A stretch of DNA of 64,000 bases, taken from positions 1 to 64,000 of IMG/VR virus record IMGVR_UViG_2827179085_000005, one strand, 5' to 3'. Under the pieces are notes generated by a model. It was not told the origin of the DNA. It did not search any database and saw only the letters and a program-made list of their open reading frames with translations. The stretch comes from a virus (lineage: Duplodnaviria > Heunggongvirae > Uroviricota > Caudoviricetes). This document shows positions 1 through 64,000 of this stretch, piece by piece (within the stretch, counting starts at the first letter, position 1; the number at the start of each line of letters is the position of its first letter). The translations under genes and the position numbers were made by a program.

Positions 1-4
1 TGTT

Positions 5-1594
5 TTGAGTATTAAGCAATTGTCTGTGGAGAGTTACAACAAGGAAGCCATGTTGGTGGGTATCCTCTGGAACAATCCTGATATGTTCGATATTTACAAC
101 GAAGAGAAGCTTAACAAGAAGACTTTCGGGTCTGTGATATGGGCTTTTTATATGGGTATCGCAAGGAAGCTTTACAGAGATAACTATACGGTTTTTGATG
201 ATATCACAGTCCAACAGGCAGTCACAGAATTGAAGTTGAATGAGAAATATGAAAAGTACGGCGGCTACGCCATAATCGAAGAGTTGATGGAGGAAACGAA
301 GGAGTCGTCTGAAAACTTCGAAGGTTACTACGATGAAGTGAAGAAGTACGCATTACTTCGAGAGTACTACAAACTTTTTGGAGATAAGGTTATCGAACAA
401 AGAGACAACTATGATTACAGGAAGCTATCTCGAAATGAAATTTCGATGTACTGGAATGACAAGATAAATAATATCGATATTCAACACAATGAGACGAGCA
501 TCGTAGCCTATAATCTATTGGCTAACCTTGAAGATTTCATCAACAAGTTGGACATAAGTCCTGACTTGGGTATGCCATTTTATAAGGGTCGAAAGCTTAC
601 TGACATTATAAATGGTTGGGCAACAGGTACATTATCCATTATCGGAGCCTTCTCTGGTAATGGTAAGTCGTCATTCGTCATGGAGAAGCTGATTATGTCT
701 TGCATCCAAGAAGGCGAAAAGCTTGCAATCATTGCAAACGAGATGGACTTAGAGCAGTATCAGAAGATGTTGCTTATTACCATCATGGGCACAGAAATGT
801 ACGAGACGTTTAAGGATTACTTTGGCGATAGGGTTCGATTTAATCGAAAATCTATCAATAAAGGTAACTTTACATCGGAAGAGAAGATGAAACTTGAACT
901 TGCTGTTAAATGGGTTGGCGAGAAAATCGGTGACAATAACAGTTTGATTAAGTTGATCCCACTAGAAGAATATACGATGGATAACGTCGAGAAGGTTGTT
1001 AAAAAGTTCGCTCGTCGTGGATATCATCGTTGGATTGTTGATACAGCAAAGCCTTCTGAGGGTGGACGCAAAGAACGTTGGCAACAATTCGTAGAGGACT
1101 TTGACAGATTGTATAAGTTAGCACGCAAGGATGGTGGTGGTCTAAACCTTGCAATGTTCGCAACAGTTCAGCAAGCAGACAACTACGTAGGAAAGTACTG
1201 GCTTAATGAACAATGTCTTGCCGATGGAAAGAAAATTAAGAACGTTGCAGACCTTGTATGGCATTTACGTCCAGTGCATCCACAAGAATATGAAGGTGGA
1301 GCGCATGAACTTGAAGTCATCAACTGGATTCGTAAGAGTGAGGATATGTTCAATCAGGACGAAGGTGTTGATGATGATGTATCGTTCATAACGGATGATG
1401 GAACAACGCTCATGAAACAGAAGGTTACATTGAAGCAAGGCAAGGTGTATTACTTGCTATTCACCAGTAAAAATCGGCGTGGCATGACCAACCTTACTGG
1501 TCTTGATGTTTTAGTGTTGGAAGTTGATTTCAACAGCAACAGATGGAAGGAAGTAGGTTGGTGTAAGAATGTTAAGCGTGATGACTTCATGTAA
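5..1594 (+). CDS. replicative DNA helicase, DnaB-like (5' end may lie outside window)
   Basis: Walker A GAFSGNGKSS in C-terminal RecA-like domain; DnaB-type N-terminal helical region; followed by primase. Confidence 0.75.
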   Translation: MSIKQLSVESYNKEAMLVGILWNNPDMFDIYNEEKLNKKTFGSVIWAFYMGIARKLYRDNYTVFDDITVQQAVTELKLNEKYEKYGGYAIIEELMEETKESSENFEGYYDEVKKYALLREYYKLFGDKVIEQRDNYDYRKLSRNEISMYWNDKINNIDIQHNETSIVAYNLLANLEDFINKLDISPDLGMPFYKGRKLTDIINGWATGTLSIIGAFSGNGKSSFVMEKLIMSCIQEGEKLAIIANEMDLEQYQKMLLITIMGTEMYETFKDYFGDRVRFNRKSINKGNFTSEEKMKLELAVKWVGEKIGDNNSLIKLIPLEEYTMDNVEKVVKKFARRGYHRWIVDTAKPSEGGRKERWQQFVEDFDRLYKLARKDGGGLNLAMFATVQQADNYVGKYWLNEQCLADGKKIKNVADLVWHLRPVHPQEYEGGAHELEVINWIRKSEDMFNQDEGVDDDVSFITDDGTTLMKQKVTLKQGKVYYLLFTSKNRRGMTNLTGLDVLVLEVDFNSNRWKEVGWCKNVKRDDFM

Positions 1595-1623
1595 AATGCT
1601 GAAAAAAGTATGGTGATGAAATA

Positions 1624-2712
1624 GTGAACGTAAACGACTTGCCGATAATCAAAGAAAGAATATATGAAGAAGGTTTGATAGAGCAGATTCTTGAAGCGCT
1701 AGAATGTGAATATGTCAAACCAATAGGGAACGTAAGATATGAAGCTATGTTGCCAGTTAGATTTATGAAAAGTAATAAGAGAGCTGTGCAAGTGAAAAAC
1801 ACACCCTCTTTAGGCTCTCATGTTTATAATACAGGAGTTAGTGGAGATATTTTTATTTTGGTTGGTTACATTCTTTATGGAGTAGAATCACAAGATGAGC
1901 TTTATGATTTTTTATTTCAATGTAAGGCTTTTATTTGTAATTTGTTCGGGTGGCATGAGTATATCACTCACGAGCAAGGAGACGACTTCGAAGAGATTGT
2001 TGAGAAGAAAGATTATCTAGCATTCCTAAGACCAACTCAAAAAGATAGGAAGAAGAGAAAAAGGCTTAAAGTAATGCGAGATAAAGAAAACCAAGTGTTG
2101 GACAAAAATTCTGTTTTCAGTTGGTATCGTGCGACTCCGCACGAACACTTCATCGAGGATGGAATCAGCGTCAAGACACAGCGGTTATTCGAGGTAATGT
2201 TCGATGAAACAACTATGAGGGTTGTATTTCCAATATACAACTCGCAAGGAGAGTTGGTTTCAATTAAAGGTCGATACGTTGGTACAGACGAATGGGTTCT
2301 TGACGAGATTAAGTATTTATACCTGTACAGTTTCGATAAGAGTATTGAACTATTCAACTATCATAGAGCACTACAATATATCAAAGAATCAGGTGAAGTA
2401 ATTGTCTTTGAATCCGAAAAGTCCTGCATGAAAGCATATCAATATGGTTTCAAGAATTGCGTAGCAATTTGTGGCTCTGAATTGAGTCCAGTACAGGCAC
2501 ACATGCTCATAATGCTTGGTGTTTTTATAACCTTTGCATTCGACAATGATATGGATGAAGAGCATGTAAGAAAGCAAGCGAAGCAGATAAGAACACGAAA
2601 ATGCTTCTGGATTAAAGACACCCTCGGACTTCTCGGTGAGAAGGACGCGCCTGTCGATAAGGGGAAGGTAACGTGGAAAAAACTAATAAGCGAGTGCCGA
2701 AGCGTCTTGTGA
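1624..2712 (+). CDS. DNA primase (TOPRIM domain)
   Basis: TOPRIM-like acidic motifs (VIVFESEKS...AFDNDMDEE); N-terminal primase-like region; GTG start with GGTGA RBS; synteny with helicase. Confidence 0.55.
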   Translation: MNVNDLPIIKERIYEEGLIEQILEALECEYVKPIGNVRYEAMLPVRFMKSNKRAVQVKNTPSLGSHVYNTGVSGDIFILVGYILYGVESQDELYDFLFQCKAFICNLFGWHEYITHEQGDDFEEIVEKKDYLAFLRPTQKDRKKRKRLKVMRDKENQVLDKNSVFSWYRATPHEHFIEDGISVKTQRLFEVMFDETTMRVVFPIYNSQGELVSIKGRYVGTDEWVLDEIKYLYLYSFDKSIELFNYHRALQYIKESGEVIVFESEKSCMKAYQYGFKNCVAICGSELSPVQAHMLIMLGVFITFAFDNDMDEEHVRKQAKQIRTRKCFWIKDTLGLLGEKDAPVDKGKVTWKKLISECRSVL

Positions 2713-3329
2713 CGATTCCTGCACTTGCCATTCTGTTAGCGACTCTTGCTACTACTGGAAGTAGTCATGGTCATGAAGCAAAGGCAAAAAATGTTGAGCC
2801 ACAGTCAGTAATGTATTATAATCCTTTGATGGATAAGGCTCTGGAAGATATGAAGAAGAAGGTTGAAGAAGAGAGGAAGAGAGAAGAAGTAGTTATTGCG
2901 GCAGAGGCAAAGACAGTCGAAAACCCTTTAGTTAAACCAGTCATAAAAGAGAAGAAGAAAGAAGCTCCAAAGTCAAAGAAAGTTGATCCAGACGATGGAG
3001 ATTGGGAAACTTATAGACTTACCTACTATGGTATGGACTGTAATGGATGTAGTGGTGTCACAGCGTCAGGAATCGATGTTGGTGATGCTACAGAATACGA
3101 TGGATATAAAGTTCTATCCGTTGACCCGAAGAAAATCCCACTTGGATCAATTGTTAGAATCAATGATGGAGATAGCACATTTGAAGCAATCGCTATTGAT
3201 ACTGGCGGTGCGATCAAGGGAAACAAGCTTGATCTGCTTGTCGGTAGCGAGAAAGAGTCATATAAATATGGTGTTAAGAAAATTAAGTTAAAGGTTGTGA
3301 GAGAAGGATGGCAAGGAAAAAGAAAGTAG
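2673..3329 (+). CDS. secreted 3D-domain (RlpA-like double-psi beta-barrel) protein
   Basis: N-terminal signal peptide; C-terminal motifs VDPKKIPLGS...AIDTGGAIKGNKLDL typical of 3D/YuiC-like domains. Confidence 0.55.
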   Translation: MEKTNKRVPKRLVTIPALAILLATLATTGSSHGHEAKAKNVEPQSVMYYNPLMDKALEDMKKKVEEERKREEVVIAAEAKTVENPLVKPVIKEKKKEAPKSKKVDPDDGDWETYRLTYYGMDCNGCSGVTASGIDVGDATEYDGYKVLSVDPKKIPLGSIVRINDGDSTFEAIAIDTGGAIKGNKLDLLVGSEKESYKYGVKKIKLKVVREGWQGKRK

Positions 3330-3553
3330 AAAATGAACCAAGTCAGGCAGAGACAGTAGTTGCTTTTCTAAAAAGATGCTTTAAAGATGGAGAAGTAATG
3401 TGCATTCATCCTATTTTCAATGAGACGTATACAATCAATGGTGTGGAGTATAAGTTCACAGAATCCGTCTTAAAAGATATGCTGGATAGCGGAAAGGTAC
3501 GAGTAACATCTCGTTCAGATAAAGAGGTAAATATTATGGGAGTAATCTCATAA
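3308..3553 (+). CDS. hypothetical protein
   Basis: ORF only, no motif. Confidence 0.3.
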   Translation: MARKKKVENEPSQAETVVAFLKRCFKDGEVMCIHPIFNETYTINGVEYKFTESVLKDMLDSGKVRVTSRSDKEVNIMGVIS

Positions 3554-3561
3554 TTCTCTCC

Positions 3562-3590
3562 TTTACACATGCCATAGAAAGTACTATAAT
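3562..3590 (+). promoter_or_regulatory. sigmaA-type promoter TTTACA-17-TATAAT with conserved spacer motif
   Basis: TTTACAcatgccatagaaagtacTATAAT upstream of recJ-like gene RBS. Confidence 0.5.
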
Positions 3591-3605
3591 AATGGAGTTG
3601 ATTGA

Positions 3606-4538
3606 ATGGCAAATTGGACTAAGAGAAACAAAATCAAGGTCAAAGATGATTTGTTATTGATTGAGAAGTTGGCGATGGTTAGAGGGATCAAGAATCTCGA
3701 AGAGTGGATGAATCCTCCTTCAAGTTTTGTGAACAGTCCTTATAGTCTCTTGAATATGGATACGGCAGTCGAGATGATCCTTAAAGCTATTCACAAGCAG
3801 ATGAAAATTTGCATTGTTGCAGACATTGATACCGATGGCGTTTGCTCTACAGGGATTATGTACAATTATCTTCGCGAACTAACTCAAAACGTTGTCTACA
3901 TTCATGCACAGCGCAGTCAAGGTCATGGTCTGGAAACGGTTCTCGACAAAATTGAAGATGATGTTGACTTGGTTATCATTGTTGACTCATCATCAAACTC
4001 TGTTGAAGCTTGCAAGGAGCTTCATGATAAGGGTCTGCCAATAGTAATCATTGACCATCATGAGGTCGATAGAGAGAATCCATATGCTACAATTGTCAAC
4101 TGTCAGTTGGGCGACTATCCAAACAAACATTTGTCTGGTAGCGCGATGTGCTATAAGGTGTGTCAGGTTATTGATGAATATCTAAGCATTGAGCTAGCTG
4201 ATGACTTCCGCGATCTATCTGCAATCGGAATCGTTGCGGACATGATGGATGTTAGAAATATGGAGAATCGATATCTTATCTATAACGGAATCAATAATAT
4301 TAACAATCTTGGCATTAAAGAGATTTTAAAGCAAAGTAAAATCGACTTTAGTGAGGGGATTAATTCGACGAATATAAGTTTTAAGATTGCTCCAATCATC
4401 GGTGCATGTTCTCGTTTCGATAAAATTGAGTTAGCTCTTGAGCTGGTTACGTGCGACGACGAAGTTCGTGTGAAAGAACTGGTCAAAGAGATGATTTCAA
4501 TGAATGAAGAACGAAAGGCAAATCAAAAAATATGTTGA
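3606..4538 (+). CDS. recJ: RecJ-like ssDNA exonuclease, DHH domain part (frameshifted gene, N-terminal piece)
   Basis: DHH motifs (IVADIDTDG, IIDHHE); reading frame ends in an A6 run at 4525-4530. Confidence 0.65.
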   Translation: MANWTKRNKIKVKDDLLLIEKLAMVRGIKNLEEWMNPPSSFVNSPYSLLNMDTAVEMILKAIHKQMKICIVADIDTDGVCSTGIMYNYLRELTQNVVYIHAQRSQGHGLETVLDKIEDDVDLVIIVDSSSNSVEACKELHDKGLPIVIIDHHEVDRENPYATIVNCQLGDYPNKHLSGSAMCYKVCQVIDEYLSIELADDFRDLSAIGIVADMMDVRNMENRYLIYNGINNINNLGIKEILKQSKIDFSEGINSTNISFKIAPIIGACSRFDKIELALELVTCDDEVRVKELVKEMISMNEERKANQKIC

Positions 4539-5295
4539 AAATGCCATAGAAAGTATAGACGATTCTAACAATATCATTATCTATGTTGACAACAATATTG
4601 ACTCTGGCTTTCGTGGATTGATTGCAACTGAGTTTGTTGAACGCTTTAGCAAACCTGTTCTTGTCTTAGCGGAGTTTAAGGATGATGAAGGAAATGTTAT
4701 TGAATATAAAGGTAGTGCGAGAAGTGTTGGAGTACTTCCGTTGAAATCTATGTGCGAAAGTACAGAATTATTTAAGCTTACTCAGGGGCACGAAGGAGCA
4801 TTTGGTGTAGGATTTACTGTTGAAAACCTACAAGCGATAATTTCCTACTTCAATGACACTTTAGATAGTACAGACCTCCAGAAGAGTATCGTATATGACT
4901 TGGAATTGGAAGCTAGTGACATTGAAGAGATGGACATTAAACAGGTGGAGAAGTTTTCTAAGATTGTTGGACAGGGATTCAAAGAGCCAAAATTCTTAGT
5001 AAAAGGCTTGATTGTAGAAGAAGAGGAAACAAAGAAGCTTGGCAAGTATGTACGAGCTGTCATGGGAAGTAACAACGATACAGTTAAGATCCCATGTGAA
5101 GATGGATTTGCTCTGATGAAATTCCGCACACAGGATACCTACGCAGAGGATATTGAAGCTCACTTCTATGGTAATTTCGCAACCGAGATTGACGCAATCG
5201 GAAGTCTTAACTTAAATCGATTCTATCATGGTGGTCATAAGCGGTGGATTACAACGAAACAAGTCTTCCTCGAAGACTATCGTATCGCTGATTAA
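4504..5295 (+). CDS. recJ: RecJ-like exonuclease, DHHA1-like C-terminal piece (+1 frame continuation)
   Basis: Continues after A6 run; C-terminal FYHGGHKRW resembles DHHA1 GGGH motif; combined length ~573 aa as for RecJ-like proteins. Confidence 0.55.
   Translation: MKNERQIKKYVENAIESIDDSNNIIIYVDNNIDSGFRGLIATEFVERFSKPVLVLAEFKDDEGNVIEYKGSARSVGVLPLKSMCESTELFKLTQGHEGAFGVGFTVENLQAIISYFNDTLDSTDLQKSIVYDLELEASDIEEMDIKQVEKFSKIVGQGFKEPKFLVKGLIVEEEETKKLGKYVRAVMGSNNDTVKIPCEDGFALMKFRTQDTYAEDIEAHFYGNFATEIDAIGSLNLNRFYHGGHKRWITTKQVFLEDYRIAD
4555..4570 (+). repeat. variant copy of conserved 16-nt motif (ATGCCATAGAAAGTAT) inside recJ coding sequence
   Basis: sequence match to repeated motif. Confidence 0.4.
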
Positions 5296-5669
5296 TGCTT
5301 ATCGTTTATGCGTCTAAGACAGGGCAAGTTCAGCGTTTTGTAGATCGCCTTAATATGAAAGCTATCAAAATCGACGATACCATTGGTATCGTCGATGAGC
5401 CTTTCGTGCTGATTACTTATACAACTGGATTTGGTGAAGTTCCAGCGGAAGTATCGGAATTTCTCAGACACAACAAGAAGAATCTTGTAGCTGTCTGTGC
5501 CAGCGGGAATCGGAATTGGAAAGAGAATTTTGCAAGAGCCGCGAATAAAATTTCTTACCTGTACAATGTTCCCATCCTTCTCAAATTCGAGTTACAAGGA
5601 GACGATACAGACACAGAGAATTTCAAGGAAAGGGTGCATAAATTAAATGAAGTATATCGAGCTAAATAA
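5295..5669 (+). CDS. nrdI: NrdI flavodoxin-like protein
   Basis: LIVYASKTGQVQRF flavodoxin-like N-terminus; immediately upstream of nrdE. Confidence 0.75.
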   Translation: MLIVYASKTGQVQRFVDRLNMKAIKIDDTIGIVDEPFVLITYTTGFGEVPAEVSEFLRHNKKNLVAVCASGNRNWKENFARAANKISYLYNVPILLKFELQGDDTDTENFKERVHKLNEVYRAK

Positions 5670-7743
5670 TAAGATGGCAAACCAATTTAAGGAGAACTTT
5701 GACTTTGAAGCATTGCTTCTTGACAAGATTGCAGTCGAAGAGTTTCTTAAAGAGGTGGAAAGCAAGTCTGTAAAATTCGCATCACTGAAAGAACGCATGG
5801 AGTTCCTTATCCATAACAGCTACTACATCGATTTCTACGAAATGTATAGCTATGAGCAAATCGAAGAGATTCATGATTTCTGCTATAGCTTCAACTTCGA
5901 GTTCCAATCCTTTATGGCAGTAAGTAAATTCTATCAAGATTATGCTCTGAAAAGTGACAATGGTCTTAACTGGTTAGAGAGTTATGAAGATCGTGTAGCG
6001 ATTGTGGCTCTGTTCTTGGGTAACGGTGACTTCAAGAAGGCTAAACGAATCTGTCACGATATGATGTTGCAGAATCTACAACCAGCAACACCAACATTCA
6101 AGAATGCAGGACTTGTACGTGCAGGAGAGCTGGTTAGTTGCTTCTTGCTGTCACTCGATGATTCACTTAATTCTATCGCATACAACGCTAATTCTTCTAT
6201 GCAATTGTCTAAGATCGGTGGCGGTGTAGCTACAAACTTCACTCGCTTGCGCGGTCGTAACGAAGAAATTAAAGGCATAGATAATTGCGCTTCTGGTATT
6301 GTTCCAGTATTGAAGATTTGGGAAGATATTTTCTCATATGTTGACCAATTAGGACAACGCAAGGGTGCAGGGGCAGGGTATTATCACATCATGGGATGGG
6401 ATATTGAAGAGTTTCTTTCAACGAAGAAGATCAATGCCGATGAGAAAGCACGTCTTCAATCCCTTTCGATTGGCGTTATTGTTCCAGACGTATTCATGAA
6501 GAAGGCTTGGAAGGGCGAAGACTATTATGTATTTGCTCCGTACACAGTCTACAAGACATTCGGAATCCATCTGGACGATATGGATATGAATAAGTGGTAT
6601 GACAAGCTTGTTGCTTCTAACACAGTCAAGAAGAGAAAGATTAACGCACGTAAGATGCTGGACTTGATTGCAGAACTGCAAATGGAATCTGGATATCCTT
6701 ACATCATGTATGTTGACAATGCAAACAAGGTTCATGCTTTGAGACACATTGGCTCCATTAAGCAATCGAATCTCTGTACGGAAATCATGCAATTGCAGGA
6801 AGTGTCATATATTGACGATCCGAATGACTCCAACAGATTGAACGAATATAAGCGTGATATTTCTTGCAATCTTTCATCTGGTAATATCGTAAATATGATG
6901 AAAACAAATCGAATCAAGGAAACTTCGTATTCAGCAATGGATGGTCTAACGACTGTAGCGAAGTTGACTAATATTTCTCAGGTTCCTTCGGTTGCTCTGG
7001 CTAACGACACGATGAATAGTGTTGGATTCGGTGCAATGAACCTTCATGGATTCTTTGCGAAAAATCAGATTGACTATGAATCTGATGAAGCAAAAGACTT
7101 CGTAAACGTATTTTTCATGATGGTCAACTACTACACAATCGAGCGGTCGATGCAGATTGCACTCGAAGAAGGGAAGACATTCCAAGACTTCGAGAAGTCC
7201 GATTATGCCGATGGTTCTTACTTTAAGAGGTACATCGAGAAAGATTACCTTCCTAAATTTGAGAAGATCGCGAAACTGTTTGAAGGAATGCATATTCCTA
7301 CGAGAGAAGACTGGAAAGGTCTTATGAATGCAGTAATGAAGAATGGTATGTATCACAGCTACCGATTGGCTATTGCTCCAACTCAATCTATTTCTTATGT
7401 GCAAAATGCAACACCAAGTATTTCACCAATTGTAAATGTGATTGAGTCTCGTATGTATGGGAAATCAAATACATACTACCCAATGCCATTCCTGTCTATG
7501 GATACTTATTTCTACTATAAGTCTGCATATGAGACTGACATGTACAAGATGATTGACCTGATAGCTGTCATGCAGGAGCACGTAGACCAAGGAATTTCTA
7601 CTATCCTGTACGTAACGAGCAACACACCGTCTAACGAACTGGCAAGTATGTATGCATACGCATGGGCGAAGGGTCTAAAATCGTTGTACTACACTCGAAC
7701 CAAGACATTAAAGATTGATGAATGCGAGTCCTGCGCTGTTTAA
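5647..7743 (+). CDS. nrdE: ribonucleotide reductase class Ib alpha subunit NrdE
   Basis: Near full-length collinear similarity to Bacillus NrdE (SNLCTEI, GLGAMNLHG, C-terminal YYTRTK...CxSC); 698 aa, no intein. Confidence 0.95.
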   Translation: MKYIELNNKMANQFKENFDFEALLLDKIAVEEFLKEVESKSVKFASLKERMEFLIHNSYYIDFYEMYSYEQIEEIHDFCYSFNFEFQSFMAVSKFYQDYALKSDNGLNWLESYEDRVAIVALFLGNGDFKKAKRICHDMMLQNLQPATPTFKNAGLVRAGELVSCFLLSLDDSLNSIAYNANSSMQLSKIGGGVATNFTRLRGRNEEIKGIDNCASGIVPVLKIWEDIFSYVDQLGQRKGAGAGYYHIMGWDIEEFLSTKKINADEKARLQSLSIGVIVPDVFMKKAWKGEDYYVFAPYTVYKTFGIHLDDMDMNKWYDKLVASNTVKKRKINARKMLDLIAELQMESGYPYIMYVDNANKVHALRHIGSIKQSNLCTEIMQLQEVSYIDDPNDSNRLNEYKRDISCNLSSGNIVNMMKTNRIKETSYSAMDGLTTVAKLTNISQVPSVALANDTMNSVGFGAMNLHGFFAKNQIDYESDEAKDFVNVFFMMVNYYTIERSMQIALEEGKTFQDFEKSDYADGSYFKRYIEKDYLPKFEKIAKLFEGMHIPTREDWKGLMNAVMKNGMYHSYRLAIAPTQSISYVQNATPSISPIVNVIESRMYGKSNTYYPMPFLSMDTYFYYKSAYETDMYKMIDLIAVMQEHVDQGISTILYVTSNTPSNELASMYAYAWAKGLKSLYYTRTKTLKIDECESCAV

Positions 7744-7748
7744 TCAAT

Positions 7749-7764
7749 ATGCCAAAGAAAGTAT
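7749..7764 (+). repeat. conserved 16-nt motif ATGCCAAAGAAAGTAT
   Basis: followed by 7-bp inverted repeat GAAAGTT-a-AACTTTC (7767-7781) and nrdF RBS. Confidence 0.5.
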
Positions 7765-7807
7765 AGGAAAGTTAAACTTTCTCTAATATCAATTAGGAGG
7801 TAATAGA

Positions 7808-8815
7808 ATGGCAAGAAAGGCTGTAAACTGGAACGAATTGACAAAGGATAGTGTGGGGCTTAGATTTTGGAATCAGAACGTTCAACAGTTCTGGCTACCA
7901 GAAGAGTACCATCCAAACAATGATAAGGCGACATGGGACTTGTTGTCTAAGCAACAGAAAGATGCATATAAGAAAGCTTTGATTAAGCTTACACATCTCG
8001 ATACCGAACAGTTCGGTCAGGGTATGCCATTGTTGGTACTTCATACAAAGAATCAGCACATTGCTTCCGTATTCTCATTTATGCAGATGATGGAAGCTGT
8101 ACATGCCAAGTCTTACTCGAACATCTTCCAGTCTCTTATCACTGATAAGAACGAAGAAAGAGAGCTGTTCGCATGGCAGGAAGACAATCAATATCTGCAA
8201 CGTATCGCTGAAATTATCGTCGACAGATATCACAAACTGTTTAATATGGAGCCAAGCAAAAAGGATTTGTATATGGCTATGGTCGCTTCTGTATTGCTTG
8301 AATCGTTCCTATTCTATTCTGGATTCTTCTATCCGCTTTATCTGGCTGTAGGGCAACAAAAAATGATTCATTCCGCTGAAATCATTTGGGCTATTATTCG
8401 TGACGAATCCATTCATGGTGTGCTTGTTGGTCTTGAAGCACAGAATGTTTTCAATGAATTAACACCAGAAGAAAAAGCAGAAGTGGATGCAGACGTTCGT
8501 GAACTGCTTATTGAATTGTTCAATAATGAAGTCGAGTTCACCAAAGAGGTATATGAGCAAGTTGGATTAGTTGATGAGGTTGTTGAGTTCGTTAAATATA
8601 ACGCGAACAAGGCTCTAGCTAATCTTGGCATTGCACCTTACTTCGAGAATGTATCTGTTAATCCAATCATTCTGAATGGCATCGATACAGAGACAAAGAA
8701 CCATGACTTCTTTAGCACTAAGGGTAATGGTTATGTTCGTTCGATCAATTTGGTTCCTATCGGAGATAACGACTTTGCAAAACTCGAAACTATGCTTGGA
8801 AAATCTATTATTTAA
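7808..8815 (+). CDS. nrdF: ribonucleotide reductase class Ib beta subunit NrdF
   Basis: Ferritin-like di-iron motifs (EAVHAKSY, DESIHG); strong RBS. Confidence 0.9.
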   Translation: MARKAVNWNELTKDSVGLRFWNQNVQQFWLPEEYHPNNDKATWDLLSKQQKDAYKKALIKLTHLDTEQFGQGMPLLVLHTKNQHIASVFSFMQMMEAVHAKSYSNIFQSLITDKNEERELFAWQEDNQYLQRIAEIIVDRYHKLFNMEPSKKDLYMAMVASVLLESFLFYSGFFYPLYLAVGQQKMIHSAEIIWAIIRDESIHGVLVGLEAQNVFNELTPEEKAEVDADVRELLIELFNNEVEFTKEVYEQVGLVDEVVEFVKYNANKALANLGIAPYFENVSVNPIILNGIDTETKNHDFFSTKGNGYVRSINLVPIGDNDFAKLETMLGKSII

Positions 8816-8832
8816 TTGGAGGATGATTTTTA

Positions 8833-9087
8833 ATGAAGATCGTTAAGTTTGTACAACCAGCTTGTGTTCAATGTCGTATGGTGGATGGTCTGTTGAGCCA
8901 TCTTGGACTACAAGTAGATGAGGCATTGGATATCGCTATTGACGATAAAGCTTATGAATTTGCAGTAAGTCATGGTGTTCAGAGTACACCAACATTGATG
9001 TTGTTTGATGATGAAGGTAATGTTGTTGATCGCGTATCTGGCACGAATCAAGAAGCAATCAAAGCATTGTTCGCAAAGAAGAACTAA
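8833..9087 (+). CDS. NrdH/thioredoxin-like redoxin
   Basis: 84 aa, CVQC active-site motif, downstream of nrdEF. Confidence 0.55.
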   Translation: MKIVKFVQPACVQCRMVDGLLSHLGLQVDEALDIAIDDKAYEFAVSHGVQSTPTLMLFDDEGNVVDRVSGTNQEAIKALFAKKN

Positions 9088-9147
9088 ATAGACGATGTGG
9101 CTATGGAAACGTAGCCACAATATTTTTTTGGAGGGAGAGTGTGAAAT

Positions 9148-10695
9148 ATGTCACACAGCTTGATGGAGCAATTTGGGGAGATCGTATACAGTAGCAATAA
9201 AGATTTGATTCAGGAGAATGCGAATACTGATGGCATGAGTCCTATGGGGATGCAATCGCTTTTTGCATCTACCAGTTCAAAGTATTTTGCGGTTGAAAAC
9301 TTATTGTCAGACGAAGCGAAAGAAGCTTATCTTGGTGGATACATACACATTCATGATCTTGATTTTTACGCAACTGGAACAACAACTTGTTGTCAAATAC
9401 CTCTAGCAAAGCTACTAAAGGGTGGATTTAATACTGGTCATGGTCATATGCGTGAGCCAAACAATATTATGAGTGCAATGGGCTTAACTTCTATCATTTT
9501 ACAAGCGAACCAGAACCAACAGCATGGTGGTCAATCAATACCAATGTTCGATTATGATCTGGCTCCATATGTGAAAAAGACATTCAACAATTTCTATTCG
9601 GAAGTCTCAGCAGAGATGCAAGAGGATGGAGTTATTGAATGGGAAGAAAAAGCAGAGGATAGAGCATGGAAGAAGACCGAAAGAGCAGTATACCAAGCAT
9701 GTGAAGCATTTATTCACAATAGTAATTCTATGCATAGTCGTGGCGGTTCCCAAACTCCATTCGTCTCCATTAACTTGGGAACAGACACTTCAATTGAAGG
9801 TCGTATGATTACAAAGAATCTTCTACTGGCTACTCAGGCTGGATTAGGAGATGGTGAAACACCTATCTTTCCTATCATTGTGTTCAAGATCAAAGAAGGA
9901 ATCAACTACAATCCTGATGACCCAAACCATGATTTATATCGTCTGTCACTAGAGACGACATCTAAGCGGCTTTTCCCGAACTATGTGTTCATCGATGCTC
10001 CATTTAATCTGAAATACTATGATGGAACACCTGAGAGCGAAATTGCAACTATGGGCTGTAGAACGAGAACAATCAGCAATGTTCATGGCAAAGAAACACC
10101 TATTGGCAGAGGAAACTTGTCGTTCACTACGATTAACCTTCCACTGTTGGCAATTGAATCAGAGGATGTATCAGACTTTTTCCGTAAGCTGGACAAGTAT
10201 GTTGATATCTCAATTAGACAGCTTTATGACCGATACCTGTATCAAGCACAAAAGACTGTTGCCAATTTCAAATTCCTTTATGGTCAAGGACTTTGGGCGA
10301 ATGGAGAAGATCTTGATATTAACGATCATCTGGCAGAAATATTGAAGCAAGGAACATTATCTGTTGGCTTTGTTGGATTGGCAGAAGCGCTTGTGGCTTT
10401 AATTGGAAAACACCATGGCGAAGATGAAACAGCATGGAGCCTTGGATTCGATATTATTAGATTCATTAGAGACAAAACTGATGTGGCTACGATGAAACAT
10501 AACATGAATTACACGACACTTGCTACACCAGCAGAATCTTTCGCTGGTAAGGCTTTGCGTCAAACGAAAAAGAAGCATGGTGAAATCAGAGGGGTAACAG
10601 ATAGAGAGTACTTCACGAATGGATTTCATGTTCCAGTTTACTATAAGATCAAAGCATTCGACAAAATAAAAAGGAAGCTCCATTCCATGAGCTGA
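9148..10695 (+). CDS. nrdD: anaerobic ribonucleoside-triphosphate reductase NrdD (N-terminal 515 aa; gene frameshifted near 3' end)
   Basis: Class III RNR-like sequence; frame ends in A-run 10663-10672 and continues in another frame. Confidence 0.8.
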   Translation: MSHSLMEQFGEIVYSSNKDLIQENANTDGMSPMGMQSLFASTSSKYFAVENLLSDEAKEAYLGGYIHIHDLDFYATGTTTCCQIPLAKLLKGGFNTGHGHMREPNNIMSAMGLTSIILQANQNQQHGGQSIPMFDYDLAPYVKKTFNNFYSEVSAEMQEDGVIEWEEKAEDRAWKKTERAVYQACEAFIHNSNSMHSRGGSQTPFVSINLGTDTSIEGRMITKNLLLATQAGLGDGETPIFPIIVFKIKEGINYNPDDPNHDLYRLSLETTSKRLFPNYVFIDAPFNLKYYDGTPESEIATMGCRTRTISNVHGKETPIGRGNLSFTTINLPLLAIESEDVSDFFRKLDKYVDISIRQLYDRYLYQAQKTVANFKFLYGQGLWANGEDLDINDHLAEILKQGTLSVGFVGLAEALVALIGKHHGEDETAWSLGFDIIRFIRDKTDVATMKHNMNYTTLATPAESFAGKALRQTKKKHGEIRGVTDREYFTNGFHVPVYYKIKAFDKIKRKLHSMS

Positions 10696-10769
10696 CCAAT
10701 GCAGGGCATATTACCTACATTGAACTTGATGGTGATGCATCGAAGAATATTGACGCTCTTGATGCAATA

Positions 10770-11003
10770 GTGCGAACCATGAAAGAAAGTGGAATTGGTT
10801 ATGGTTCTATCAACCACCCTGTAGATAGATGCTTGGAATGCAATCACAAGGGCATTATTAACAACGAGTGTCCTAAGTGTGGAAACGAAGATGAACACAG
10901 AATAGAGCGTATTCGTAGAATAACTGGATACCTTGTTGGCAGTATGGGTAAGTGGAATACTGCCAAGCAAGCAGAGGAACGAGATCGGGTGAAACACTCA
11001 TGA
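10770..11003 (+). CDS. nrdD: NrdD C-terminal segment (Zn-ribbon CxxC..CxxC and glycyl-radical RITGYL)
   Basis: Glycyl radical motif RITGYLVG and four Cys; in-frame upstream sequence (…HELTNAGHITYIELDG…) lacks a start and joins first piece after 1-nt indel. Confidence 0.7.
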   Translation: MRTMKESGIGYGSINHPVDRCLECNHKGIINNECPKCGNEDEHRIERIRRITGYLVGSMGKWNTAKQAEERDRVKHS

Positions 11004-11470
11004 AAGTAATGAACATCATCCATGACAGCATCGTTGATGGTGATGGTTTAAGGGCAGTCATATTCTTTGCTGGCTGTCCTCATCGTTGCCCTGGTTGTCA
11101 CAATCCGCAATCTTGGAACATGATGAACGGCACAGAGATGAGTGTTGATGAGATATTTAATAATGTAATGAGCAACCCAATGAGTAACGTCACTTTTAGT
11201 GGTGGAGATCCATTTATGCAATCCAGCAGAGAACTTGCTGAGTTAGCAAGAAAAATTAAAGATGCTGAGAAAAGTATCTGGTGTTTTACTGGATACAGCT
11301 TCGACCAAGTTTGCGACTTAGAAGTAATTAAATATATTGATGTTCTTGTCGATGGGAAATTTGAAATAGATAAAAGAGATTTAGATTTAGCCTATAAAGG
11401 CAGTTCAAATCAAAGAATCATAGACGTACAACGAAGTCTGATTGAAGATAAGATTATCATATGGGGGTAA
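11000..11470 (+). CDS. nrdG: anaerobic RNR activating protein NrdG (radical SAM)
   Basis: CPHRCPGC radical-SAM cysteine motif; ATGA overlap with nrdD stop. Confidence 0.8.
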   Translation: MKVMNIIHDSIVDGDGLRAVIFFAGCPHRCPGCHNPQSWNMMNGTEMSVDEIFNNVMSNPMSNVTFSGGDPFMQSSRELAELARKIKDAEKSIWCFTGYSFDQVCDLEVIKYIDVLVDGKFEIDKRDLDLAYKGSSNQRIIDVQRSLIEDKIIIWG

Positions 11471-11474
11471 TGAG

Positions 11475-11972
11475 ATGAAGGGATATTTAGCAAATGGATT
11501 ATTTACGATTGGTGATAGAATGGTCAACGAGGAAATTGCATTATCACTGAGAACAGCTTACGTTGAGACAACGGGAGGAGTCTTAGACTTGTTTGTTCCG
11601 CAGGAACAAGGTATCAACGATAAGTCTACGTATGCTGATAGCGTGTTGATTGCACAGCTTGATTCAGAAGCGCTTATGGCTAGTGATTTCTTAGTCGCTG
11701 TCATTGATGGTGTTGAGATTGATTCTGGTGTAGCCGCTGAGATTGGAATGTTTGCGACGACAGGCAAGCCTATCTTTACTCTCTATTCGGATATTAGGCA
11801 AGAGGGAAGATCAAATGATATGAAAATTCAAGCATTAGTTGAAGACGGGACAGAGAATCAATTTATGTATCGGAACCTATTTGTTTTAGGCTTAATCAAG
11901 AAGAACGGTTCTGTGTATTCGTCTATTAATTCACTTGTTGAAGATTTTGTAAAGCACATCAACGAAAAATAG
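11475..11972 (+). CDS. nucleoside 2-deoxyribosyltransferase-like protein
   Basis: MKGYLANGLF N-terminus and DSGVAAEIGMF (catalytic Glu) resemble NDT family. Confidence 0.5.
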   Translation: MKGYLANGLFTIGDRMVNEEIALSLRTAYVETTGGVLDLFVPQEQGINDKSTYADSVLIAQLDSEALMASDFLVAVIDGVEIDSGVAAEIGMFATTGKPIFTLYSDIRQEGRSNDMKIQALVEDGTENQFMYRNLFVLGLIKKNGSVYSSINSLVEDFVKHINEK

Positions 11973-12017
11973 GTGCAATCTTATCATAAATGAGCAATCA
12001 AAGTCAACTATTTTTTC

Positions 12018-12046
12018 TTGTCAAAACCTAAGCAACATGTTATATT
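12018..12046 (+). promoter_or_regulatory. sigmaA-type promoter TTGTCA-17-TATATT
   Basis: consensus-like hexamers with 17-bp spacer. Confidence 0.45.
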
Positions 12047-12094
12047 GAATGTAGAATCTGGAATATGAAAATACACTTTACTTCTGAATAATAA

Positions 12095-12346
12095 ATGCAC
12101 TTTATACCGATGATGTATGTTGGGGGTGCATTTATTATGAAAAAAACGGAGAAAAAGAATACAAGGAGGCTGAGTAGAATGAGTACTGTAGCCGAAAAAT
12201 TGGGCGGTAACATTGTAATAGATTTTAACGCATTTACCGACAAAAAGAAGATAATTAATGCACTCAATAAGAAGCCTGTTAAATTCAGCGAAATGTCCGA
12301 AAAAGATCGGTATGAAACTATGCAAGCTATGCGAGACGAAGATTAA
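12095..12346 (+). CDS. hypothetical protein (true start possibly ATG 12180 after GGAGG RBS)
   Basis: ORF, RBS. Confidence 0.3.
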   Translation: MHFIPMMYVGGAFIMKKTEKKNTRRLSRMSTVAEKLGGNIVIDFNAFTDKKKIINALNKKPVKFSEMSEKDRYETMQAMRDED

Positions 12347-12373
12347 ACCAACTTTAGATAAGGGGTCAGCGAA

Positions 12374-12928
12374 ATGAATGCATTTTCTGATTATGATAAG
12401 TGGTCTGAGATATGTAAACAAGGAATCTTTGAAGCATGGGTTCCATGGGTTTCGGACAGACCACTTGAATTTTTTATTCCTAAACATGACAATCCAAAAG
12501 AAGGCATTCTTACCGATGTTATTTCCGACAAGACCGAAGAGTCACAGCAAAAAATTATTACTGATTTAAAGAGAAGAAAGGTTGTTGTTTTAACGTCTGA
12601 CGATCAATGTCAAGATACATATTTCTCTGATGTTTTGGTTGCAAAGATAGTTTCAATCAAAGACCATCATAGAACGCAAGATTGGTATAAAAATTATCTG
12701 CTAAATGACATACATCCATTCTATGTACATATTCCAGCTAATGGTGTGTTGAAGGAAAGTTACATAAATATTGCTCAACCGATGACGATTGGCAAGAAGA
12801 TGCTGATTAAGAATCACAATATGATTCTTCCTGCTGATCGTATGGTTCTAGTTGAAAAAAGATTTACTGAAATGATTGATTTGGGAGTAATTAAAGTAAG
12901 TGGAAATAACCAAGTTGTCAATGAATAA
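12374..12928 (+). CDS. hypothetical protein
   Basis: ORF with RBS; followed by strong terminator. Confidence 0.45.
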   Translation: MNAFSDYDKWSEICKQGIFEAWVPWVSDRPLEFFIPKHDNPKEGILTDVISDKTEESQQKIITDLKRRKVVVLTSDDQCQDTYFSDVLVAKIVSIKDHHRTQDWYKNYLLNDIHPFYVHIPANGVLKESYINIAQPMTIGKKMLIKNHNMILPADRMVLVEKRFTEMIDLGVIKVSGNNQVVNE

Positions 12929-12930
12929 AA

Positions 12931-12970
12931 TACGGTGAAGGGCAAACGCCTTTCACCGTATTTTTTGTTT
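12931..12970 (+). terminator. rho-independent terminator
   Basis: 13-bp stem TACGGTGAAGGGC/GCCTTTCACCGTA followed by TTTTTTGTTT. Confidence 0.8.
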
Positions 12971-13095
12971 ATTCAGTATAAAATATTACAGGCTGACTGT
13001 AACTGCCACTATGTACGATGGTGGTAACGTACCGTCCATGATGGGACATTACTTGAAATTCTTTAAAAGTATTATAAAAAGGTTGCTGATAAGTG

Positions 13096-13124
13096 TTGAC
13101 AGATACTAAAGAAAGTATTATTAT
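13096..13124 (+). promoter_or_regulatory. sigmaA-type promoter TTGACA-17-TATTAT with motif variant in spacer
   Basis: TTGACAgatactaaagaaagtatTATTAT. Confidence 0.5.
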
Positions 13125-13264
13125 AGTAAATGTAAGGCGAACGCAAACAACGAAAACAACGAATGAGGTGAACGAAATGTTAGCAGTTACATGTGCCATG
13201 GAGGACAATAATAACACCAATGGCATTTACGATGGGAACAACAAAGTAGTTAAATCAGAGGTGA

Positions 13265-14677
13265 TTGATGTTGGGCGTAACAGCTCTGGCGAAAAACACA
13301 ACTAAAACTAAGTCAGTTGCCAAAGAAAGTATAACACTGATAATATCGAAGTTGAAGGAACGCATAAAGAGTTCTGGATACGAAGTGTACGAGGATTATG
13401 TAACTGAACGATATATGCCGACAGATAAGCTGGTTGGAACGATGTACATGGTCGAACGTATGGATTACGGTTTTCACATCTATTATATTCATGAGCCTAG
13501 CGAAACAAATAGGATCGCTGGCAAAGATGGAATTGTAACAGAAATGTACTATGACCTTAGAAACAAGGTGTATTGGATCAAGCGGAATACAAAAGATGTT
13601 AAGTTTAGTGAAAGAAACGTTGATAGTATTTTTCCGCAAGATCGTGTGAAGCGCAAGGAAGTGTTTAAATTCCTTTCGACAAAAGGAAATACTGGATTGT
13701 ATGAGTCAGCATATCGGTATCTTGGAGCAATGGGGATGGAGCGAACAGAAATGTTCGGAAGATTCTTTCATAGGCTCATAACAGAATATAGCTACTACGA
13801 ATTACTGCATAAAGCAGGGATTCCGGTAGATGGTAACTTGTTAATCAGAAACAGTGATGGCAAATCACCAATGGAGATTCTTGGATTGTCCAAAACACAA
13901 TGGAAAATCGCAAATAAGTTCGGTGTTTCCGTTAATGAGTTACAGGGATACAGGAATAATGAAGCTGGCGACAATAGGCTGATAAACTATCTTAACTACA
14001 TTAAGTCTCTTGATCTAGAGTATGGGGTTGAGAAGATAAGAGAGTTTGTTTATAGCGAAATATCGTACATATATTCTCAACATACGTACTATAACTCAGC
14101 ACTATCAATTGCAAAGAGATACAACTTGCCTGAGAAATACTTAATTAAATACATCTACTTCGAGTGCGATGTTTCCCAAGGTCTTTCTTCTAGTACAGCC
14201 TTATCTCAATATAGCGACTATATCAGGATGGCTACTGAAATGGGGTATGAGCGGTTTGACAGATATCCTAAGTTTCTAAGAACATATCATGATATTGTTG
14301 CAAGAAACTATAAGGTAAAGCTCAATGAAGAAGAACAAAAGCAATGGGATGAGGTCTGCGAGGGTAATACGGTATTCAAATACGCTATGGATGGCTACAG
14401 GATTTTCACTCCAATGAAGACAGAAGAATTGGTTCGTGAAGGAAATGTCTTGGGTCATTGCGTAGGAAGCTATGTGGGTAAGGTGAGACAAGGAACATCA
14501 GTAATTGCATTCTTACGTGATGCCGATGATATTGAAAAGCCGCTTGTCACCATAGAAATACAAGGTAAATCTATTATTCAGGCAAAAGCGAAGATGAACA
14601 ATCCTCCTACGAGGGAACAAAAAGACTTTATCGAAAAGTTTGCTAAGAAATTCGAATTAGAAATTAAATCATATTAA
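13265..14677 (+). CDS. hypothetical protein (470 aa)
   Basis: long ORF; conserved-looking C-terminal GHCVGSYVGKVRQG segment of unknown family. Confidence 0.5.
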   Translation: MMLGVTALAKNTTKTKSVAKESITLIISKLKERIKSSGYEVYEDYVTERYMPTDKLVGTMYMVERMDYGFHIYYIHEPSETNRIAGKDGIVTEMYYDLRNKVYWIKRNTKDVKFSERNVDSIFPQDRVKRKEVFKFLSTKGNTGLYESAYRYLGAMGMERTEMFGRFFHRLITEYSYYELLHKAGIPVDGNLLIRNSDGKSPMEILGLSKTQWKIANKFGVSVNELQGYRNNEAGDNRLINYLNYIKSLDLEYGVEKIREFVYSEISYIYSQHTYYNSALSIAKRYNLPEKYLIKYIYFECDVSQGLSSSTALSQYSDYIRMATEMGYERFDRYPKFLRTYHDIVARNYKVKLNEEEQKQWDEVCEGNTVFKYAMDGYRIFTPMKTEELVREGNVLGHCVGSYVGKVRQGTSVIAFLRDADDIEKPLVTIEIQGKSIIQAKAKMNNPPTREQKDFIEKFAKKFELEIKSY

Positions 14678-14690
14678 GGGTGATGTGTGA

Positions 14691-15029
14691 ATGGTAGCAA
14701 TCAAAGGTCAATCATACGAACAAACAAAGGCAATCGATGGATTTCCATACAATGCAGTAGGGGAAATATGGTGTGTCAATAACATGCAGGGGAAGTACAC
14801 TATTCTAAAGCATGAAGGCATTGGATTGGGTGTTGATGAGAATGAGCTGAAAGAGCACTTCAAACTTGTTGGATACTCTTACTCTAACGACAATGGCGAG
14901 GAAGAGTGTGATGAGTATGAAGAAGAAGAGGAAGAAGAATACGATGATGAAGATCATCAAGATGAAGATGCTGACAACAAGCAAATAAGCAAATTCAAGT
15001 CGTTCTTGCGTAAAATAGGGTTTAAATAA
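14691..15029 (+). CDS. hypothetical protein with poly-acidic C-terminal tail
   Basis: ORF; EEEEEEYDDEDHQDEDAD tract. Confidence 0.45.
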   Translation: MVAIKGQSYEQTKAIDGFPYNAVGEIWCVNNMQGKYTILKHEGIGLGVDENELKEHFKLVGYSYSNDNGEEECDEYEEEEEEEYDDEDHQDEDADNKQISKFKSFLRKIGFK

Positions 15030-15032
15030 TAC

Positions 15033-15062
15033 TTGACCTTATGCTAAAGAAAGTACTATAAT
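15033..15062 (+). promoter_or_regulatory. sigmaA-type promoter TTGACC-18-TATAAT with conserved spacer motif
   Basis: TTGACCttatgctaaagaaagtacTATAAT upstream of nadV. Confidence 0.55.
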
Positions 15063-15077
15063 ATAGGGGGAAATAAA

Positions 15078-16496
15078 ATGCTAAAAGACCTTCGTAGTAA
15101 CCCAATTATGCTTACAGATGCTTATAATCTTTCTCACCAGCGGTTGAAGATCAATACCGATTGGGAAGTATCACACATGTACAATCGCTCGAAACCAATG
15201 TTATTGTTCGGACTGTTGGAAATCGCCAACAATATCTTGAAGACGCAAATCACAATCGAGATGATTGACCAAGCAGAAGCACAAGCAAACCGCATGGGAT
15301 TGATCTTCCCTCGTGAATTGTGGGTACGAGTAGTAAACGAATGTGATGGATGGATTCCAATTGAAATCCAAACGCTTCCAGAAGGAACATGGTGTCCTGT
15401 AGGAACGCCATTTGCACAGATTCGTAATACAATCAGAGGTTTTGGTGAACTTGTAACTTGGTTCGAAGGCGAATGGATGCATGGTTACTTCCCATCAACT
15501 GCCGCAACACAAGCATATCGTATGCGAAAATATCTTGAACAGAAGCAACGCCAATACGGTTATGATGACAGCTTTATGCTTCGTCTTCACAGCTTCGGAT
15601 TCCGAGGTCATCGTAGTCTTGAAGATGCGTATTGGGCAGGAATTTCGTGGAACTTGTTCTTGTATGGTACTGATGATTTCCACACAGCAGTCCATACTCC
15701 GAGTGCGAAAATTGTGAGTATCGCGGCTCTGGCACACAAGGTGACACAACAGTTCGATAACGAATATGAGGGCTACAAACATGCGATCAAGGCAACAGCA
15801 GATGCAGGAGAGAAGGTCGTTGCAATCGTAATTGATACATACGATGCACATCGTTTCCTTAATGAGTACCTGATTCCTCTCGCAAAATATGCCGCAGAAC
15901 TTGGTGTTCACATCGTAATTCGTCCAGACAGTGGAGACACATGGGAGCAAGTAGTTATTGCTTACCGATTTATATCGCGTCACTATCTGCCAATCACGAA
16001 TGTTTCGGCAATCATTGGCGAAGGAATGGATTTCGAGAATGTGAAGAAAGCAGATGCATACTTTGAGCAACATGGTGTACCGCTTAACTTTGTATCTTAC
16101 GGTGTTGGTGGAGGATTCTACAACTACTCAAACCGCGATCTGCTTGGATGGGCAATGAAAACAGCGTTCTCAAACGGAAAGAGTCGCATGAAGTTCTCAG
16201 AGAATCCTATCAAGAGAAGCATTCCAGATGTTGTAGGACTTTATCGAAACTCCTATGGTGATTTGATTGTAGGAAAAGAGGACGATGTTCCAGAATCCGC
16301 AAATCTTTACCGCACGATTTACAGCTATACAGATGGTATGGATGTTCCATTCATGATCGAGTATGGTGACAGCGAATGGAAAGAAACTCAGGAACGTGCG
16401 CTAGCGGCGAATACAGAACAAGCGAATATTTATCTCAGTGATGAGATTCGCGCTGAAATTGGAGAGTTCCAAAGACGATACAGAAATCGGGTGTAA
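15078..16496 (+). CDS. nadV: nicotinamide phosphoribosyltransferase (NadV/NAMPT)
   Basis: N-terminal IMLTDAYNLSH (cf. NAMPT ILNTDSYKVTH), ~470 aa type II PRTase-like. Confidence 0.8.
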   Translation: MLKDLRSNPIMLTDAYNLSHQRLKINTDWEVSHMYNRSKPMLLFGLLEIANNILKTQITIEMIDQAEAQANRMGLIFPRELWVRVVNECDGWIPIEIQTLPEGTWCPVGTPFAQIRNTIRGFGELVTWFEGEWMHGYFPSTAATQAYRMRKYLEQKQRQYGYDDSFMLRLHSFGFRGHRSLEDAYWAGISWNLFLYGTDDFHTAVHTPSAKIVSIAALAHKVTQQFDNEYEGYKHAIKATADAGEKVVAIVIDTYDAHRFLNEYLIPLAKYAAELGVHIVIRPDSGDTWEQVVIAYRFISRHYLPITNVSAIIGEGMDFENVKKADAYFEQHGVPLNFVSYGVGGGFYNYSNRDLLGWAMKTAFSNGKSRMKFSENPIKRSIPDVVGLYRNSYGDLIVGKEDDVPESANLYRTIYSYTDGMDVPFMIEYGDSEWKETQERALAANTEQANIYLSDEIRAEIGEFQRRYRNRV

Positions 16497-16498
16497 AA

Positions 16499-17068
16499 AT
16501 GATAAGATGCCAGAGAAAGTACGACCTTGGATTCGTTATCGGAAGGTTTCAGATGTTACACGCTGGACATGAACACCTCATTAATTCCGCGAAAGAAAAG
16601 TGCGAGAACCTACTTGTATTAGTAGGTTCCGCACAAGAAAGTGGAACGACGAGAAACCCTTTTGATATTAAGAAACGAGTTGACATGATGGACAAGTTGT
16701 TTGGAGACAAACCAAACATTCATATCGGCTTTGTCGCTGATTACACCAATGAGAACGACCATTCGCACGAATGGGGAAGATATTTGCTTCGACAAGTTGA
16801 TGGTTGGCGAAAGTTCCATGGTATAGACGCAAAGGTTGATTGCATGATCTATGGCAACGACGAGGAACGCAATGGTTGGTTTGACCCTAAAGATATTGAA
16901 GGAATCACACAGATTCAACTCGACAGGGCATACATTCCAATCAGCGCAACCCAAATGCGTGGATACATGGCGTGGAATCAAAAAGGTTTGTGGATGCAAT
17001 ATGCAAATCCAAAGCTTCATGTGTTTTATGAAGAACTAAGGCAAAAATTATTCGAGGTGAAACCATGA
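16499..17068 (+). CDS. nicotinamide/nicotinate mononucleotide adenylyltransferase (NMNAT/NadM-like)
   Basis: GFVIGRFQMLHAGHEHLI = (H/T)xGH nucleotidyltransferase motif. Confidence 0.65.
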   Translation: MIRCQRKYDLGFVIGRFQMLHAGHEHLINSAKEKCENLLVLVGSAQESGTTRNPFDIKKRVDMMDKLFGDKPNIHIGFVADYTNENDHSHEWGRYLLRQVDGWRKFHGIDAKVDCMIYGNDEERNGWFDPKDIEGITQIQLDRAYIPISATQMRGYMAWNQKGLWMQYANPKLHVFYEELRQKLFEVKP

Positions 17069-17607
17069 CAGTAAAGCATGAATCTTTATATAAGACAAAA
17101 TGGGTCGAACTGATGCAACGCACTTCGGATGAAGATGGTACATACATCTACATTCGTGAGCCATGGTTGATTAATGGCAAAGCTATCTCAGTTCTTCCAC
17201 TCCGCAGGGACGAATCAGGATATATTCAATTCCTTCTTCGTGGCGAAATGGCTGAAAAACCTGTCTTTGGAACAGTTAAAGGCGGTATGGACAAAGAAAG
17301 CGAAACACCTCGCCAATGTGCAGTTCGTGAACTGCTTGAAGAGGCTGGATACATTGCAGATGAAACTCAAATGATTCCACTAGGAAAGGTTAGAACATCG
17401 AAGCTGAATACTACTGAAATGTATTTGTTTGCTGTTGATGTGACAGACCTTCCTTACGAGGAACCAAAAGGCGATGGCACAGCAAATGAAGCAAATGCTT
17501 ACTGCCAATGGGTTTCTGAGCGTGACGCAATTGGATACGAAGACCCTGTGATTCATACATCGATGTTGCGCTTTTATAATTGGGTCAATGAAGAAGGAGA
17601 AATGTAA
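17065..17607 (+). CDS. Nudix hydrolase (ADP-ribose pyrophosphatase-like)
   Basis: Nudix box GGMDKESETPRQCAVRELLEEAGY. Confidence 0.7.
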   Translation: MTVKHESLYKTKWVELMQRTSDEDGTYIYIREPWLINGKAISVLPLRRDESGYIQFLLRGEMAEKPVFGTVKGGMDKESETPRQCAVRELLEEAGYIADETQMIPLGKVRTSKLNTTEMYLFAVDVTDLPYEEPKGDGTANEANAYCQWVSERDAIGYEDPVIHTSMLRFYNWVNEEGEM

Positions 17608-17865
17608 ATGGGAATCGTGCTAGGTATTGTAGGTATCGTCGCAAGTATTCTGCTTGGTCTATACATGGGTGTTTATGTGTGTTTCGTTGGTGGAGCAGTT
17701 GATATTATTCATGAAATCGTTAATGCAGTCAATGGAGCAGATTTAAGTGTGTTAGCGATCTTGTGGGGAATTGTGAAGATGAGTATTTCTGGATTGGTTG
17801 GATGGATTTCCTTCTACGTGTTATTCATCCCATCAGCAGTTGTACTAGGACTCAAAAGCAAGTAA
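17608..17865 (+). CDS. small membrane protein (2 TM)
   Basis: hydrophobic segments. Confidence 0.4.
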   Translation: MGIVLGIVGIVASILLGLYMGVYVCFVGGAVDIIHEIVNAVNGADLSVLAILWGIVKMSISGLVGWISFYVLFIPSAVVLGLKSK

Positions 17866-17908
17866 TCGTAATCATACAAAAAATAACTAATCGAATGGGG
17901 AATGTAAA

Positions 17909-18259
17909 ATGACAAAGGTATACGCTAACGAGGTAGGACACTTAATTATTGATGGTGAATTGGTAGATTTGATTTTGACGCTGAAACTCTTGCAACGCCA
18001 AAATGAAATGGTTTATCGTGCGGCTCTCAAAGAATTGAGCAATCAAGTGCGTGAAGAACTTGGAATCGACAATCTAATTAGCCTTATGATTGTTGACGAA
18101 GTTACTGTTGGAGTTCTTGTGTACAACATCATGGCTGGACACAACGATGTTTATATACAGGGGGAAGATGAGCGTGGAACGTATATGGCTTTCGGTGTAG
18201 AGGAAGTCGAAGAAGTCGAGTGCGGAGATTGCCTATGCTCATGCCTATGGGAGAATTAA
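17909..18259 (+). CDS. hypothetical protein
   Basis: ORF with RBS. Confidence 0.4.
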   Translation: MTKVYANEVGHLIIDGELVDLILTLKLLQRQNEMVYRAALKELSNQVREELGIDNLISLMIVDEVTVGVLVYNIMAGHNDVYIQGEDERGTYMAFGVEEVEEVECGDCLCSCLWEN

Positions 18260-18285
18260 TCTGATTTTATAAAAATGCGGTATTG

Positions 18286-18326
18286 AAACACCTGAGAAAA
18301 TCACATTTTAGAGGTGTGGTTTTCTC
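18286..18326 (+). terminator. probable rho-independent terminator (imperfect long hairpin + TTTTCTC)
   Basis: ACACCT...AAAAT..ATTTT...AGGTGT nested inverted repeats followed by GGTTTTCTC. Confidence 0.4.
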
Positions 18327-18364
18327 AATAAAACTGCGATTCTATTTAGAGTTAGAGGAGAGGT

Positions 18365-18589
18365 TTGATGAGAGTGGTAATCAGTCAAGCACATAATCAA
18401 AATGGTATCGTAATCAACGCAAATGATAAGGTTGTTTTCCGTAGTGGAAAAAAGATAGAAATTCCCTCGTATATCAGAGGAAACAATATCACTAATATTA
18501 ACGGAAAAATTTATATTGATGGGTATGAGTTATTACCTAACGGGAAATGGAAAAGAACACTGAAAGCAATGTGGCACAAATTATTTTAG
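18365..18589 (+). CDS. hypothetical protein
   Basis: ORF. Confidence 0.35.
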   Translation: MMRVVISQAHNQNGIVINANDKVVFRSGKKIEIPSYIRGNNITNINGKIYIDGYELLPNGKWKRTLKAMWHKLF

Positions 18590-18621
18590 AATGGTGGGAG
18601 AAATAGAGTGAACAAAAATAC

Positions 18622-19428
18622 TTGCCAATCATTCTGAAAGAGCAAGCAGAGATACTTGAAGCTAGTGGTTATACTGTAGCATTTATAGGTATCTATGGCT
18701 CTCAAAACTACGGATTGGATTTACATACAGAGGAATATCAGTCTGACATTGATATGAAAGCTATTATAGTTCCAACGTTAGACAATCTGATTCGAAATAG
18801 TAAGCCTGTTTCTACTGTGGTGGATACGAAGTGGGGTCAATGTGATGTGAAGGATATTAGAGTGTTTTTCGGAACTCTACTAAAAGCAAATCCATCGTTC
18901 ATCGAAATTCTGTATACAGACTACTATTACGTAAATCCCAAATTTGAAGTGGAGTTTAATCAAATACTCTCGCTCAGAGATGAACTTATGGAAGCTTTGT
19001 CTCCACAATTCATGAAGGCAATGTATGGAATGATGTGCGAGAAGGCGAAAGCAATGTGTCATCCATATCCATCAATCGCACATAAGATTGAGAAGTATGG
19101 ATACGATGGGAAACAATTATCACATGCGTATAGGTTGCTTGTGATGATTGATGAATATTTCAACAAGAAGAAGCCATTGAAAGAATGTTTCTGTCCTAGC
19201 GGTCATACAAAGGGCATCATCATAGAATTTAAGCTTAATAAAATTCCGCTAGAAATTGCTAAAGAAAGAATCGACGTATTTTTAGAAGATGGAAAGAAGG
19301 AAAGAGATAAATATCTCTCTAGCGTTGATATTAGCAAAATCGACTTTTCTATCAAAGATCGTTTCCTGATGTTATCGCAAGAAATTATCAAAAACAAAAT
19401 CATTGAGGAAGTACAGAGAGGGCGATAA
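18622..19428 (+). CDS. nucleotidyltransferase, KNTase/ANT(4')-Lnu-like Pol-beta superfamily fold
   Basis: FIGIYGSQNYGLDLHTEEYQSDIDM matches GS...D.D NTase motif and resembles kanamycin nucleotidyltransferase N-terminus; TTG start uncertain. Confidence 0.5.
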   Translation: MPIILKEQAEILEASGYTVAFIGIYGSQNYGLDLHTEEYQSDIDMKAIIVPTLDNLIRNSKPVSTVVDTKWGQCDVKDIRVFFGTLLKANPSFIEILYTDYYYVNPKFEVEFNQILSLRDELMEALSPQFMKAMYGMMCEKAKAMCHPYPSIAHKIEKYGYDGKQLSHAYRLLVMIDEYFNKKKPLKECFCPSGHTKGIIIEFKLNKIPLEIAKERIDVFLEDGKKERDKYLSSVDISKIDFSIKDRFLMLSQEIIKNKIIEEVQRGR

Positions 19429-19431
19429 AAC

Positions 19432-19590
19432 ATGAATGAACAACAACTTCGTGAAATGCAGGAAAGCATAGTAAGACAGATTGGACACAAGGTTGATGTA
19501 TATTACAACGAAAATAGTGGGGTTGTTGGGGTGTTTCATCATAACACGCCACCTACACCAGCAACGCTAATTCAACTAATTCATTGCTAG
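19432..19590 (+). CDS. hypothetical small protein (52 aa)
   Basis: ORF with RBS. Confidence 0.25.
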   Translation: MNEQQLREMQESIVRQIGHKVDVYYNENSGVVGVFHHNTPPTPATLIQLIHC

Positions 19591-19594
19591 GAGA

Positions 19595-19903
19595 GTGGGA
19601 AACATGGCTGAACGTAAGTTATTGCTTGTTAAGGTTACTGAATCTGATGGTGTTACGGCGAAGGTAGCAAAACCAGAACAGAATTTTTCTTATGACGAAA
19701 TTATCAATCAAACATTCGTTGAGTGCTATGAACCAGAATTGGGATATAGCGCGGCTTTTGCGCCTACATCTCCTAATGTTCTTAATGGACGAATCCTCAG
19801 TACATCAATCGTACATGGCATTGAATGCGATGAGGATGTTTGGATTGATACGCTTGTTATTACAACTATGAATACAATTTACTTCTTTGAAGTAATCGAA
19901 TAG
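19595..19903 (+). CDS. hypothetical protein
   Basis: ORF with GGAGAG RBS. Confidence 0.4.
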   Translation: MGNMAERKLLLVKVTESDGVTAKVAKPEQNFSYDEIINQTFVECYEPELGYSAAFAPTSPNVLNGRILSTSIVHGIECDEDVWIDTLVITTMNTIYFFEVIE

Positions 19904-19957
19904 GAGCGAAAACAATGACAATCAAACAACGATTGACTGATGCAATGAAGGAAAGCT

Positions 19958-20365
19958 ATGCGCAATAAAGATAAGGTAACTCTGACAACTGTTCGCATGG
20001 TCATTGACCGAGTTCAGAAGAAAGAGAAGGAAATGCTTCGTGAACTATCTGAGGAAGAAGTTATGCAAGTGCTTCAAACATTCAAGAAGCAGACTGACGA
20101 AGAGATGGATGCATTCAAGAGCGTGAACAACCATGAGAAGGTTGCAGAACTTCTTGTCAGCAAGAAGTTCGTTGAATCCTTCCTTCCTCAACAAATGAGC
20201 GAGATTGAAATTAGAAATCTTGTCATCAACGCAATTGAAAGCATGTATAGTGTCGGAAGAACACCGAATAAAGGATCGGTTATGAAAGAGGTCATGCCTT
20301 TGGTTAAAGGAAAGGCTGACAACAAGCTTGTCAATCAAATCGTCACTAATCTCTTGCAATCATGA
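19958..20365 (+). CDS. GatB/YqeY-domain protein (frameshifted; true N-terminus MTIKQRLTDAMKE at 19915 in another frame)
   Basis: RNKDKVTLTTVRMVIDRVQKKEK matches YqeY family; upstream ORF 19915-19968 encodes the YqeY-like N-terminus. Confidence 0.5.
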   Translation: MRNKDKVTLTTVRMVIDRVQKKEKEMLRELSEEEVMQVLQTFKKQTDEEMDAFKSVNNHEKVAELLVSKKFVESFLPQQMSEIEIRNLVINAIESMYSVGRTPNKGSVMKEVMPLVKGKADNKLVNQIVTNLLQS

Positions 20366-20571
20366 TGACATTGAGAGAACAATATCTCGCTGAAAGCAAG
20401 AGCGTGAAGGATTGTGTCAAATGGCTGAATAAGCGCATCAAGGAGAAAAAGGAAAACGTTTCTTATGATTACTATTCTCCCGATAATGCAATCATCGAAG
20501 AGATGGTGAATATAAAAATTGGCTTGGAGAAATACGCAAAGAAGCTGAAACATATGGCTAACGAGGTGTGA
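20362..20571 (+). CDS. hypothetical protein
   Basis: ORF. Confidence 0.4.
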   Translation: MMTLREQYLAESKSVKDCVKWLNKRIKEKKENVSYDYYSPDNAIIEEMVNIKIGLEKYAKKLKHMANEV

Positions 20572-20573
20572 GC

Positions 20574-20726
20574 ATGTTCTGGAAAAAGAAGAAGCCTTGT
20601 GAACATGAATGGACGATAGTTAAAGTCGGAAGTGGTTACTATTCTGAAATCTACTGTCCTAAATGCAACTGTAGCATGAACGTTCGGAAGAGTGAAGCAG
20701 ATTCCTATGTAAAAAATCAAAGCTAA
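20574..20726 (+). CDS. small Cys/His-containing protein (50 aa)
   Basis: GAGGTG RBS; CEHE...CPKCNC. Confidence 0.3.
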   Translation: MFWKKKKPCEHEWTIVKVGSGYYSEIYCPKCNCSMNVRKSEADSYVKNQS

Positions 20727-20772
20727 GAAAAGAATATCTCGAAAAAATCAAAGAAGAGAGTAGGGATACAAC

Positions 20773-20973
20773 ATGAGTATTCAAGTTCCTGTTGAAGTAA
20801 CGAATTGTGACCAGTGTCCTTATGCAGAAGCTCGTAAGGTATGGACTGCTGATTCATGGGAAGATGTTCGGGCAATCAAGTGCAAACAGCTTGGAAGAGA
20901 CGTTTACGAATACTTGGACTGGTATGATAAGTCACCTGTACCAGATGAATGTCCATTCAAAAGAAAGGGTTGA
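20773..20973 (+). CDS. small Cys-rich protein
   Basis: CDQCPY...C...CPF. Confidence 0.35.
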   Translation: MSIQVPVEVTNCDQCPYAEARKVWTADSWEDVRAIKCKQLGRDVYEYLDWYDKSPVPDECPFKRKG

Positions 20974-20977
20974 TCGT

Positions 20978-21193
20978 ATGAGTCAAGTAAGTCAAGCGGA
21001 TATTGAGCAAGTTATTGAACGTATCAAGAGAGGTTATGACCCAGAGGTTTGCGGATTTACAGCAGAAAGATCGCGTGGTAATTCCAACGATGTATTTGAA
21101 GATGGACACGATGCAGGATATTCTATGGCTTTATATGAGATAGGTAAGATGCTTGGCATCGACCTACCAGAACCAGATGAACCAGAGTATTAA
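20978..21193 (+). CDS. hypothetical protein
   Basis: ORF; chosen over overlapping alternative-frame 20807 start. Confidence 0.35.
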   Translation: MSQVSQADIEQVIERIKRGYDPEVCGFTAERSRGNSNDVFEDGHDAGYSMALYEIGKMLGIDLPEPDEPEY

Positions 21194-21213
21194 TTAAAGT
21201 AAAGGGAGTTGGA

Positions 21214-21438
21214 TTGCTTATGAGCGCATATGCAACGATTTATCTACGAATTGATGAAGGCAAGTATAAGACAAATGAGGGTATCTTTACTTTCCGCAAT
21301 GACTTGAAGGAAGTATATGGATTACAAGCCAATCCGAAGTTTGATCTGTTGTTCAGCATATCTTGGGAACAAGGACACGCACATGGTTTGACAGATGTTC
21401 TTGGTGTGTTTAATGACCTTGTAGAACTGGTTCGATAA
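21214..21438 (+). CDS. hypothetical protein
   Basis: ORF with GGGAG RBS. Confidence 0.4.
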   Translation: MLMSAYATIYLRIDEGKYKTNEGIFTFRNDLKEVYGLQANPKFDLLFSISWEQGHAHGLTDVLGVFNDLVELVR

Positions 21439-21445
21439 AACAAAA

Positions 21446-21461
21446 ATGCTAAAGAAAGTAT
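21446..21461 (+). repeat. conserved 16-nt motif ATGCTAAAGAAAGTAT directly upstream of ligase RBS
   Basis: sequence. Confidence 0.5.
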
Positions 21462-21474
21462 TGGAGGAAAATGG

Positions 21475-22767
21475 ATGCAGAATATTATTGATGTATTCAA
21501 GCAAATCAAGGAAACATCGAGCAGAACAGGTAAAGAAGCCATCCTTAAAGCCAATAAGGATAATGAAGAGTTTCGTTTTATTCTCAAATTTCTTTATAAC
21601 CCATTCGATCTGACTGGTATCGGAAAAAAGAAACTACAGAAGTTCGATGATTTTATTGCAGAGGAAGAAATTGTTGAAGAGTTTACAGATGTATTTGATC
21701 TTATCAGATGGTTACGTTGGAACAAAACTGGTTCAGATGAAGTTGTTAAGGCAGTTGCAAACTTTATAAATGAACATGATGGAGAGGTTCGTGACTTCCT
21801 GAAAGAAGTTATTACGAAGTCATATAAGTGCGGAATTACCGCTGGAACTATAAATAAAGTTTATAACAAAGGAACAATCCCTGATTTTGCTGTACTTCTA
21901 GCGAAGGCGTACAAAGATCATGGACACAAGCTTAAAGGACGATTCTTCATCACATTAAAGCTTGATGGCATCCGTTGTGTTGCTATCAAGAAAGATGGTG
22001 TTGTTCAGTTCTATACTCGACAAGGACAACCAATTGATGAACTGATTGACATCGAAGAAGAGATTGCGAAAAAGTTCCCTGACAACTTTGTTCTCGATGG
22101 AGAATTGTTGCTTGAAAATCCGAAAGGATTGCCAAGCGATGAGCTGTTCCGAGCTACACAGAAAGTTGTTCGTAAAGATGGCATAAAACAAAACTTGGAG
22201 TTTAATGTCTTTGATGGTCTTCCACTAGAAGAGTTTTTGGAAGGTAAATCCAAGTTGAAGTATGAAGCAAGACGTAATGAAATCGAAGACATATTCACTT
22301 ATGCAAGACCACAGTTTATTCGTCAATTGCCTGTTCTCTATGTTGGCGAAGACAAAGAGCAAATCAGCATCATCCTGCAAGATGTGGTTGCTAAAGGTCA
22401 TGAAGGACTCATGATTAACACCGCTAATGGTTTCTACGTAACTAAACGTTCTGATGTGCTGTTAAAGGTCAAGGAAATGCACTCAGTTGATCTGAAAGTC
22501 GTTGGTTATGAGGAAGGTAGCGGTAAATATACAGGCACTCTTGGGGCGCTTATTGTGGATTACAAGGGCTACGAAGTCAAAGTAGGATCTGGATTCACTG
22601 ATGCAGATCGCAACATCATCTGGAATAAGATGTTGGATTCCATCGTTGGTCAAATCGTCGAAGTGCAGTACTTCGAGGAATCTACAAATCAGGATGGCGG
22701 TATCTCTCTACGATTCCCTGTATATTTGCGGATTAGAGATGATAAAGATGAGGTAAGTTTGCACTAA
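21475..22767 (+). CDS. ATP-dependent DNA ligase
   Basis: motif I KLDGIR (KxDGxR) and downstream adenylation/OB-like regions. Confidence 0.8.
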   Translation: MQNIIDVFKQIKETSSRTGKEAILKANKDNEEFRFILKFLYNPFDLTGIGKKKLQKFDDFIAEEEIVEEFTDVFDLIRWLRWNKTGSDEVVKAVANFINEHDGEVRDFLKEVITKSYKCGITAGTINKVYNKGTIPDFAVLLAKAYKDHGHKLKGRFFITLKLDGIRCVAIKKDGVVQFYTRQGQPIDELIDIEEEIAKKFPDNFVLDGELLLENPKGLPSDELFRATQKVVRKDGIKQNLEFNVFDGLPLEEFLEGKSKLKYEARRNEIEDIFTYARPQFIRQLPVLYVGEDKEQISIILQDVVAKGHEGLMINTANGFYVTKRSDVLLKVKEMHSVDLKVVGYEEGSGKYTGTLGALIVDYKGYEVKVGSGFTDADRNIIWNKMLDSIVGQIVEVQYFEESTNQDGGISLRFPVYLRIRDDKDEVSLH

Positions 22768-22964
22768 TGAAAGCAGAGGTACGTAAAGAGCGTTTGAAAC
22801 TACTGAGAGAGATTGACCGCATCGAGGAAGCATGTAACGGCTGTAGGACACGCGCACACTTCAATAACTTGAAGGATGCTACTGGTTTATGCAATGCTTG
22901 TAAGGCTTGTCCCGTTGGTCAAGAGTTGTCGCAATACGGTAATAAGCTGTTAAACCTGTTATAA
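22767..22964 (+). CDS. small Cys-containing protein
   Basis: CNGC...CNACKAC. Confidence 0.4.
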   Translation: MKAEVRKERLKLLREIDRIEEACNGCRTRAHFNNLKDATGLCNACKACPVGQELSQYGNKLLNLL

Positions 22965-22976
22965 AACTTCATACCT

Positions 22977-22992
22977 ATGCTAAAGAAAGTAT
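22977..22992 (+). repeat. conserved 16-nt motif ATGCTAAAGAAAGTAT
   Basis: sequence. Confidence 0.5.
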
Positions 22993-23058
22993 TTACTTTA
23001 TATAGCAACAATGATAAGATAGTAAAGTAAGAAAGAAACACATCAGATAACGGCATAG

Positions 23059-23074
23059 ATGCCAAAGAAAGTAT
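23059..23074 (+). repeat. conserved 16-nt motif ATGCCAAAGAAAGTAT upstream of dut RBS
   Basis: sequence. Confidence 0.5.
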
Positions 23075-23094
23075 AAATAATGGAGGAATGATTA

Positions 23095-23829
23095 ATGCAG
23101 AAACGAACGACAGACAAGCGGTACTATAAGGTGGATGAAATGGTTTGGGTCAAATCTGAGAGCACCCTTGGGGTAATCAAGGAATTGAACATCAAGCCTG
23201 ACGAAAACATCTACGAAGCAATCGTAGAAATCAAAACAGAAGAACAATGTACTTCGACTCTGAAAGTCAATCTATGGGAGATTGATAAGAATAAGAAGGC
23301 TCAGTTCAAAGGGAAGCCGAAGGCTGTTGCGACTACCGCAAAGAAACCAACGATTCTATTTGCGAAAGTAGCCGATGATGCAATCATTCCATCCAAGCTA
23401 GAAGAGAATGCTGGATATGATATCTACGCTAACTTCGAGCAAGAATTTATTACATTTGCTCCACATGAGACGAAATTAGTTCCTACAGGTATCGCGTCCA
23501 GCGTGACGAAAGAATATGCGCTAATCGCAAAGGAACGTGGCTCTACGGGTAGTAAGGGAATGGGATTACGAGCAGGAGTAGTTGACTCTGGTTATCGTGG
23601 TGAAATCTTCATTGGTCTGACCAATGAGAACGACAAGACTCTAGTTATCGCTAAGAATCCTGAACTGTTCAATGCAGAAAAGAGTATAGTGTATCCTTAC
23701 ACGAAGGCGATTGCTCAACTGCTTCTTGTACCAGTTATTGATGCAAACGTTAAGGAAATTCCTTATGAACAGCTTAAAGCAATCCCGTCCGTTCGCGGAA
23801 AAGGTAAAATCGGTTCTTCTGGAAAGTAA
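23095..23829 (+). CDS. dut: dUTP diphosphatase (trimeric dUTPase with N-terminal extension)
   Basis: GVVDSGYRGEIFIG and other dUTPase motifs. Confidence 0.85.
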   Translation: MQKRTTDKRYYKVDEMVWVKSESTLGVIKELNIKPDENIYEAIVEIKTEEQCTSTLKVNLWEIDKNKKAQFKGKPKAVATTAKKPTILFAKVADDAIIPSKLEENAGYDIYANFEQEFITFAPHETKLVPTGIASSVTKEYALIAKERGSTGSKGMGLRAGVVDSGYRGEIFIGLTNENDKTLVIAKNPELFNAEKSIVYPYTKAIAQLLLVPVIDANVKEIPYEQLKAIPSVRGKGKIGSSGK

Positions 23830-23835
23830 GCACCG

Positions 23836-23851
23836 ATGCCAAAGAAAGTAC
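23836..23851 (+). repeat. conserved 16-nt motif ATGCCAAAGAAAGTAC followed by GGGGAG-GAAA-CTCCCC hairpin (23858-23873)
   Basis: sequence. Confidence 0.5.
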
Positions 23852-23891
23852 TGCATAGGGGAGGAAACTCCCCTTCAAGATAAAGTATGAG

Positions 23892-24206
23892 GTGATTAAA
23901 TTGTCCACAGCGACGATTACGAGAAAAACGCAAAGAGACTCGTATCACGTTATCAAGAAGACATTAGGTGAAAGACAATCACAAGTATTTAGTGAATTGT
24001 GTGAAGTGTCCAGCGAAGGGATTACTGCTAGTGAATTAGCGCTTCGTATGTGGGAAAAAGGATGCTTTGCTATGCCAGATCGCAACAATGTACATCCACG
24101 ATTGACTGAACTTGTTGAACTTAGGCTGGTTGGAATTATTGGAAAGCGAAGATGTAAAGTTACCAATAAAACAGTCGCAATATATCGAGTTAGGGGAGAT
24201 ATTTAA
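23892..24206 (+). CDS. hypothetical protein, possible winged-helix DNA-binding
   Basis: weak resemblance only. Confidence 0.3.
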   Translation: MIKLSTATITRKTQRDSYHVIKKTLGERQSQVFSELCEVSSEGITASELALRMWEKGCFAMPDRNNVHPRLTELVELRLVGIIGKRRCKVTNKTVAIYRVRGDI

Positions 24207-24207
24207 A

Positions 24208-24465
24208 ATGGCGAGAGTGACAAAGAAGTCCAGAGGAAACAGATATAAGATCGACTTGAACGAAAAGGAATTGAATACATTGACGATTTCACTTGCATTG
24301 CTTGACATCCCTACGATGGAACAAGAGTTGAAAGAGCAAGGTTTACCTTACGAAAAGGCTGAGTACGATCATTTAACTCTATTCAAGACATTGACTGATG
24401 TTAATGGATTATATCGGCAAGTACAACTACCTGACGAAAATCAACAGGAGGATGAGACAGCATGA
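24208..24465 (+). CDS. hypothetical protein
   Basis: ORF after GGGAGA RBS. Confidence 0.35.
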   Translation: MARVTKKSRGNRYKIDLNEKELNTLTISLALLDIPTMEQELKEQGLPYEKAEYDHLTLFKTLTDVNGLYRQVQLPDENQQEDETA

Positions 24466-24653
24466 AACTCTGTGGAGTATGTAAGGGCGAAGGTTACGTA
24501 AACTTTGAGGTCTGTGAAACCTGTGATGGCGAAGGAATCGACAATCGTGGAACTTTCACAGTAGGTAAGATTCAACGCCGAAGAAGCGCTGAATATGAAG
24601 TCGAACAGAAGAAAATCAAGTTCGATAAGAAGAATGCAAGCAGAAGCTTGTAG
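24462..24653 (+). CDS. small zinc-finger protein (CxxC...CxxC)
   Basis: CGVCKGEGY...CETCDGEG. Confidence 0.4.
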   Translation: MKLCGVCKGEGYVNFEVCETCDGEGIDNRGTFTVGKIQRRRSAEYEVEQKKIKFDKKNASRSL

Positions 24654-24667
24654 TTGAGGTGAAGGAT

Positions 24668-24820
24668 ATGGTGCTAGGTGCTTTATTTATCATCGCTCTT
24701 TTTCTGATCTGGTTGTTCTTGGTTGGTAGTGTGAAAGCACATGACAAGTTGGCAGATAAGGTTGAGAATTTTAAAGAAAATAACTTTAAAGACAAAAAGG
24801 AGAATGAAGAGAATGAATAA
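24668..24820 (+). CDS. small membrane protein (50 aa)
   Basis: GAGGTGAAGG RBS; hydrophobic N-terminus. Confidence 0.3.
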   Translation: MVLGALFIIALFLIWLFLVGSVKAHDKLADKVENFKENNFKDKKENEENE

Positions 24821-25637
24821 CAACAAACGTATCGCTTGGGCAATTGGATTGGGTGCAGTAGTTTTGGTAGTAGGAAGTCTTTTGGTTGCTTCCGTTACAA
24901 CGGTAAAGCAAGGTCATGTTGGGGTTGTGTTCTCGAAAAATGGTGGCGTGATTCAAGAGACATTGCATTCTGGATGGCACTTAAAAAATCCATTGCACGA
25001 GGTAACGCAATATCCTGTATCGTTGGATTCCGTTAGTTATGCAGGAATGGAATTGACGACAAAAGACGGTAAACCATTAAAGATGGACGTTGAATACGAT
25101 TATCAAAACGATTTGCAAAAGGTTCCACACATCTTTGACACATGGAAAGGGCAAAAGCCTTCTGATATCGAAGATAATTTCCTTCGCTCCCGCGCAAAAG
25201 AGTCTGCAATGTCTGTAACATCTCGTTATACCATTCTTGAAATCTTCCAGAACTATGAGAAGATCAAAGATGAAATCGGAAACTCCTTTGCTGAAAATGT
25301 TAAGCCACATGGCTTCATGATCGAGAACTTCGTTCTTGGCGCACCGACTCCTGACGAAAGCACAAAGAAAGCTATTCAGGCTGTCGTAGACGCTCAACAG
25401 CAACTTGAAGCATTGAAGATCGAGAAGCAAAAGGCATCAGAAGTAGCCGAAAAGCAAAAGATCGAAGCAGAAGGTAAAGCGGCGGCGGCAATCGCAGAAG
25501 CGAAAGGTGAAGCAGAAGCTAACCGACTGATGCAACAATCCATCACTCCTGAACTTCTGAAAAAGATGGAAATGGAAGCACGTATGAAGCATGGTTGGGT
25601 TGAGATTAATGGTGCAGGTGCTGTAGTAACCAAATAA
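24813..25637 (+). CDS. SPFH/band-7 (prohibitin/HflK-like) membrane protein
   Basis: N-terminal TM then VKQGHVGVVFSKNGGV...GWHLKNP SPFH signature; C-terminal coiled-coil AAAIAEAKGEAEA. Confidence 0.7.
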   Translation: MNNNKRIAWAIGLGAVVLVVGSLLVASVTTVKQGHVGVVFSKNGGVIQETLHSGWHLKNPLHEVTQYPVSLDSVSYAGMELTTKDGKPLKMDVEYDYQNDLQKVPHIFDTWKGQKPSDIEDNFLRSRAKESAMSVTSRYTILEIFQNYEKIKDEIGNSFAENVKPHGFMIENFVLGAPTPDESTKKAIQAVVDAQQQLEALKIEKQKASEVAEKQKIEAEGKAAAAIAEAKGEAEANRLMQQSITPELLKKMEMEARMKHGWVEINGAGAVVTK

Positions 25638-25652
25638 GGAAGGGTGATAAAT

Positions 25653-25814
25653 ATGGAAGAGAACGTACAAGAAGTGGTTGACCCGATTATTTTCCTCAGT
25701 ATTGAAGGTGAAAATGGAGACGAATTAGGTATCTCCGTTGCCGAAGGAATTGACGATGAGACAGCAATTTTCTTACTACAACAAGCAATTGATGCTCTAA
25801 AATCAAACGCTTAA
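25653..25814 (+). CDS. small acidic protein (53 aa)
   Basis: ORF with RBS. Confidence 0.3.
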   Translation: MEENVQEVVDPIIFLSIEGENGDELGISVAEGIDDETAIFLLQQAIDALKSNA

Positions 25815-25817
25815 CAT

Positions 25818-25833
25818 ATGCCAAAGAAAGTCC
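25818..25833 (+). repeat. conserved motif ATGCCAAAGAAAGTCC; its 3' half forms a 12-bp perfect hairpin stem (25826-25858)
   Basis: GAAAGTCCACAT-n9-ATGTGGACTTTC. Confidence 0.5.
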
Positions 25834-25879
25834 ACATGCATATTGTATGTGGACTTTCGTAAATAGGAGGGTTTTTCTT

Positions 25880-26026
25880 ATGAAGAGAAAGTGGAAGAAA
25901 AGAATATCGGAATTTATGTATTACATTATGGTTGTACAAATTTTTTGCGGAATACATTATCCTCCTGCAATTTTGGAGGAATCGAGAGACTATGCACCTC
26001 ATCCAAAGGTTGTGAGACGTAAATGA
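25880..26026 (+). CDS. small basic protein (48 aa)
   Basis: AGGAGG RBS. Confidence 0.3.
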   Translation: MKRKWKKRISEFMYYIMVVQIFCGIHYPPAILEESRDYAPHPKVVRRK

Positions 26027-26205
26027 TTACTGTATCAAAGTCTTTACGTAATTACTGTATCTCATGCTGTGACAGAGAGCCAGTACAAGCTTATGAGATT
26101 CGTTTTGGCAATCCAAAGTTTACGAACACAAGTGTTATGACCATTTGTGAAGTTTGTCTTTTACAAATGAAGAAGGCGATTAGAGAGCTAAGTCCAAGTG
26201 AATAA
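26023..26205 (+). CDS. small zinc-ribbon protein
   Basis: CISCC...CEVC. Confidence 0.35.
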   Translation: MITVSKSLRNYCISCCDREPVQAYEIRFGNPKFTNTSVMTICEVCLLQMKKAIRELSPSE

Positions 26206-26214
26206 AAACCGTCT

Positions 26215-26245
26215 AAGCAGGGGGAAATTCTCCTGCTTTTTCTTA
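26215..26245 (+). terminator. rho-independent terminator
   Basis: AGCAGGGGG-loop-TCTCCTGCT + TTTTCTT. Confidence 0.7.
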
Positions 26246-26254
26246 TATAATAGG

Positions 26255-26283
26255 TTGACTACTGCTAAAGAAAGTACTATAAT
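26255..26283 (+). promoter_or_regulatory. sigmaA-type promoter TTGACT-17-TATAAT with conserved spacer motif
   Basis: TTGACTactgctaaagaaagtacTATAAT. Confidence 0.6.
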
Positions 26284-26322
26284 AAGTACATCAAGCAAAT
26301 ACAACTGAAAGGGGCAACCAAG

Positions 26323-27003
26323 ATGAGCAAAGATAAAATATATCGCTATGCAAAAAGTAAGGGAGAGTATGAGAAGCAAGTAAATATTCATATTCGCGAA
26401 ATGATTGAAATGATAAAGTATGAAGAAGTGAAGAAAAATCTATACGTCAAAGGCATCAAGCTATCCACTCATGCATTTAAACGTATGAAACAACACTTCG
26501 ATTTAGTTGATGTCGCTGTAGCGACACGAAAAGCTAAAGAGATGCTTCGACATGCTGTACGCCTTGGCACAGTCCTGTCTTATGATGGGCGTATCAATGT
26601 TCTTTATGCTTACCGTCAAACGGCATTCTTCTTGTCTCCTGACTTGAAGACAGTTGTTACTGTGAACAGATTCCACGAAATAAGCTACAAGCCAGTGCTA
26701 AAAAAAGTACATGATGGTCTTGATAGAGAAGAATTACTTGAACTACATATCAGTCATCTCCGTGAAATTGAGAGAAAAGAAGAAGAACAGATGCGCTTGA
26801 TTCTCTCAATCGAACAGAAGGTGAGAGAAGCGACAGAACAATGCGCAACAATGCTCCGTCTAGTCAGAGGTGGAGGACGCAAGAAGGAAATTAAACATTT
26901 GATCTCCGAACAGAACCATCATCTAAAGATGGAAGGTAGAAAGCTTTTCGAATTGAAGGTTGAGAAGCGTCATTTGTGCAAGTCTCTTGTCTCATTATAT
27001 TGA
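26323..27003 (+). CDS. hypothetical protein (coiled-coil rich)
   Basis: ORF. Confidence 0.5.
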   Translation: MSKDKIYRYAKSKGEYEKQVNIHIREMIEMIKYEEVKKNLYVKGIKLSTHAFKRMKQHFDLVDVAVATRKAKEMLRHAVRLGTVLSYDGRINVLYAYRQTAFFLSPDLKTVVTVNRFHEISYKPVLKKVHDGLDREELLELHISHLREIERKEEEQMRLILSIEQKVREATEQCATMLRLVRGGGRKKEIKHLISEQNHHLKMEGRKLFELKVEKRHLCKSLVSLY

Positions 27004-27018
27004 TGCCAAAGAAAGTAT
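27003..27018 (+). repeat. conserved 16-nt motif ATGCCAAAGAAAGTAT upstream of RBS
   Basis: sequence. Confidence 0.5.
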
Positions 27019-27035
27019 TCTAAAGGAGAACAAAC

Positions 27036-27317
27036 ATGATGGACAAACGAAAAGAAATAAGATTGTCAAGGTTTATATCAAAAATACTTAGACACGATGC
27101 AAAGCGATTTGGTTTAGATCAGGACGATGATAACTTTGTCCAACTAAGCAACTTCATTAATGTTGTGTTAAGCGAATTTGAAGGAAGTATATCTCTGACT
27201 GATGTCGTTTATGTTCTGGAAAACAGCAAGAAAGATGGTCAAAACAGGTTCCAAATCGTTGGCGACAGGGTGAGAGCAACATACAATCACACTTGGAAAG
27301 CAAAAGGAGATGTATAA
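27036..27317 (+). CDS. Tpt1/KptA N-terminal-domain-like protein (short, 93 aa)
   Basis: LSRFISKILRHDAKRFGLDQDDDNFV resembles RNA 2'-phosphotransferase N-terminal winged-helix; catalytic C-domain absent. Confidence 0.35.
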   Translation: MMDKRKEIRLSRFISKILRHDAKRFGLDQDDDNFVQLSNFINVVLSEFEGSISLTDVVYVLENSKKDGQNRFQIVGDRVRATYNHTWKAKGDV

Positions 27318-27590
27318 ATGGAACACTTTTTGTTCTTCTTTGTAACGAACTTATCAGTATTCTTCCTTCTTTTCTGTGTATTTCAACTTGATGAGAAGTA
27401 CGCAGATGGAACTTTGAGGGCAATTTTAGCAGACTGGTGGATTGGATATTTAATTCTCAACATCATACCTATTGTTAATCTTATTGTCTGCTTGTTAAGC
27501 ATTGTTCTCTTCGTCATCACAGCAATTATTTATCAAATAGATGAGAGAAATCTCACTGGTGACGATATTTTCAAAAAATCTTCTTCATAA
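27318..27590 (+). CDS. small membrane protein
   Basis: multiple hydrophobic helices. Confidence 0.4.
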   Translation: MEHFLFFFVTNLSVFFLLFCVFQLDEKYADGTLRAILADWWIGYLILNIIPIVNLIVCLLSIVLFVITAIIYQIDERNLTGDDIFKKSSS

Positions 27591-27606
27591 AGGATGGAAA
27601 GTAAAA

Positions 27607-28194
27607 ATGACAACTTATAAACAAGAACGTATTGGCGATTATATTCAAGTGAACTCTGGACGACAATTCTATGTACTCGATCCTCGACCAGAAGATATCA
27701 CGATTAATGACATCGCGCATTCGCTGGCTAACATTTGCCGATTCACTGGTCATGGCGACCGATTCTATTGTGTAGGAGAGCATTCAATCCAGTGTGCGCG
27801 TGTGGCACGAAAGCTTGGCTATTCCACACTTATGCAACTATATTGCTTACTTCACGATGGAAGCGAGAGCGTAGTCAACGACTTGGCTCGACCAGTAAAA
27901 CAAAACATTCCACAGTACAAAGAAGTTGAAGATCGTATTATGGCTGTGATTTGGGAAGTCGCTGGACTGCCGAAGCCGACAGAGGAAGACTACAAAGTCG
28001 TTAAAATCATTGACAACACGCTACTTGTTAATGAGATGGAACAGTTGATGAAACGTAGCGACATTCCAGATGTTGAATGCGAAAGATTCTTTGTTGACCT
28101 TTCTATTGGATACAATGCAGGAGAGTCTAAAGCGCCATTTTTGACGATGTATAACGCTTTGATGGAGGAATTGAAAGATGAAAACAATCTATAA
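27607..28194 (+). CDS. HD-domain phosphohydrolase (YfbR-like 5'-deoxynucleotidase)
   Basis: H...HD motif (LLHDGSES), RFTGHG. Confidence 0.6.
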   Translation: MTTYKQERIGDYIQVNSGRQFYVLDPRPEDITINDIAHSLANICRFTGHGDRFYCVGEHSIQCARVARKLGYSTLMQLYCLLHDGSESVVNDLARPVKQNIPQYKEVEDRIMAVIWEVAGLPKPTEEDYKVVKIIDNTLLVNEMEQLMKRSDIPDVECERFFVDLSIGYNAGESKAPFLTMYNALMEELKDENNL

Positions 28195-28468
28195 GTTTCC
28201 ATTGTACACTGAGAAAGAAGTGATTAGCCTTCCTTTAAGAACAAAAATTCTTTCAGTAAAAGTGCAACGAGGACGAGCAGTTGTCTACGCTTTGATTGAC
28301 ACTAGCATCTTAGATAAGGAGGATTATGAGTTTGTTTCCATTCCAACTGGCAGAGATACAAGGGTGTATGCAGAAGGAATTGAGAACTACACCTTCCTTG
28401 ATACTGTGCTTTTTGGAGAAAATCAAACATATGTAGATCATGTATTCTACAGAAAGGTTGCGAAATAA
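28178..28468 (+). CDS. hypothetical protein
   Basis: ORF. Confidence 0.4.
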   Translation: MKTIYKFPLYTEKEVISLPLRTKILSVKVQRGRAVVYALIDTSILDKEDYEFVSIPTGRDTRVYAEGIENYTFLDTVLFGENQTYVDHVFYRKVAK

Positions 28469-28749
28469 TGAGCAAGCAAATGACAAAGAAGCAAGCTATT
28501 GATTTACTGGCGACACTTACATTCATCTCAGTTAGCAAGAATGGTGAACAGGTTATTGAGAAAATCGGTCTAACGGAAGAACAGACAGATAAGATGATGC
28601 GTGTCGTAGTAAGTCTGTTCAATAATGACGAAGTAGAAGCCAATAAGTTCATCATTAAAGAAATGAAAAAGCTTTTAAAGAAGCTCGATGAACATGATGA
28701 TTCAGATGCCAAAGAAAGTACATTTAAAAGGACTGGTGATGGAAAATGA
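28468..28749 (+). CDS. hypothetical protein
   Basis: ORF; contains motif copy 28706-28721 near its 3' end. Confidence 0.4.
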   Translation: MSKQMTKKQAIDLLATLTFISVSKNGEQVIEKIGLTEEQTDKMMRVVVSLFNNDEVEANKFIIKEMKKLLKKLDEHDDSDAKESTFKRTGDGK

Positions 28750-29114
28750 AAACATACACAACAGCAGAGATGATCGACAAGATTGATATCGCACAAAAGG
28801 CTGAGATGGTTGAGCCTTTGCAAGACATTGTTGTTCAGAAAAACCAATATGGAATTATCGTTTTGAAAGATGGGCTATCTACTAAACATATTGGACAACC
28901 ATTACCGCTTGGAAATATAGCTCTAAATGCAAAATGGAAGTTTGTACGCAGACCAATTACATTCTTACAAGCTACAGACTATCTTCGTCAAGGAAAAGTT
29001 GTTTCTTGCGAAACAGATGGAATGCTACCAGTAAAATACGACAGTTTAGAAGATGTGATTCACATCTATGAAGTTGTCGATGGCAAATGGTACTTGGAGG
29101 ACTCTAATCAATGA
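28746..29114 (+). CDS. hypothetical protein
   Basis: ORF. Confidence 0.4.
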   Translation: MKTYTTAEMIDKIDIAQKAEMVEPLQDIVVQKNQYGIIVLKDGLSTKHIGQPLPLGNIALNAKWKFVRRPITFLQATDYLRQGKVVSCETDGMLPVKYDSLEDVIHIYEVVDGKWYLEDSNQ

Positions 29115-29635
29115 CAAAAGAAATCCACCTTTGGGGCGATGGATCTAGCGTCAATAATGGCGAAGAAAAAGGTCTTGGCGGTTATGGTTACATTCTCTTA
29201 TTCGGTGAGTTTGATGGTGCAGATACAAAGACCGAATATGGCGATAAAACAAAGATGCTTACTGGTTGGGATGGATTCGAAAATACGACCAATCAGAAGG
29301 AAGAAATCAAAGCAATCATCAATGGGTTGAAGCGAATCAAGCCAAATACAAACTATCCAATACAAGTATTCTCTGACTCAGCATACCTTATCAATTGCAT
29401 GAAACAACGATGGTATGAAAACTGGCGAACAAATGGATGGAAAAACTCCAAGAAAGAACCTGTCGAGAGTCCAGAGTTGTGGAAAGAACTTCTCCAAGTG
29501 ATTGAGGATGGTTTCTTTAAAATCACTTGGAATAAGGTGAAGGGTCACTCAGGCATCTTCTACAACGAGGAATGCGATAAACTGGCTCGTCAAGGGCTTG
29601 AAAAAATGAGAGCAATTAGAAGAGGAGAAGATTAA
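29111..29635 (+). CDS. ribonuclease H
   Basis: VKGHSGIFYNEECDKLARQG RNase HI C-terminal motif. Confidence 0.8.
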   Translation: MTKEIHLWGDGSSVNNGEEKGLGGYGYILLFGEFDGADTKTEYGDKTKMLTGWDGFENTTNQKEEIKAIINGLKRIKPNTNYPIQVFSDSAYLINCMKQRWYENWRTNGWKNSKKEPVESPELWKELLQVIEDGFFKITWNKVKGHSGIFYNEECDKLARQGLEKMRAIRRGED

Positions 29636-29938
29636 ATGAAATTTACATCTGAGTTGAAGAAAAAACATGAGTTTGTTTTAGAGGTCGGAGATTTCTTCCA
29701 GTACGATGAATCAACATTCGTAATTGTACAACCTCTCATCAAGGACAATTATGACTATAAGAATGAAGGCTACACTTATGTAAATCTGACATACCATTCT
29801 CTAGTATATCCTAAGTTCGAAACTCTCGAAGAGTTGAAGGATTATCTTACAGAGAAGAAAGAAGTCAAGTTTTATAGAGGTGGTAATGTTGTCGTAAATC
29901 TTGGTTCACCTTTCTATGAAATTTTACAAGAGGGGTGA
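29636..29938 (+). CDS. hypothetical protein
   Basis: ORF. Confidence 0.4.
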   Translation: MKFTSELKKKHEFVLEVGDFFQYDESTFVIVQPLIKDNYDYKNEGYTYVNLTYHSLVYPKFETLEELKDYLTEKKEVKFYRGGNVVVNLGSPFYEILQEG

Positions 29939-29944
29939 CTTCTG

Positions 29945-30142
29945 ATGTCAAAAGAGAATCCGCTATTTACACAGAAGCAACTCGAAGAATTTGATCGATT
30001 GACTGCACTCGAATCCTCTCCTATACAAATGGATAGGATTCGAGCAAGATGCGACTATCCCAAGTGGATTGCAGACAACAATCTGACAAAAGAAAATACT
30101 GATGCTATGAGAGACGAACTTATTCGTCAAGGGAAGTGGTAA
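29945..30142 (+). CDS. hypothetical protein
   Basis: ORF. Confidence 0.35.
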   Translation: MSKENPLFTQKQLEEFDRLTALESSPIQMDRIRARCDYPKWIADNNLTKENTDAMRDELIRQGKW

Positions 30143-30146
30143 ACAT

Positions 30147-30389
30147 ATGAGAAAATGCACAATACATGAGGCGTATAACGCTGTTGATGTAAAAACAGGA
30201 ATAGCGATACTTTATACAAATCAAAAGGGCTTGAAGCAAATGATGGAGGGAAACTCTTTTTACGTGTGGACTCATGAACATGCAACTATAAATGATGTGA
30301 AGCTTCGAGTATTTGAGAAAGACTTAGCAGAAGACAGCGAAGGGAATGTATATTGCGTGGATGGGTTGGATGTGATGGTCGTTGATTAA
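30147..30389 (+). CDS. hypothetical protein
   Basis: ORF. Confidence 0.35.
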   Translation: MRKCTIHEAYNAVDVKTGIAILYTNQKGLKQMMEGNSFYVWTHEHATINDVKLRVFEKDLAEDSEGNVYCVDGLDVMVVD

Positions 30390-30507
30390 AAGCGACTTCT
30401 TCCCAATGCTTCTACTAATGATATTCGCAGTAATGATTTTAATACTTGGTGTGATAGGGCTATGTGCTTATGGCATTTAATAATCTTTGAGAGTGAGGAA
30501 AATTAAT

Positions 30508-30906
30508 ATGTGGTATAGCAAACCGAAACAACAGGCAGTCTCTGTTGATGAATACATTAATCGTTTTACCATCAGACATGCCGCATGTGACTCTACTAAA
30601 GTAATAGAAGTTGACAATATTCGATTCACAATGAAAGCGTACTATGGATACTCAGTGAAAATTCATCTAGTTGATGGCGAAGATGAATTATTGGTTTATG
30701 ATGCAGATTACAGTGGAGTTAAGCGAGGTACATGGCATCACAAAGGCTCATGGTGCGATAAAATTCTTCAAATTGTTCTTGATGATTGCGAGAAATATGA
30801 GCGAATTGTACGAGCAAAAGAGAAGGCGATTGAAGATGAGTTAAGTAGATTGAAAGACAAATTTGGCAAGCTGTTCAGTGGTGATAAAGATGCCGCCAAA
30901 GTTTAG
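30508..30906 (+). CDS. hypothetical protein
   Basis: ORF after GAGG RBS. Confidence 0.4.
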   Translation: MWYSKPKQQAVSVDEYINRFTIRHAACDSTKVIEVDNIRFTMKAYYGYSVKIHLVDGEDELLVYDADYSGVKRGTWHHKGSWCDKILQIVLDDCEKYERIVRAKEKAIEDELSRLKDKFGKLFSGDKDAAKV

Positions 30907-31067
30907 TGCGAAAGATGTTGTTGAAGTAACTTTATACGACACAAGTAATAATAACAAGCCAGTCTTATCATTAGGAACACTTAAACTTTCTTCCATTCAA
31001 AATGAAGGTGGAGTTTATGCATGTGGCGGTAATGGAAGTAAGACGATAAAAAGGATTGGTGATTCGA

Positions 31068-31655
31068 ATGGCAAAGCTGATATTTAAGTATGGCTCCATG
31101 AATGCCAGTAAATCTGCAAACCTCATCATGGATTGCTATGGTCATAAAGCTAATGGAAAGAGTGTCCTAGTGTTTAAGCCTACACAGGACACTAGAGATT
31201 ATGGCTATGTTAGTTCTAGGGCGACTGCGACAAGGATTCAAGCAAACCTAATATCTCCTGATATAGATGGTGCAATGTTCAACATGACACAGTTGTTCAT
31301 GCCGCGCATGGTCTTTGTAGATGAGGTGCAATTCTTTACCGCTAAACAAATTGAGGAATTAGCAAGCATCGTGGACAAGCTTGGCGTTACAGTTCAAGCG
31401 TATGGGCTGATGACAGACTTCAAACGTGAATTGTTCGAAGGAAGTAAAAGACTTGTTGAACTTGCTGATGTTGTTGAGCGTATTCGATCTGAATGCACAG
31501 AATGCTCTAATGAAGGCGTTCTGAATGCACGACTTGTTGAAGGTGTATTACAGACCGATGGAGAGACAGTCGTTGTCGGCAAAGAACAAGACGACGATTC
31601 GAAGAAACCTGTTTACAAGGTATTATGTCGAAAATGCTATGGAGAACGCTTATGA
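31068..31655 (+). CDS. tdk: thymidine kinase
   Basis: P-loop GSMNASKS, C-terminal Zn-ribbon CTEC...CRKC. Confidence 0.85.
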   Translation: MAKLIFKYGSMNASKSANLIMDCYGHKANGKSVLVFKPTQDTRDYGYVSSRATATRIQANLISPDIDGAMFNMTQLFMPRMVFVDEVQFFTAKQIEELASIVDKLGVTVQAYGLMTDFKRELFEGSKRLVELADVVERIRSECTECSNEGVLNARLVEGVLQTDGETVVVGKEQDDDSKKPVYKVLCRKCYGERL

Positions 31656-31963
31656 ATCGATGGCTATTGACAGAAGAAGTCAAGCAAAAGTATACACCGA
31701 TTATACAGGGCTTCATTGATAAGCTTGAAGCAATGAATCCAGATGAGCAGGAAGACTTGCTAGAAATCAATTTGAGCGATACTGGACTCAATCCATACAC
31801 ATTGCAGGAGTTATTAGAGAGTCTTGGCTATGAGAAGACTGATTTCGACGATAACGGCTGGCAAATGGACTTTTGGATTACAATGGAAAAGAATGGATGC
31901 AAGTCGATTGTGATTGAAGGTACAGGCATCATTTTCGAGTTGAAGTTGAGGGAAAATGAATAA
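31625..31963 (+). CDS. hypothetical protein
   Basis: ORF. Confidence 0.4.
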   Translation: MSKMLWRTLMNRWLLTEEVKQKYTPIIQGFIDKLEAMNPDEQEDLLEINLSDTGLNPYTLQELLESLGYEKTDFDDNGWQMDFWITMEKNGCKSIVIEGTGIIFELKLRENE

Positions 31964-31975
31964 TGACCGTCCGAA

Positions 31976-32001
31976 GGGGAGACAAAAGTCTCTCCTTTTT
32001 T
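31976..32001 (+). terminator. rho-independent terminator
   Basis: GGGGAGAC-AAAA-GTCTCTCC + TTTTTT. Confidence 0.8.
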
Positions 32002-32012
32002 GCCATATACAC

Positions 32013-32041
32013 TTGACCATTGCCAAAGAAAGTACTATAAT
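32013..32041 (+). promoter_or_regulatory. sigmaA-type promoter TTGACC-17-TATAAT with conserved spacer motif
   Basis: TTGACCattgccaaagaaagtacTATAAT. Confidence 0.6.
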
Positions 32042-32071
32042 GAGTATATATCAAATGAAAGGGAGATGTCG

Positions 32072-32221
32072 ATGAAAGCAGAAATTGAACAGATCATCAA
32101 AGACCTTGAATATGAGCGTGAGGAATATGGGGAACGTATTGTTTCACTGCACTATGGTTACGATAGCGCATTGGAAAAACTCTGCAAGCTAGTTGGGAAA
32201 GAGTTTACACCTTATGAATAG
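32072..32221 (+). CDS. hypothetical small protein
   Basis: GGGAGA RBS. Confidence 0.35.
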   Translation: MKAEIEQIIKDLEYEREEYGERIVSLHYGYDSALEKLCKLVGKEFTPYE

Positions 32222-32320
32222 TGTTATATACGAACGGATCAAAGTTGTTGTCTTGGTAAAGAGCAAAAGAGATGTTGGTCTTTACTTTCGACTGTTCAAA
32301 ATGATGTTGAAAGAAAAATT

Positions 32321-32551
32321 GTGAAAGAACAAGAAACTTCGGATTATGCTAAGTTCGCAACTGACAAATTCGAGATACGATTTGTGATTGCAGGAAAATC
32401 AATGCTTGGCAAGAGAGCGCATTATGTGATTAACATGTATCCTGATGAACAATACGACAACGAGGTCGCGATGCCAATGATGGTATTACACAATCACTTG
32501 AAAGAAGATCCTAAATGGAGTGAGTTGTTTGAGGATGGCAAACACAGTTGA
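32321..32551 (+). CDS. hypothetical protein
   Basis: ORF. Confidence 0.4.
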   Translation: MKEQETSDYAKFATDKFEIRFVIAGKSMLGKRAHYVINMYPDEQYDNEVAMPMMVLHNHLKEDPKWSELFEDGKHS

Positions 32552-32648
32552 TTGCTATCAATGTGGAGTAAAGGTCAAACTGACAAAGCATATAAACAAA
32601 TGTAAGTGCGGAGCTAGAATCAAGGTTCTGCAATACTAAAGGAGCGAT

Positions 32649-33095
32649 ATGATGAAGGCTTTCAGAGTAAGATACAATACTGGCGATATGGACAATGAAA
32701 TGATTGTTCTTGCACAAAGCGAAGAACACATTGAGGAAGCATTAGCCAACAAAGAAGATGAGTTCTATGTTGATGATGAATGGTCAAAAATAATTCGAAA
32801 AAGAGAAGTTCCTTTGTCTAATGTGATGGTTTCCGACCTTTCTGTTACTGAATTATCAAAATTGCAGAGATGGATGGAGATAAATAAAGAAAAAGAAAAG
32901 CCTGTTCAAATGGAATGGGAAGAGTTTGCTTGGATTATGGAGAAAGTAAGTACTTTAGTTGAACGTGGTGATGGTTGGGCTTTTCAATTCCTCGATTCTT
33001 CAATTTTTGTATACAAAGGCGATAATATCATTCGCTTTTGTGACAACATACAAGAGTTTGCCGATTTCATCCAAAGTGTTTGCAGTGCATCATGA
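32649..33095 (+). CDS. hypothetical protein
   Basis: AGGAG RBS. Confidence 0.45.
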   Translation: MMKAFRVRYNTGDMDNEMIVLAQSEEHIEEALANKEDEFYVDDEWSKIIRKREVPLSNVMVSDLSVTELSKLQRWMEINKEKEKPVQMEWEEFAWIMEKVSTLVERGDGWAFQFLDSSIFVYKGDNIIRFCDNIQEFADFIQSVCSAS

Positions 33096-33270
33096 GTCAA
33101 ACATTACGCGCTGTGAAGGCGACTTACGAAGAACAGATTCAAAGATTAAAGCAAGCTAAGAAAGATGGTAATGTTTGTAGCAAGCAGTATAAGATTCAAT
33201 TGAGCATTTGGGAGAAAAGAGTCAAGCAATACGAACAAATGATTCGAGATACGGAAGGATTGTGATAGAA

Positions 33271-33573
33271 ATGATGATACTGCCATCTTTAGACGATGAA
33301 GTCATCAACACGATTAAGTATGGGTTGCCAAGCAAACAAATAATAGCCTACGCAACAACATTAGTTGTACGTCACCCCAAAACTAATGACCTGATAATCT
33401 TGAAGTGGAGATTACCTTGGCATAAAACAGAAGCGTTAAAGGAAAGCGACTTCATAGAACTTAACAACGCGAGAACTTGGGATGCAGATTGGTCGGATTT
33501 AATGGGTAAGCATATCATTGTTAATCCAGTAATATTAAATCTGAATGCACGTAAGGCGTTAGCAAGTCTGTAA
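33271..33573 (+). CDS. hypothetical protein
   Basis: ORF. Confidence 0.4.
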   Translation: MMILPSLDDEVINTIKYGLPSKQIIAYATTLVVRHPKTNDLIILKWRLPWHKTEALKESDFIELNNARTWDADWSDLMGKHIIVNPVILNLNARKALASL

Positions 33574-33603
33574 TAACAAATCTTCAATTGGGAGTGATGA
33601 AAT

Positions 33604-33849
33604 ATGAGTCGTTGTTGTGGCAACTGCTTCAAGAACAATGTAGACGAAGCAAAACAGAACTTCTACTATCGCGATTGGATAGGAAACAAGTGGGATGCAA
33701 GTTGTCGTCCAGTATGTGACCAGTGCATTGAAGCAGGAGAGTACAAGGAAGAGGTTAAAGGAGAAGTAACTATCCACAGACTATATCTTGGGACTTCAAG
33801 ATTGTATATTCCCGAAAACAATCATGGTTGGGGATGGTTCGATGAATAG
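33604..33849 (+). CDS. Cys-rich small protein
   Basis: CCGNC...C..C. Confidence 0.4.
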   Translation: MSRCCGNCFKNNVDEAKQNFYYRDWIGNKWDASCRPVCDQCIEAGEYKEEVKGEVTIHRLYLGTSRLYIPENNHGWGWFDE

Positions 33850-34057
33850 TAATCATGAATTAGCTGAGTACATTGCAAGCCATTTGCCCATCAGCTTTGA
33901 GGATGCATTGGATTTTGTCGAAGGATCATTAAGCGGCGGTATGTTTACTGATAAAATCAACTTTACTATTGCACTGGGTAATAGGGACAGAGTTATCATG
34001 CAAATGAGTAATCAACTGAATGCTATTAGAAGCTTACTAGAAAAGTATAATATTTGA
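33842..34057 (+). CDS. hypothetical protein
   Basis: ORF. Confidence 0.35.
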   Translation: MNSNHELAEYIASHLPISFEDALDFVEGSLSGGMFTDKINFTIALGNRDRVIMQMSNQLNAIRSLLEKYNI

Positions 34058-34109
34058 GCTTCAAGGCTAAACAAAACAAATCTTCTATTTAGAATGGGTG
34101 GTAAAGCAA

Positions 34110-34307
34110 ATGGATACTGAAAATAACAAGATAAAGGTTCAGTGTGGCGTTGGTAGAAAGGATTCATTGACGTTTAATGATGATGACGATGGATATTATG
34201 TTGTTGACATGATTTATTGTGGTAAATTTGCGGGAACCATTATTGTCGATTACGATGAAGCAATAAAATTAAGGGATTTCTTGAATGATAATTTGGGTCA
34301 AGACTGA
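34110..34307 (+). CDS. hypothetical protein
   Basis: ORF. Confidence 0.35.
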   Translation: MDTENNKIKVQCGVGRKDSLTFNDDDDGYYVVDMIYCGKFAGTIIVDYDEAIKLRDFLNDNLGQD

Positions 34308-34432
34308 ATAAAATAAACGTTCCATTTACAGTTAGGAGACGAGAGTATGCTGGTGAATCAAGACTTCACCTTCACCCTTGATTCAAGAGTCCAACCAAAA
34401 TTCAACACAAAGATTTACAATCAAATTAAGAT

Positions 34433-34771
34433 GTGGGAACTCTATGGGGATTATATGATGCTACAAATCGAAATCATGGAGATGATTTAAGGATGTACGT
34501 TTATGATGTAGAGATTAAGTTAATAGGTAAGCGCGAAGCGTTTGTAACCGTAACTCAAAGAGAGATGGACGTAAGTAGCAATGGAAGTATGATTGAAGGA
34601 TTTCCGAAGCTTGGTGTGCAAAGAAGGGCGTATGTCACAGCTTTATTCAGAAACATTGAAACCAAAGCTGAGAAGTGTGCCGACAAGATTGTAAGAAAGT
34701 GGAGGAAAAAGAAACCACTAAGTCAATTAGTTATAGATGCTTGTAAATTTGAAGGAGGATTAACATGCTAA
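34433..34771 (+). CDS. hypothetical protein
   Basis: ORF. Confidence 0.35.
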   Translation: MGTLWGLYDATNRNHGDDLRMYVYDVEIKLIGKREAFVTVTQREMDVSSNGSMIEGFPKLGVQRRAYVTALFRNIETKAEKCADKIVRKWRKKKPLSQLVIDACKFEGGLTC

Positions 34772-35019
34772 AGAAAGTACTTTTGTCGTTTTTATCTCTT
34801 GTGGTCATTGTTGGTTGTTCTGGTGCGACAGTTAAGGGAGACGAAGAAAAAGCAACATACATTGAGTCAGTAGATGAGTATAACACATTTACTGCCTTGA
34901 AGGTTGTCGATAAAGAAACAGGATGCAAGTACTTAATCATCAACACTCCACATAACAATAGCAATTATCCAATGGGTATGCAGATGTATGGTGCAGATGG
35001 GTTGCCAGTATGCAAATGA
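34765..35019 (+). CDS. lipoprotein (signal peptide + lipobox IVGC)
   Basis: MLKKVLLSFLSLVVIVGCSG; start codon is part of conserved motif ATGCTAAAGAAAGTAC. Confidence 0.5.
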   Translation: MLKKVLLSFLSLVVIVGCSGATVKGDEEKATYIESVDEYNTFTALKVVDKETGCKYLIINTPHNNSNYPMGMQMYGADGLPVCK

Positions 35020-35369
35020 AGGAATATTTTCATTATTGCCCTGATTGTAAGGCAGAAGGTGTAAAGACAACCGAAAAGGAATTAAAGTGTAGCGTACTTG
35101 ACACAGATGGATATGGTCAACCAGTCCAATTCACTGAATGCGAATGTGGAGGTATCCTGAACGGTTTCCTCTACCTTTCATTCTACAAACGTAAAGGTGA
35201 GACACTAGACGAAGGATTCTTTAGTTATCTCAAACATCGTATTAATTTTTACTATGAAGACTTCAAAGAGCATGAGGAAGACATTCGTGCAAAGTATTAT
35301 AGAGTGCGACCTAAACCAACCAAGGAAATGATTGAACAACGATTAAAAGAATTGAGAGGGGAATGCTAA
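35010..35369 (+). CDS. hypothetical Cys-containing protein
   Basis: ORF. Confidence 0.45.
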   Translation: MQMKEYFHYCPDCKAEGVKTTEKELKCSVLDTDGYGQPVQFTECECGGILNGFLYLSFYKRKGETLDEGFFSYLKHRINFYYEDFKEHEEDIRAKYYRVRPKPTKEMIEQRLKELRGEC

Positions 35370-35630
35370 TTGACAGACACTACACAGATGCCAAAGAAAG
35401 TATGTTACGAGGAACATCTCGAATTAATTGTTGCAGGATGCCCTATTCCTGCTGATACTCAGACCATCAAATTATTCAAGGGTAAGCAACTGTTTGCTTA
35501 TCAGAAGCTGGCATTAGCCAAGCGCGATATGGAACAGTTCAAGATTTGTGTTGAAGAGATTGAGATTCGCCTTAACATATTCGATGGTCTGATGGAAAGA
35601 ACAGCACTTCATTTTGGAGGTAATGCCTAA
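35370..35630 (+). CDS. hypothetical protein (alternative start ATG 35388 lies in motif copy)
   Basis: ORF. Confidence 0.35.
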   Translation: MTDTTQMPKKVCYEEHLELIVAGCPIPADTQTIKLFKGKQLFAYQKLALAKRDMEQFKICVEEIEIRLNIFDGLMERTALHFGGNA

Positions 35631-35845
35631 TGTTTGTACATCTTACACACTCGCACTCAGGAGAGAAGATTTTGATTCGTGCTGATGAGATTCACACAAT
35701 TCGAGTAAAAGAGGGTAGAACGCTTGTGATTGGCAAGCGTGGTTACTACGTCAATGAAGACCCTTATCTCGTTGAACAATTGGTCGAAGCTGTTGTTTCC
35801 AGTATGCATACAATCACTATCGGAGAAGGCGAACGAATCGAATAG
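35630..35845 (+). CDS. hypothetical protein
   Basis: ORF. Confidence 0.4.
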   Translation: MFVHLTHSHSGEKILIRADEIHTIRVKEGRTLVIGKRGYYVNEDPYLVEQLVEAVVSSMHTITIGEGERIE

Positions 35846-35860
35846 AAAGGATGATGTTAA

Positions 35861-36124
35861 ATGGAAAGAAATACAGACATTAATATTCCTAAACCACCAC
35901 ATGGGGGTTCGTCGATTATGCGTCCAGAAACACATTGCTGTCATTGCGATTTTATGGCGAAGCAAATGGCAAACGTAATACAGAACGTAGAGCAGTTGAA
36001 GATGAATCCTAACATCAACATCACGATCAATACTACTGCATCAGAATTTGATATGCAAGAGTTTAAGAAAAATCTTGATCTACTCATTTCTCAACACGCT
36101 AAAAGAGGTGTTACAAGTGTCTAA
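35861..36124 (+). CDS. hypothetical protein
   Basis: ORF. Confidence 0.35.
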   Translation: MERNTDINIPKPPHGGSSIMRPETHCCHCDFMAKQMANVIQNVEQLKMNPNINITINTTASEFDMQEFKKNLDLLISQHAKRGVTSV

Positions 36125-36428
36125 GAAGTCTAAGTCGAAGTATGGAAATCTTTCACCTGAATACTTGGAGAAGATTCGTGTAAAGCCAGAAGATACAGCC
36201 GCACGATTGGCTAGACTTCCTTACACGATCACACCAAGACCAGACGAGAAACCACCAAAAGGTATGATGTGGTGTCCGTATGAAGCAAAGTGGAGCAAGT
36301 TCATTTCGCCTAATCCACTATCTCCTATGTCAACATACCTTCGTTGCGAAACATGTGGCATCTCAATTGAGGATTACTACACAAAAACAGTCAATAAGCT
36401 TTGGGGAGACAAAGACGAGAGGAAGTAA
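36117..36428 (+). CDS. hypothetical protein
   Basis: GTG start after AAAAGAGGTG RBS. Confidence 0.4.
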   Translation: MSKKSKSKYGNLSPEYLEKIRVKPEDTAARLARLPYTITPRPDEKPPKGMMWCPYEAKWSKFISPNPLSPMSTYLRCETCGISIEDYYTKTVNKLWGDKDERK

Positions 36429-36901
36429 TGAACATGAAAGGCTGTATAGTCTGTGATGTGAAACATCAAGGGTTTTATGTGTCTTCTGATGAGGTCTACA
36501 TGTGTCCTAGACACAAGAAGATTCTGTCGGAAGAAGATGAAGAACTGTCAAGAAAATTTAAGAAGAATCGTTTTGTAGTTGAAGGCAAGACAGCAAGAAT
36601 GTCTGTTTACAACAAGCAGTTCAAAGAAAAACATTATAAATTCATCGTTGATACCGAAGATATACCACTTCTCGAAGATATCCGTTGGAGAGAAGACGAA
36701 GATGGTCACGCAGTTACAAGCGTAAAGAAAGGGAAGAAAGTACTTTCACTAAAGCTTATGGACTATCTAATGTATCTTCGACATGGCATAAAATCCCCAT
36801 CATATCACCCTAATTGCAACAATTACGATTGCCGAAAGTTGAACATAAGAGTCATGAAAGACAAGCGAAGAGAGCGTTCAACTGTCAGGAATATCATTTA
36901 G
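36428..36901 (+). CDS. HNH-type (HNH_3-like) homing endonuclease-like protein
   Basis: C-terminal HPNCNNYDCRKLNIRV resembles HNH_3 motif; sits immediately upstream of polymerase gene. Confidence 0.4.
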   Translation: MNMKGCIVCDVKHQGFYVSSDEVYMCPRHKKILSEEDEELSRKFKKNRFVVEGKTARMSVYNKQFKEKHYKFIVDTEDIPLLEDIRWREDEDGHAVTSVKKGKKVLSLKLMDYLMYLRHGIKSPSYHPNCNNYDCRKLNIRVMKDKRRERSTVRNII

Positions 36902-36915
36902 GAGTTGATTATGAA

Positions 36916-39900
36916 TTGTGTCTATCTTGCGGTAATGTCTTAATCAATCATGCTGTACCAAAGAGTTACGATGGATTTGTAAACCTTCATCTTCACACAG
37001 CTTACTCATTGCTTGATGGCATGAGTAAGCCCGAAGATGTAATTAAAAAGGTTGCAAGTCTCAATCAAACTGCTGTGGCTGTCACAGAGCATGGGAATGT
37101 TTTCTCTGCTGTGAAAGTCCATAAGCTTGCAAAGAAAGCGAATATCAAACACATCTATGGGGCAGAGTTCTACGTCACTGAGGACAGGTTCGTCCAAGAT
37201 AAAACAAAGAAATACTATCACTTAACTGTTCTGGCTAAGAACGAACAGGGAAGACGAAACATCAATAAGCTTGCATCTCTTGGTTATCTTGAAGGATTCT
37301 ACTTCAAGCCACGTATTGACCATGAATTGTTAAAGAAGTATGGCGAAGGATTGATTGTCCTCTCTGGTTGCATGGCAAGTGAAGTTCAGCAAGCACTTGC
37401 AGGAGGAAAAATCGGAGATGGTGACATTGAGATTACTGACGCTAATAGAGAAAATGCCAAGGCAATTATCAGAGCCTATCGTGAGATTTTTGGTCGTGAT
37501 TATTATTTGGAGGTACAAGCCCATCGCGACTACAGGCAACAACAACTTAATAGGGCGATTGTTGATCTGTCTGTGGAATTGGGTATCGAATATGTAGCAA
37601 CGACTGATTCTCATTTCGTAGAGGAAGATGACCTTGAACTGCATGGGATTTTCATTCAGATCGGTACGAACCGCGAAGCAGGGGAGACTTATCAGGACAC
37701 TCATATCATGGATGCTGGTGAGGTAACGAAGAAGCTTCTTGGTTCCATGACATATGATGAAGCTGAACTAGCTGTACGTACATCTCTGATTATTGCAGAT
37801 AAATGTAATGTTGATCTTCCGTTATCAGAGCCAATCATCCCTCACGTTGATATTCCAGATGGGTTCGACGATGAGATTGCATACTTGAAGGAATTGATTA
37901 ATAAGGGATGGAAGCGTAGAGAAATTAGGAAGAAGAAAGATGTTCAGAAATACAAGGAGCGCCTTAACTACGAGTTTAATTCCATCACTAAGATGGGGTT
38001 CGAGGGATACTTCTTGCTTGTAGAGTCATATGTAAACTCTGTAAAACGTCGAGGTATTGCGCGTGGTTCTTCTGGTGGAAGCTTGATTGCTTACTTGTTA
38101 GGCATCACTGAGATTGACCCGATTCCATATGGCTTGTACTTCGAGCGATTCATCGACGTTGGCGCACTTGATCTGTTGGAGAATGGAACAATCACTCGTA
38201 AAGAGCTAAAGATTCCCGATGTCGATAGCGACTTTGGAACGACCGATAGAGACAAGGTTGTCGATGGTATCGTTAAGAAGTATGGCGAGGATAAGTTCGC
38301 GGCTATCGGACAATTCGGTTACATTTGGGACAAATCAGCAGTCAAAGACGTTGGTCGAGTGCTGAACATTCCTTTCTCTGTGACCAATCAGATGACTCAA
38401 CAAATGGGCGACCTCACAATTACATACATGCGCGAAGCAGGATTGTTCCAGCATTGGTTTGAGGAATATCCAAAACTGTTCGAGTATGCAGAGAAGATTG
38501 CAGGATTGCCGAAAAGCTTTGGTGTTCATCCATGTGGAAAGATCATTTCCATCAAAGAGATTGACTACTACACAGCCATTGCATCGAACGATGGAACGAT
38601 CGTTTTCCAAGGAGATATGGACGACACTGATGATCTTGGCTTGGTGAAGGTTGACTTGCTTGGTCTGAAATCCATTGACGTTATCTACGACACATTAGAG
38701 ATGATTGGCAAGGATTACGACTACATCAATCCCGATAAGCTTGACTTCACTGACATAAATATTCTTCGACTCTTTCGAGAAGGAAGAACAGATGGAGTAT
38801 TCCAGTTCGAATCAATCGGTATGAAGGAGACGCTTCGACAGGTTCATCCTGATGGCATTGAGGACTTGGGAGTGTGTAATGCGCTATTTCGTCCTGCATC
38901 CATGAAACATATCGAGCATTACGCTAAACGTAAGAAAGGCTTGGAGAAATACTCGTATTTGCATCCAGACCTTGAAGCAGTTCTCAAAGCAACAAAAGGT
39001 ATTATGACGTTCCAAGAGCAATTGATCGAGATTGGCTGGATTGGCAAGATGAAAAATCCTGACAAAATCCGCAAAGCAACAGGCAAGAAGTCGATGCAAT
39101 TAATGACCGAATGTAAGACAGAATTGTTTAAAGGATTGGGACGTAGGGGATGGACACAGGAACAGCTTGAAACACTGTGGGAAACGATGATCGACTTTGC
39201 TTCTTATTCCTTTAATAAATCACACGCAATGGCTTATGCAATTATCGCATGGCAAATGGCAAAACTTAAACATTATCACCCTGTCGAGTTCATGACTGCA
39301 CTACTGAACAGCAAAATCGGAAAAATCGAAGAGTTGTCTCACTATCTTAGTGAGTGCAAACGCATGGGTATCCAAGTGAATGTTCCAGATATCAACGGAA
39401 GCCAAGGAAAGTTCTCAGTGAAAAATAGCGAGATTGTATTCGGACTTCTAGCGATTCGTGGTATTGGTGAGCCAACTGTTGAGTTGATCGATAGACTTCG
39501 GGAAGCACATGTTAAACCATTTACATCTTTCTCTCAGTTTTTAGACTTTAACACTATGTTGTACGAAGAGAGCAAAAAAGTGAGTGAGATTGTACAGCAA
39601 GACATTACAATCGACATGCTTCCATCTGATGCGATAATCAACCTCATCAAGTCTGGTGCATTTGGAACAAACAAGAATGAGTGTTTGACTGAATTTGCTA
39701 ATGCGACATACATTCCATTGAAGTGGATTCCGAAAAAGCCTATCCCAAGCAAATCTGATTTTGCGAAGGCTGGATATCCGATTTCTGACGAGCAATTCGC
39801 AGACAAAATGGTACGTAGAGATGTGTTCAACGAGTACAAGTATCAGGACTACTTGAAGAAGGATACAGATCGTAGACAGAAGCACATCGACAACTTCTTC

Positions 39901-40323
39901 GAGAAATACGTTGGTGACATTGAGTTCTATGAGTTCGATACGATGGGTGCATACCTCACAATCAGTCCTTTCGACAAGTATATCAAGTCAATCAAAGACT
40001 TTTACACTTACGAGGATGGTACAGATAAGGTTTTGGTTGTTGGTACTATCATCGGCAAGGAAGTAAAGAAATCATCCAGAGGTGGGCAATACGCAAAGAT
40101 TCAAGTGCTGACTCCACATGGAGTTGTACAAGCAAAAGCCTATTCTAATGCATATAGCGAGTACAAACACATGCTGGACAAAGGTTCTACTGTCGTCATG
40201 CTAACGAAGCGAAATAAAGATGAAGCAATCATTTCTAAGATGAAGACATTCCACGATTGGAAAACTCTCATCGACAGAAAGATGGCTAAGAAAATACAAG
40301 ATAAAAATAAGGGAGTGTTGTAA
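36916..40323 (+). CDS. DNA polymerase III alpha-subunit-like replicative polymerase (PHP domain + DnaE-like core)
   Basis: N-terminal PHP motif VNLHLHTAYSLLDG; ~1135 aa; conserved pol III alpha core; start uncertain (TTG 36916 after AGGAG). Confidence 0.85.
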   Translation: MCLSCGNVLINHAVPKSYDGFVNLHLHTAYSLLDGMSKPEDVIKKVASLNQTAVAVTEHGNVFSAVKVHKLAKKANIKHIYGAEFYVTEDRFVQDKTKKYYHLTVLAKNEQGRRNINKLASLGYLEGFYFKPRIDHELLKKYGEGLIVLSGCMASEVQQALAGGKIGDGDIEITDANRENAKAIIRAYREIFGRDYYLEVQAHRDYRQQQLNRAIVDLSVELGIEYVATTDSHFVEEDDLELHGIFIQIGTNREAGETYQDTHIMDAGEVTKKLLGSMTYDEAELAVRTSLIIADKCNVDLPLSEPIIPHVDIPDGFDDEIAYLKELINKGWKRREIRKKKDVQKYKERLNYEFNSITKMGFEGYFLLVESYVNSVKRRGIARGSSGGSLIAYLLGITEIDPIPYGLYFERFIDVGALDLLENGTITRKELKIPDVDSDFGTTDRDKVVDGIVKKYGEDKFAAIGQFGYIWDKSAVKDVGRVLNIPFSVTNQMTQQMGDLTITYMREAGLFQHWFEEYPKLFEYAEKIAGLPKSFGVHPCGKIISIKEIDYYTAIASNDGTIVFQGDMDDTDDLGLVKVDLLGLKSIDVIYDTLEMIGKDYDYINPDKLDFTDINILRLFREGRTDGVFQFESIGMKETLRQVHPDGIEDLGVCNALFRPASMKHIEHYAKRKKGLEKYSYLHPDLEAVLKATKGIMTFQEQLIEIGWIGKMKNPDKIRKATGKKSMQLMTECKTELFKGLGRRGWTQEQLETLWETMIDFASYSFNKSHAMAYAIIAWQMAKLKHYHPVEFMTALLNSKIGKIEELSHYLSECKRMGIQVNVPDINGSQGKFSVKNSEIVFGLLAIRGIGEPTVELIDRLREAHVKPFTSFSQFLDFNTMLYEESKKVSEIVQQDITIDMLPSDAIINLIKSGAFGTNKNECLTEFANATYIPLKWIPKKPIPSKSDFAKAGYPISDEQFADKMVRRDVFNEYKYQDYLKKDTDRRQKHIDNFFEKYVGDIEFYEFDTMGAYLTISPFDKYIKSIKDFYTYEDGTDKVLVVGTIIGKEVKKSSRGGQYAKIQVLTPHGVVQAKAYSNAYSEYKHMLDKGSTVVMLTKRNKDEAIISKMKTFHDWKTLIDRKMAKKIQDKNKGVL

Positions 40324-40566
40324 GTGGAAAAGCAGACTTTTACACAATCAGAGATGAATATTATTACCGCAATTTTGCTAGATAATATGATGGAAGAATT
40401 GAACATTCCAAGTCCATTAACGGAACAGATGGTTGCTGAAAATTTGTCTATTCTTTTCGGCGCTTACTCTAAGCAAGAAATGAATGAATTTCTTATCAAT
40501 ACCATGAATGAATTGATTGAGAAGATCAAATTGGAGCAGTCAAATGAGCAAGCTGTACAGGATTAA
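40324..40566 (+). CDS. hypothetical protein
   Basis: ORF. Confidence 0.4.
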   Translation: MEKQTFTQSEMNIITAILLDNMMEELNIPSPLTEQMVAENLSILFGAYSKQEMNEFLINTMNELIEKIKLEQSNEQAVQD

Positions 40567-40810
40567 ATCAAACGAAAAGCTATTCAATGAGTGGATGAGG
40601 GTTTCTGCAAGCCCTCATTCCAAGCTTGGCATTGATACATGGGCAATCGTACAGAATGACGTTGAGATGACAGGCAACGAATTAAACGAGTGGTACAAAC
40701 ATGCAGGGAAGATGATCAAGGAAACTGAAAATCACTTCGCACAAGTCATTGAAGAGATGAAGAAGCTTCGCACTCGAACAGTAAATTACATCAAGCTTGA
40801 AAATGATTAG
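40544..40810 (+). CDS. hypothetical protein
   Basis: ORF. Confidence 0.35.
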   Translation: MSKLYRIKSNEKLFNEWMRVSASPHSKLGIDTWAIVQNDVEMTGNELNEWYKHAGKMIKETENHFAQVIEEMKKLRTRTVNYIKLEND

Positions 40811-40931
40811 GAGTGGTTTTGTTGTCTAGGTTATGGAACTTCATTGCACATGCACTTTTACTTACATTCATCTATTGTGTCACATTTGTAGGCACACTCA
40901 CACTATTATTCCATTTTGGAGGTCTGTTCAA

Positions 40932-41135
40932 ATGAGAGAGTATTTCGTTGTCATCGTAAATGTTTCATGTGGGAATCGTCAATTGGACGTACAGCATGAA
41001 GGCTATCATCACTATCCTAGTACGGAAGAGATTCACAAAGCCATGAAATATTATGAAAACTACCAAGGCTTAACCGAAGTAGTAAAAGCTAATTATGCTA
41101 GAGTCGAAAAAAGATATACATTGGAGGAGATATAG
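40932..41135 (+). CDS. hypothetical protein
   Basis: GGAGG RBS before ATG 40932. Confidence 0.35.
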   Translation: MREYFVVIVNVSCGNRQLDVQHEGYHHYPSTEEIHKAMKYYENYQGLTEVVKANYARVEKRYTLEEI

Positions 41136-41136
41136 A

Positions 41137-41406
41137 ATGGGAGAACATATCGAGCAAGGGAGTATTGTTGCAGTGGTTGACACAGGGGAGACTTACACAC
41201 AATTCACAGAATTGTTCAATCACGCAGTGAGTAAAAGTGGAGTCAAAGGTATTACACATGCATATAACAAAGTGCCTGAAAAACATGAGGCATTCATTGT
41301 TCTTGCTGTAGTAAGACATTTTGATTCAAATGCTCCAATTGCCTTGATTCAAAACGACAATCAGAAAGCTTACCTGATTGGAACCGCTGGACTCAAATTG
41401 AATTAG
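41137..41406 (+). CDS. hypothetical protein
   Basis: GGAGGAG RBS. Confidence 0.4.
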   Translation: MGEHIEQGSIVAVVDTGETYTQFTELFNHAVSKSGVKGITHAYNKVPEKHEAFIVLAVVRHFDSNAPIALIQNDNQKAYLIGTAGLKLN

Positions 41407-41478
41407 GTTTTACCTCCTAGTATTTTCTTGGCTTCTTACACTCCTACATAGCCAAATGAAAACTAGGAGTGGTTATAA

Positions 41479-42060
41479 ATGGAACTGAAACTTGAATTGC
41501 CTGTACCAACATCAATCAATAAGCTTTACATTAATGAATATCAATGGGATGCGCGATTAAAACAGCGCGTACCATCTGGTCGAAGAATCCTTTCTAAAGA
41601 TGGTCGCAATGTAAAGGCTCAAATTCAAGGTAGAGCAAGGGTACAGCTTAACGAACAGCCTGATTGGGATTATGAATGGACGAAGGAAAACTTCGTTTAT
41701 CAAGACACAACGATCTACTTTGCTCGTCGGGGAAGTGACGACAACAATATCTACAAATTACTTAACGATTCGCTTGAAGGGATCACTTACGACAACGACT
41801 CTAGGGTGCTTGTGCGTACTCAGCGTATCGTATATGACTCAAAGAATCCTCGTATCGAGGTTACAATCAAGCCTGTTGCCTTCATTGGAATCTTTGAGAA
41901 TCAAGATGTGCTTGAACGATTCCAAAACATTTGTGAAGGGTGTTCTAAGTATCGAAAGGGTAGCTGTTCAATATTGAAGGACTCCATAGCAGGAACAGTT
42001 CGCGAAGAAATCGGAAGCATCTACAGCCCAATCTGTGCGGCGTTTAAGGAAAAGAAATAA
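41479..42060 (+). CDS. rusA: RusA-like Holliday junction resolvase
   Basis: LPVPTSINKLY N-terminal RusA-like motif; C-terminal Cys cluster. Confidence 0.55.
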   Translation: MELKLELPVPTSINKLYINEYQWDARLKQRVPSGRRILSKDGRNVKAQIQGRARVQLNEQPDWDYEWTKENFVYQDTTIYFARRGSDDNNIYKLLNDSLEGITYDNDSRVLVRTQRIVYDSKNPRIEVTIKPVAFIGIFENQDVLERFQNICEGCSKYRKGSCSILKDSIAGTVREEIGSIYSPICAAFKEKK

Positions 42061-42065
42061 GGATT

Positions 42066-42095
42066 AGGACTACCGTCACTGGTAGTCCTTTATTA
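42066..42095 (+). terminator. probable terminator hairpin
   Basis: AGGACTACC-GTCACT-GGTAGTCCT + TTATTACT. Confidence 0.5.
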
Positions 42096-42107
42096 CTATG
42101 TTTTGGT

Positions 42108-42136
42108 TTGACAAGCAATTAAACCAAAGGTATAAT
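42108..42136 (+). promoter_or_regulatory. sigmaA-type promoter TTGACA-17-TATAAT
   Basis: perfect consensus hexamers. Confidence 0.65.
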
Positions 42137-42137
42137 C

Positions 42138-42155
42138 TAGTTACTATAGTAACTA
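42138..42155 (+). promoter_or_regulatory. 18-bp perfect palindrome TAGTTACTATAGTAACTA (operator candidate) abutting -10
   Basis: self-complementary sequence. Confidence 0.55.
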
Positions 42156-42199
42156 TGATAACTATATATAATCTTTCGAGAATAGAGGTGAACCTGTCA

Positions 42200-42391
42200 A
42201 TGATGGCAAAAACCGTGAAGAAAGATATTAAAACATTTCCTCTAAGATTAGAATATAATTTTTCAAAGGAAATAGATGCACTGGTCTTCTACACCGATTC
42301 GCCTTCTAAACATCAATACATTCTTGACGCTATTAACGAAAAGATGTCAAGAGACAGGAATAGCCAGAAGATGAGAGAAAGACAAGCTTAA
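42200..42391 (+). CDS. ribbon-helix-helix (CopG/Arc-like) DNA-binding protein
   Basis: KTFPLRLEYNFSKEIDALV beta-strand/helix pattern typical of RHH; AGAGGTGA RBS. Confidence 0.5.
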   Translation: MMAKTVKKDIKTFPLRLEYNFSKEIDALVFYTDSPSKHQYILDAINEKMSRDRNSQKMRERQA

Positions 42392-42411
42392 AGGAGGTAT
42401 GGAAGAGTCAC

Positions 42412-42693
42412 ATGAAGGAATCCGAAATTATGCGAATACTAGCAGAAGAGACAGAAGAAGACGAAAATTACGGTTCGCCTGTTCATCAAGACAAGGTGTT
42501 TATAATAATGTGGCAATCCTCCAAAAGCGGTGGAACTTACACCGAATTACGTAAGTCTCTGCGAGGTAAAAATCGCTTCTTGAAAGGTTTGAGTTTCCAT
42601 GGTGTTGACCTAAGAGAAATTCAAGTCATTGAACAGCCAAAGATATGGGTTCCAGAACGTAAAACAAAAGTCAAGAAGAAGGGGAGTTATTAA
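42412..42693 (+). CDS. hypothetical protein
   Basis: AGGAGG RBS. Confidence 0.4.
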   Translation: MKESEIMRILAEETEEDENYGSPVHQDKVFIIMWQSSKSGGTYTELRKSLRGKNRFLKGLSFHGVDLREIQVIEQPKIWVPERKTKVKKKGSY

Positions 42694-43118
42694 TGGCTCA
42701 ATTCTACAATAAAGAAGAAGATGTTATAATTTTAAGTGTGGGACGAGAAGCAGAACAAGAAGGTACTCCGCTTAAAATTGCCTTCATGAAGATAGCAGAT
42801 GAAATGAATCGCAAAGTGGATTCAGTTTATGGACGCTATAAGAGACTGTCAAAATCTTTAAAGAATGGTGACGTTAGCACCCTTTCTGATAGTGAAAAAG
42901 TAATTCTTAAACTTAAAGCTCTTAGTAGAGAGAAAGATAGAAATGCCGAAAAGGTTGATCTGTATAAGGATAAATTTGAAGCTCTGCAAAAAGAACACGA
43001 CACTCTTAAACGTAAATACAGAAATCTTCAACTGGAACATCAGACACTTGTAGATACTGTGAACAAGGTTCTTGGCGATGACATTATTGTTGGAGATAAC
43101 GAACTCGAAGTTGGGTAG
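42693..43118 (+). CDS. hypothetical coiled-coil protein
   Basis: ORF. Confidence 0.4.
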   Translation: MAQFYNKEEDVIILSVGREAEQEGTPLKIAFMKIADEMNRKVDSVYGRYKRLSKSLKNGDVSTLSDSEKVILKLKALSREKDRNAEKVDLYKDKFEALQKEHDTLKRKYRNLQLEHQTLVDTVNKVLGDDIIVGDNELEVG

Positions 43119-43159
43119 ACTACTTGTATGCAACAGGTTGCTAAACAAAGGGGATTAAG

Positions 43160-43777
43160 ATGAACCAAGAAATAGAATTTGTAGACATAAGGGTTGGTAA
43201 GAAGTTTCCTCTTTTCTCAGAAAGTCTTGAAAAGATGAAAGGAATAGATGGAGCGTTTTTTGAAGCCATTGATTTCAACCAAGGATACTACTTTTGCATA
43301 CATCTAACCAATATTGACTTTATGGACAAGCATACATTTCGTAATGAGAAGATTTCAGTGAGGGTTTTACAGGGTGATGGAGGTATGGTTTTGCCAATCA
43401 TCAAATTCGGAAGGTCTATGATATTCGACATCAACTTCGACCCTACATTATATGGCGATCACAGAGCGTTCCAGCTTGTTGACACAAACAATATCCTTAC
43501 TATCTTCCTAATAGAAAGTAACAACGGTGAACTTAAAGCGATTCGTCAATGTAATCTTCCTTTGAAGATGATTCAAATTTGTCGAGAAGCTTGGGGTAGA
43601 GCTGTGCTTGACGTTGGATTCTCCGATAAATTCAATGAGTGGATAAACCGTTTGAGCAGATACTCTCTTCAATCACTTTGGGATAGAGCGACTAAAGTGG
43701 GAGAGATGGGAGAGACTTTTGATTTACAGGAAATTAAGACACCAAACCAATACAAACCACAGGAAGATATCTTATGA
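43160..43777 (+). CDS. hypothetical protein
   Basis: GGGGA RBS. Confidence 0.45.
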   Translation: MNQEIEFVDIRVGKKFPLFSESLEKMKGIDGAFFEAIDFNQGYYFCIHLTNIDFMDKHTFRNEKISVRVLQGDGGMVLPIIKFGRSMIFDINFDPTLYGDHRAFQLVDTNNILTIFLIESNNGELKAIRQCNLPLKMIQICREAWGRAVLDVGFSDKFNEWINRLSRYSLQSLWDRATKVGEMGETFDLQEIKTPNQYKPQEDIL

Positions 43778-44211
43778 AGAAAAAGAAAATACTTATTATA
43801 GCTTCTGCACTTTCGCTTCTCTTGATTTTTCCTGCTTGCGGTAAGGAAGAATCGTCTACTGGACAGACTCTTGATTCTAAAAGTGAAACGAGAAGTCTTC
43901 TTAGCAAAAAGGATGAGAGCAGTCAAGACCTGTTTGAATGGCTTGGATATGAGGAATTTGAAATCAAGCGCGAACTAAACAAAAGCGATAGAGCTACTGC
44001 TAAAATTACTAACCATTCCAGTTACGATCTTGAAGGTCATATTGCATTAGTTGTGTATGATGAAAATATGGCTATCCTCGACACACAGTATGTAGGTCTT
44101 CCTAAAGTTGGTCTTAAACCAAATGAGACATTTGTTGTTGATGAAATTATACATAAAGACAATTACAACACCGTTAAATTTGCTGATGTCAACATGCTTC
44201 GTCATAAATAA
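43774..44211 (+). CDS. putative lipoprotein
   Basis: signal peptide with LIFPACG lipobox-like. Confidence 0.45.
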   Translation: MKKKKILIIASALSLLLIFPACGKEESSTGQTLDSKSETRSLLSKKDESSQDLFEWLGYEEFEIKRELNKSDRATAKITNHSSYDLEGHIALVVYDENMAILDTQYVGLPKVGLKPNETFVVDEIIHKDNYNTVKFADVNMLRHK

Positions 44212-44294
44212 TTTTAAATATTTTAAAATTATTTGATATTTGCTTAAAACTTTATAATGACTGTCCAATCATTGAGTAAAGAGGATGAATAAAT

Positions 44295-44792
44295 ATGAAT
44301 AACAACCTGTATGTAATCCAAATACCAAGGTCAGAAGTTGAAAGCAAAGATATTGGAACTATCACGCACTACATATCTCAGTTAGAAAAAATAAAAGCTC
44401 CAAGTCAATGCGTAGAAATAACCTTCTCAGGATTTGACGATACGACAGAGGAAGTATTCGAAATCAAAGATATTCGAGACTGGACAACGATTGCTTTGAG
44501 AGAAGCACCAGAGATTCTGTACTATACGTCACTGCCAATTGGGACAACTACACGGTTATTATCTTGCGTTTATGATATTGAGACTGTTTCCTCAAAGCGG
44601 ATGGATGCCTATGAAGCTGTTGAGTACGCCGCAATTCATGGTGACCTCCCACAGCAACCAGTTATCATAACTATCCCAGATGATGAACGTTCAAGATTGT
44701 ATGGAGCTATTAAGAGTTACGGCATAAAGCGAAAAGATTCGTTCGGCGCAGGAGTGATCGTTAAATCGTTGAAGGAATTGTTTGGCGATTAA
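44295..44792 (+). CDS. hypothetical protein
   Basis: GAGGA RBS. Confidence 0.45.
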   Translation: MNNNLYVIQIPRSEVESKDIGTITHYISQLEKIKAPSQCVEITFSGFDDTTEEVFEIKDIRDWTTIALREAPEILYYTSLPIGTTTRLLSCVYDIETVSSKRMDAYEAVEYAAIHGDLPQQPVIITIPDDERSRLYGAIKSYGIKRKDSFGAGVIVKSLKELFGD

Positions 44793-44835
44793 ATCATTCT
44801 CAATTTACACACCCATAAATAACATGGTCAAATAT

Positions 44836-44874
44836 AAAAGGAGTAACCACCAAACAGTAATTACTCCTTTTATT
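44836..44874. terminator. bidirectional terminator between convergent genes
   Basis: AAAGGAGTAA...TTACTCCTTT flanked by A-run and T-run. Confidence 0.6.
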
Positions 44875-44876
44875 AC

Positions 44877-45449
44877 TTATTTGTTTATTATCTTATCTAG
44901 TACAGCCGAAAATGAATTGTATTCTTCTAAATCGCCTCGCTCATTCTGTACACAGTAAATCACGCTTACATTATCAATGATCTCCAATCGTTTGCTTTCC
45001 TTTTCAATACTATTTTTCAGCTCGTTAATTTCTCTTTCAACTTTTGCAACCTCATCCTCAGACGATGAATAACAGGATACACCACCAATCAATCGTGCGC
45101 CACTTTCACGCAACATTATATTAACTTTTTTGCGATTTGCTTCGTCAAATAGCCCAAATACCGTGAAGCACCCCATGAAATTTAGTTTGGCATCTGGTAC
45201 ATCAAGAGTGAATTGTAGATTTTTGTATGATGACATATGTTTTACATTTGTATATGAGTTTCCATCATTATTCTCAACATATGAAGAAGAGGTCACATTG
45301 AAACCAAGCTCTTTAAAGAATCTCTCAAATTCGACAGCAGCTTCATTTCGTCGTTCCGAAACTTTCTTATCAATAACTGCATAACTCTTCTTTCTGATTC
45401 CCGATAGCTTTTCGGTCAGATCTTCTTTTTCCATCATCTTCTTCAACAT
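44877..45449 (-). CDS. hypothetical protein (190 aa)
   Basis: ORF on minus strand in accessory island. Confidence 0.5.
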   Translation of the reverse strand: MLKKMMEKEDLTEKLSGIRKKSYAVIDKKVSERRNEAAVEFERFFKELGFNVTSSSYVENNDGNSYTNVKHMSSYKNLQFTLDVPDAKLNFMGCFTVFGLFDEANRKKVNIMLRESGARLIGGVSCYSSSEDEVAKVEREINELKNSIEKESKRLEIIDNVSVIYCVQNERGDLEEYNSFSAVLDKIINK

Positions 45450-45684
45450 TTTAAATGACCACCTTTGTCAATATATTGTATGTCTTATTAGTTTCACTAC
45501 CTATATGTAGTTCCCTACTAAATCATAATATTCAGAACCGATGCTTGTCAAGATTTTTATCATAATAATTTCCTACATTAACAATTTTATTTTTTCTCAT
45601 TTGAATACGGTAAATAAGTACTTCTTTGAATTTGCAAAAGTAGTATTTATATTAATTTATTTACATCGTATTATTCAACAACAA

Positions 45685-45713
45685 TTTACATGCCCTTCAC
45701 AACATGGTAAAAT
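45685..45713 (+). promoter_or_regulatory. sigmaA-type promoter TTTACA-17-TAAAAT
   Basis: upstream of RNPP-type regulator gene. Confidence 0.45.
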
Positions 45714-45724
45714 ATAGGTGGTGA

Positions 45725-47026
45725 ATGTTAGAAGGAGGGATGGTATTGGATGCAACAATCATTAAAACAATTGGAGAGCTAGTCCAAGACACAAGGCGCT
45801 CATTAAATATGACGATCACTCAATTATCAGAATTGTCAGGTGTCTCTAGAGGGATAATATCAAGAATCGAAAATGACGAAGTAAAGCGCCCTGAGTTTTC
45901 GTGTGTACATTCGTTAGCAACGGCATTGGAGATCCATTTTGAAACGTTGGTTAATTATTACGTCGAGATCGAGAAAAAGGCTGAGACATTGTTTAATATG
46001 CTCCAAACAACGATTGCAGAAGGCAGTAGTACTGAACTAATCAAGAAAGTAGCCACAAAATACCTCAACGCTCCGAATGAAGACAGCTTAGATTTAACCG
46101 AAAAGCTATATCACTATATCAACTCCTTAGAAGACACCTCCATTAAATTATCACTGTATAACCTCATCATTGACTATTCACGATCACATGGGATCATGCC
46201 CTATATTGCAAAAGGATTGTATCAACGATACCTAATTGAGCGGTACGACTTTTCCAAGTTAAAAGAAACCTATCAAAATGGGAAATACGTTCTCCAATAT
46301 GTTGATTTCTTATCGTCCGAAGAGCGAGTATGTCTATATTACAAGTTAGCTATTCATGCATATACTCTAAATTATCACAATGAATGCATTGATTACTGTA
46401 AGAAAGTATTGAAAAACGGAGATAGTCATTTCAAAGCAGATGCACTTGGCGTCCTTATCGATGCGTATTTCAGCATTGGAGCATACACTGAATCAGAACT
46501 GTACCTACTGCAATATAAAGACTTTTCTTATCCGCATACAAAAGAAAATGTCGTTCTTATGGATGCGTTTTACATGGTTAGAAAGGGAGAAACGGCAAAA
46601 GCAGAGGAGCTACTGTTATCTTTTTTACAGACGTGCAGCAATGACTCAATTATTCCTGCATCTAAACAATTACTTCAATTGTACTTACAGCAGAATAATA
46701 TTGAAGGAGCAAAAGCTATTCTGGAAAATGAAAGGGCAACAGCATCTCTCGTAGACAAAAGAAATGCATTAGTTTGTGCTACATATGCTGATTATCTTTG
46801 GATCAAGGCAGAGTATTATAAGACTGTGGGCGACGTAGACAAAAGTATTGAACACATGGTAGAATGTGCCTTATGGTACTCCAAAATAGATGATGCGTCA
46901 AAGGAAAAAGAAGCTTTGAATACCGCAATGCATCTCCATTTTATGAATAACGTTTCACCTCAGTCTACACTTGATAAATTAAGGGATTACTATCAGCGAA
47001 GCTCTAAATTGGAGGGATTGTCATGA
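45725..47026 (+). CDS. RNPP-family quorum-sensing regulator (N-terminal XRE HTH + TPR-like helical repeats; NprR/PlcR/AimR-like)
   Basis: LNMTITQLSELSGVSRGIISRIENDE XRE HTH; ~370 aa of helical-repeat sequence; likely real start TTG 45746 after GGAGGG. Confidence 0.65.
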   Translation: MLEGGMVLDATIIKTIGELVQDTRRSLNMTITQLSELSGVSRGIISRIENDEVKRPEFSCVHSLATALEIHFETLVNYYVEIEKKAETLFNMLQTTIAEGSSTELIKKVATKYLNAPNEDSLDLTEKLYHYINSLEDTSIKLSLYNLIIDYSRSHGIMPYIAKGLYQRYLIERYDFSKLKETYQNGKYVLQYVDFLSSEERVCLYYKLAIHAYTLNYHNECIDYCKKVLKNGDSHFKADALGVLIDAYFSIGAYTESELYLLQYKDFSYPHTKENVVLMDAFYMVRKGETAKAEELLLSFLQTCSNDSIIPASKQLLQLYLQQNNIEGAKAILENERATASLVDKRNALVCATYADYLWIKAEYYKTVGDVDKSIEHMVECALWYSKIDDASKEKEALNTAMHLHFMNNVSPQSTLDKLRDYYQRSSKLEGLS

Positions 47027-47133
47027 AAAACAAATTTAGTAAATTGGTTTTTAACACCCTTCTGGTTGCGGTTCTTGTTTCCGAAGCAGTAGTCCAGTTT
47101 ACTGGTGGCTCTGGAAGTGTTCATCCGTTTTAG
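47023..47133 (+). CDS. secreted signalling pro-peptide candidate (36 aa; Phr/NprX/PapR/AimP-like)
   Basis: GGAGGG RBS 6 nt upstream; ATGA overlap with regulator stop; MKNKFSKLVFNTLLVAVLVS signal-like N-term, C-terminal ...GSGSVHPF. Confidence 0.5.
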   Translation: MKNKFSKLVFNTLLVAVLVSEAVVQFTGGSGSVHPF

Positions 47134-47150
47134 GCAGTGAAGAGAGTAGC

Positions 47151-47190
47151 ACCCAATATGGTGTTACTCTTTTTCATTTTTCGACAATGT
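47151..47190 (+). terminator. rho-independent terminator
   Basis: AGAGTAGCACC-CAATAT-GGTGTTACTCT + TTTTCATTTTT. Confidence 0.65.
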
Positions 47191-47268
47191 GTTGAAGTGT
47201 AATATTTTCACATATCTTACTAGAACGTGCATTATACTCAGAAAGAAGAGATAGTGTACGCGAGGTGA

Positions 47269-47430
47269 GTGATTATAGACTCTTTAGAGAATAGAATTAT
47301 TGAACTAAGGAAGAAACTTAAAGAAATTGTTCAGATTAAAGGTGGCTTTATAGACGAAGAAGTAGTTGAAATTAGCCGACAACTGGATGAATTAATACTA
47401 GAAATGCAGAAGAAACGATCAAGAAGTTAA
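47269..47430 (+). CDS. Spo0E-like small protein (53 aa)
   Basis: SRQLDELILEMQ matches Spo0E-family SQELDxLI motif; GTG start, GAGGTG nearby; not in supplied ORF list (<60 aa). Confidence 0.4.
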   Translation: MIIDSLENRIIELRKKLKEIVQIKGGFIDEEVVEISRQLDELILEMQKKRSRS

Positions 47431-47688
47431 CACTTGTTACTAACAATATCCGAACGAACGTCTTCCTGGCACAGCTCTAATCTCTCTTTAATTACGAACG
47501 TTAGGGTTGTGCCGGCACAGATAACATACGTGTATTTAAGTAATTCCGACTGGCCGAGGTTGGGATTGTTTTTGTTTATATTGATAGAAAACAGCCTATT
47601 AGTCGGGCTGTTCTCTACAGGATACCAAGACATATGATATAATATAAATACCATGCTATTTCTAAAGTTGAAAAAGGGGATTATACAA

Positions 47689-48012
47689 ATGGCATTTAAA
47701 ATTACTAACAAAGAAGAATTTGATGCATTAAAAAATAAGCCAGATGTCAAAAAAGTAGAATATGGCGCACAGTTTGATACACTGCTAAGTGAAGGTGAAT
47801 TAATCTTCTTTGAAATGTCAGATGGTTATGGATCGTTTAGAATTAAAAAAGGTTTTGGGCTTAGTAAGCCAAAGGGTGAAATTTATATGCTAAAATTTGA
47901 GGAAAAAATTCCTCAAATATATGAGAACAAAGATATCAAAAAACTTAAAGGTATCTTCGATAACTTTTTCAAAAAAGAAGTAGATATGTTCTACATAGAA
48001 GGATTAAGATAA
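47689..48012 (+). CDS. hypothetical protein
   Basis: AAAGGGGA RBS; extended -10 TGaTATAAT upstream. Confidence 0.4.
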   Translation: MAFKITNKEEFDALKNKPDVKKVEYGAQFDTLLSEGELIFFEMSDGYGSFRIKKGFGLSKPKGEIYMLKFEEKIPQIYENKDIKKLKGIFDNFFKKEVDMFYIEGLR

Positions 48013-48199
48013 ATCATCAACAATACGTACAGCCTTATCATGATTTGGTGAGGCTGTACGCGGTGAATACCATTATATATGTATTTTTTACATATAGACT
48101 ATTTCATCAAAGTCGTGTTTTGTACTAATGTCTTTGACCTTGACTATCTTTGACTTTAAGTCTCCTATCATGCGTTAATCGACACAAAGTTGCGCTTTT

Positions 48200-48232
48200 T
48201 AATAAAAAAACCCTTATTCTGAATAAGGGAAA
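48200..48232 (-). terminator. rho-independent terminator (minus strand)
   Basis: CCCTTATTC-n-GAATAAGGG with A7 run upstream on plus = T-run on minus. Confidence 0.55.
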
Positions 48233-48281
48233 TAAATTTGGATTTTCCATCCTTATGTCAGCCAACTATACTAAAATCATG

Positions 48282-48401
48282 TTATGAGGTCAAGATGAAG
48301 AACTGGACTACGCCAAAAACAATTAAGAAGATGACAAGAATTAAAAGAACTGCAACGGTTCTAAGAATAAATTTCAAAATTTTCTTAGTGTCCTGATCCA
48401 T
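48282..48401 (-). CDS. small hydrophobic membrane peptide (39 aa), type I toxin-like
   Basis: AGGAGGTGG RBS 5 nt upstream of ATG; MDQDTKKILKFILRTVAVLLILVIFLIVFGVVQFFILTS; flanked by terminators; candidate TTGTTA-17-TAAAAT promoter at 48465-48493. Confidence 0.4.
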   Translation of the reverse strand: MDQDTKKILKFILRTVAVLLILVIFLIVFGVVQFFILTS

Positions 48402-48430
48402 AAATACCACCTCCTACATTAAATATATTA

Positions 48431-48470
48431 AATAACGGACAACATTATGAGTTGTCCGTTATTTATTTTA
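48431..48470. terminator. bidirectional hairpin terminator
   Basis: AACGGACAAC-ATTATGA-GTTGTCCGTT flanked by AT-rich runs. Confidence 0.55.
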
Positions 48471-48500
48471 CATTAATGACCAATAATTAACAACAACTAG

Positions 48501-49196
48501 CTAATTTGTACCCCAAAACATGTCGTGTTCGATTTCTTTTGTTAAAATGTCTCCGACTCCTCCAACTTCAATCCTTACAGTCAGGTCACCTTTGATTTGA
48601 GCACTTCCACCAGTTTTCTTGCTGTTGATTTGAACTGTCGATTTATTACTGCTGTGTTTGTATGTGTTCATTGGATGAAACCCATACAATCCACTGTCCG
48701 TGGTTGGAGTGCCGATTACTTTATCGTTTTTATCATACTTAGCGATGACAAAGGCTTTCATCCACCAGACTCCCCAGTCGTAAAATTTCGACTCATCTGT
48801 CTTTGTGTATTCCCCATCTGCCAGAATCTCGATTGTTGTTGTATTTTGTACTTGCATGGAAGTGTTATGTGTGGAAAACTCGCTGAAATAGTTAAGTAGG
48901 GCGGCGTATTCATCAACCGAATTGATTTTAATAGAGTTTGTGCCTACGTCTGAAAGCAATTGTGGCTCCCCGCCTCTTGTAAATCCTGTTGCTTGCTCAA
49001 CTTCTGCATACGTGCTAAACTTCCCTGCATATTTCGCAAAATACTCTGTCGGAACAATATCACGTACTGTTACTGGTGACTGTGTTACGACTCTCTGATC
49101 AGGTGATTCAACTGGCTTTGGGCTTGCGGATACTGCCGACATGAACAAGCTGCAACTAAGAAGTAAAGTCAAAGATGCAATAGATACTTTTTTCAT
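48501..49196 (-). CDS. secreted protein of unknown function
   Basis: Sec signal peptide; AGGAGGAATTAG RBS. Confidence 0.55.
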   Translation of the reverse strand: MKKVSIASLTLLLSCSLFMSAVSASPKPVESPDQRVVTQSPVTVRDIVPTEYFAKYAGKFSTYAEVEQATGFTRGGEPQLLSDVGTNSIKINSVDEYAALLNYFSEFSTHNTSMQVQNTTTIEILADGEYTKTDESKFYDWGVWWMKAFVIAKYDKNDKVIGTPTTDSGLYGFHPMNTYKHSSNKSTVQINSKKTGGSAQIKGDLTVRIEVGGVGDILTKEIEHDMFWGTN

Positions 49197-49380
49197 CTTC
49201 TAATTCCTCCTATAATTTGATACATTTAGGAAATACCCTAAATGTTGATCTTAATTTACCATATGCCAAAATACCTGTCTGTCGAAAATTGATGCTATAA
49301 AAAATATTTTTTAGAACTATGTAGTCAAATTGTCGTTTTATGTAATTCTTTTTAGTTCTTTATTATATCTAAAAAATAAA

Positions 49381-49412
49381 AAGATGCCTTATCGGGGCAT
49401 CCAAATTTTTTA
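49381..49412. terminator. bidirectional terminator
   Basis: GATGCC-n-GGCATC flanked by A-run and T-run. Confidence 0.5.
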
Positions 49413-49422
49413 TAACATCTAT

Positions 49423-49707
49423 CTATTCTTTAAGTTTAAGCAAGGTTTGATTATGCATGACGCATGCTTCCTCTTCTGAACTCCAACGTCCAACCATTTC
49501 AGTGGAGCCGTCAGGAGGGAAGATTACAGTCTCAAAAACCTGTTTAGAATTATTTATGCTATTATCTATCCCCGTCCAAATTGTTGAGACAAGAGTTTTA
49601 TCCTCTAAAGTAGTCTGTTCTACGACACGATAATTATCATCTTCGAGTAGATTTGCCCATTTCTCAAATTCCAAAGGATTTCCTTGGCGATCAAAGTGTA
49701 GATGCAT
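49423..49707 (-). CDS. hypothetical protein
   Basis: ORF. Confidence 0.45.
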   Translation of the reverse strand: MHLHFDRQGNPLEFEKWANLLEDDNYRVVEQTTLEDKTLVSTIWTGIDNSINNSKQVFETVIFPPDGSTEMVGRWSSEEEACVMHNQTLLKLKE

Positions 49708-49759
49708 GTGATATTACCTCTCTTGTACGTGTTTTTCTTAATTATACCACACGACAAAA

Positions 49760-49795
49760 AAATAAGCACCTTCTCAATAAGAAGGTGCTTATAGT
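49760..49795 (-). terminator. rho-independent terminator (minus strand)
   Basis: AAGCACCTTC-TCAATA-GAAGGTGCTT followed on minus strand by T8. Confidence 0.65.
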
Positions 49796-49802
49796 CGTTG
49801 TG

Positions 49803-50051
49803 TTATTTTCGTCCGAAAATGTCTTCTACAATACCAATAGTGAATCCTACAATTTCAGCAATAGTTTTAGAATCTACCTTGTTTTTTATGTTGTCAGGAA
49901 GCTTGTTATACAGACCGTAAACAATCTCTCCTTCCTTGTTCCGAAGCGTCTCAATCAAGGAACTGATCACAACGTCATAAACCTTGTTCGGTTGTTTAAA
50001 ATAAAGAATAACGATTAGAGCGACAACCAGTAAAGCGATTACGTATTCCAT
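49803..50051 (-). CDS. small membrane protein
   Basis: N-terminal TM MEYVIALLVVALIVILYF. Confidence 0.45.
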   Translation of the reverse strand: MEYVIALLVVALIVILYFKQPNKVYDVVISSLIETLRNKEGEIVYGLYNKLPDNIKNKVDSKTIAEIVGFTIGIVEDIFGRK

Positions 50052-50063
50052 GGTATCATCTCC

Positions 50064-50291
50064 TTATTTCATTTGTACGAGGATTTTCTGCAACAATTGA
50101 ACATAGTCACGCAAATCAGATTTGCTCATCGTATGAGCAATAGAGAACGCTACAGACTCATCGACGCTTTCTAGCTTGATAGTATTAGTATCAGGGTCAA
50201 CGACGATGAGGTTGCGTCTATCTGCGTCAATAGGAATCTGAACCTCTTTGATTACTTCCGAAAAGTCGGAATAACGAACTACTACTTCCAT
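50064..50291 (-). CDS. hypothetical protein
   Basis: ORF. Confidence 0.45.
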   Translation of the reverse strand: MEVVVRYSDFSEVIKEVQIPIDADRRNLIVVDPDTNTIKLESVDESVAFSIAHTMSKSDLRDYVQLLQKILVQMK

Positions 50292-50309
50292 TGACGTTCA
50301 CCTACCTTA

Positions 50310-50531
50310 TTAGATTTTCTGCAATAGCAAGAATAGCTTAGACACAAGACCTTTTTCTGTAAGCCATTCATCACCTTTGTCTTCGAGAATGCCAACCTTC
50401 TCGCCTTTTTCAATTGCTTCAAGGTTTGTAGTGGCGATGCCAAACATAATCGGCTTCGATTTTTCCTCAACAACTACTTTAGGTTCCACCTCAATAGAAC
50501 CTTTACGTCTGTTCTGTACTTTCTCTGCCAT
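50310..50531 (-). CDS. hypothetical protein
   Basis: AGGAGGG RBS. Confidence 0.45.
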   Translation of the reverse strand: MAEKVQNRRKGSIEVEPKVVVEEKSKPIMFGIATTNLEAIEKGEKVGILEDKGDEWLTEKGLVSKLFLLLQKI

Positions 50532-50544
50532 TATAAGCCCTCCT

Positions 50545-51489
50545 TTATTTCTGTGTTCTACTCATGATAGTGAACGTTAAACTAGCCAATTCGCCAGCGG
50601 TGAGCGTACCAGATTCAACTTTCTTCACCCAAACTTCTGGACTATTGATGACTGGTTCGCCATTAGTACCAATGACTTTGTTGTACTTGCGTACACCATT
50701 AATGATTTCATTTTTCTGCCATGTTTCCATTTTCATAGGCTCATCATCCTCATCTTTCTTTTCAATATTTGACCAAACCCAACTACCATCACTAATCTTA
50801 CGAATATTAGCATCAGTCCACTGTTCAGCGTATTTAACAGCATCAGCATACGCTATGAAGTCTTTAAGATACTTATTGCCCTGATATACAGCGTAAAGTG
50901 GTTTAGGCGGTTCTGTAGCTTGGCAATCTGCCAATTCATTAACAACATCTTGAATGAACTGCGCCTTACTGATACCCATGATCTTCAACGCATTCTTGAA
51001 TGGGTCTACCTTACGATCAGGGTCAAGTTCATCATGACCAACAATTTTCTTGCGAGGGTCAATATTAAACTTGTAGCAGAGATACGCATGATACCAAACA
51101 TAACGCTTGTATGCTTCTTTATTATTGATACTACCTTTTTTGTTTGAATAGCAAAGCTCAACACCAATAGCAACATCATTTGCATCTGCACCAAACAGCT
51201 TGTTATCTGTAGGTACGTTGTACAATACATGCCAAGCCTTCTCTGGTGCGCCTGTGGTTGCAGGAATGCATTCGATAATATCATTGTGGTCAATGAACGT
51301 ATGTGCCGAAGCAGATATTTCATTACGAGAATTTTCGTAGTATCCTACATTTCCTTTGGCTGTACTTCCATCGTTCCCTGTGTCGTGAGACACAATAAAC
51401 CCAACGTATGGCATCTTAATACCAGAGCGCCTTTTAGAATTGGGTGTAAGGTACTGCTTCTTGATATCGTATTTCATCTTGAATGACAT
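50545..51489 (-). CDS. N-acetylmuramoyl-L-alanine amidase endolysin (Amidase_2/PGRP type)
   Basis: N-terminal catalytic domain motifs (HDTGN...AHTFID...AWHV) like XlyA/CwlA; C-terminal binding domain. Confidence 0.85.
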   Translation of the reverse strand: MSFKMKYDIKKQYLTPNSKRRSGIKMPYVGFIVSHDTGNDGSTAKGNVGYYENSRNEISASAHTFIDHNDIIECIPATTGAPEKAWHVLYNVPTDNKLFGADANDVAIGVELCYSNKKGSINNKEAYKRYVWYHAYLCYKFNIDPRKKIVGHDELDPDRKVDPFKNALKIMGISKAQFIQDVVNELADCQATEPPKPLYAVYQGNKYLKDFIAYADAVKYAEQWTDANIRKISDGSWVWSNIEKKDEDDEPMKMETWQKNEIINGVRKYNKVIGTNGEPVINSPEVWVKKVESGTLTAGELASLTFTIMSRTQK

Positions 51490-51534
51490 ACCATTACCTC
51501 CTTTAATATACTTTCTTTGGCTTCCGAAAAATAC

Positions 51535-51825
51535 TTACGGAAGCCTTGGTTCTCGCCTGTCTTCTTGCTTGTGTTCATCATCTAACTGTGGTACATTCGG
51601 GTCATCGTCCTCGCCTTCACGCTTGTACGTGGTAATTTGCTCAACTACCTTCATGCCTGTAAATGCTCCCAATTCATAAGTGAGTAACATAAGCATATTT
51701 CCAGAAATATCACCAACTGCGATTGCTTGATACAAAGCAACACCTAACGTAATGAAGAAAGAGACGATGATTGCTGAGATTTTTGTTTCATCAAACGACA
51801 ATCCATCCTTTACCCACTTCATCAC
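51535..51825 (-). CDS. holin (two-TM, SPP1/XhlB-like)
   Basis: two hydrophobic helices, highly charged C-terminus, adjacent to amidase. Confidence 0.7.
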   Translation of the reverse strand: MMKWVKDGLSFDETKISAIIVSFFITLGVALYQAIAVGDISGNMLMLLTYELGAFTGMKVVEQITTYKREGEDDDPNVPQLDDEHKQEDRREPRLP

Positions 51826-51828
51826 CCA

Positions 51829-52173
51829 TCACCCATCCCTATCCCTAAACAATTGAAGTTCTGTACGCAAATCGTCAACCTTAACTTGTAGACGCTTGTT
51901 CTCCAATGTCAATTCCAGATTGATTTTATGAAGTTGCGCCACTTCTTCGCTCAAAGTCCTGATTTCCTCTCTTGCTCCTTCGAGGTCTGTTTTGTATTCA
52001 GTGATTATCTCCCTTAGCTCCTGCCTAAAAATCTTTTCATCTTCTGATAATGCTTTTCTGTCGCTCATAGTTATGTCTTTTCTGTTGGTATTCTTTGTCG
52101 CCCATAGCGTGCCAAGAGATCCTATAATTGCAGTTATTGCAGGAACGACAATTTGCATAACCTCTGGTGTCAT
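51829..52173 (-). CDS. holin-associated membrane protein (N-terminal TM + coiled coil; BhlA/XhlA-like)
   Basis: TM followed by heptad-repeat region; position in lysis cassette. Confidence 0.5.
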   Translation of the reverse strand: MTPEVMQIVVPAITAIIGSLGTLWATKNTNRKDITMSDRKALSEDEKIFRQELREIITEYKTDLEGAREEIRTLSEEVAQLHKINLELTLENKRLQVKVDDLRTELQLFRDRDG

Positions 52174-52270
52174 CGGGAATCACCCCTTTTCTACAAGAAA
52201 AATAGTGTCACTCCCTCTCTTTATATAAAGTGATGAGAGTTATCCAAGTTCGATAAATCGACAACTTACA

Positions 52271-52305
52271 AAAAATAAGGGAATGTCTTTTAGACATTCC
52301 CTTAT
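52271..52305 (-). terminator. rho-independent terminator (minus strand)
   Basis: 11-bp stem AAGGGAATGTC/GACATTCCCTT, T-run on minus. Confidence 0.65.
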
Positions 52306-52309
52306 GGTA

Positions 52310-52711
52310 TTACAGAACTACTTCTGTAGAGCCTGTGAAGCCATCACTCTTCGCTTTGAGAGCGGTGATAGCTGTCTCGATGCGTTCTTGAACTGTGTCG
52401 GAGAAGGCATTCGCTACATCTTCTGCTTTCGCACCATACTGCGCTTGCGTAAATACGCGAGTAATTGGGAAATCAGTTGGCAAATACTTGAACGCATCAC
52501 CAATAGTTGCTTCTGCCGTAGTGCCACCCTTCTTCTTCAATTCGCCACCGATATTGATGGACAATTTTCCGAAGTCGGAGAACAATTCTGTTTCTACATC
52601 CTGTACGTCAGCGATAGAAATAGCAACCTCATAATTGTTGCTTGCCAACTTCTTATCAATAACCAGTTTCATATTATCAACCTCTTTCTTCGTCATAATT
52701 GGGGGAGTCAC
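52310..52711 (-). CDS. hypothetical phage protein (133 aa)
   Basis: ORF between tail fibre and lysis genes. Confidence 0.45.
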   Translation of the reverse strand: MTPPIMTKKEVDNMKLVIDKKLASNNYEVAISIADVQDVETELFSDFGKLSINIGGELKKKGGTTAEATIGDAFKYLPTDFPITRVFTQAQYGAKAEDVANAFSDTVQERIETAITALKAKSDGFTGSTEVVL

Positions 52712-52833
52712 TATAGAAAGTGTTATTGAGGGTGAATATTCTCATTTTTTCACCATCAATGTTTTACTGCATTTTTCATCCTATCATTCTGAATAAAATC
52801 CAGATTCAATTTAGAGTTCTTAATGAAAATTAT

Positions 52834-52863
52834 ATAGCCCTACAGCTATGAGCTATAGGGCTA
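52834..52863 (-). terminator. possible terminator hairpin after tail-fibre gene
   Basis: ATAGCCCTA...TAGGGCTAT 9-bp stem. Confidence 0.35.
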
Positions 52864-52867
52864 TCTT

Positions 52868-55800
52868 TTACATTATGAAGGCATAACCTTCGTCATCAAC
52901 TGGCATTCTGATTGTAAGCGTTGTCGGCATATCGCTTGCCCACCATACTCGTACATTCATACTTGATTTGATCTCTTTAAACTCTCCATATGGAATAGAG
53001 AGACTACATTTCAAGTAACCAGACAAGATGTTAATACTACCCTCAATCGCACTCGCACCAATAACAAATACCTTGGACTGTAAATCATTTCGATGTGGAA
53101 CAATAATTTTGGATTTGATCTGAATGTGGTCATTTCCCCTTACGTTAATATTTGAGTCTACTGAACTAGAGAATACGACACTTAAACTACAATGTAGAGT
53201 ATCATTGCTGACGGATAGACTACCGCCAATTTCATCTTCTCTGTATCCTCTGACCACGAACGTCGAATATAGATCATGTCTATGCAAAACAAAGACACTA
53301 CTTGGCATGTCAGGCTTAGATACGCTAATGCTACCTTCTACCTCACTGTCGTCTAATTGTATGACAATAATGTTAGATGGAACATCTTCTCTATTCAGAA
53401 CGTATACGCTCGAAATAAGGTCTGGAACACCAACAAACATCGAACCATCGATTTCATTAATGTCTGATCTTCTTACTGTGACGTTCGATTTAAGATCGTC
53501 ATCATCTGTTTGAGTTACAATCACACTACAGAATACGTCTCCCTGATTAATGAACAAACTTCCCCAAATCGAATCTTTGTCCTTAATCTTGATGTTTGAT
53601 GGTAGGCTTTTGTCAATGTTGTAGAACGGAACTTTCAAACTCGACTTTAAATCACTTCTATAAAGAACGAATGTGTTTGAAGGCATGTTACTGTGACCAA
53701 AGCTACTATTCACAGGATTGTAGTATTCAATTTCTAATACTGGTCTTACATTGCTAATACTTGCTTCTCTAGCGTAGAATTGTAAGTTCTCATGTTCATG
53801 TTCGTCAATGAACTTCAAAAGCAGTCCTTTATTTACACTTGGATCAAGATACCATTCATTCACAATATCTATGATGTCAAACTCAACATATCCTACAGTC
53901 TGACCTATTGAACTCGTTGTCACCAAGTCGAATGTTTCCTCATGGTTTTTCCATGTGACACTTGTTTCATTCCAGTCAAACTTATTCTTAAAAGCACCAA
54001 CTCTATAATTATCTGTTTTGGCTATGCTATTATACAACTTCATTTTAGCCTTAGTAATTATTTGATCTTTTGGAAGAGCGCTAATATCGAATTGCACCAA
54101 CGAACGATATAACTCATTGAATACAGTTGAATAACCAACAAGCATCGACTGTTCAACACCGTAGTTAAATGTTGGCGCTCCTTCGCGAACGAATGCATCT
54201 TGAATAGGATTAAATCCTACAACTGTTCTTGGTGGAGGTATTACATCCACTATACCTTGCGCTCTATTGTAGAACGGAATTTTGATTGTGGAAACCAACT
54301 CTGATGTAACTTTAACGACTACACTAGATGGTATTGAAGAATATGCTACTGGCGTAATGTTCACTCGTCCTTGGGCGCGGTTGTACAGATTTACATATAG
54401 ATTAGATGATAAATCAATTCTATCTTTAATATATAAAGATGAATAAAGCTGTGATCCGTACACTTCTTGGACACCTATCAATTCAAGTTGACCAATGTTA
54501 ACGAAATTAAAATAACTTTCCAGAACTACCAATCTATAATATCTAAACTTTTCGGCAGGATTCCCTAGTATTGTATAACTTCTAACTTCGTCTGTTCCCC
54601 ACGAAGGTTCATTTGTTCTCTTGTCAATTTCAATCCAATTAACTTCATCATTACTAGCAAGTAATCTGAAAGATTTAATAACTCCGTTATTTGTAAATGC
54701 AGAAATTTTATACGAAGAAATATACTTTTCATTCCCTACTCCATAATCTATTTGTATCCATTCTCCTGATGTTTTTCCAGTAGAGGTCTGCCAATAGCCC
54801 GAAGTGGATTTATTGAATGCTCTCCACGCATAGTTAGTACTACTAAAAGATGATGCAGATATAACGTAAGGTGCTGGCGTATTATTAGAAGTCATTGCTG
54901 GTATATCTGTAAAGTTATCTTTAATAATAATTACACTTGTACCCTTTACGTTAATGTTACTCGTTAAATTACTTCGATGTTTAACATAAACCTTAGTTTC
55001 GATTTGTGATCCATATACTGTTGTCGGGCCAAATAGTTCCAACTGATTTACTGTAAGCATTCTATCGGCTTCTCCTTCAATAATATGTAGCCTATAGAAC
55101 CTAAATTTTTCAGTTATACTTCCCTTATCAACTTTATAAGATCTTCGCTCATATGCTGTCCAACCAACTTCATTCTCTCGGCTGTCAAACAAGTACCAGT
55201 TTATCTCATCATTACTAGCAAGCAAATTGAATTTCTTGGGTGCATTCTGTGTGTTGCTAGGAAATTTAGAATGTGTAATTGCATACGATGACACAAATTT
55301 CTCATTTCCAGAGCCATAATCGATCTGTAACCACTCATTATTTTTCCCTGTAGATATCCAGCAATCATTAACAACATCAACAATTTTGTCAAAAGCTTTC
55401 CATGCAGGATACGAATAAGAGTAAACCGATGATGCCTTTGCGACATACGGAGCAGGAGCATTGTCTGCTGTCATTTTAGGTATTTCAACATTGTAGTTGT
55501 CATCAAAGATTATAAATGTGGCTCCACGAATGTTTATGCTACCTGAAATATCTTTTCTTTGTGGTATTATAATACTAGACCGCAACTGAGATGCCATATG
55601 TGGAGCGTTTTCATAGTATTCTATCTCTGCTATATTGAAATTAGTAGGATTATATCCGCTATGGAATGTAAGTCTATACTTAGTATATCTATTTAAGTTT
55701 ATAAACTCATAGCTTCTCTTTTGTCCATCACTCCAACTTGGTTCATTAATTCTCTCATCAAGCAGTTTCCAATCGTAACCATTGTTACTTGCATGGAGCG

Positions 55801-57538
55801 ACCACGATTTTGGCATTGATGAGTTATAATTAGAATTTGAAGTTTCAAGATTGAATATTGCATATTTGTTGATGATCTTTCCATTATTGTCACCAAAGTT
55901 AAATGTGATCCATGGTTGAAGTTCTGGAACAGTATATATTGCTCCAATTACCTCTCGCCAAATATAGTTATATTTTGAAGAAGAACCATCAAACGCCTTA
56001 TATGCTTCGTAGCCAACATTATCCCCAAAATTAGACGTCACTTCATAATTTCCGTTTTTTGACGAAGACATGTTTGGTGTAACATCAATGTTAGTATATC
56101 CTGTAGGATTAAGGAGAATATTGTTTTCACTTCGAATAGTCATAGATGATCTAATATCGCTGTTAGATCGAACGTTTATAGAACCTGCAACTTGATACCC
56201 ATATCCTTCACCAGCAAGTAGAAAACGAATTTCATACATACTATCACCGTAAGGAGTGTTATAGCTATTAAACACCAATTTATAATATCTGTACGGCAAT
56301 TTATTCGTTTCTAAATCTAATCTTTTTGAGAACTTTGTAATATTGCCCATATTAGGTTCTCTGCTGAGAGTTACCCAATTTATATCATCTGTACTGCCTT
56401 CCAAAGATGCATCAATAGGATAATATATACCACCTCTATAATACTCATACCCTGCGATTGGCTTATTATTATCTTCTCCTAAGTCTATCTTAACCCACGA
56501 GCCATGACCTTGTACTCTCCATGCAGTAGTATTTACATTTGTAGCATCTCCATCAAACGCATAGTAAATAGGATTATTTGTTTCATTAACACTTCCACTA
56601 GCTGTTAATACATATGGAGAAGGAGTTGTATTAGATGTCATTATTGGATGAATTGTAATATCAGTAAGCTTTTGATTTGGAATAACAATATAACCATCAT
56701 CTAATGAGTGATCGTTATCAAAGTATAAGTTGAAGCTAGAGAATCTAGGAGTATTAATATTTGTGGTTTCGATATATGTTCTAACTTTCAGCTTTGCATT
56801 TGACAAATCTGTTCCAATCGGAACTCCACCAATTGACCCGAGTAGCTCTAAATCATGCCACGAACCCCAAGTTGAACCGCTATCAAGAGAAATAGATGTT
56901 TGTACCCATGCATTTGTTCCTAAAGGCAAAAATTGATTCCACGTTGCATATGATCCTTTATAAACACCAGCACTAGAGATGTCATGTATAGATTCACGAT
57001 AGCCTTTGTAGAGCTGACCAAGATAAACTTCCCCTTCATATACAGATATAGGATATGGATCATTTCTTTTTGCTCTAAATCTAACATATCTTGCAAGCGT
57101 CCCTTTAAAGGTATTTAGATACTCATCCTGTCTATTTTCTCCATTCCCTACCTCTCCTAACGACACAAAGTTCGTACCATCTGTACTTACAAAGGTTTCA
57201 ACATAATGAGCATTTGAAGCACTAAGACTAAATCCAGTCCAACTCGTTCCACCAATCATAGTTGGACTTCCAAGATCAACAGTAATATCTTCTAGCATAG
57301 TATTATCATATCTAAAGAATGCTGATAAAGCCTTGATTCCATCCGTAAACATTTTATCCCCTGCATCAGCAGTCGTTAGTTTTGAGTTAAGAGTCTTTGT
57401 ATAAGGTTTATTTAAAGCTATATTCTGCTTATTCTTGTTATCAATCGTCAGTACGCCTTTGTCATCAACAATTAAAAAAGGGTCACTAAAGTAACCCTTT
57501 TGCATCTGAACTTTTGTCTGCTCATATATTCTAAACAT
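52868..57538 (-). CDS. tail fibre / receptor-binding protein with multiple F5/8 type C (discoidin) domains, 1556 aa
   Basis: At least five repeats of the W...G.W(I/L)QIDLG-type discoidin signature (e.g. AWRVQGHGSWVKIDLG, NEWLQIDYG, GEWIQIDYG). Confidence 0.7.
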   Translation of the reverse strand: MFRIYEQTKVQMQKGYFSDPFLIVDDKGVLTIDNKNKQNIALNKPYTKTLNSKLTTADAGDKMFTDGIKALSAFFRYDNTMLEDITVDLGSPTMIGGTSWTGFSLSASNAHYVETFVSTDGTNFVSLGEVGNGENRQDEYLNTFKGTLARYVRFRAKRNDPYPISVYEGEVYLGQLYKGYRESIHDISSAGVYKGSYATWNQFLPLGTNAWVQTSISLDSGSTWGSWHDLELLGSIGGVPIGTDLSNAKLKVRTYIETTNINTPRFSSFNLYFDNDHSLDDGYIVIPNQKLTDITIHPIMTSNTTPSPYVLTASGSVNETNNPIYYAFDGDATNVNTTAWRVQGHGSWVKIDLGEDNNKPIAGYEYYRGGIYYPIDASLEGSTDDINWVTLSREPNMGNITKFSKRLDLETNKLPYRYYKLVFNSYNTPYGDSMYEIRFLLAGEGYGYQVAGSINVRSNSDIRSSMTIRSENNILLNPTGYTNIDVTPNMSSSKNGNYEVTSNFGDNVGYEAYKAFDGSSSKYNYIWREVIGAIYTVPELQPWITFNFGDNNGKIINKYAIFNLETSNSNYNSSMPKSWSLHASNNGYDWKLLDERINEPSWSDGQKRSYEFINLNRYTKYRLTFHSGYNPTNFNIAEIEYYENAPHMASQLRSSIIIPQRKDISGSINIRGATFIIFDDNYNVEIPKMTADNAPAPYVAKASSVYSYSYPAWKAFDKIVDVVNDCWISTGKNNEWLQIDYGSGNEKFVSSYAITHSKFPSNTQNAPKKFNLLASNDEINWYLFDSRENEVGWTAYERRSYKVDKGSITEKFRFYRLHIIEGEADRMLTVNQLELFGPTTVYGSQIETKVYVKHRSNLTSNINVKGTSVIIIKDNFTDIPAMTSNNTPAPYVISASSFSSTNYAWRAFNKSTSGYWQTSTGKTSGEWIQIDYGVGNEKYISSYKISAFTNNGVIKSFRLLASNDEVNWIEIDKRTNEPSWGTDEVRSYTILGNPAEKFRYYRLVVLESYFNFVNIGQLELIGVQEVYGSQLYSSLYIKDRIDLSSNLYVNLYNRAQGRVNITPVAYSSIPSSVVVKVTSELVSTIKIPFYNRAQGIVDVIPPPRTVVGFNPIQDAFVREGAPTFNYGVEQSMLVGYSTVFNELYRSLVQFDISALPKDQIITKAKMKLYNSIAKTDNYRVGAFKNKFDWNETSVTWKNHEETFDLVTTSSIGQTVGYVEFDIIDIVNEWYLDPSVNKGLLLKFIDEHEHENLQFYAREASISNVRPVLEIEYYNPVNSSFGHSNMPSNTFVLYRSDLKSSLKVPFYNIDKSLPSNIKIKDKDSIWGSLFINQGDVFCSVIVTQTDDDDLKSNVTVRRSDINEIDGSMFVGVPDLISSVYVLNREDVPSNIIVIQLDDSEVEGSISVSKPDMPSSVFVLHRHDLYSTFVVRGYREDEIGGSLSVSNDTLHCSLSVVFSSSVDSNINVRGNDHIQIKSKIIVPHRNDLQSKVFVIGASAIEGSINILSGYLKCSLSIPYGEFKEIKSSMNVRVWWASDMPTTLTIRMPVDDEGYAFIM

Positions 57539-57576
57539 CTACACACGCCCTCTCATTGTATTGAGATTTTATATTA

Positions 57577-58548
57577 TTACGCTTCATTGTACTTCGCTGT
57601 CAGCTCAAACATTCCACCCGCCAACGACTGATCGGTTGTGGTTATTTGAATGTAGAACTCAACAGATTCTTTTAGATTTAAGGAAACTGTTCCAAAATCC
57701 AAATCCTTTTCTGACACAAATGGTGATTCAGTTTTGCTTAAAACTACATTGAAGTTAGGATCATTATTGTCGTTTATCAACCGAATATCTTTAACTGCAA
57801 AATCATTGTTATTTTCAAGAAGAACTTTCTTTGGAAGACTATTTGTTCCTGCAATCATATTTCCAAAGTCAATCAATAGTATTGTTTTCCCTTTATTGTC
57901 AGAGTAGTAATCATTTGTTAGAGGGTCTTTGAAATATACATTATCATGTGGGTCATGAAAGAACTTATAAATAACCAAGGCATTATTATTGGGATCATTG
58001 CTATTGTCTAATGTGAAATAAAGATACTCTCCATCATCACTGAACCCTAATGCTCTGCATTGAGCAACACTAGTTTTTTGTTCTTCATAATGTTTACTTT
58101 CAATTTGACCATTAAGTTTATCGAATTTATAAATGGTGAAAAGTGGAGCGACTTTGTTGCTAACCGTTTGATTTACTACAAGGAAATTTTCCTTTTTAGA
58201 TAGAGAAACATTCCTCACGGTTATATTTTGAGATAAGATTAATGAATTTTGAGCTATTGGCACACCAAAATCCCCTGTATCAGCGTCAAACGGACATACA
58301 ATGAGGTATGGGCTTTGTTGAAGTGCAAATATAACAAATTTTTCATCTTCGGTTAACGCAAAATCCATAATGTAATTATATGGTATGTTGGCAGGTGCTG
58401 TTTCTGCTCCAACTAATCCGTTAGTAAATGTATGAAGCCTGAACCATGTGGTTGAATCCGTCAAATTGGATTGTATGTGTAAAATAAACTTACCGTTTTT
58501 TGTAACAACTGTTTTTAAAGGTCGATAGCCACCATAGAAGTCAGACAC
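57577..58548 (-). CDS. tail-associated beta-propeller-like protein, C-terminal piece (frameshifted gene)
   Basis: repeated Y..F/beta-strand blades; joins upstream ORF across T6 run. Confidence 0.5.
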   Translation of the reverse strand: MSDFYGGYRPLKTVVTKNGKFILHIQSNLTDSTTWFRLHTFTNGLVGAETAPANIPYNYIMDFALTEDEKFVIFALQQSPYLIVCPFDADTGDFGVPIAQNSLILSQNITVRNVSLSKKENFLVVNQTVSNKVAPLFTIYKFDKLNGQIESKHYEEQKTSVAQCRALGFSDDGEYLYFTLDNSNDPNNNALVIYKFFHDPHDNVYFKDPLTNDYYSDNKGKTILLIDFGNMIAGTNSLPKKVLLENNNDFAVKDIRLINDNNDPNFNVVLSKTESPFVSEKDLDFGTVSLNLKESVEFYIQITTTDQSLAGGMFELTAKYNEA

Positions 58549-58589
58549 TTTTTTTAGTGTCCCATTATCGTAGTCAAATTCGTAAGAAA

Positions 58590-59708
58590 TTAAATAATAG
58601 TTATTTGCTGCAAGTACATACTTTCCATCTGGTGAAAAAGAAATCGCTGATACAAAATCAGAAGAAGTATATGTTTGAATATCATAGTCTTGCGTTTTTT
58701 GTTGAACCTATATATATTAAACGCAGAATATCCTCCATATAAGAAATACTGGTCATCAGGTGAAAAACAAACTGCATATTCTGCTCTGCTTCCTGGATAT
58801 CCTTTTGCCGACATAGGCATTTCATCAATCCTTTTCAGTTGATGGTTTAATTTAAACAACTGTGATTTATTTCCGTTGTAAGTGCTTATTGCAAAATACT
58901 CCCCACTATGAGAAAATGTTGCACTCTTAATTCGTGTTATCAAGTTGCTAGTAGCCATAACCTCTAAAGTTGGGTCAATTGCAATCGGATAATTTCTAGC
59001 TGGATTCTCTAGCCATTCGTAAGGAACGATTATCTTTAAGCTTATAACGCTCCCATCTCTTTTCACCTTATATCTACACTTTATACTTTCATGTTCATTA
59101 ATCTCGTATGTGATTGGTTCTGGCAAAGTGAAAACAGTCTCATCATTCTCATTCTTAAAAACGATACTTCCATACGTAGTAAAATCACCTGTTTGAATTT
59201 GATCGTTTACAAACATCGAAATCTCTGACGAGAAGTCCATTTTTCCATCTACAACAAAACCAATATCCTTTCCAATTAATGAATCATCGTACATTGGCAA
59301 AGTATTTAGAATAGTGTTGTGTTTCAGTTTTCCATAATCAACGACAAATTCCTCATCAATGCCAGTAACGCAATCTCTATAAACAACCTTATTTACATCG
59401 ACCACATCGGCAACAATGTCATTGACTCTACCAAGCCAAAGTTCATTTTCATATTCATCTTGAAATCCAACACCAAACGGTGTCCATTCAAAATATCCTT
59501 TATCAGTAACAACCTTTATCGGAGAATAATCACAAATATGATCTTTGAAGTAAGTTTTAATTGAGTTTGTAGTATTTTCATATTGATAAATAGGATTAAC
59601 ACTTGTTCTCACTGCCAGATCAATTGTCTGCTCATTTCCATTTTCATCTATATACATCGGAATAGGAATGTCTATAGACTCTTCTATTACATTAATGCCT
59701 AACGTCAT
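58590..59708 (-). CDS. tail-associated beta-propeller-like protein, N-terminal piece
   Basis: last ~30 residues (FKHILLLILYQRF...) look out-of-frame; alternative frame reads ...SPDGKYVLAANNYYLISYEFDYDNGTLKKVSDFYGGYRP into downstream ORF. Confidence 0.5.
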   Translation of the reverse strand: MTLGINVIEESIDIPIPMYIDENGNEQTIDLAVRTSVNPIYQYENTTNSIKTYFKDHICDYSPIKVVTDKGYFEWTPFGVGFQDEYENELWLGRVNDIVADVVDVNKVVYRDCVTGIDEEFVVDYGKLKHNTILNTLPMYDDSLIGKDIGFVVDGKMDFSSEISMFVNDQIQTGDFTTYGSIVFKNENDETVFTLPEPITYEINEHESIKCRYKVKRDGSVISLKIIVPYEWLENPARNYPIAIDPTLEVMATSNLITRIKSATFSHSGEYFAISTYNGNKSQLFKLNHQLKRIDEMPMSAKGYPGSRAEYAVCFSPDDQYFLYGGYSAFNIYRFNKKRKTMIFKHILLLILYQRFLFHQMESMYLQQITII

Positions 59709-59720
59709 AATCTATACCTC

Positions 59721-60179
59721 CTATTGAATAATCCAATTTATTTCCCCACCAACATCAGCAGTCAATGGTGCTTTAATTTCTTCAACAACTCTTCCATTTT
59801 TACGAATCTGAAATACACCATCTAAATCTTGATCTGCAACGAGCCAGAAGTTCATGTATACTGGTTGATTGAATGGAAGTTTGCAAATCGCCTTAAAATT
59901 AAACTTCACATCGTCTATCACAAGTTCAGATTTGTATCCGAAATTAAACTGCGTGATTGTACTTGTGCTTCCACCACTTCCACCCATCAAATTAATTGCG
60001 GCTTCTGCATCTTTATAGCTAATTAGATCGTTGTACATTTTTTGCTGTCCAGTAATCCAATACTCTTTATCTCCAACCTTATAGACAATCTCAATCATCT
60101 TTCCTGCAACATTGAAGTAGCCACCAAAAACCTCATAGCTTAATTTCATATTGTGTCCTACTAGACTATAGCGAAGCAT
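59721..60179 (-). CDS. hypothetical structural protein (probably 5'-extended to 60319 across a T6 indel)
   Basis: ORF; upstream 53-codon ORF in other frame with overlapping end. Confidence 0.45.
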   Translation of the reverse strand: MLRYSLVGHNMKLSYEVFGGYFNVAGKMIEIVYKVGDKEYWITGQQKMYNDLISYKDAEAAINLMGGSGGSTSTITQFNFGYKSELVIDDVKFNFKAICKLPFNQPVYMNFWLVADQDLDGVFQIRKNGRVVEEIKAPLTADVGGEINWIIQ

Positions 60180-60399
60180 CTGTTTCCGCTGAATGTTATA
60201 GTAGTTATTTTCTTTTTTGTTTGAAAGTCAAACTCAGAAAGATATGTTCCATCAATATATTCTGCAACCCAAATAAAATCTTGTGCTACTGGTGATACTC
60301 TAGGTATTTCATACATCATTTTACATTCCCCCATTGTATTGAAGTTGTGAACAACAAAAAGCCCAACCAGAATTAGTTGGGCTTTTTTACAATTGTTAA

Positions 60400-60870
60400 T
60401 TAGTTATACTGATAAGCAACACGAGTCAAGAAGTCTACATTCCCTGCTGTAGCAGTTGGTGGAATATTTGCATGTAATGTAACTTGGGCAAAGTTTCTTT
60501 GTGTTGCTGTAGTTGCTACATTTCCATCATTAACATCACCATGAATATAACTTGCAGAAGCGTTACCGCCAGCCTTGATTGCTTTTGTTGTAGTACCACC
60601 GATAGCAGTGAAGTTATTTTCCTGCATAGTGTCAACTTTAACTTCGATCCACTTGTTCAAAACCAATTCACCTGTGTTACCACCAGTAGCATCTTTAGTT
60701 GTAATTGTGCAGTTGAACATGTCTTGTACAGGCGTTGTTCCACCGCGATTGTTCCAGATGAGGAAAGTAGTTGGCTGTGAAACAGTACCAGCATCTACAG
60801 TCTGAACATCCCATCTCGAAATTGGATTAGTATTCGTAATATCGTACCAAGTAACTTTAGGTATTGCCAT
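60400..60870 (-). CDS. hypothetical tail protein
   Basis: ORF, strong RBS. Confidence 0.45.
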   Translation of the reverse strand: MAIPKVTWYDITNTNPISRWDVQTVDAGTVSQPTTFLIWNNRGGTTPVQDMFNCTITTKDATGGNTGELVLNKWIEVKVDTMQENNFTAIGGTTTKAIKAGGNASASYIHGDVNDGNVATTATQRNFAQVTLHANIPPTATAGNVDFLTRVAYQYN

Positions 60871-60885
60871 AATAAAACACTCCCT

Positions 60886-62052
60886 TTATATAATAATGTC
60901 AATTTGGATCGTGATGCCTTTTAGCGTGTCATCCACATCTGTTACATTAATGCGGAAGAAATCACCTTCGAGAACTTTGTTGTTTATAATTTTATTATTT
61001 GTACTTTCTTTAGCATTGGGATCAATGTCAAAGCTTGCACAATCACTCCAAGAGTTCCCACTTAAAAAATCTGATTTACTTACCTTCTCTATTAAAGTCT
61101 TTGTTGTCACTGAATTTCCTATTTCTGAGCAGTAAGCATAGACTTTCTCGATTTCACCATCCATTGGGAACTTAATTATCGGTTTCTGTATTCCAAGCTG
61201 AAATTGAGGTAATACAAAGAGAATAGATTTCCTGTTTAGCTTCTGATGCATTTTAGTGAAATCCTCTTTCCTCATCAATCCATTAATCTGATCGTTTACA
61301 ACTGGAATAGATCCACCAGCATAATTATCAATCAAAACCCATGCCTTTGTGATAATCCCATCGTATCGATAAATATCGCCAGTAGATGTAACCATAACCC
61401 TATTACCATTAACAGGGTCTGGATATGTTTTTTCGATATCATCATATGTTGGCACAGGATTGAGATAAAGCATAATCGTTGAGTTGTACGCATCGATTGC
61501 ATTCTCAGTAGCATCAATAGCATCCTTAGTAGCTTCTTCTGCGATCTGAATTGCTCTATTTGTATCCTCTGTTGCTTTCTTTGAAGCAAGAGTCGCATCG
61601 ACCATTTCGTCTCGAACCTTTTGATAGTCTGAAATTTTTTCATCAACATCAATCATCTTCTCGTTTGCTTTTTCGATGATGTCATAGAGCGCTTCTGCTA
61701 CATCACCATTTTGATGGTATATTCGGCTCGATGGATACATAATCAAACCCTTACCAAAATAAGAGACATTAACATTCAACGTTTCTTTAGATGGATGAAA
61801 TTCTATAATGCCTGTGGAATAAATTACAGAAAATTCATCTTCTGCGATACTCTTCTTTGGCAAGCCATCATAGTTAATTTCTTTCATCCCTGCGATCTTA
61901 ACCCTAGCAGTTCTATCAGGAATTTCAGCAAGAACAACTTTATTCTCAATAACCATCAAGTATTCATTCAGCGGAATGAATGGATCATCTACTGTTCCCT
62001 TGCGCCATCTAATATGCATAGGATCTAAATATCCATAATTAGAGTATGGCAT
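60886..62052 (-). CDS. putative tail/baseplate structural protein with central coiled coil
   Basis: ORF; domain-coiled coil-domain layout. Confidence 0.5.
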   Translation of the reverse strand: MPYSNYGYLDPMHIRWRKGTVDDPFIPLNEYLMVIENKVVLAEIPDRTARVKIAGMKEINYDGLPKKSIAEDEFSVIYSTGIIEFHPSKETLNVNVSYFGKGLIMYPSSRIYHQNGDVAEALYDIIEKANEKMIDVDEKISDYQKVRDEMVDATLASKKATEDTNRAIQIAEEATKDAIDATENAIDAYNSTIMLYLNPVPTYDDIEKTYPDPVNGNRVMVTSTGDIYRYDGIITKAWVLIDNYAGGSIPVVNDQINGLMRKEDFTKMHQKLNRKSILFVLPQFQLGIQKPIIKFPMDGEIEKVYAYCSEIGNSVTTKTLIEKVSKSDFLSGNSWSDCASFDIDPNAKESTNNKIINNKVLEGDFFRINVTDVDDTLKGITIQIDIII

Positions 62053-62071
62053 TCATATCACCTCCTTAAAA

Positions 62072-62527
62072 TCATCCTCCAATAAACACGTTACTGCTAC
62101 TTCCCCCATTGATAGTTGTTCTCGTCTGAGCATGTGTTGTCACTGTTGAACCACTAATAGAAACTGACTTTCCACCAATAAATACATTTTTTCCATTCCC
62201 ACTTGAAACCCTTCCATTTGCACTACTGTGATTTCCTCTTACGTTGAAATAATCGGAATGAGGAATAGAATAAGCATCCTGTTCTCTCGTACTATCTCCT
62301 TGTAGTACTGGATTGGAGCCATTCACGAAAACTCCATTGGAAGTGGCGTTACAAGTGCCATCAATGTCAGCACTGGTAGAGTAGCCATAGTAATAATCAT
62401 ACCCACCAACACAATCACCATCTGAATCTGTGTGATGGCAACTATCCCACCGTTTCCAATCATAAGTGATATGACTTGAAGCAGTACTTCTTGCGATTGA
62501 AGCATTATTTAATGCTACTCCTGCCAT
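62072..62527 (-). CDS. Gly/Ser-rich tail-fibre-like protein
   Basis: low-complexity G/S/N-rich C-terminus. Confidence 0.45.
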   Translation of the reverse strand: MAGVALNNASIARSTASSHITYDWKRWDSCHHTDSDGDCVGGYDYYYGYSTSADIDGTCNATSNGVFVNGSNPVLQGDSTREQDAYSIPHSDYFNVRGNHSSANGRVSSGNGKNVFIGGKSVSISGSTVTTHAQTRTTINGGSSSNVFIGG

Positions 62528-62611
62528 CCCTTATTCACCAACCTTTAGAAAGTAAAGACCACTAATCACATGATTAGTGGTCTAGTATTCTTGACTTATT
62601 TTAATTTATAA

Positions 62612-63409
62612 TTACTTTTTGTAGACAGTGATCTTTCCACCATCGTCGTAATCCATCGTATACAACAACTCATCATTACTGTTGTAATAATATCCAACAC
62701 CAATGTTTTCATTGTTTTTCGATGTGAAGATTAAATAACTTTCTCCGTAACCTAAATCTTTTAAATAACACTTAAACCATCCTTGCTGTTTACCATCTTT
62801 AAAAGACCCTGTGCTACCATCTTTAGTGTAAGGTTCTACATAGACGCTACCATCGTTGTTGTATATTTTACCATTCCCATTAGGGATAAACTTTTCTCCC
62901 TTTAGAGTGCCATCACCTTTATAAATGTGAACTGGACTAATTCTAGTTTCCCCTATAGTGTTTCCCTCGATAATAAGATCACTTCCATTCGCATGCTTTT
63001 TGTTAATAGTTAGTCCTGTACCCTGCTTACTAACGTAATTTGCTGGAACATAAGTGACTCCACTCTCAACAATCGCTGGATCGGCTGTTTGCTTAACTCC
63101 ATTGATCGTTACTGAACGTTCTCCTGACTTAAAACTAATAGTAAGATCATTACGTTTACCAGTAGTTTCTTTAGTTTTTGCGTCATATGAGATTTCAAGA
63201 GAAAGAGCAGAGAAAATGTCTCTAAACGGTACATATGTTCTTCCATCTCTTACAAACCCCGATATTTCCTTTAGTTTTTCACCAGCAACAAAAACTGTTA
63301 CTTTAGTATCTGTGCTTTTAGCAAATGATTGACCTGATGCAACTGTCATCGAACCGAAAATTGACATCGTTGCTATTGCTAAAATAAGTATTTTTCTTCT
63401 CATCCTCAA
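62612..63409 (-). CDS. secreted protein with copper-amine-oxidase N-terminal-like (stalk) domains
   Basis: Sec signal peptide; GRTYVPFRDIFSAL and GVTYVPANYVSK motifs. Confidence 0.5.
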   Translation of the reverse strand: MRMRRKILILAIATMSIFGSMTVASGQSFAKSTDTKVTVFVAGEKLKEISGFVRDGRTYVPFRDIFSALSLEISYDAKTKETTGKRNDLTISFKSGERSVTINGVKQTADPAIVESGVTYVPANYVSKQGTGLTINKKHANGSDLIIEGNTIGETRISPVHIYKGDGTLKGEKFIPNGNGKIYNNDGSVYVEPYTKDGSTGSFKDGKQQGWFKCYLKDLGYGESYLIFTSKNNENIGVGYYYNSNDELLYTMDYDDGGKITVYKK

Positions 63410-63475
63410 TTCCCCCTTATGTTATGCATGTACTTATTTTACCACGCGAGGGAATTGAGAACAATGAATAATTTG

Positions 63476-64000
63476 TTAATTCAGGTCAATTCTTGTACTA
63501 CTGATTTTAATTCCGCTAGGTGTCATTGTAATAGTAGATGATCCACAAACAAATGTTATTTTCATGTCAGATTCAACCTTTACTTCGCCACCAACAGTAT
63601 AAACTTTCACAGCATCGGTCTGAGAAAAACTTAAATCAACAGCTCTGATATTACCTAAGTCATTAGTGTATCGGAAAAATAATCCAGTATTATCTTTCTT
63701 TATTGTACCTATATTCCCACCAACGCCATTACCTTGACCAAAAACCATCTCAGGATAACTATCGCCATTTCCTCTTCTTAAATGTAACATAAACTTTGTT
63801 ATATCGCTTTTTGAAGAGTTGCCAGTATTCAGCTTTATGAAATTATTTCTGATATAAACATAGTCTTGGGACACACCATTTTTTTCAACAGTCTTCAAGC
63901 TATTGACCATAAGATCAGAAATGTATCCATCAGTTTCTTCATCGAGAATCAATTCGCCATCCATATCAGGCTCAATAATCAGCTTTCTCGCTCGAAGTGT
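63476..64000 (-). CDS. hypothetical structural protein, 5' end beyond window
   Basis: reading frame open to the window edge upstream of Met 63964. Confidence 0.4.
   Translation of the reverse strand, partial: TLRARKLIIEPDMDGELILDEETDGYISDLMVNSLKTVEKNGVSQDYVYIRNNFIKLNTGNSSKSDITKFMLHLRRGNGDSYPEMVFGQGNGVGGNIGTIKKDNTGLFFRYTNDLGNIRAVDLSFSQTDAVKVYTVGGEVKVESDMKITFVCGSSTITMTPSGIKISSTRIDLN

Follow-up and report, generated by a model that had tools for sequence, protein, structure and literature searches.

The closest described counterpart of the element analysed here belongs to the Bacillus subtilis prophage SPβ. This prophage carries the SPβ repeated element, SPBRE (Lazarevic 1999, as cited in PMC4191935), which is bound both in vivo and in vitro by the master repressor MrpR, also named YopR (Kohm et al. 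2023, PMC10516654). MrpR is monomeric, yorE/yorF is one of its targets, and the SPBRE copies abutting the ribosome-binding site (RBS) of yopM, yopV and yonX are MrpR ChAP-seq peaks (PMC10516654). The SPBRE consensus used in this work was derived from 10 ChAP-seq target genes of SPβ; the element lies in a promoter spacer, abutting the −35 or abutting the RBS, and is always co-oriented with the gene. A second precedent is mycobacteriophage L5 (Cluster A), for which oriented intergenic roadblock sites are documented (PMC9283540). Its repressor gp71 is likewise monomeric, with an asymmetric site present more than 20 times genome-wide, in promoters and in short intergenic gaps, and in an orientation that strikingly tracks the direction of transcription (PMC9283540).

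The DNA analysed here, a stretch of 64 kb referred to as the window, shares 99.98% identity with a 141-kb contig. Between its Pol III α and the Sundance counterpart the identity is 74%, and other proteins match SPβ yorJ/K/L/M, nrdI/E/F and yosR at 24-51% identity. In addition, the Sundance annotation includes homologs of YonK, YonG and YomH, while the relatives possess the YorF and YorH Pfam families and the gene order YopQ-like/MrpR/HTH. In other words, both the shared core genes and the synteny of the lysogeny module place this phage in the SPβ-like group and, judged from its sequence, the window is that of a Sundance-like Paenibacillus phage, distantly related to SPβ. We consider it probable that the repeated element of this phage is the operator of a lysogeny repressor of the MrpR (YopR) family, that is, the SPBRE counterpart in a Sundance-like phage. 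Most likely, this is a known system in a new example with a different sequence, and not a new kind of system.

The first-pass annotation of this DNA had recorded a 16-nt element in 16 copies, all on the plus strand. The element is real: the sequence ATGCYAAAGAAAGTAY has 11 exact matches in the window, against 0 in shuffled sequence, and 24 matches at no more than 2 mismatches, against 0.22 expected. A scan with a position weight matrix (PWM) retrieved 26 matches scoring at least 12 (0.6 in shuffles), and at least 21 strong copies are present in the 64 kb. The information content spans 16-19 bp, consisting of positions 1-16 and a C three bases 5′, with no dyad symmetry; as for the SPBRE set of MrpR operators, a short asymmetric element is repeated far beyond chance. 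The 16 copies listed earlier are all present, some with corrected coordinates (3568 to 3569, 4555 to 4541, 13106 to 13103, 15042 to 15041 and 26263 to 26262), and the list lacked plus-strand copies at 13317 and 16507, together with weaker ones at 1596, 19256 and 26695. The restriction to the plus strand did not hold, given the minus-strand copies at 51523 and 61016 and a weaker one at 50531. Since these three copies are located among minus-strand genes, the rule is co-orientation with the genes and not the plus strand alone, and all 26 of the 26 PWM matches share the orientation of the local genes.

Five copies fill the spacer of a σA promoter in a fixed register, at 3562-3590, 13096-13124, 15033-15062 (with an 18-nt spacer), 26255-26283 and 32013-32041, where six such sites had been counted before:

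3569..3584, plus strand: copy ATGCCATAGAAAGTAC in the spacer of TTTACA (3562)-17-TATAAT (3590), 5′ of a RecJ-like gene.
13103..13118, plus strand: copy ATACTAAAGAAAGTAT in the spacer of TTGACA (13096)-17-TATTAT (13124), with a terminator (12927-12964) upstream and a PcfJ-like gene downstream.
15041..15056, plus strand: copy in the spacer of TTGACC (15033)-18-TATAAT (15062), 5′ of the NAPRTase gene.
26262..26277, plus strand: copy in the spacer of TTGACT (26255)-17-TATAAT (26283), directly 3′ of a terminator (26215-26238); its ortholog is the σA-embedded copy of Sundance at 82247.
32020..32035, plus strand: copy in the spacer of TTGACC (32013)-17-TATAAT (32041), directly 3′ of a terminator stem (31976-31995) and T-run.

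These are the only promoter-like sites scoring at least 11/12 in the first 40 kb of the window, so that the element sits in the spacer in five cases out of five, and three of the five promoters come straight after intrinsic terminators. The element is thus found in or abutting σA-type promoters of early units, as is SPBRE. At copies 3569 and 15041, the predicted transcription start falls in or just 3′ of the Shine-Dalgarno sequence (SD), which is odd for a promoter of the adjacent gene and counts against the operator reading.

The copies outside promoters have a more variable setting. Most of them end about 12-50 nt 5′ of a start codon within operons, many at 0-9 nt from the SD, and about 10 of the 26 PWM matches fall into intergenic gaps of 32-130 nt. 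Others are found inside open reading frames (4541, 13317, 16507, 34765, 35388 and 61016). Specifically, the copies outside promoters are the following:

1596..1611, plus strand: weak copy ATGCTGAAAAAAGTAT (PWM score 13) between helicase and primase genes.
4541..4556, plus strand: copy in the RecJ-like ORF; aligned codon and phase are identical to those of the Sundance copy at 100615.
7749..7764, plus strand: copy in the 64-nt NrdE/NrdF gap, with the start codon 43 nt on; its 3′ half can pair with a downstream ACTTTCT.
13317..13332, plus strand: copy in the PcfJ-like ORF, about 50 nt from the ORF 5′ end.
16507..16522, plus strand: copy at the 5′ end of a nucleotidyltransferase (NMNAT-like) ORF; an alternative gene call begins 3′ of it.
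19256..19271, plus strand: weak in-ORF copy TTGCTAAAGAAAGAAT (PWM score 17).
21446..21461, plus strand: copy in a 36-nt gap, 1 nt from the SD and 13 nt from the DNA ligase start codon.
22977..22992, plus strand: first of two copies 5′ of the dUTPase gene; the orthologous place in Sundance also has two (87970 and 87889).
23059..23074, plus strand: second copy 5′ of the dUTPase gene, with the start codon 20 nt on.
23836..23851, plus strand: copy directly 3′ of the dUTPase gene, followed by a GGGGAG/CTCCCC hairpin; its ortholog is the Sundance copy at 86565.
25818..25833, plus strand: copy (…AAAGTCC) whose 3′ half is the 5′ arm of a 12-15-bp hairpin; a small ORF starts 46 nt on.
26695..26710, plus strand: weak copy GTGCTAAAAAAAGTAC in ORF 26323-27003, at codon 124 as in the Sundance copy at 81803.
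27003..27018, plus strand: copy in a 32-nt gap, with the next start codon 17 nt on; its ortholog is the Sundance copy at 81489.
28706..28721, plus strand: copy over the 3′ end of ORF 28468-28749, 24 nt from the ORF starting at 28746.
34765..34780, plus strand: exact copy on the start and first codons (MLKKV…) of a lipoprotein-like ORF.
35388..35403, plus strand: exact copy in ORF 35370-35630, 18 nt in.
50516..50531, minus strand: weak copy ATGGCAGAGAAAGTAC (PWM score 18) at the start codon of ORF 50310-50531, which may be a chance match.
51508..51523, minus strand: copy AAGCCAAAGAAAGTAT, 18 nt 5′ of an endolysin-like gene (50545-51489).
61001..61016, minus strand: exact copy in the tail-region ORF 60886-62052, with the next gene 130 nt on; the Sundance copies at 46610 and 46647 are in the tail module as well, one gene further on.

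Elements in such positions could in principle act in RNA, as 5′-leader sites for a translational repressor similar to RegA of T4 or for a processing nuclease. The copies are confined to the sense strand, many are 0-9 nt from an SD or over a start codon, and some pair into hairpins with downstream sequence. The proximity to the SD, however, follows from the very short gaps between genes, and the distance from copy to start codon ranges over all copies from 12 to more than 100 nt. Moreover, of 47 copies only about 9 are associated with a hairpin, and the Rfam covariance models gave 0 matches in the whole window at gathering thresholds. The five best-placed copies are upstream of the predicted transcription start and in exact register with the −35 and −10 on the DNA, and those copies of Sundance and of two relatives (L015 and L016) that abut or precede a −35 are likewise upstream of the start. 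On balance, a function in RNA appears highly improbable.

A different possibility is that the element is a positive promoter element, recognised by a phage sigma factor, activator or RNA polymerase, with early or middle transcripts starting a few nucleotides 3′ of it; in that case, the five copies within σA promoters would mark dual promoters. The strict sense orientation just 5′ of the RBS, including about 15 copies with no recognisable promoter or σA hexamers, would suit such a function, and so would the stable hairpins that at some copies begin exactly at the 3′ end of the element, as expected of a 5′-terminal mRNA stabiliser. Sundance has an annotated sigma factor, and in another cluster of Brevibacillus phages, replication genes are preceded by a promoter-like repeat (PMC4909266). 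Against this, no −10 and no other second block recurs at a constant distance from the element except at the five σA sites, and no RNA polymerase or sigma gene was found among the larger or relevant ORFs of the window scanned against family libraries. The Sundance sigma gene is itself located behind an element-containing σA promoter and precedes late genes that lack the element. Furthermore, the σA spacer, in which the element is placed exactly, is where repressor sites are classically located, and the equivalent RBS-abutting SPBRE copies of yopM, yopV and yonX are MrpR ChAP-seq peaks (PMC10516654). A positive element is thus considered unlikely.

The reading of the element as an MrpR operator points to a specific protein. 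A homolog of MrpR/YopR is present in all relatives with the element, just upstream of the element-rich early region. The mrpR gene lies outside the window and is known from the near-identical, partial phage L015 and from relatives, namely L016, L134 and Sundance, whose gp157 aligns with YopR over 327 aa at 28% identity (E=1e-26). These homologs carry PF22822 and PF22823, with a tyrosine recombinase fold, under the name 'phage lytic cycle repressor MrpR family', and the copy of the window lineage (P0023 in L015, P0009 in L016) matches PDB 8A0A/8BJV at E≈1e-19. Their genomic context is conserved in the order GmrSD_N/YopQ-like, MrpR, divergent HTH, YorF and Sak4. In L015 and L016, the copies of the element start at the switch region adjoining mrpR, 9-10 nt 5′ of the σA −35 before YorF, and extend from there through the early operon. 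The monomeric state of MrpR fits an asymmetric single site.

The assignment of the element to MrpR is made by analogy, and a different phage regulator has to be weighed, either the divergent XRE-type HTH protein or the product of the ORF at 42200 that had been put forward earlier. The divergent HTH genes adjoining mrpR are as conserved in synteny as mrpR itself (L015, L016 and L017; yopS in SPβ). Nevertheless, XRE/Cro-type HTH and RHH proteins are normally dimers on palindromes or pseudopalindromes and the element is strictly asymmetric, while for the SPβ repeat in the identical position the binder is MrpR, both in vivo and in vitro (PMC10516654). For the ORF at 42200 no family match was obtained, and its perfect σA promoter carries no element, having instead its own TAGTAACTAT-type repeats, so that this candidate is not favoured. 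Another regulator of either kind seems improbable, and the earlier idea of a master-repressor operator is best accommodated by MrpR, considering the SPβ-related phage, the MrpR family near the early region and the contexts matching those of SPBRE.

Motif search in related phages found cognate variants of the element in Sundance (AAGCCAAATAAAGTAY, about 32 copies) and in L016, L134, L017, L018 and L136/137. These lineage-specific variants, which differ at position 9 (G or T) and at the 5′ end (ATGC or AAGC), are often at orthologous positions within flanks that cannot be aligned. They co-vary with the MrpR clade, a co-variation that is confounded by overall phage phylogeny.

Like SPBRE, the element is asymmetric, A-rich and repeated many times within a single large temperate phage of the SPβ type; all copies are co-oriented with genes, the same three contexts of promoter, −35 and RBS are found, and an MrpR-family gene is present in the matching syntenic block. 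The targets overlap, among them the early operon of yorE/YorF and the late-transcription factor gene: a spacer-embedded copy 5′ of the annotated sigma-factor gene gp013 of Sundance parallels the SPBRE 5′ of yonP-yonO in SPβ, late transcription here probably relying on a sigma factor rather than on YonO. The consensus is different, with ATGCYAAAGAAAGTAY here and …ACAAATACAAAWAATATGTATA in SPβ, and a PWM-PWM comparison with a column-shuffle null gave no significant similarity (p=0.12 for the window, p=0.71 for Sundance), the best alignment reflecting only the common promoter register. Consequently, the suspected kinship with the SPβ-family repeat stands for architecture and cognate protein family, and not for sequence identity (p=0.12). 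Further differences are a repressor only about 28% identical, a Paenibacillus/Brevibacillus host, several copies inside ORFs at conserved codons, and a higher density (the 64 kb contain at least 21 strong copies and Sundance about 32, whereas SPβ has 10-11 copies in 134 kb).

In the proposed mechanism, the repressor would be a catalytically degenerate protein of tyrosine-recombinase fold, encoded about 10-15 kb upstream of the window, which would bind as a monomer at each asymmetric 16-19-bp site. Each early transcription unit begins with a σA promoter, and where the site fills the spacer of such a promoter or lies directly next to its −35, occupation by the repressor would keep the host RNA polymerase from initiating. 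The copies in short gaps and first codons, oriented with transcription, would have an auxiliary role, most plausibly as polar roadblocks against transcriptional read-through, in the manner of the operator/stoperator system of mycobacteriophage L5. Together, all sites would silence the replication and nucleotide-metabolism region of about 45-60 kb in the lysogen.

The asymmetric sites in promoters and short gaps, oriented with transcription, are of the L5 type. The two systems are different in the repressor (two HTH-type domains in L5, a tyrosine-recombinase CB+CAT fold here), in the site (13 bp against 16-19 bp) and in the host phylum. Membership in the L5 gp71 repressor family, with its HTH and stoperator domain, was rejected, as the candidate binder has a tyrosine-recombinase fold; the likeness to L5 is functional. 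The elongation block is demonstrated for L5 (PMC9283540), whereas here we infer it. The non-promoter copies are possibly polar roadblocks, an activity for which the literature on MrpR contains no report. About 15 copies lack a recognisable promoter, and this weighs against the operator reading, as does the silence of that literature on roadblocks. Dispersed asymmetric operators are also a feature of phage P1, whose monomeric C1 repressor, unrelated in protein family and host, recognises numerous asymmetric operators of 17 bp scattered over a plasmid prophage of about 90 kb. Many of these operators overlap promoters, and they are not known for strict co-orientation within operons. In a wider and more tentative reading, which we regard as possible and rather doubtful, degenerate-recombinase MrpR repressors run an L5-like silencing by operators and stoperators, with a block of initiation and an orientation-dependent block of elongation, so that elongation would stop at dozens of co-oriented sites before or inside single genes. 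If true, the strategy of Cluster A would have arisen a second time, by convergence and on an unrelated fold, and this would apply to SPβ as well; the conserved in-ORF copies and the hairpins starting at the 3′ end of the element would belong to such gene-by-gene control.

As a whole, these findings would extend the MrpR/SPBRE paradigm, so far shown only in the B. subtilis phage SPβ, to a distant clade of temperate phages of about 135-141 kb from Paenibacillus and Brevibacillus, with bee-associated hosts. The original genome paper reportedly describes no such motif for Sundance. A map of the regulon is now at hand, which shows where operons start and places more than 20 candidate operators. The strict orientation and the gene-by-gene placement of these sites raise the question of whether an elongating polymerase is stopped, on which the SPβ literature is silent. 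Moreover, the lineage variants of the element represent a natural experiment on how a recombinase-fold repressor reads DNA and on how immunity specificities diverge.

The element is strongly over-represented in the window. In particular, ATGCYAAAGAAAGTAY has 11 exact matches in the 64 kb, against none in 100 shuffles, and 24 matches when up to two mismatches are allowed, against 0.22 expected; a position weight matrix trained on the best 20 copies finds 26 sites with a score of at least 12, against 0.6 in shuffled sequence. Information content in the window copies is confined to the 16 positions and a C three bases upstream, with nothing beyond, and the same analysis reveals no dyad symmetry. 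Among the 16, G3, C4, G9, G13 and T14 do not vary. All 16 copies listed by the first-pass annotation exist, with coordinates slightly off (at worst 4555, which is 4541). That list was incomplete, missing 13317, 16507 and three weaker plus-strand copies, and its placement of all copies on the plus strand overlooked minus-strand copies at 51523, 61016 and, weak, 50531. Genes and GC skew turn to the minus strand in the part of the window holding these last copies, so that every hit is co-oriented with local transcription. A bidirectional terminator (48429-48465) and a GC-skew reversal at about 44-49 kb mark the convergence of a plus-strand early arm and a minus-strand lysis and tail arm.

In a scan of IMG/VR with the exact 16-mer, all the matches listed were chance hits in single copy, and a megablast search of phage and plasmid collections found no nucleotide relative of the window. 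A 140,989-bp contig of GCA_026797385.1 is 99.98% identical to the window, the only differences being in poly-A run lengths; the host named in the sister assembly is Paenibacillus alvei. Poly-A runs at 4531, 10672, 18614 and 20711 are shorter in the window than in near-identical public contigs and split a RecJ-like gene (3606-5295), NrdD (9148-11003) and other ORFs; these shortened runs are probably homopolymer sequencing errors, and the split genes not real pseudogenes. At the protein level, tblastn and protein comparisons identify orthologs of most window proteins, in conserved order, in Brevibacillus phage Sundance, whose Pol III α is 74% identical. The annotation of Sundance includes YonK, YonG and YomH-like proteins and an SPβ-like tape measure, and window proteins match SPβ yorJ/K/L/M, nrdI/E/F and yosR at 24-51% identity.

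A scan for consensus promoter hexamers with at least 11 of 12 matches finds only five promoter-like sites in the region 1-40 kb, and the element occupies the spacer of all five. The register is constant: the −35 is followed by 1 nt (2 nt once), the element and, directly after it, the −10.

Element-bearing σA promoters (consensus scan) and adjacent terminators
3562-3590, plus strand: element-bearing σA promoter
12927-12964: intrinsic terminator directly 5' of an element-bearing promoter
13096-13124, plus strand: element-bearing σA promoter
15033-15062, plus strand: element-bearing σA promoter
26215-26238: intrinsic terminator directly 5' of an element-bearing promoter
26255-26283, plus strand: element-bearing σA promoter
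31976-31995: intrinsic terminator with T-run directly 5' of an element-bearing promoter
32013-32041, plus strand: element-bearing σA promoter

Since three of the five lie directly 3' of intrinsic terminators, these promoters mark the starts of transcription units. One precedes an NAD-salvage cluster at 15078-17607 (NAPRTase, CTP_transf_like/NMNAT-type nucleotidyltransferase, Nudix), which may counter host defences that deplete NAD. A mobile element (MITE/REP) and a polar signal of the Chi/KOPS type were both rejected, because the element has no inverted termini, no flanking conservation and only 16-19 conserved bp, and because its exact promoter-spacer register is unexpected for either. That the element is instead a positive promoter element for a phage factor has some probability; however, no further conserved block goes with the copies, such as a −10 at constant distance.

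Strong σA promoters without the element lie at two places, near 42.1 kb and near 45.5 kb. At 42108-42391, a perfect TTGACA-17-TATAAT promoter lacking the element is followed by direct repeats of the TAGTAACTAT type (about 42140-42170) and an ORF of 63 aa that matches no family; the arrangement may represent an independent small regulator that has an operator of its own. The ORF at 42200, proposed by the first-pass annotation as a candidate regulator, is therefore an unlikely binder and is not favoured. Further on, a receptor with HTH and TPR parts (RRNPP/AimR-like, 433 aa) is encoded 5' of a gene for a Spo0E-like phosphatase (47269-47430). The pair (45725-47430) is syntenic with Sundance gp120-gp122, has no 16-mer copy nearby and has the look of a module for quorum sensing and interference with sporulation.

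About 15 of the copies lack a promoter. Apart from the five in σA spacers, the strong copies either lie in intergenic gaps of 32-130 nt, with their ends 12-49 nt upstream of a start codon, or fall within ORFs or on first codons.

Copies outside promoters
7749, 21446, 22977, 23059, 23836, 25818, 27003, 28706, plus strand: intergenic, before a start codon
51523, minus strand: intergenic, before a start codon
4541, 13317, 16507, 34765, 35388, plus strand: within ORFs or on first codons
61016, minus strand: within an ORF or on first codons

An action at the RNA level, with the element as an RNA operator, also has some probability. Significantly stable downstream hairpins whose 5' arm starts in the element's 3' end accompany only about 9 of 47 copies, so that a hairpin is not integral to the element, and the window has no Rfam family match; an integral RNA structure was rejected on these grounds. 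In this minority, very stable hairpins (z −3.7 to −7.2) begin within the AAAGTAC 3' end (window 7749-7790 and 25818-25860; 4034-4095 and 5214-5260 in the related phage locus L015; Sundance 114527 and 115708), and they could stabilise mRNAs at the 5' end or function as attenuators or terminators.

The closest parallel in organization is the SPβ repeated element, SPBRE. SPBRE was put forward in 1999 as a repressor site in SPβ (as cited in PMC4191935) and established in 2023, by ten ChAP-seq peaks and EMSA, as the site recognised by the master repressor MrpR/YopR, a monomeric protein with a tyrosine-recombinase fold and three of seven catalytic residues, which represses PaimR and PyosX fusions about five-fold (PMC10516654). 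From the SPβ sequence upstream of the ten MrpR ChAP-seq target genes, SPBRE was derived here as …(T)AGACAAATACAAAWAATATGTATA(TAAT). It lies in the −35/−10 spacer of yorE, yorZ, yosX and yonP, six nucleotides 5' of the TTGACT −35 of aimR, and abutting the SD of yopM, yopV and yonX. The window element occupies the same three contexts, and both are always co-oriented with the gene. Their sequence similarity, in contrast, is not significant (p=0.12 for the window, p=0.71 for Sundance). Thus, the suggested SPβ-family link holds for architecture and, judging from the homologs described below, for the cognate protein family, but not for sequence.

Sundance encodes a full-length homolog of YopR, gp157 (28% identity, E=1e-26), whose database relatives all carry PF22822 and PF22823 and are named 'phage lytic cycle repressor MrpR family'. 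A copy of this family (P0023) is encoded by a phage near-identical to the window, and its full-length, 82% identical relative from locus L016 (P0009) matches solved MrpR/YopR structures over its full length; PDB 9RD5/9RGL may already contain a relative. Contig JAMDNA010000067.1 carries the gene at full length. The gene lies outside the window; element copies begin at the mrpR switch region and extend from there into the window. SPβ and these phages share the neighbourhood (GmrSD_N/YopQ-like, MrpR, divergent HTH genes, YorF, Sak4), and the divergent HTH protein is a possible different binder.

The motif search in relatives recommended by the first-pass annotation recovered cognate variants. In Sundance, a relaxed consensus finds about 32 copies of AAGCCAAATAAAGTAY, which is also the commonest 12-mer family in an unbiased word count. 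The genome paper included a MEME run and described no such motif for Sundance (PMC4909266). Contexts are as in the window: five copies lie in −35/1 nt/element/−10 promoters (8545, 10960, 76198, 82247, 93141), two lie against a −35 and many against an SD. The copy at 10960 precedes gp013, an annotated sigma factor heading the late genes. For about eight of the window copies, Sundance has one at the orthologous position although the intergenic DNA cannot be aligned, and two in-ORF copies fall at exactly aligned codons in the same phase. The G variant of the window recurs in the closer relatives L015, L016 and P. agilis L134; a T variant with varying 5' ends is found in more distant ones (L017, TGCYAAATAAAGTAC; L018, ATACTAAATAAAGTAT; L136/L137, AACYAAATAAAGTAC), again before YorF and Sak4 homologs. 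In the most distant MrpR loci (L135, L138-L140; 42-57% identity), de novo word search found no cognate element; the repeats it returned, tandem or tRNA-like, were all unrelated. Tandem repeats of about 150-184 bp in the Paenibacillus loci L140 (14439-15010, four units), L138 (14480-18950) and L139 (18428-18720; both with CTTTGATCACGA…TTCGGCATCGAAT units) might conceivably be iterons or tRNA-like arrays.

CATATATTAATGTAAA, the second abundant word of Sundance, was set aside as another element, found solely in the small-gene arm beyond mrpR. In that arm, a promoter-like repeat unrelated to the 16-nt element stands before nearly all small genes of L016 (543-6772, GYGTGTGATT-N12-TGTATAAY, 10 copies) and Sundance (121.5-134 kb and terminal repeats, GCGTGTGATTTT-N9-TTTACATTAATATATG, about 17 copies). 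The window lacks this repeat, which points to a transcription class with its own timing.

Best supported is the reading of the element as the operator of the phage's MrpR-family repressor. The leading idea of the first-pass annotation, a master-repressor operator within promoters, gains support from the promoter register, the MrpR/SPBRE parallel and the MrpR homologs. At the spacer-embedded and −35-abutting copies, we infer from position and from the SPβ experiments that bound repressor would occlude σA holoenzyme. More doubtful is the proposal that, under the same repressor, the non-promoter copies would act like the stoperators of mycobacteriophage L5. The L5 operator/stoperator pattern is matched in the asymmetry of the site, in a monomeric binder and in a total of more than 20 sites that sit in short gaps and strictly follow the direction of transcription; in L5, repression is lost when the site is reversed (PMC9283540), and the MrpR paper discusses neither site orientation nor elongation (PMC10516654). 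Taken as an operator array of the SPBRE/MrpR type, the element would represent a regulatory system previously undescribed for this phage clade.

What the first reader, a model, noticed from the sequence alone, without database searches (positions are those of the whole stretch)
15033..17607. Complete NAD+ salvage/reconstitution module (NadV + NMNAT + Nudix) in the early region
Three adjacent, translationally coupled genes behind their own strong promoter encode:
- Nicotinamide phosphoribosyltransferase (IMLTDAYNLSH...).
- An NMN adenylyltransferase ((H/T)xGH motif).
- A Nudix pyrophosphatase (canonical Nudix box).

Such phage NAD+ reconstitution pathways (KVP40 NadV/NatV; NARP2-type) have been shown to counter NAD+-depleting defence systems (Thoeris, DSR, SIR2-containing systems). 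The split NMNAT/Nudix arrangement in a Bacillus phage is notable.
Basis: partly seen in the sequence, partly recalled or inferred. Interest (0 to 1): 0.6.

Follow-up and report, generated by a model that had tools for sequence, protein, structure and literature searches.

The report
Phage three-gene NAD+ rebuilding cassette
A large Paenibacillus phage carries three adjacent genes that should rebuild the cofactor NAD+ from its breakdown products; this is a known kind of phage counter-measure, here assembled independently from Bacillales-type genes.

Summary
Window 15078-17607 holds three tightly packed genes: a Nampt/NadV homologue (472 aa), a NadM-type NMN adenylyltransferase (189 aa) and a Nudix hydrolase (180 aa). 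Their catalytic motifs are intact, and a near-consensus sigma-A promoter-like site lies upstream.

By gene content the module fits NARP2 (Nampt + Nmnat), but four details need correcting:
- **Host:** identical genes sit on ~141 kb contigs of Paenibacillus alvei isolates, and the nearest deposited phage is Brevibacillus phage Sundance. This is not a Bacillus phage.
- **NadV:** it is at most 29% identical to any deposited phage NadV. It belongs to a 100%-bootstrap Bacillales clade with chromosomal Paenibacillus/Bacillus NadVs, outside both the KVP40-type Nampt clade and the NARP1 Namat clade.
- **NMNAT:** the unfused form is not a fission product. Nearly all the closest listed homologues are ~190-aa standalone proteins, and a Paenibacillus chromosome has an nrtR-nadV-NMNAT operon.
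- **Nudix:** it is not the NadM-type domain. It is a NudF/NUDT5-like ADP-ribose pyrophosphatase fold from a small uncharacterised clade.

The same ordered cassette recurs in at least three other ~133-138 kb Bacillales elements, each with different flanking genes. The anti-defence function is inferred and untested. Novelty: new variant of a known kind. Interest: moderate.

The parts
15033..15062 (+). Sigma-A (sigma-70-type) promoter-like site, TTGACC-18 nt-TATAAT, in the 48-nt gap upstream of NadV
   Evidence: 11/12 match. Sites of at least 11/12 are enriched on the + strand, 6 against 1.5 +/- 1.3 expected. It is not conserved in relatives: the B. wiedmannii element has only a 20-nt gap there. 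Function is not shown.
15078..16496 (+). NadV / Nampt-family nicotinamide phosphoribosyltransferase, 472 aa. Predicted reaction: nicotinamide + PRPP -> NMN.
   Evidence: Family hits: Pfam NAPRTase + NAMPT_N; phrog_448, 4e-56. The best PDB hits are all Nampt, 2e-24.

Residues mapped to mammalian NAMPT numbering:
- D16 -> D14
- Y18 -> Y16
- F193 -> F173
- R196 -> R176
- D219 -> D199
- H247 -> H220
- R311 -> R282
- D313 -> D284
- G353 -> G314
- D354 -> E315
- G383/G384 -> G344/G345
- R392 -> R353
- K400 -> K361

It sits in a Bacillales clade with 100% bootstrap support.
16499..17068 (+). Standalone NadM-type NMN adenylyltransferase, 189 aa. Predicted reaction: NMN + ATP -> NAD+ + PPi.
   Evidence: CTP_transf_like 7.9e-12. 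NCBIfam NadM / archaeal NMNAT models match the N-terminal part. Best PDB hits are 2qjo (NMNAT domain of NadM-Nudix, 1.4e-9) and the archaeal NMNATs 1f9a and 1ej2.

Motifs:
- GRFQMLHAGH at residues 15-24
- TRNPF at residues 51-55
- ISATQMR at residues 148-154

It is 37% identical to the standalone NMNAT next to chromosomal nadV in Paenibacillus.
17065..17607 (+). Standalone Nudix hydrolase, 180 aa, with a NudF/NUDT5-like ADP-ribose pyrophosphatase fold. Predicted reaction: ADP-ribose -> AMP + ribose-5-phosphate.
   Evidence: - NUDIX 2.4e-10. Nudix box at residues 74-96.
- Family profile against PDB: B. methanolicus ADPRase/ACT 6e-7 and NUDT5 8e-6, aligned from residue 6.
- AF2 model pLDDT 93.
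- The top 50 Foldseek PDB hits are all ADP-ribose/ADP-sugar/ADP-compound pyrophosphatases or the B. methanolicus NudF/ACT Nudix hydrolase. The best is NUDT5 3bm4, E 1e-10, TM 0.75.
- W13, R30/E31, G136-D137-G138 and E142 are conserved in the family.

Best explanation
The three genes form a compact NAD+ salvage/reconstitution cassette carried by a ~141 kb Sundance-like phage (probably a phage-plasmid) of Paenibacillus alvei.

**Proposed mechanism.**
1. NadV joins nicotinamide to PRPP to give NMN.
2. The standalone NadM-type NMNAT adenylates NMN with ATP to give NAD+.
3. The NudF/NUDT5-like Nudix enzyme splits ADP-ribose into AMP and ribose-5-phosphate.
4. The host's own PRPP synthetase turns ribose-5-phosphate back into PRPP for NadV.

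Together this would recycle both products of NADase-type defence effectors (nicotinamide and ADP-ribose) into NAD+. The outcome is that of NARP1, reached with the classical chemistry of NARP2.

**Likely selective function.** It keeps NAD+ up during infection of cells whose TIR-, SIR2- or SEFIR-type defences deplete it.

**Status of each step.**
- Shown here: gene presence, family membership, conserved catalytic residues, the fold of the Nudix protein, and conservation and mobility of the cassette.
- Inferred: substrate specificities, expression timing, the contribution of host Prs, and the anti-defence effect.

**Origin.** The cassette was assembled from Bacillales-type genes independently of the KVP40-type NARP2.
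For: **Enzyme identities and intact active sites.**
- NadV.
- NMNAT.
- Nudix.

**Functional linkage.** The same ordered trio NadV-NMNAT-Nudix occurs in four lineages:

| Element | Size | Neighbourhood | NadV / NMNAT / Nudix identity to window |
|---|---|---|---|
| P. alvei phage (this window) | ~141 kb | after NrdDG/PcfJ | reference |
| P. peoriae pPlas1 | 137 kb, circular | after RuvC/RecA | 69 / 47 / 38% |
| Brevibacillus laterosporus contig | 133 kb | after RuvC/RecA | 72 / 50 / 40% |
| B. wiedmannii CP032366.1 | 137.6 kb | after DNA ligase | 60 / 41 / 38% |

- The flanking small genes are unrelated between elements.
- Contig-length fingerprints show all three families on the same contigs at least five more times (141141, 9589, 54367, 143072, 8162).

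**Pathway logic.**
- No Adps/Prs-like gene is in the 64 kb window: tblastn with Nigalana Adps gives a best E of 0.37.
- An adjacent NMNAT only makes sense if NadV produces NMN.

**Cellular precedent.** Paenibacillus xanthanilyticus has a chromosomal nrtR-nadV-NMNAT cluster.

**Experimental precedent for the pathway type.** KVP40 Nampt + Nmnat overcame Thoeris, DSR and SIR2-HerA, and about 1.1% of phages carry NARP2 (bioRxiv 10.1101/2024.02.11.579819).

**Variable region.** Sundance, which is otherwise syntenic, lacks the module at this position. That is typical of accessory or counter-defence genes.
Against: - No experiment bears on this cassette, and no member of the Bacillales NadV clade or of this Nudix clade has been characterised, as far as my searches show.
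- Two Nampt positions differ from mammalian NAMPT: E246 -> A219 and D354 -> E315.
- The ADPRase signature proline about 15 residues after the Nudix box is absent; it aligns with Ser/Thr.
- HMM alignments stop before the putative catalytic-base loop, so ADP-ribose specificity is not secure.
- Other members of the Nudix clade occur without NadV/NMNAT: Tenacibaculum phage pT24, a TIR-linked bacterial locus, and fusions to DRT-like, DHH and RyR domains. The Nudix protein may therefore have a more general ADPr-derivative role.
- These elements appear to persist as plasmid-like replicons. A benefit to the carrier cell is an alternative selective reason.
- Only 64 of ~141 kb of the genome was inspected for a Prs or Adps gene.
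Confidence: 0.65

Rival explanations
1. The cassette is an auxiliary metabolic or carrier-benefit module rather than a counter-defence. It raises NAD+ supply for phage replication in general. Alternatively, it is expressed from the resident ~140 kb phage-plasmid and gives the host a two-step non-deamidating nicotinamide salvage route.
For: - The cassette lies inside the nucleotide-metabolism/replication arm, with RNR, NrdDG, deoxyribosyltransferase, ligase and dUTPase.
- Related elements are complete circular 'plasmids' or whole contigs in isolate assemblies.
- KVP40 NARP2 raised NAD+ even without any defence system.
- The closest cellular homologues are ordinary NrtR-regulated salvage genes.
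Against: - The module is absent from the syntenic relative Sundance and hops between positions. That is more typical of accessory arms-race genes than of core metabolism.
- Adding an ADP-ribose-type Nudix, which the chromosomal operon lacks, fits recycling of NADase products.
- The phage ligase is ATP-dependent, not NAD-dependent, so no obvious phage enzyme needs extra NAD+.
Confidence: 0.22
2. The Nudix protein does not feed ribose-5-phosphate into the pathway. Instead it acts on other dinucleotides (NADH, NAD+, NAD-capped RNA, FAD, Ap3A), either to regulate NAD+ levels or for an unrelated house-cleaning role. It is linked to NadV-NMNAT only by co-regulation.
For: - Iyer et al. 2022 (PMC9503650) propose that the NadM Nudix domain regulates NAD+ by cleaving it, and note that T4 NudE acts on FAD, Ap3A and ADPR.
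- The ADPRase proline signature is missing.
- Clade members occur in non-NAD-salvage contexts.
Against: - Best sequence and structure matches are consistently ADP-ribose/ADP-sugar pyrophosphatases. They include the N-terminal beta domain and the adenine-stacking Trp.
- No NudC-type or RppH-type match appears among the top hits.
- An NAD+-cleaving enzyme in an NAD+-building cassette would be futile.
- Gene order is strictly conserved in four lineages.
Confidence: 0.1
3. The NadV homologue is really a NARP1-type Namat that joins nicotinamide to ADPR-pyrophosphate, with an Adps encoded elsewhere in the genome.
For: - Namat and Nampt are homologous.
- The window protein is about equally distant from both: 26% identity to Nigalana Namat and 26% to KVP40 Nampt.
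- Only 64 of ~141 kb was searched.
Against: - In all four NARP1 reference phages Adps lies immediately upstream of Namat. Here the neighbour is an NMNAT, which NARP1 does not need.
- No Adps-like sequence is in the window.
- The protein falls outside the 96%-supported Namat clade.
- Its N-terminal 90 residues align to Nampt but not to Namat.
- Osterman et al. found no phage with both pathways.
Confidence: 0.03

Closest known systems
NARP2 (NAD+ reconstitution pathway 2): Vibrio phage KVP40 NadV (Nampt) + NatV (NMNAT-Nudix). Osterman et al. 2024 preprint 10.1101/2024.02.11.579819; Lee, Li & Miller 2017, PMC5388814 (as cited in PMC9503650).
   Same: - The same two core reactions are predicted: Nam + PRPP -> NMN, then NMN + ATP -> NAD+.
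- The same three protein superfamilies are involved: Nampt, HIGH-type NMNAT and Nudix.
- There is no Adps.
- It is phage-borne.
   Different: - The window has three separate genes in the order NadV-NMNAT-Nudix. The four NARP2 reference phages with adjacent genes have a fused 332-371 aa NMNAT-Nudix upstream of NadV.
- NadV is only 26-29% identical to KVP40-type NadVs and lies in a separate Bacillales clade.
- The Nudix protein belongs to a different Nudix clade, NudF/NUDT5-like with an N-terminal beta domain. The NadM-type domains match only over the Nudix box, at 3-9 bits.
- No experimental data exist for this cassette.
Chromosomal nrtR-nadV-nadM(NMNAT) salvage cluster of Paenibacillus (e.g. 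P. xanthanilyticus, locus L012)
   Same: - These are the closest cellular relatives: NadV 54% and NMNAT 37% identical.
- The order NadV then standalone ~185-aa NMNAT is the same.
- They share the Bacillales NadV clade.
   Different: - The chromosomal cluster carries the NrtR regulator (Nudix + winged helix), not a catalytic ADPRase-like Nudix.
- The phage Nudix matches NrtR only at the Nudix box, at 14 bits.
- The phage copy has no regulator.
NudF/YqkG/NUDT5 family ADP-ribose (ADP-sugar) pyrophosphatases, e.g. human NUDT5 (3bm4, 2dsc), Mt-ADPRase (1mqw), B. methanolicus ACT/NudF (8zr8, 9jax, 8wv3)
   Same: - The overall fold matches, including the N-terminal three-stranded domain (TM 0.75).
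- The Nudix box is present.
- A Trp aligns with the adenine-stacking W28 of NUDT5, and an R-E pair follows the N-terminal strands.
- A conserved acidic residue (E142) follows a GDG loop where these enzymes carry their catalytic base. That role rests on my knowledge of the family.
   Different: - Sequence identity is only 15-22%.
- The signature Pro after the Nudix box is missing.
- The protein belongs to a separate clade of about 300 representatives at 50% identity, with none characterised.
NARP1 (Adps + Namat), e.g. Bacillus phage Nigalana, Staphylococcus Kayvirus, Listeria LMTA-148, Felixounavirus LMP34
   Same: - The expected net outcome is the same if the Nudix step works: ADPR + nicotinamide (+ATP) are turned back into NAD+.
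- Namat is homologous to NadV.
   Different: - There is no Adps.
- NadV lies outside the Namat clade.
- The route would go through free ribose-5-phosphate, host Prs, PRPP and NMN rather than ADPR-PP.

Membership tests
NARP2 (Nampt + Nmnat phage pathway) | Phage genome encodes a Nampt-family enzyme with an intact active site | tested here: met
   all core NAMPT residues are conserved (D16, Y18, F193, R196, D219, H247, R311, D313, G383/384, R392). Two substitutions: D354E and E246A.
NARP2 (Nampt + Nmnat phage pathway) | Same genome encodes an Nmnat | tested here: met
   The adjacent gene 16499-17068 is a NadM-type NMNAT with HxGH and ISxTxxR-like motifs.
NARP2 (Nampt + Nmnat phage pathway) | No Adps partner (distinguishes NARP2 from NARP1) | tested here: met
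   tblastn of Nigalana Adps against the 64 kb window gives a best E of 0.37. The neighbouring genes are not Prs-like. The remaining ~77 kb of the genome was not inspected.
NARP2 (Nampt + Nmnat phage pathway) | Nampt falls in the KVP40-type phage Nampt clade of the Namat/Nampt tree | tested here: not met
   NJ tree with 15 sequences, 430 columns and 100 bootstraps. The window NadV sits in a separate Bacillales clade with 100% support, together with chromosomal NadVs. It is outside both the phage NARP2 groups and the Namat clade.
NARP2 (Nampt + Nmnat phage pathway) | Restores NAD+ and overcomes NAD+-depleting defence systems | not testable with these tools
   Requires expression or knock-in experiments like those in bioRxiv 10.1101/2024.02.11.579819.
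NadM-Nudix / NatV bifunctional NMNAT-ADPRase | NMNAT and Nudix domains in one polypeptide | tested here: not met
   They are separate ORFs overlapping by ATGA. The NMNAT's nearest listed relatives are nearly all ~185-200 aa standalone proteins.
NadM-Nudix / NatV bifunctional NMNAT-ADPRase | Nudix moiety of the NadM-associated clade | tested here: not met
   The Nudix family profile gives only 3-9 bits, over the Nudix box alone, against four fused phage proteins. Neither 2qjo nor 2qjt appears among PDB profile hits at E <= 0.01.
NARP1 (Adps + Namat) | Prs-like Adps adjacent to a Namat-clade transferase | tested here: not met
ADP-ribose pyrophosphatase subfamily of Nudix (NudF/NUDT5/Mt-ADPRase) | Nudix box GX5EX7REUXEEXGU with the metal-binding glutamates | tested here: met
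   Residues 74-96, GMDKESETPRQCAVRELLEEAGY. R88, E89, E92 and E93 are nearly invariant in the family.
ADP-ribose pyrophosphatase subfamily of Nudix (NudF/NUDT5/Mt-ADPRase) | N-terminal beta-sheet domain preceding the Nudix fold, and overall fold match | tested here: met
   The AF2 model has strands at residues 3-10, 15-21 and 25-31. The Foldseek top 50 are all ADP-ribose/ADP-sugar/ADP-compound pyrophosphatases or the B. methanolicus NudF/ACT Nudix hydrolase, with ~190-200 aligned columns and TM up to 0.75.
ADP-ribose pyrophosphatase subfamily of Nudix (NudF/NUDT5/Mt-ADPRase) | Aromatic residue stacking the adenine (NUDT5 W28) | tested here: met
   The profile alignment puts the family's KTKWVEL (W13) against NUDT5's GKWVKLEK. 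The role of W28 rests on my knowledge of NUDT5 structures.
ADP-ribose pyrophosphatase subfamily of Nudix (NudF/NUDT5/Mt-ADPRase) | Conserved proline ~15-16 residues downstream of the Nudix box (Dunn et al. 1999 signature, recalled from memory) | tested here: not met
   NUDT5's 'DPG' aligns with the family's 'rsS/TSK'. No Pro is conserved there in alignment A1.
ADP-ribose pyrophosphatase subfamily of Nudix (NudF/NUDT5/Mt-ADPRase) | Catalytic-base glutamate on the loop after strand beta-6 (NUDT5 E166, Mt E142, Ec E162) | tested here: inconclusive
   A nearly invariant GDG...E142 lies in the right region, but the HMM alignments end at position 137. No residue-level structural superposition was available.
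NadM-type (archaeal-like) NMN adenylyltransferase | GxFxPxHxGH and downstream SxTxxR nucleotide-binding motifs on a ~170-190 aa HIGH-superfamily fold | tested here: met
   GRFQMLHAGH at 15-24 and ISATQMR at 148-154. The alignment to 2qjo and 1f9a covers GRFQ..H.GH and GSAQ...T..NPF. NMN versus NaMN preference was not testable.

The most novel reading that the evidence does not exclude
The NudF/NUDT5-like Nudix protein is more than a recycling enzyme. It also hydrolyses ADP-ribose-derived immune signals made by TIR-domain defence proteins, such as the Thoeris cyclic-ADPR isomers or His-ADPR. The cassette would then be a dual counter-defence: it destroys the alarm signal and rebuilds NAD+ from the debris.

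The leads for this reading are:
- A 42%-identical clade member lies two genes from a TIR-domain protein in a bacterial contig.
- Clade members are fused to DRT-like, DHH and RyR nucleotide-processing domains.
- The clade occurs in phages without NadV.
Probability: 0.07. Interest if true: 0.75.

Novelty: new variant of a known kind. Interest (0 to 1): 0.4.

Why it matters
- **Independent origin.** If the cassette works as inferred, NAD+ reconstitution has been invented by phages at least once more. This version was captured from a Gram-positive host-type nadV-NMNAT operon, with a free-standing ADP-ribose pyrophosphatase added.
- **Closed recycling loop.** Together with host Prs, the cassette would turn both NADase products back into NAD+ using only classical enzymes. 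That would blur the NARP1/NARP2 distinction.
- **Blind spot in surveys.** The cassette spreads among a poorly catalogued group of ~133-154 kb Sundance-like phage-plasmids of Paenibacillus, Brevibacillus and the Bacillus cereus group.
  - None of these is in the phage collection searched here at the DNA level.
  - Surveys based on deposited phage genomes (NARP2 in ~1.1% of phages) therefore miss it.
- **Testable targets.** It offers a compact three-gene unit for testing in B. subtilis, and an uncharacterised Nudix clade with a specific biochemical hypothesis.

Tried and rejected
- **DNA-level identification.** Megablast and blastn of the region, and of 24 kb elsewhere in the window, against 50,697 phage records found nothing. 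Protein-level searches were needed.
- **PcfJ-like neighbour as a synteny anchor.** Its best hit (phage f2b1, 54%) has no NAD genes nearby. This was not informative.
- **Fission of a NatV-like fusion.** Rejected.
- **Phage Nudix derived from the NrtR Nudix domain of the chromosomal operon.** Rejected: the match is 14 bits and covers the Nudix box only.
- **NARP1-type Namat.** Rejected.
- **NARP3 (PnuC + NadR).** There is no NadR kinase domain or PnuC here. A PQ-loop membrane protein lies near the cassette only in the B. wiedmannii element.
- **A conserved fourth gene.** The 85-aa membrane protein whose ATG abuts the Nudix stop, and the other flanking small ORFs, have no counterparts in the P. 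peoriae, Brevibacillus or B. wiedmannii elements.
- **Promoter conservation.** Relatives do not keep a promoter-like site, or even a sizeable gap, upstream of NadV.
- **Nudix fusion partners as a Rosetta stone.** None of the ten scanned fusion proteins carries an NMNAT or Nampt domain.
- **Literature search for phage Nudix enzymes acting on Thoeris signals.** Nothing relevant was found.

Full report
**1. What is in the sequence.**

Between 15078 and 17607 the + strand carries three ORFs of 472, 189 and 180 codons.

- They are packed tightly. NadV stops at 16494-16496 and the next ATG is at 16499. The second and third genes overlap in ATGA at 17065-17068. Each start is preceded by a purine-rich Shine-Dalgarno-like run.
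It lies in the 48-nt gap after the preceding gene.
- The generic promoter scan finds no more sites than shuffles give (25 against 23). Near-perfect sites (at least 11/12) are enriched on the coding strand, 6 against 1.5 +/- 1.3 expected, and at least four of the six sit directly upstream of genes.
- The promoter is therefore plausible. Three points argue against a self-contained operon:
  - The leader would be only about 8-9 nt long.
  - No + strand terminator-like site lies between 12964 and 20000.
  - The next gene's ATG (17608) abuts the Nudix stop.
- The three genes are best seen as a block inside a longer transcription unit.

**2. Family assignment and catalytic residues.**

*Gene 1 (NadV).*
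- It hits Pfam NAPRTase and NAMPT_N and PHROG 448, 'nicotinamide phosphoribosyl transferase', at 4e-56.
- In PDB it matches only Nampt structures strongly (2e-24), with nicotinate PRTase far behind at 5e-4.
- The alignment to a 491-residue mammalian NAMPT chain in native numbering (2gvl) and to 6tac maps the active site as follows: D16/Y18 -> D14/Y16, F193 -> F173, R196 -> R176, D219 -> D199, H247 -> H220, R311/D313 -> R282/D284, G383/G384 -> G344/G345, R392 -> R353, K400 -> K361.
- The only changes are D354 -> E315 and E246 -> A219. The roles of these residues come from my knowledge of the NAMPT structural literature.

*Gene 2 (NMNAT).*
- It is a HIGH-superfamily nucleotidyltransferase (CTP_transf_like, 7.9e-12).
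- Its best NCBIfam and PDB matches are NadM and archaeal NMN adenylyltransferases.
- It carries GRFQMLHAGH (15-24), TRNPF (51-55) and ISATQMR (148-154).

*Gene 3 (Nudix).*
- It has a canonical Nudix box at residues 74-96.

**3. What genome this is.**

- The window has no DNA-level relative among 50,697 deposited phages.
- Its left arm encodes helicase, primase, RecJ-like nuclease, class I and class III RNR, ATP-dependent ligase and a DnaE-like polymerase. Its right arm encodes tail proteins and an endolysin.
- The polymerase is 73.8% identical to that of Brevibacillus phage Sundance (134 kb). Gene order is collinear with Sundance, with 48-77% amino-acid identity for the core replication genes.
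- All three cassette genes occur in the same order on a 140,989-bp contig and other contigs of Paenibacillus alvei isolate assemblies. NadV and the Nudix protein are confirmed 100% identical.
- Window 5079-26494 is 99.986% identical to that contig. The host is therefore Paenibacillus, not Bacillus.
- Between thioredoxin and the nucleotidyltransferase/ligase block, Sundance has three opposite-strand genes. The window instead has NrdD/NrdG, a deoxyribosyltransferase, a PcfJ-like gene, the NAD cassette and small ORFs. The cassette therefore sits in a variable island.

**4. The cassette is a conserved, mobile three-gene unit.**

- NadV homologues at 60-85% identity lie on many ~127-154 kb contigs from Paenibacillus, Brevibacillus, the Bacillus cereus group, Peribacillus and Viridibacillus.
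- The neighbourhoods I fetched show the same ordered trio in three further elements:
  - Brevibacillus laterosporus, 133 kb contig.
  - B. wiedmannii CP032366.1, 137.6 kb. Its third gene is a divergent Nudix, scoring 196 bits against the family profile.
  - P. peoriae pPlas1, a 137,220-bp circular replicon, with one extra small ORF inserted.
- The flanks differ: after NrdDG/PcfJ in P. alvei, after RuvC/RecA in P. peoriae and Brevibacillus, and after ligase in B. wiedmannii. The adjacent small genes share no similarity.
- Identities to the window fall in the order NadV (60-72%) > NMNAT (41-50%) > Nudix (38-40%).
- Both PLSDB records are typed non-mobilizable. Together with the phage structural genes, this suggests extrachromosomal phage-plasmids.

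**5. Where the parts come from.**

- *NadV.* A neighbour-joining tree of 15 NadV/Nampt/Namat proteins, each labelled by its neighbouring gene, resolves three groups:
  - A NARP1 Namat clade (96% bootstrap). All four members have a Prs-like Adps immediately upstream.
  - The phage NARP2 Nampts. These have fused NMNAT-Nudix genes of 332-371 aa upstream.
  - A 100%-supported Bacillales clade. The window, Brevibacillus and B. wiedmannii elements form a 98% subgroup, sister to chromosomal NadVs of B. methanolicus and P. xanthanilyticus.
- The best deposited phage NadV is only 29% identical.
- In P. xanthanilyticus the chromosomal gene lies in an nrtR-nadV-NMNAT cluster, and that NMNAT is a standalone 185-aa protein. 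It is 37% identical to the phage NMNAT.
- *NMNAT.* 614 NMNAT homologues were detected. Nearly all of the 120 closest listed are 185-200 aa standalone proteins, and they include gut Firmicutes at 46-48% identity. The unfused NMNAT is the native form in this lineage, not a split NatV.

**6. The Nudix protein.**

- It has only two tblastn hits among deposited phages, both records of Tenacibaculum phage pT24, and 25 word-indexed homologues.
- An exhaustive profile search finds 304 representatives at 50% identity at E <= 1e-30, and only 1837 at E <= 1e-3, out of 1.84 billion. It is a small, distinct Nudix clade.
- The family profile matches, from residue 6 onward, the B. methanolicus ADP-ribose pyrophosphatase/MDH-activator (6e-7), NUDT5 (8e-6), Bdellovibrio NudF and NudE. 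It does not match the NadM-fused domains 2qjo or 2qjt.
- A confident AF2 model (pLDDT 93) retrieves only ADP-ribose/ADP-sugar/ADP-compound pyrophosphatases and the B. methanolicus NudF/ACT Nudix hydrolase in the top 50 PDB matches. NUDT5 scores E 1e-10 with TM 0.75.
- The model and alignments include the N-terminal three-stranded domain. W13 aligns with the Trp of NUDT5's GKWVKLEK segment.
- The Nudix-box glutamates, a GDG loop and E142 are nearly invariant in the family.
- Evidence against strict ADPRase membership:
  - The signature proline after the Nudix box is absent.
  - The catalytic-base position could not be aligned.
- Against fused phage NMNAT-Nudix proteins the profile scores 3-9 bits over the Nudix box alone. 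Against NrtR it scores 14 bits.
- The third gene is therefore a NudF/NUDT5-like enzyme recruited separately.

**7. Mechanism proposed.**

1. NadV: nicotinamide + PRPP -> NMN.
2. NMNAT: NMN + ATP -> NAD+.
3. Nudix: ADP-ribose -> AMP + ribose-5-phosphate.
4. Host Prs: ribose-5-phosphate + ATP -> PRPP.

- The first two steps are strongly supported by homology, active-site conservation and operon logic. An adjacent NMNAT is pointless for a Namat, and no Adps is present in the window.
- The third step is supported by fold and profile evidence but not by every signature.
- The fourth step is inferred from standard metabolism.
- The anti-defence purpose is inferred from three things:
  - The experimental demonstration for KVP40 NARP2.
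  - The cassette's accessory, mobile behaviour.
  - The addition of an ADPR-type Nudix that the cellular operon lacks.
- The main rival is a general metabolic or carrier-cell benefit, which these data cannot exclude. It gains some weight from the plasmid-like lifestyle of the elements.

**8. Comparison with what is known, and novelty.**

- Published surveys describe phage NadM as an NMNAT fused to a Nudix domain. They describe phage Nudix domains as mainly T4 NudE-type or NadM-type (PMC9503650).
- NARP2 is defined as Nampt + Nmnat. NARP3 is PnuC + NadR (PMC13464706).
- The present cassette meets the gene-content definition of NARP2. It fails two narrower tests: membership of the KVP40-type Nampt clade, and the fused NadM-type Nudix.
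- I file it as a new variant of a known kind. It has the same logic, an independent origin, a different architecture and a non-orthologous Nudix.
- A specialist would not be very surprised by it, so interest is moderate (0.4).

**9. Loose ends.**

- A 42%-identical clade member lies two genes from a TIR-domain protein in a bacterial metagenomic contig.
- Other clade members are fused to DRT-like, DHH/DHHA1 or RyR+HAD domains.
- These hints tie the clade to ADPr-derivative chemistry more broadly. They leave open, at low probability, that the enzyme also destroys TIR-made signals.
- I found no literature on such a phage activity.

Noticed in passing
window 4524-4529, 10667, 18613, 20710: The window differs from the NCBI P. 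alvei contig (L003) only by three single-A deletions in A-runs. The one at 10667 truncates NrdD to 515 aa, against 618 aa in L003. The one at 18613 shifts the start of the RlaP-like nucleotidyltransferase. The RecJ-like gene is also split (3606-4538 / 4504-5295) at an A6 run, whereas it is a single 563-564-aa ORF in L003 and Sundance. These look like homopolymer sequencing errors or natural frameshifts. None touches the NAD cassette.
   Followed up: partly
L008 (B. wiedmannii CP032366.1), L027 (P. peoriae pPlas1 NZ_CP061173.1), L003, L009: Sundance-like genomes occur as complete ~137 kb replicons annotated as non-mobilizable plasmids, one of them recorded as circular. They also occur as ~133-154 kb contigs in many Paenibacillus, Brevibacillus and Bacillus cereus-group isolate assemblies. 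This looks like a sizeable, largely uncatalogued group of phage-plasmids that is absent from the phage collection at the DNA level.
   Followed up: partly
L017/L018 3354-6091 (JGI metagenome contigs, 71 and 127 kb): A 42%-identical member of the same Nudix clade (P0020) lies in the order TIR_2 protein (409 aa), 57-aa ORF, Nudix, overlapping 189-aa ORF, then a ~2000-aa protein. The locus is next to COX1/COX2, so the context is cellular. It may be a TIR-based conflict system with a Nudix component.
   Followed up: partly
L008 9491-10141: In the B. wiedmannii element a 216-aa PQ-loop repeat membrane protein (Pfam 9e-15) lies three genes downstream of the cassette. A SWEET/PnuC-like transporter near NAD salvage genes could import a pyridine precursor. 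No counterpart exists in the window.
   Followed up: no
P0004, P0008, P0016, P0018 (Nudix homologues of 252-261 aa): Some cassette-linked Nudix homologues carry a conserved ~80-residue N-terminal extension (pattern VGDxVEV...GxxGxV...GVxF...GHxC...GWYI) with no Pfam match.
   Followed up: partly
L012 5900-6000 (P. xanthanilyticus chromosome, upstream of nadV): Two copies of a TATAGTC(G/A)AT...GAC(A)AA-like motif lie between nrtR and nadV. They are probably NrtR operators. The phage cassette has neither the regulator nor the motif.
   Followed up: no
window 17608-17865: An 85-aa, strongly hydrophobic protein (about three predicted membrane spans) starts at the base after the Nudix stop codon (TAAATG) and has its own Shine-Dalgarno-like sequence. 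It has no family match and no counterpart next to the cassette in other elements.
   Followed up: yes
window 3562-3590, 13096-13124, 15033-15062, 26255-26283, 32013-32041, 42108-42136 (+ strand); 45522-45551 (- strand): Near-consensus sigma-A promoter-like sites (at least 11/12) are about four-fold enriched on the + strand. At least four sit just upstream of genes, two of them with the -10 only 15-16 nt from the start codon (RecJ-like and NadV).
   Followed up: partly
window 9148-14677: Compared with Sundance, the same variable island also carries NrdD/NrdG (anaerobic RNR), a nucleoside 2-deoxyribosyltransferase (11442-11972) and a PcfJ-like protein (13265-14677) at a different position. A strong terminator-like hairpin (12927-12964) and a promoter-like site (13096) precede the PcfJ-like gene.
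   Followed up: partly
window 14691-15029: The gene immediately upstream of the cassette encodes a 112-aa protein with an extremely acidic tail (EEEEEEEYDDEDHQDEDAD). It has only a weak PHROG match of unknown function. It could be a DNA mimic or anti-restriction-like protein.
   Followed up: no

Follow-up and report, generated by a model that had tools for sequence, protein, structure and literature searches.

The plus strand of a 64,000-nucleotide stretch of phage DNA (positions 1 to 64,000 of IMG/VR record IMGVR_UViG_2827179085_000005, hereafter the window) contains, at 45685-47596, a promoter, a gene for a receptor with an XRE-type helix-turn-helix (HTH) and a TPR domain, a 36-codon pro-peptide ORF, a terminator, a conserved regulatory region and a 53-codon ORF of the Spo0E family. 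This cassette is probably a peptide quorum-sensing unit of the RRNPP type, situated in the accessory region of a Sundance-like phage. Its features exceed chance expectation, as seen from Pfam scores above the gathering cut-offs and from a recurrent gene order. A check of ORFs and translations recovered, in place, all the features that a preliminary description of this DNA had named:

45685..45713, plus strand: operon promoter (receptor and peptide), -35 TTTACA, 17-nt spacer, extended -10 TGGTAAAAT
45746..47026, plus strand: receptor gene, N-terminal XRE HTH and C-terminal TPR superhelix, 426 aa from a likely TTG start
47023..47133, plus strand: putative pro-peptide gene, 36 aa, MKNKFSKLVFNTLLVAVLVSEAVVQFTGGSGSVHPF, ATG overlapping the receptor TGA (ATGA)
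47139..47184, plus strand: intrinsic terminator of the operon, stem 47139-47174 followed by a T-run (terminator scan and inverted-repeat search)
47170..47268, plus strand: regulatory region of the spo0E-like gene, with the conserved block TTTCATTTTTCGACAA
47225-47235 and 47251-47261, plus strand: arms of an 11-nt inverted repeat, a hairpin in the RNA fold prediction
47269..47430, plus strand: spo0E-like gene, GTG start, 53 aa, containing SRQLDELILEMQ (Pfam PF09388)
47538..47581, plus strand: terminator-like hairpin downstream of the spo0E-like gene (terminator scan)

Promoter and receptor

In a consensus scan the operon promoter agreed with the consensus in 10 of 12 positions and had the additional TG. 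The element is kept in about 19 homologous loci. The preliminary description had set the beginning of the cassette at 45685, which is the first base of the conserved -35 hexamer, and DNA homology to Paenibacillus genome loci starts right at this promoter (45682). The receptor had been given as a protein of 433 residues. An ORF of that length indeed runs from the first ATG (45725..47026); the TTG at 45746 is nevertheless the more likely start, since it is preceded at 7 nt by AAGGAGG, is conserved across the homologous loci and yields the 426 residues that the 91% identical homologue also has.

Residues 17-78 of the receptor matched the Pfam families HTH_26 (30.6 bits, cut-off 22) and HTH_3 (29.1 bits, cut-off 23), and its TPR matches in Pfam fell below cut-off. 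The AF2 model has a pLDDT of 90.8, and NprR was its best match in the structural comparison. The protein thus has both the TPR or TPR-like superhelix of RRNPP(A) receptors and the N-terminal HTH of the transcription factors among them, in line with the earlier assignment. A search for inverted and direct repeats as candidate receptor operators returned only the operon terminator, which was the sole strong inverted repeat, and AT-rich palindromes upstream of the operon promoter.

Pro-peptide

The small ORF overlapping the receptor stop codon has its own Shine-Dalgarno sequence, GGAGGG, 6 nt upstream of the ATG. Its product begins with a Lys-rich n-region and a hydrophobic h-region (signal-peptide character judged by eye), and a candidate signal-peptidase site follows VSEA. 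Hence the receptor is accompanied, as in RRNPP(A) systems, by an adjacent gene for a pro-peptide with an apparent secretion signal, and the signal itself is predicted to lie within the C-terminal ...GGSGSVHPF. The family was surveyed in 77 related loci with a full-length receptor. In 67 of them the receptor is immediately followed by a small ORF with a signal-peptide-like N-terminus, which agrees with the earlier reading of the window ORF as a pro-peptide gene coupled to the receptor. Family peptides usually end in an aromatic motif, e.g. HPW or HPF: P[WFY], PG[WYH] or [DG][WH] occurs within the last nine residues of 54 of the 62 distinct peptides, and 19 of the 62 terminate in PW. Peptide C-termini and receptor TPR domains diverge together (Mantel r 0.60, 0 of 2000 permutations), a correlation that is confounded by linkage.

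It is extremely improbable that no signalling takes place, with a small ORF that goes untranslated or unexported and an HTH-TPR protein that works as a plain repressor. Such a reading could appeal to the fact that export is deduced from sequence and to the subthreshold TPR matches. Against it stand the ORF's own Shine-Dalgarno sequence and ATGA coupling, the recurrence of its signal-peptide character and family-specific C-terminal motif in the 67 loci, and the comparison with the copy in the genome of Paenibacillus sp. MER 180, in which all six substitutions of the pro-peptide fall in the signal region and the last 17 residues are identical.

Spo0E-like gene and its upstream region

The spo0E-like gene starts 135 nt past the peptide stop codon. 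The Spo0E-family motif seen earlier in this ORF was borne out by a match to the full profile (1-42) of PF09388 (E 2.8e-12, 46.9 bits, cut-off 23). The hallmark of the family is an SQELD signature with a conserved Asp. Most relatives read SQELD, SQQLD or SQDLD; the window reads SRQLD (S36-R-Q-L-D40), with Ser, Leu and Asp kept and Gln replaced by Arg. The protein also aligns with the Spo0E-like protein 2C0S of B. anthracis across the SQELD motif. A single-sequence AF2 model gave a two-helix hairpin (helices 2-23 and 30-51, pLDDT 79), for which Foldseek returned generic helical hairpins only and was uninformative. The gene is the presumed output of the cassette, and its product is predicted to dephosphorylate Spo0A~P.

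A terminator between the peptide and Spo0E-like ORFs, part of the earlier account, is evident as a hairpin with a T-run. The intergenic region containing it has an RNA fold z of -5.2, and the stem varies in sequence between loci while its complementarity is kept by compensatory changes. The regulatory region that follows is more conserved among homologous loci than coding DNA, with 82-94% identity where the receptor genes of the same loci share only about 70% of their DNA sequence. The block TTTCATTTTTCGACAA includes a -35-like TCGACA, and candidate -10 elements lie in the same region; the candidate promoters of the spo0E-like gene read TCGACA-N16-TATTTT and TTCACA-N17-CATTAT. The Shine-Dalgarno sequence of the spo0E-like gene, GAGGTGA (47262-47268), is poorly spaced from the start codon; besides GTG 47269, ATT 47272 and ATA 47275 are candidate starts. 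In the inverted repeat at 47225-47261, 90% of alignment cells pair and the spacing of the arms is variable; it has no compensatory double changes and did no better than shuffles, and it may be either an RNA structure or a DNA site. An Rfam scan of 44000-49500 (E ≤ 1) gave no hit. On the minus strand the invariant block reads TGTCGAA at 47180-47186. Considered as a possible Spo0A box, this motif showed no enrichment in the window (14 against 10 ± 3); it occurs in 10 of 47 spo0E upstream regions versus 4 of 47 and 2 of 47 in controls, and we regard it as a weak lead.

Phage context, distribution and bacterial origin

The DNA polymerase encoded in the window is 73.8% identical to that of Brevibacillus phage Sundance, and further phage genes encode RNR, a ligase, RusA, an endolysin and tail proteins. 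From the taxonomy of homologues, the host appears to be a Paenibacillus. A megablast of 44000-49000 against phages had no match, relatives being found at the protein level only, and exact-sequence queries with the peptide and the endolysin matched no record. The ORFs neighbouring the cassette had no useful Pfam or PHROG match, and neither a repressor nor an integrase turned up among them.

The three-gene order receptor-peptide-Spo0E-like is present in 48 of the 77 loci, and 51 have a Spo0E-like ORF no more than 900 nt downstream of the receptor. Paenibacillus and Brevibacillus genomes hold many copies each. Phage genes are absent from the vicinity of the two loci read with called genes, from MER 180 and P. 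alvei, and at the MER 180 contig locus the flanks are free of them over 10 kb. Homologous cassettes are also carried by phages Sundance and SecTim467 and by viral contigs, and a P. agilis locus combines a divergent family member with the lysis genes of the window.

By blastn, 45682-47596 is 91.6% identical in DNA to a contig of MER 180; the similarity stops at 47596, just past the terminator-like hairpin. In the phage DNA around the cassette (44560-49350), short stretches that match the flanks of bacterial cassettes form a patchwork. Judged from these alignments, the cassette was captured from Paenibacillus DNA. The receptors of the window and MER 180 differ by 36 changed residues, 27 of them in the first 128 residues (HTH and linker), as against 50 codons with synonymous changes only. 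The TPR region is 97% identical, and the predicted mature peptide is the same. With the mature peptide and the sensor domain of the bacterial copy kept, the signal would probably be common with the bacterial system; that the phage copy may share the signal of a bacterial quorum-sensing system, instead of using a private phage-to-phage channel, is put forward tentatively. If shared, the signal would let the phage both read and add to host population density, timing the brake on host sporulation and its release.

The close identity to a bacterial locus, the patchwork of flanking matches and neighbouring ORFs of no known function would all suit host DNA taken up recently as a passenger, with no selected role for the phage. 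We consider this unlikely: the three ORFs and both promoters are intact, the receptor codons have changed mostly synonymously, and divergent family members occupy different positions in Sundance, SecTim467, the P. agilis locus and the viral contigs, which argues for repeated selection. A benefit to the phage may be supposed. Among the related phages, those of Brevibacillus have the cassette version characteristic of Brevibacillus and those of Paenibacillus that of Paenibacillus, and its position in the genome differs between them, implying repeated independent capture.

Comparison with known systems

The preliminary description had held the combination of receptor, peptide and Spo0E-like protein to be different from known modules. 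It had in fact been published (Bernard et al. 2021, 2023; Voichek et al. 2020): phage RRNPP systems adjoining spo0E have been reported with the Sundance cassette as an example (10.1101/2021.07.15.452460; PMC10075063), and AloR13/AloP13 has been shown by experiment to control an adjacent spo0E-like gene (PMC7425212). Since the layout had been predicted in a sister phage and its function demonstrated in Paenibacillus bacteria, the window provides a new example and not a new kind, and its value is incremental because the concept is already in print. It adds a second host genus to the phage systems of the receptor-peptide-spo0E type.

The Sundance genes gp120-gp121-gp122 have the same order (receptor, overlapping signal-like small ORF, gap, Spo0E-family gene) and a receptor of the same family (31.8% identity over 87% of the protein). 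The Sundance peptide ends ...TDNPGY, whereas that of the window ends ...GSVHPF. The Sundance cassette lies at a non-orthologous genome position in an orientation opposite to its neighbours, and its nearest relatives are proteins of B. laterosporus (95%), in contrast to Paenibacillus proteins (91%) for the window. Both cassettes are known from sequence alone, and the accessible parts of the supplements of Bernard et al. (2023) mention neither Sundance nor the P. alvei group.

Like AloR13-AloP13 of P. polymyxa, the window has an HTH-TPR receptor gene, a gene for a pro-peptide of 32-50 residues (aloP in the Alo systems) directly downstream and then a spo0E-like gene, which among Alo systems is found in a subset; a C-terminal mature peptide is expected in both. 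Alo13 is the sole system of this architecture with experimental proof. It is chromosomal, whereas the window cassette is phage-borne, and its peptide is SHGRGG where those of the window family end in HPF or HPW. AloR homology was defined by BLASTP at E < 1e-5 (Voichek et al. 2020, PMC7425212). The window receptor reached AloR1, 4, 6, 12, 13 and 14 through the HTH only (E 0.008-0.01) and is therefore not assigned to AloR proper. At the profile level, hhalign related its family to the AloR alignment with 97.2% probability (E 4.1e-11, 367 columns, 15% identity). For P. alvei DSM 29, Table S2 of Voichek et al. (PMC7425212) contains only three plasmid proteins of 346-371 residues; the P. alvei members of the window family, of roughly 430 residues, are missing from that list of AloR proteins. 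The comparison delineates a large family, sister to AloR and so far uncharacterised, within the group of P. alvei, P. thiaminolyticus, P. dendritiformis and Brevibacillus. Insect-associated species belong to this group, and the family is recognisable by the aromatic C-terminal peptide motif.

That the cassette is neither the arbitrium system (AimR-AimP-aimX) of SPbeta-group phages nor a Rap-Phr module, as noted earlier, was confirmed. No AimR appeared among the Pfam, NCBIfam and PHROG matches; AimR resembles the receptor at the fold level only, the window protein has a classical XRE HTH, the peptide ends in HPF and has no arbitrium C-terminal motif, and the output gene is Spo0E-like. Rap proteins are effectors themselves, have an N-terminal helical effector domain and no HTH, and act directly on Spo0F~P or ComA. 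In contrast to the Rap-Phr modules of Bacillus phages and mobile elements such as phi3T, phi105 and pLS20, the receptor here is a predicted transcription factor with an HTH, and the phosphatase-like effector is encoded by a separate Spo0E-family gene; there was no Rap family match, similarity being confined to the common TPR fold. NprR of the Bacillus cereus group (NprR-NprX) is 9% identical to the receptor, with no match at the sequence level. NprR is turned on by its peptide, and the gene that it regulates is nprA instead of a spo0E gene.

Proposed mechanism

We propose that a constitutive-looking sigma-A promoter drives a bicistronic operon, of which the first gene would yield a cytoplasmic HTH-TPR receptor and the second, translationally coupled, the 36-residue pro-peptide. 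This would be exported and trimmed to a C-terminal signal of about 5-8 residues ending ...GSVHPF, which after re-import would bind the TPR groove of the receptor. The receptor would control the separately promoted spo0E-like gene directly past the operon terminator. If the cassette behaves like AloR13/AloP13, whose genes come in the same order, the receptor without peptide would switch on the spo0E-like promoter, which would fall silent once the peptide binds. The predicted effect of the Spo0E-like protein is a reduction of Spo0A~P; infected or lysogenic cells would then be kept from sporulating while the signal is scarce and be freed to do so once it is abundant.

In the Alo13 system, the neighbouring spo0E-like promoter is turned on by AloR13 and silenced by the peptide SHGRGG from 10 nM upwards (PMC7425212). 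This polarity is not safely transferable, since BLASTP to AloR finds the HTH alone. The peptide-bound form of the receptor might instead be the activator of the spo0E-like gene, in the manner of NprR-NprX or PlcR-PapR; a high signal would then block sporulation, and crowded hosts would stay vegetative for phage replication. The peptide-activated NprR as best structural match and the kinship to AloR at the profile level only point in this direction, and the imperfect hexamers of the candidate promoters fit dependence on an activator in either state. We nonetheless find this reversal doubtful, as Alo13, the only tested system with the identical order of receptor, peptide, terminator and spo0E-like gene, is silenced by its peptide (PMC7425212). 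Arbitrium AimR is likewise switched off by its peptide (PMC7425212).

An analogy between the spo0E-like gene and aimX has been drawn (Voichek et al. 2020, PMC7425212). Carried over to the window, it would make the Spo0E-like product an aimX that acts on the phage's own lysis-lysogeny decision and not on host sporulation. This is very unlikely: the output gene belongs to the Pfam Spo0E family, and the arbitrium peptide motif, a neighbouring repressor or integrase and family matches of adjacent ORFs all failed to appear. Host Spo0A~P is the likelier target because the cassette is mainly a bacterial system present in multiple copies, at MER 180 and P. alvei loci with no phage genes nearby. The proposal in the preliminary description that the module couples phage decisions to the Spo0A phosphorelay is accordingly kept for its host side, with Spo0A~P as the likeliest target; its phage side was an extrapolation.

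Phage peptide signalling of the transcription-factor type that steers host sporulation has been predicted from genomes and not demonstrated, and the literature holds no experiment on any member of the window's receptor sub-family or on any phage copy. The window and MER 180 form a natural phage/bacterium pair with near-identical cassettes and the same predicted peptide, and cross-talk is therefore open to a direct test by means of a handful of synthetic peptides and an Alo13-type reporter.

Gene organization of the cassette

The phage-borne quorum-sensing cassette of RNPP type proposed in the preliminary description is real, and its interpretation is supported by the domains of its products, the structural model and a conserved three-gene order; the concept is already in the literature. 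On direct reading of the sequence, all elements lay where they had been placed:

45725-47026, receptor ORF, 433 codons, ending in TGA
47023-47133, peptide ORF, 36 codons, product MKNKFSKLVFNTLLVAVLVSEAVVQFTGGSGSVHPF
47139-47174, terminator 3' of the peptide ORF, a hairpin followed by a T-run
47269-47430, Spo0E-like ORF, 53 codons, GTG start, containing SRQLDELILEMQ

The TGA of the receptor ORF is overlapped by the ATG of the peptide ORF (ATGA), which has a GGAGGG 6 nt upstream. When about 19 homologous loci were aligned over their upstream regions, TTG 45746, preceded by AAGGAGG at 7 nt, emerged as the conserved receptor start, giving a receptor of 426 aa, the length of its closest homologue. 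The left edge first assigned to the cassette, 45685, coincides with the -35 hexamer of a promoter (TTTACA-17-TGGTAAAAT) that is conserved.

Receptor, peptide and Spo0E-like protein

The receptor was confirmed as an XRE-HTH/helical-repeat protein. HTH_26 and HTH_3 scored above the Pfam cut-offs, and an AlphaFold2 model built from 41 homologues (pLDDT 90.8, pTM 0.81) is all-helical, with the HTH followed by a TPR-like superhelix. TPR families were matched only below the Pfam cut-off. Within PHROG, the protein affiliates with phrog_32768 (E 1.6e-69), an uncharacterised phage family. Generic TPR proteins predominated among the Foldseek matches in the PDB, with PlcR, 6ipx (an 'apo form transcription factor') and RapF lower in the list.

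The peptide had no family match in profile searches, as expected at such a length. The assignment of the 53-codon ORF to the Spo0E family held: the whole Pfam Spo0E-like profile is covered (E 2.8e-12, 46.9 bits against a cut-off of 23), and the product aligns to the Bacillus anthracis Spo0E-like protein 2C0S through the signature motif. Its signature, SRQLD, retains Ser, Leu and Asp and carries Arg in place of the usual Gln; the protein was modelled as a two-helix hairpin.

Conservation among homologous loci

The 108 receptor homologues originate almost exclusively from Paenibacillus (the alvei, thiaminolyticus, dendritiformis, popilliae and apiarius group), the best being that of Paenibacillus sp. 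MER 180 (91% identity). Eighty genomic and five viral loci were fetched and scored by script, and counts refer to the 77 with a full-length receptor. A short ORF with a basic-then-hydrophobic N-terminus begins no more than a few bases from the receptor stop in 67 loci, a Spo0E-like ORF follows within 900 nt in 51, and both are present in 48. The peptides form a C-terminal series (...GSVHPF, ...GSVFPW, ...GSIHPW, ...GGIFPW and ...PWIxx, with ...D(N/D)PGY in Brevibacillus phages), such a motif lying within the last nine residues of 54 of the 62 distinct peptides. The more alike two receptors are in their TPR domains, the more alike are the C-terminal 8-mers of their peptides (Mantel r 0.60, 0 of 2000 permutations), a signal part of which linkage alone would produce. 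Several genomes encode multiple paralogues of the family, as is likewise the case for the Alo systems of P. polymyxa. In some bacterial loci (L006/L007 11423-11687, L020 and L022), a second Spo0E-like gene lies a few kb downstream of the cassette, preceded by the same conserved upstream region and without an adjoining receptor.

Regulatory region of the spo0E-like gene

The spo0E-like start lies 135 nt beyond the peptide stop, and this interval is 82-94% identical among loci that share only about 70% identity in their receptor genes. The terminator stem varies in a compensatory manner among homologous loci and is followed by an invariant block, TTTCATTTTTCGACAA, holding a -35-like hexamer. Overlapping this hexamer on the minus strand is a perfect TGTCGAA (47180-47186), the Spo0A-box consensus. 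Since the motif is not enriched across the window and its position upstream of the spo0E-like gene is conserved in the closest sub-family only, a Spo0A box here is only a lead.

Further downstream (47225-47261), the invariant complementary blocks ACGTGCATTAT and ATAGTGTACG end at the Shine-Dalgarno sequence GAGGTGA. They pair in 90% of cells, their spacing differs among loci, and no double compensatory changes occurred in the arms across the aligned loci; the element may be either a 5'UTR RNA hairpin or a palindromic protein site on the DNA. Within 47262-47277, the GTG start abuts GAGGTGA without a spacer, two bases past the GAGG core, and ATT 47272 and ATA 47275 are better spaced. The P. alvei orthologue (L007 7520-7540) is annotated at NCBI with an ATT start, and further orthologues lack a canonical start codon there. 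Given the tight spacing and the P. alvei annotation, the start is uncertain and probably weak; weak or non-canonical initiation of this gene may be conserved.

Relation to described systems

The preliminary description had regarded the combination of receptor, peptide and Spo0E-like protein as different from known Rap-Phr modules; it has, however, already been published. AloR-AloP of P. polymyxa was defined by Voichek et al. (PMC7425212), who showed the promoter of the adjacent spo0E-like gene to be activated by AloR13 and shut off by the peptide SHGRGG, and who also pointed out the parallel with aimX. Candidate RRNPP systems of phages, next to spo0E or abrB, were reported by Bernard et al. 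(10.1101/2021.07.15.452460; PMC10075063), who mentioned Sundance by name and proposed that sporulation is hijacked in a density-dependent way. We found no experimental test of any phage copy in the literature.

Compared with the AloR sequences from the supplement of PMC7425212, the receptor gave BLASTP matches in the HTH only (E ~0.01), whereas profile-profile comparison aligned the full length (97.2% probability, 15% identity). The approximately 430-aa P. alvei members of its family are absent from the published AloR list (PMC7425212). An assignment to AloR proper was thus rejected, and by these comparisons the receptor is placed in a remote sister family.

Sundance encodes a homologous cassette composed of gp120 (receptor), gp121 (48 aa) and gp122 (Spo0E family), the receptors being 31.8% identical. 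In Brevibacillus phage SecTim467 (L002 3977-7412), a single Spo0E gene lies between two different RRNPP systems: a receptor of the present family with an unannotated candidate peptide ORF ending in ...TDDPGY, and a true AloR (37% identity with AloR13) accompanied by an ORF of 45 aa. In phage Jenst (L003 3977-4477), the receptor is reduced to a 166-aa remnant.

Of the possible readings, an Alo13-like circuit carried by a phage has the best support. In such a circuit the receptor would control the spo0E-like promoter, the C-terminal peptide, once exported and re-imported, would reverse this control, and the Spo0E-like protein would lower Spo0A~P in infected or lysogenic cells. Confidence is lowest for the polarity, since the closest homologue to have been tested is only remotely related and the protein that matches best in structure is activated by its peptide.

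Phage context and origin of the cassette

The window is phage DNA and encodes a DNA polymerase (phrog_405), two ribonucleotide reductases, an ATP-dependent ligase, NAMPT, RusA, an endolysin and a large tail-associated protein. The polymerase shares 73.8% identity with its counterpart in Brevibacillus phage Sundance, the sole close phage relative in the collection searched; the exact proteins of the window had no entry in the public collection. As no phage in the collection matched at the nucleotide level, the window seems to represent a Sundance-like phage that has not been described before. Aerobic (NrdA-like) and anaerobic (NrdD-like) ribonucleotide reductases, nicotinamide phosphoribosyltransferase, the ligase and the 1169-aa DNA polymerase are encoded in 5647-22767 and 36814-40323.

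The cassette region (45682-47596) shares 91.6% DNA identity with a MER 180 contig, the similarity beginning at the -35 hexamer and ending just past a terminator-like hairpin 3' of spo0E. The 10-kb flanks in MER 180 contain type I restriction-modification, AbiJ, LysR, dioxygenase and ABC-transporter genes and no phage genes. Of the 36 residue differences between the receptors, 27 fall within residues 1-128 (HTH and linker), the remainder being 97% identical. Correspondingly, DNA identity between 45746-47026 and the MER 180 gene (L004 10001-11281) is mosaic: about 76-88% in 50-nt blocks over the first ~400 nt (HTH and linker), and mostly 94-100% over the remaining cassette. Such a pattern is suggestive of recombination, or of faster change, in the part that binds DNA. 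The peptides differ at six positions, all in the signal region, and share the last 17 residues; two substitutions and one additional residue distinguish the Spo0E-like proteins. With the same predicted mature peptide and a near-identical sensor domain in a bacterial genome, signalling shared by phage and bacterium is plausible.

The Sundance cassette is flanked by thioredoxin/RNR genes on one side and by a nucleotidyltransferase gene on the other. Homologues of these genes are found at 7.8-9.1 kb and 18.6-19.1 kb in the window, whereas the window's own cassette maps to 45.7 kb, close to the lysis genes. The proteins nearest to gp120 are from B. laterosporus (95%, 72% and 69%). Different positions and host-genus-typical versions in two related phages point to independent capture or replacement.

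On a 100-kb viral contig, the receptor is closest to Paenibacillus proteins. A P. agilis N4 contig (L065 2045-3730) is 80% identical in DNA to the lysis region at 49836-51528 (endolysin 85%, neighbouring ORFs 67-81% in protein; 81-85% for the lysis genes), and its lysis region is directly upstream of a divergent receptor of the family (36% identity). Taken as a whole, the 5-kb accessory region resembles a mosaic of host-related DNA. Around the cassette (44560-49350), short patches are 78-90% identical to the flanks of bacterial cassettes (P. alvei, P. suaedae and MER 180), and one of these patches is separated from the cassette by an ORF on the opposite strand (44877-45449, phrog_22061).
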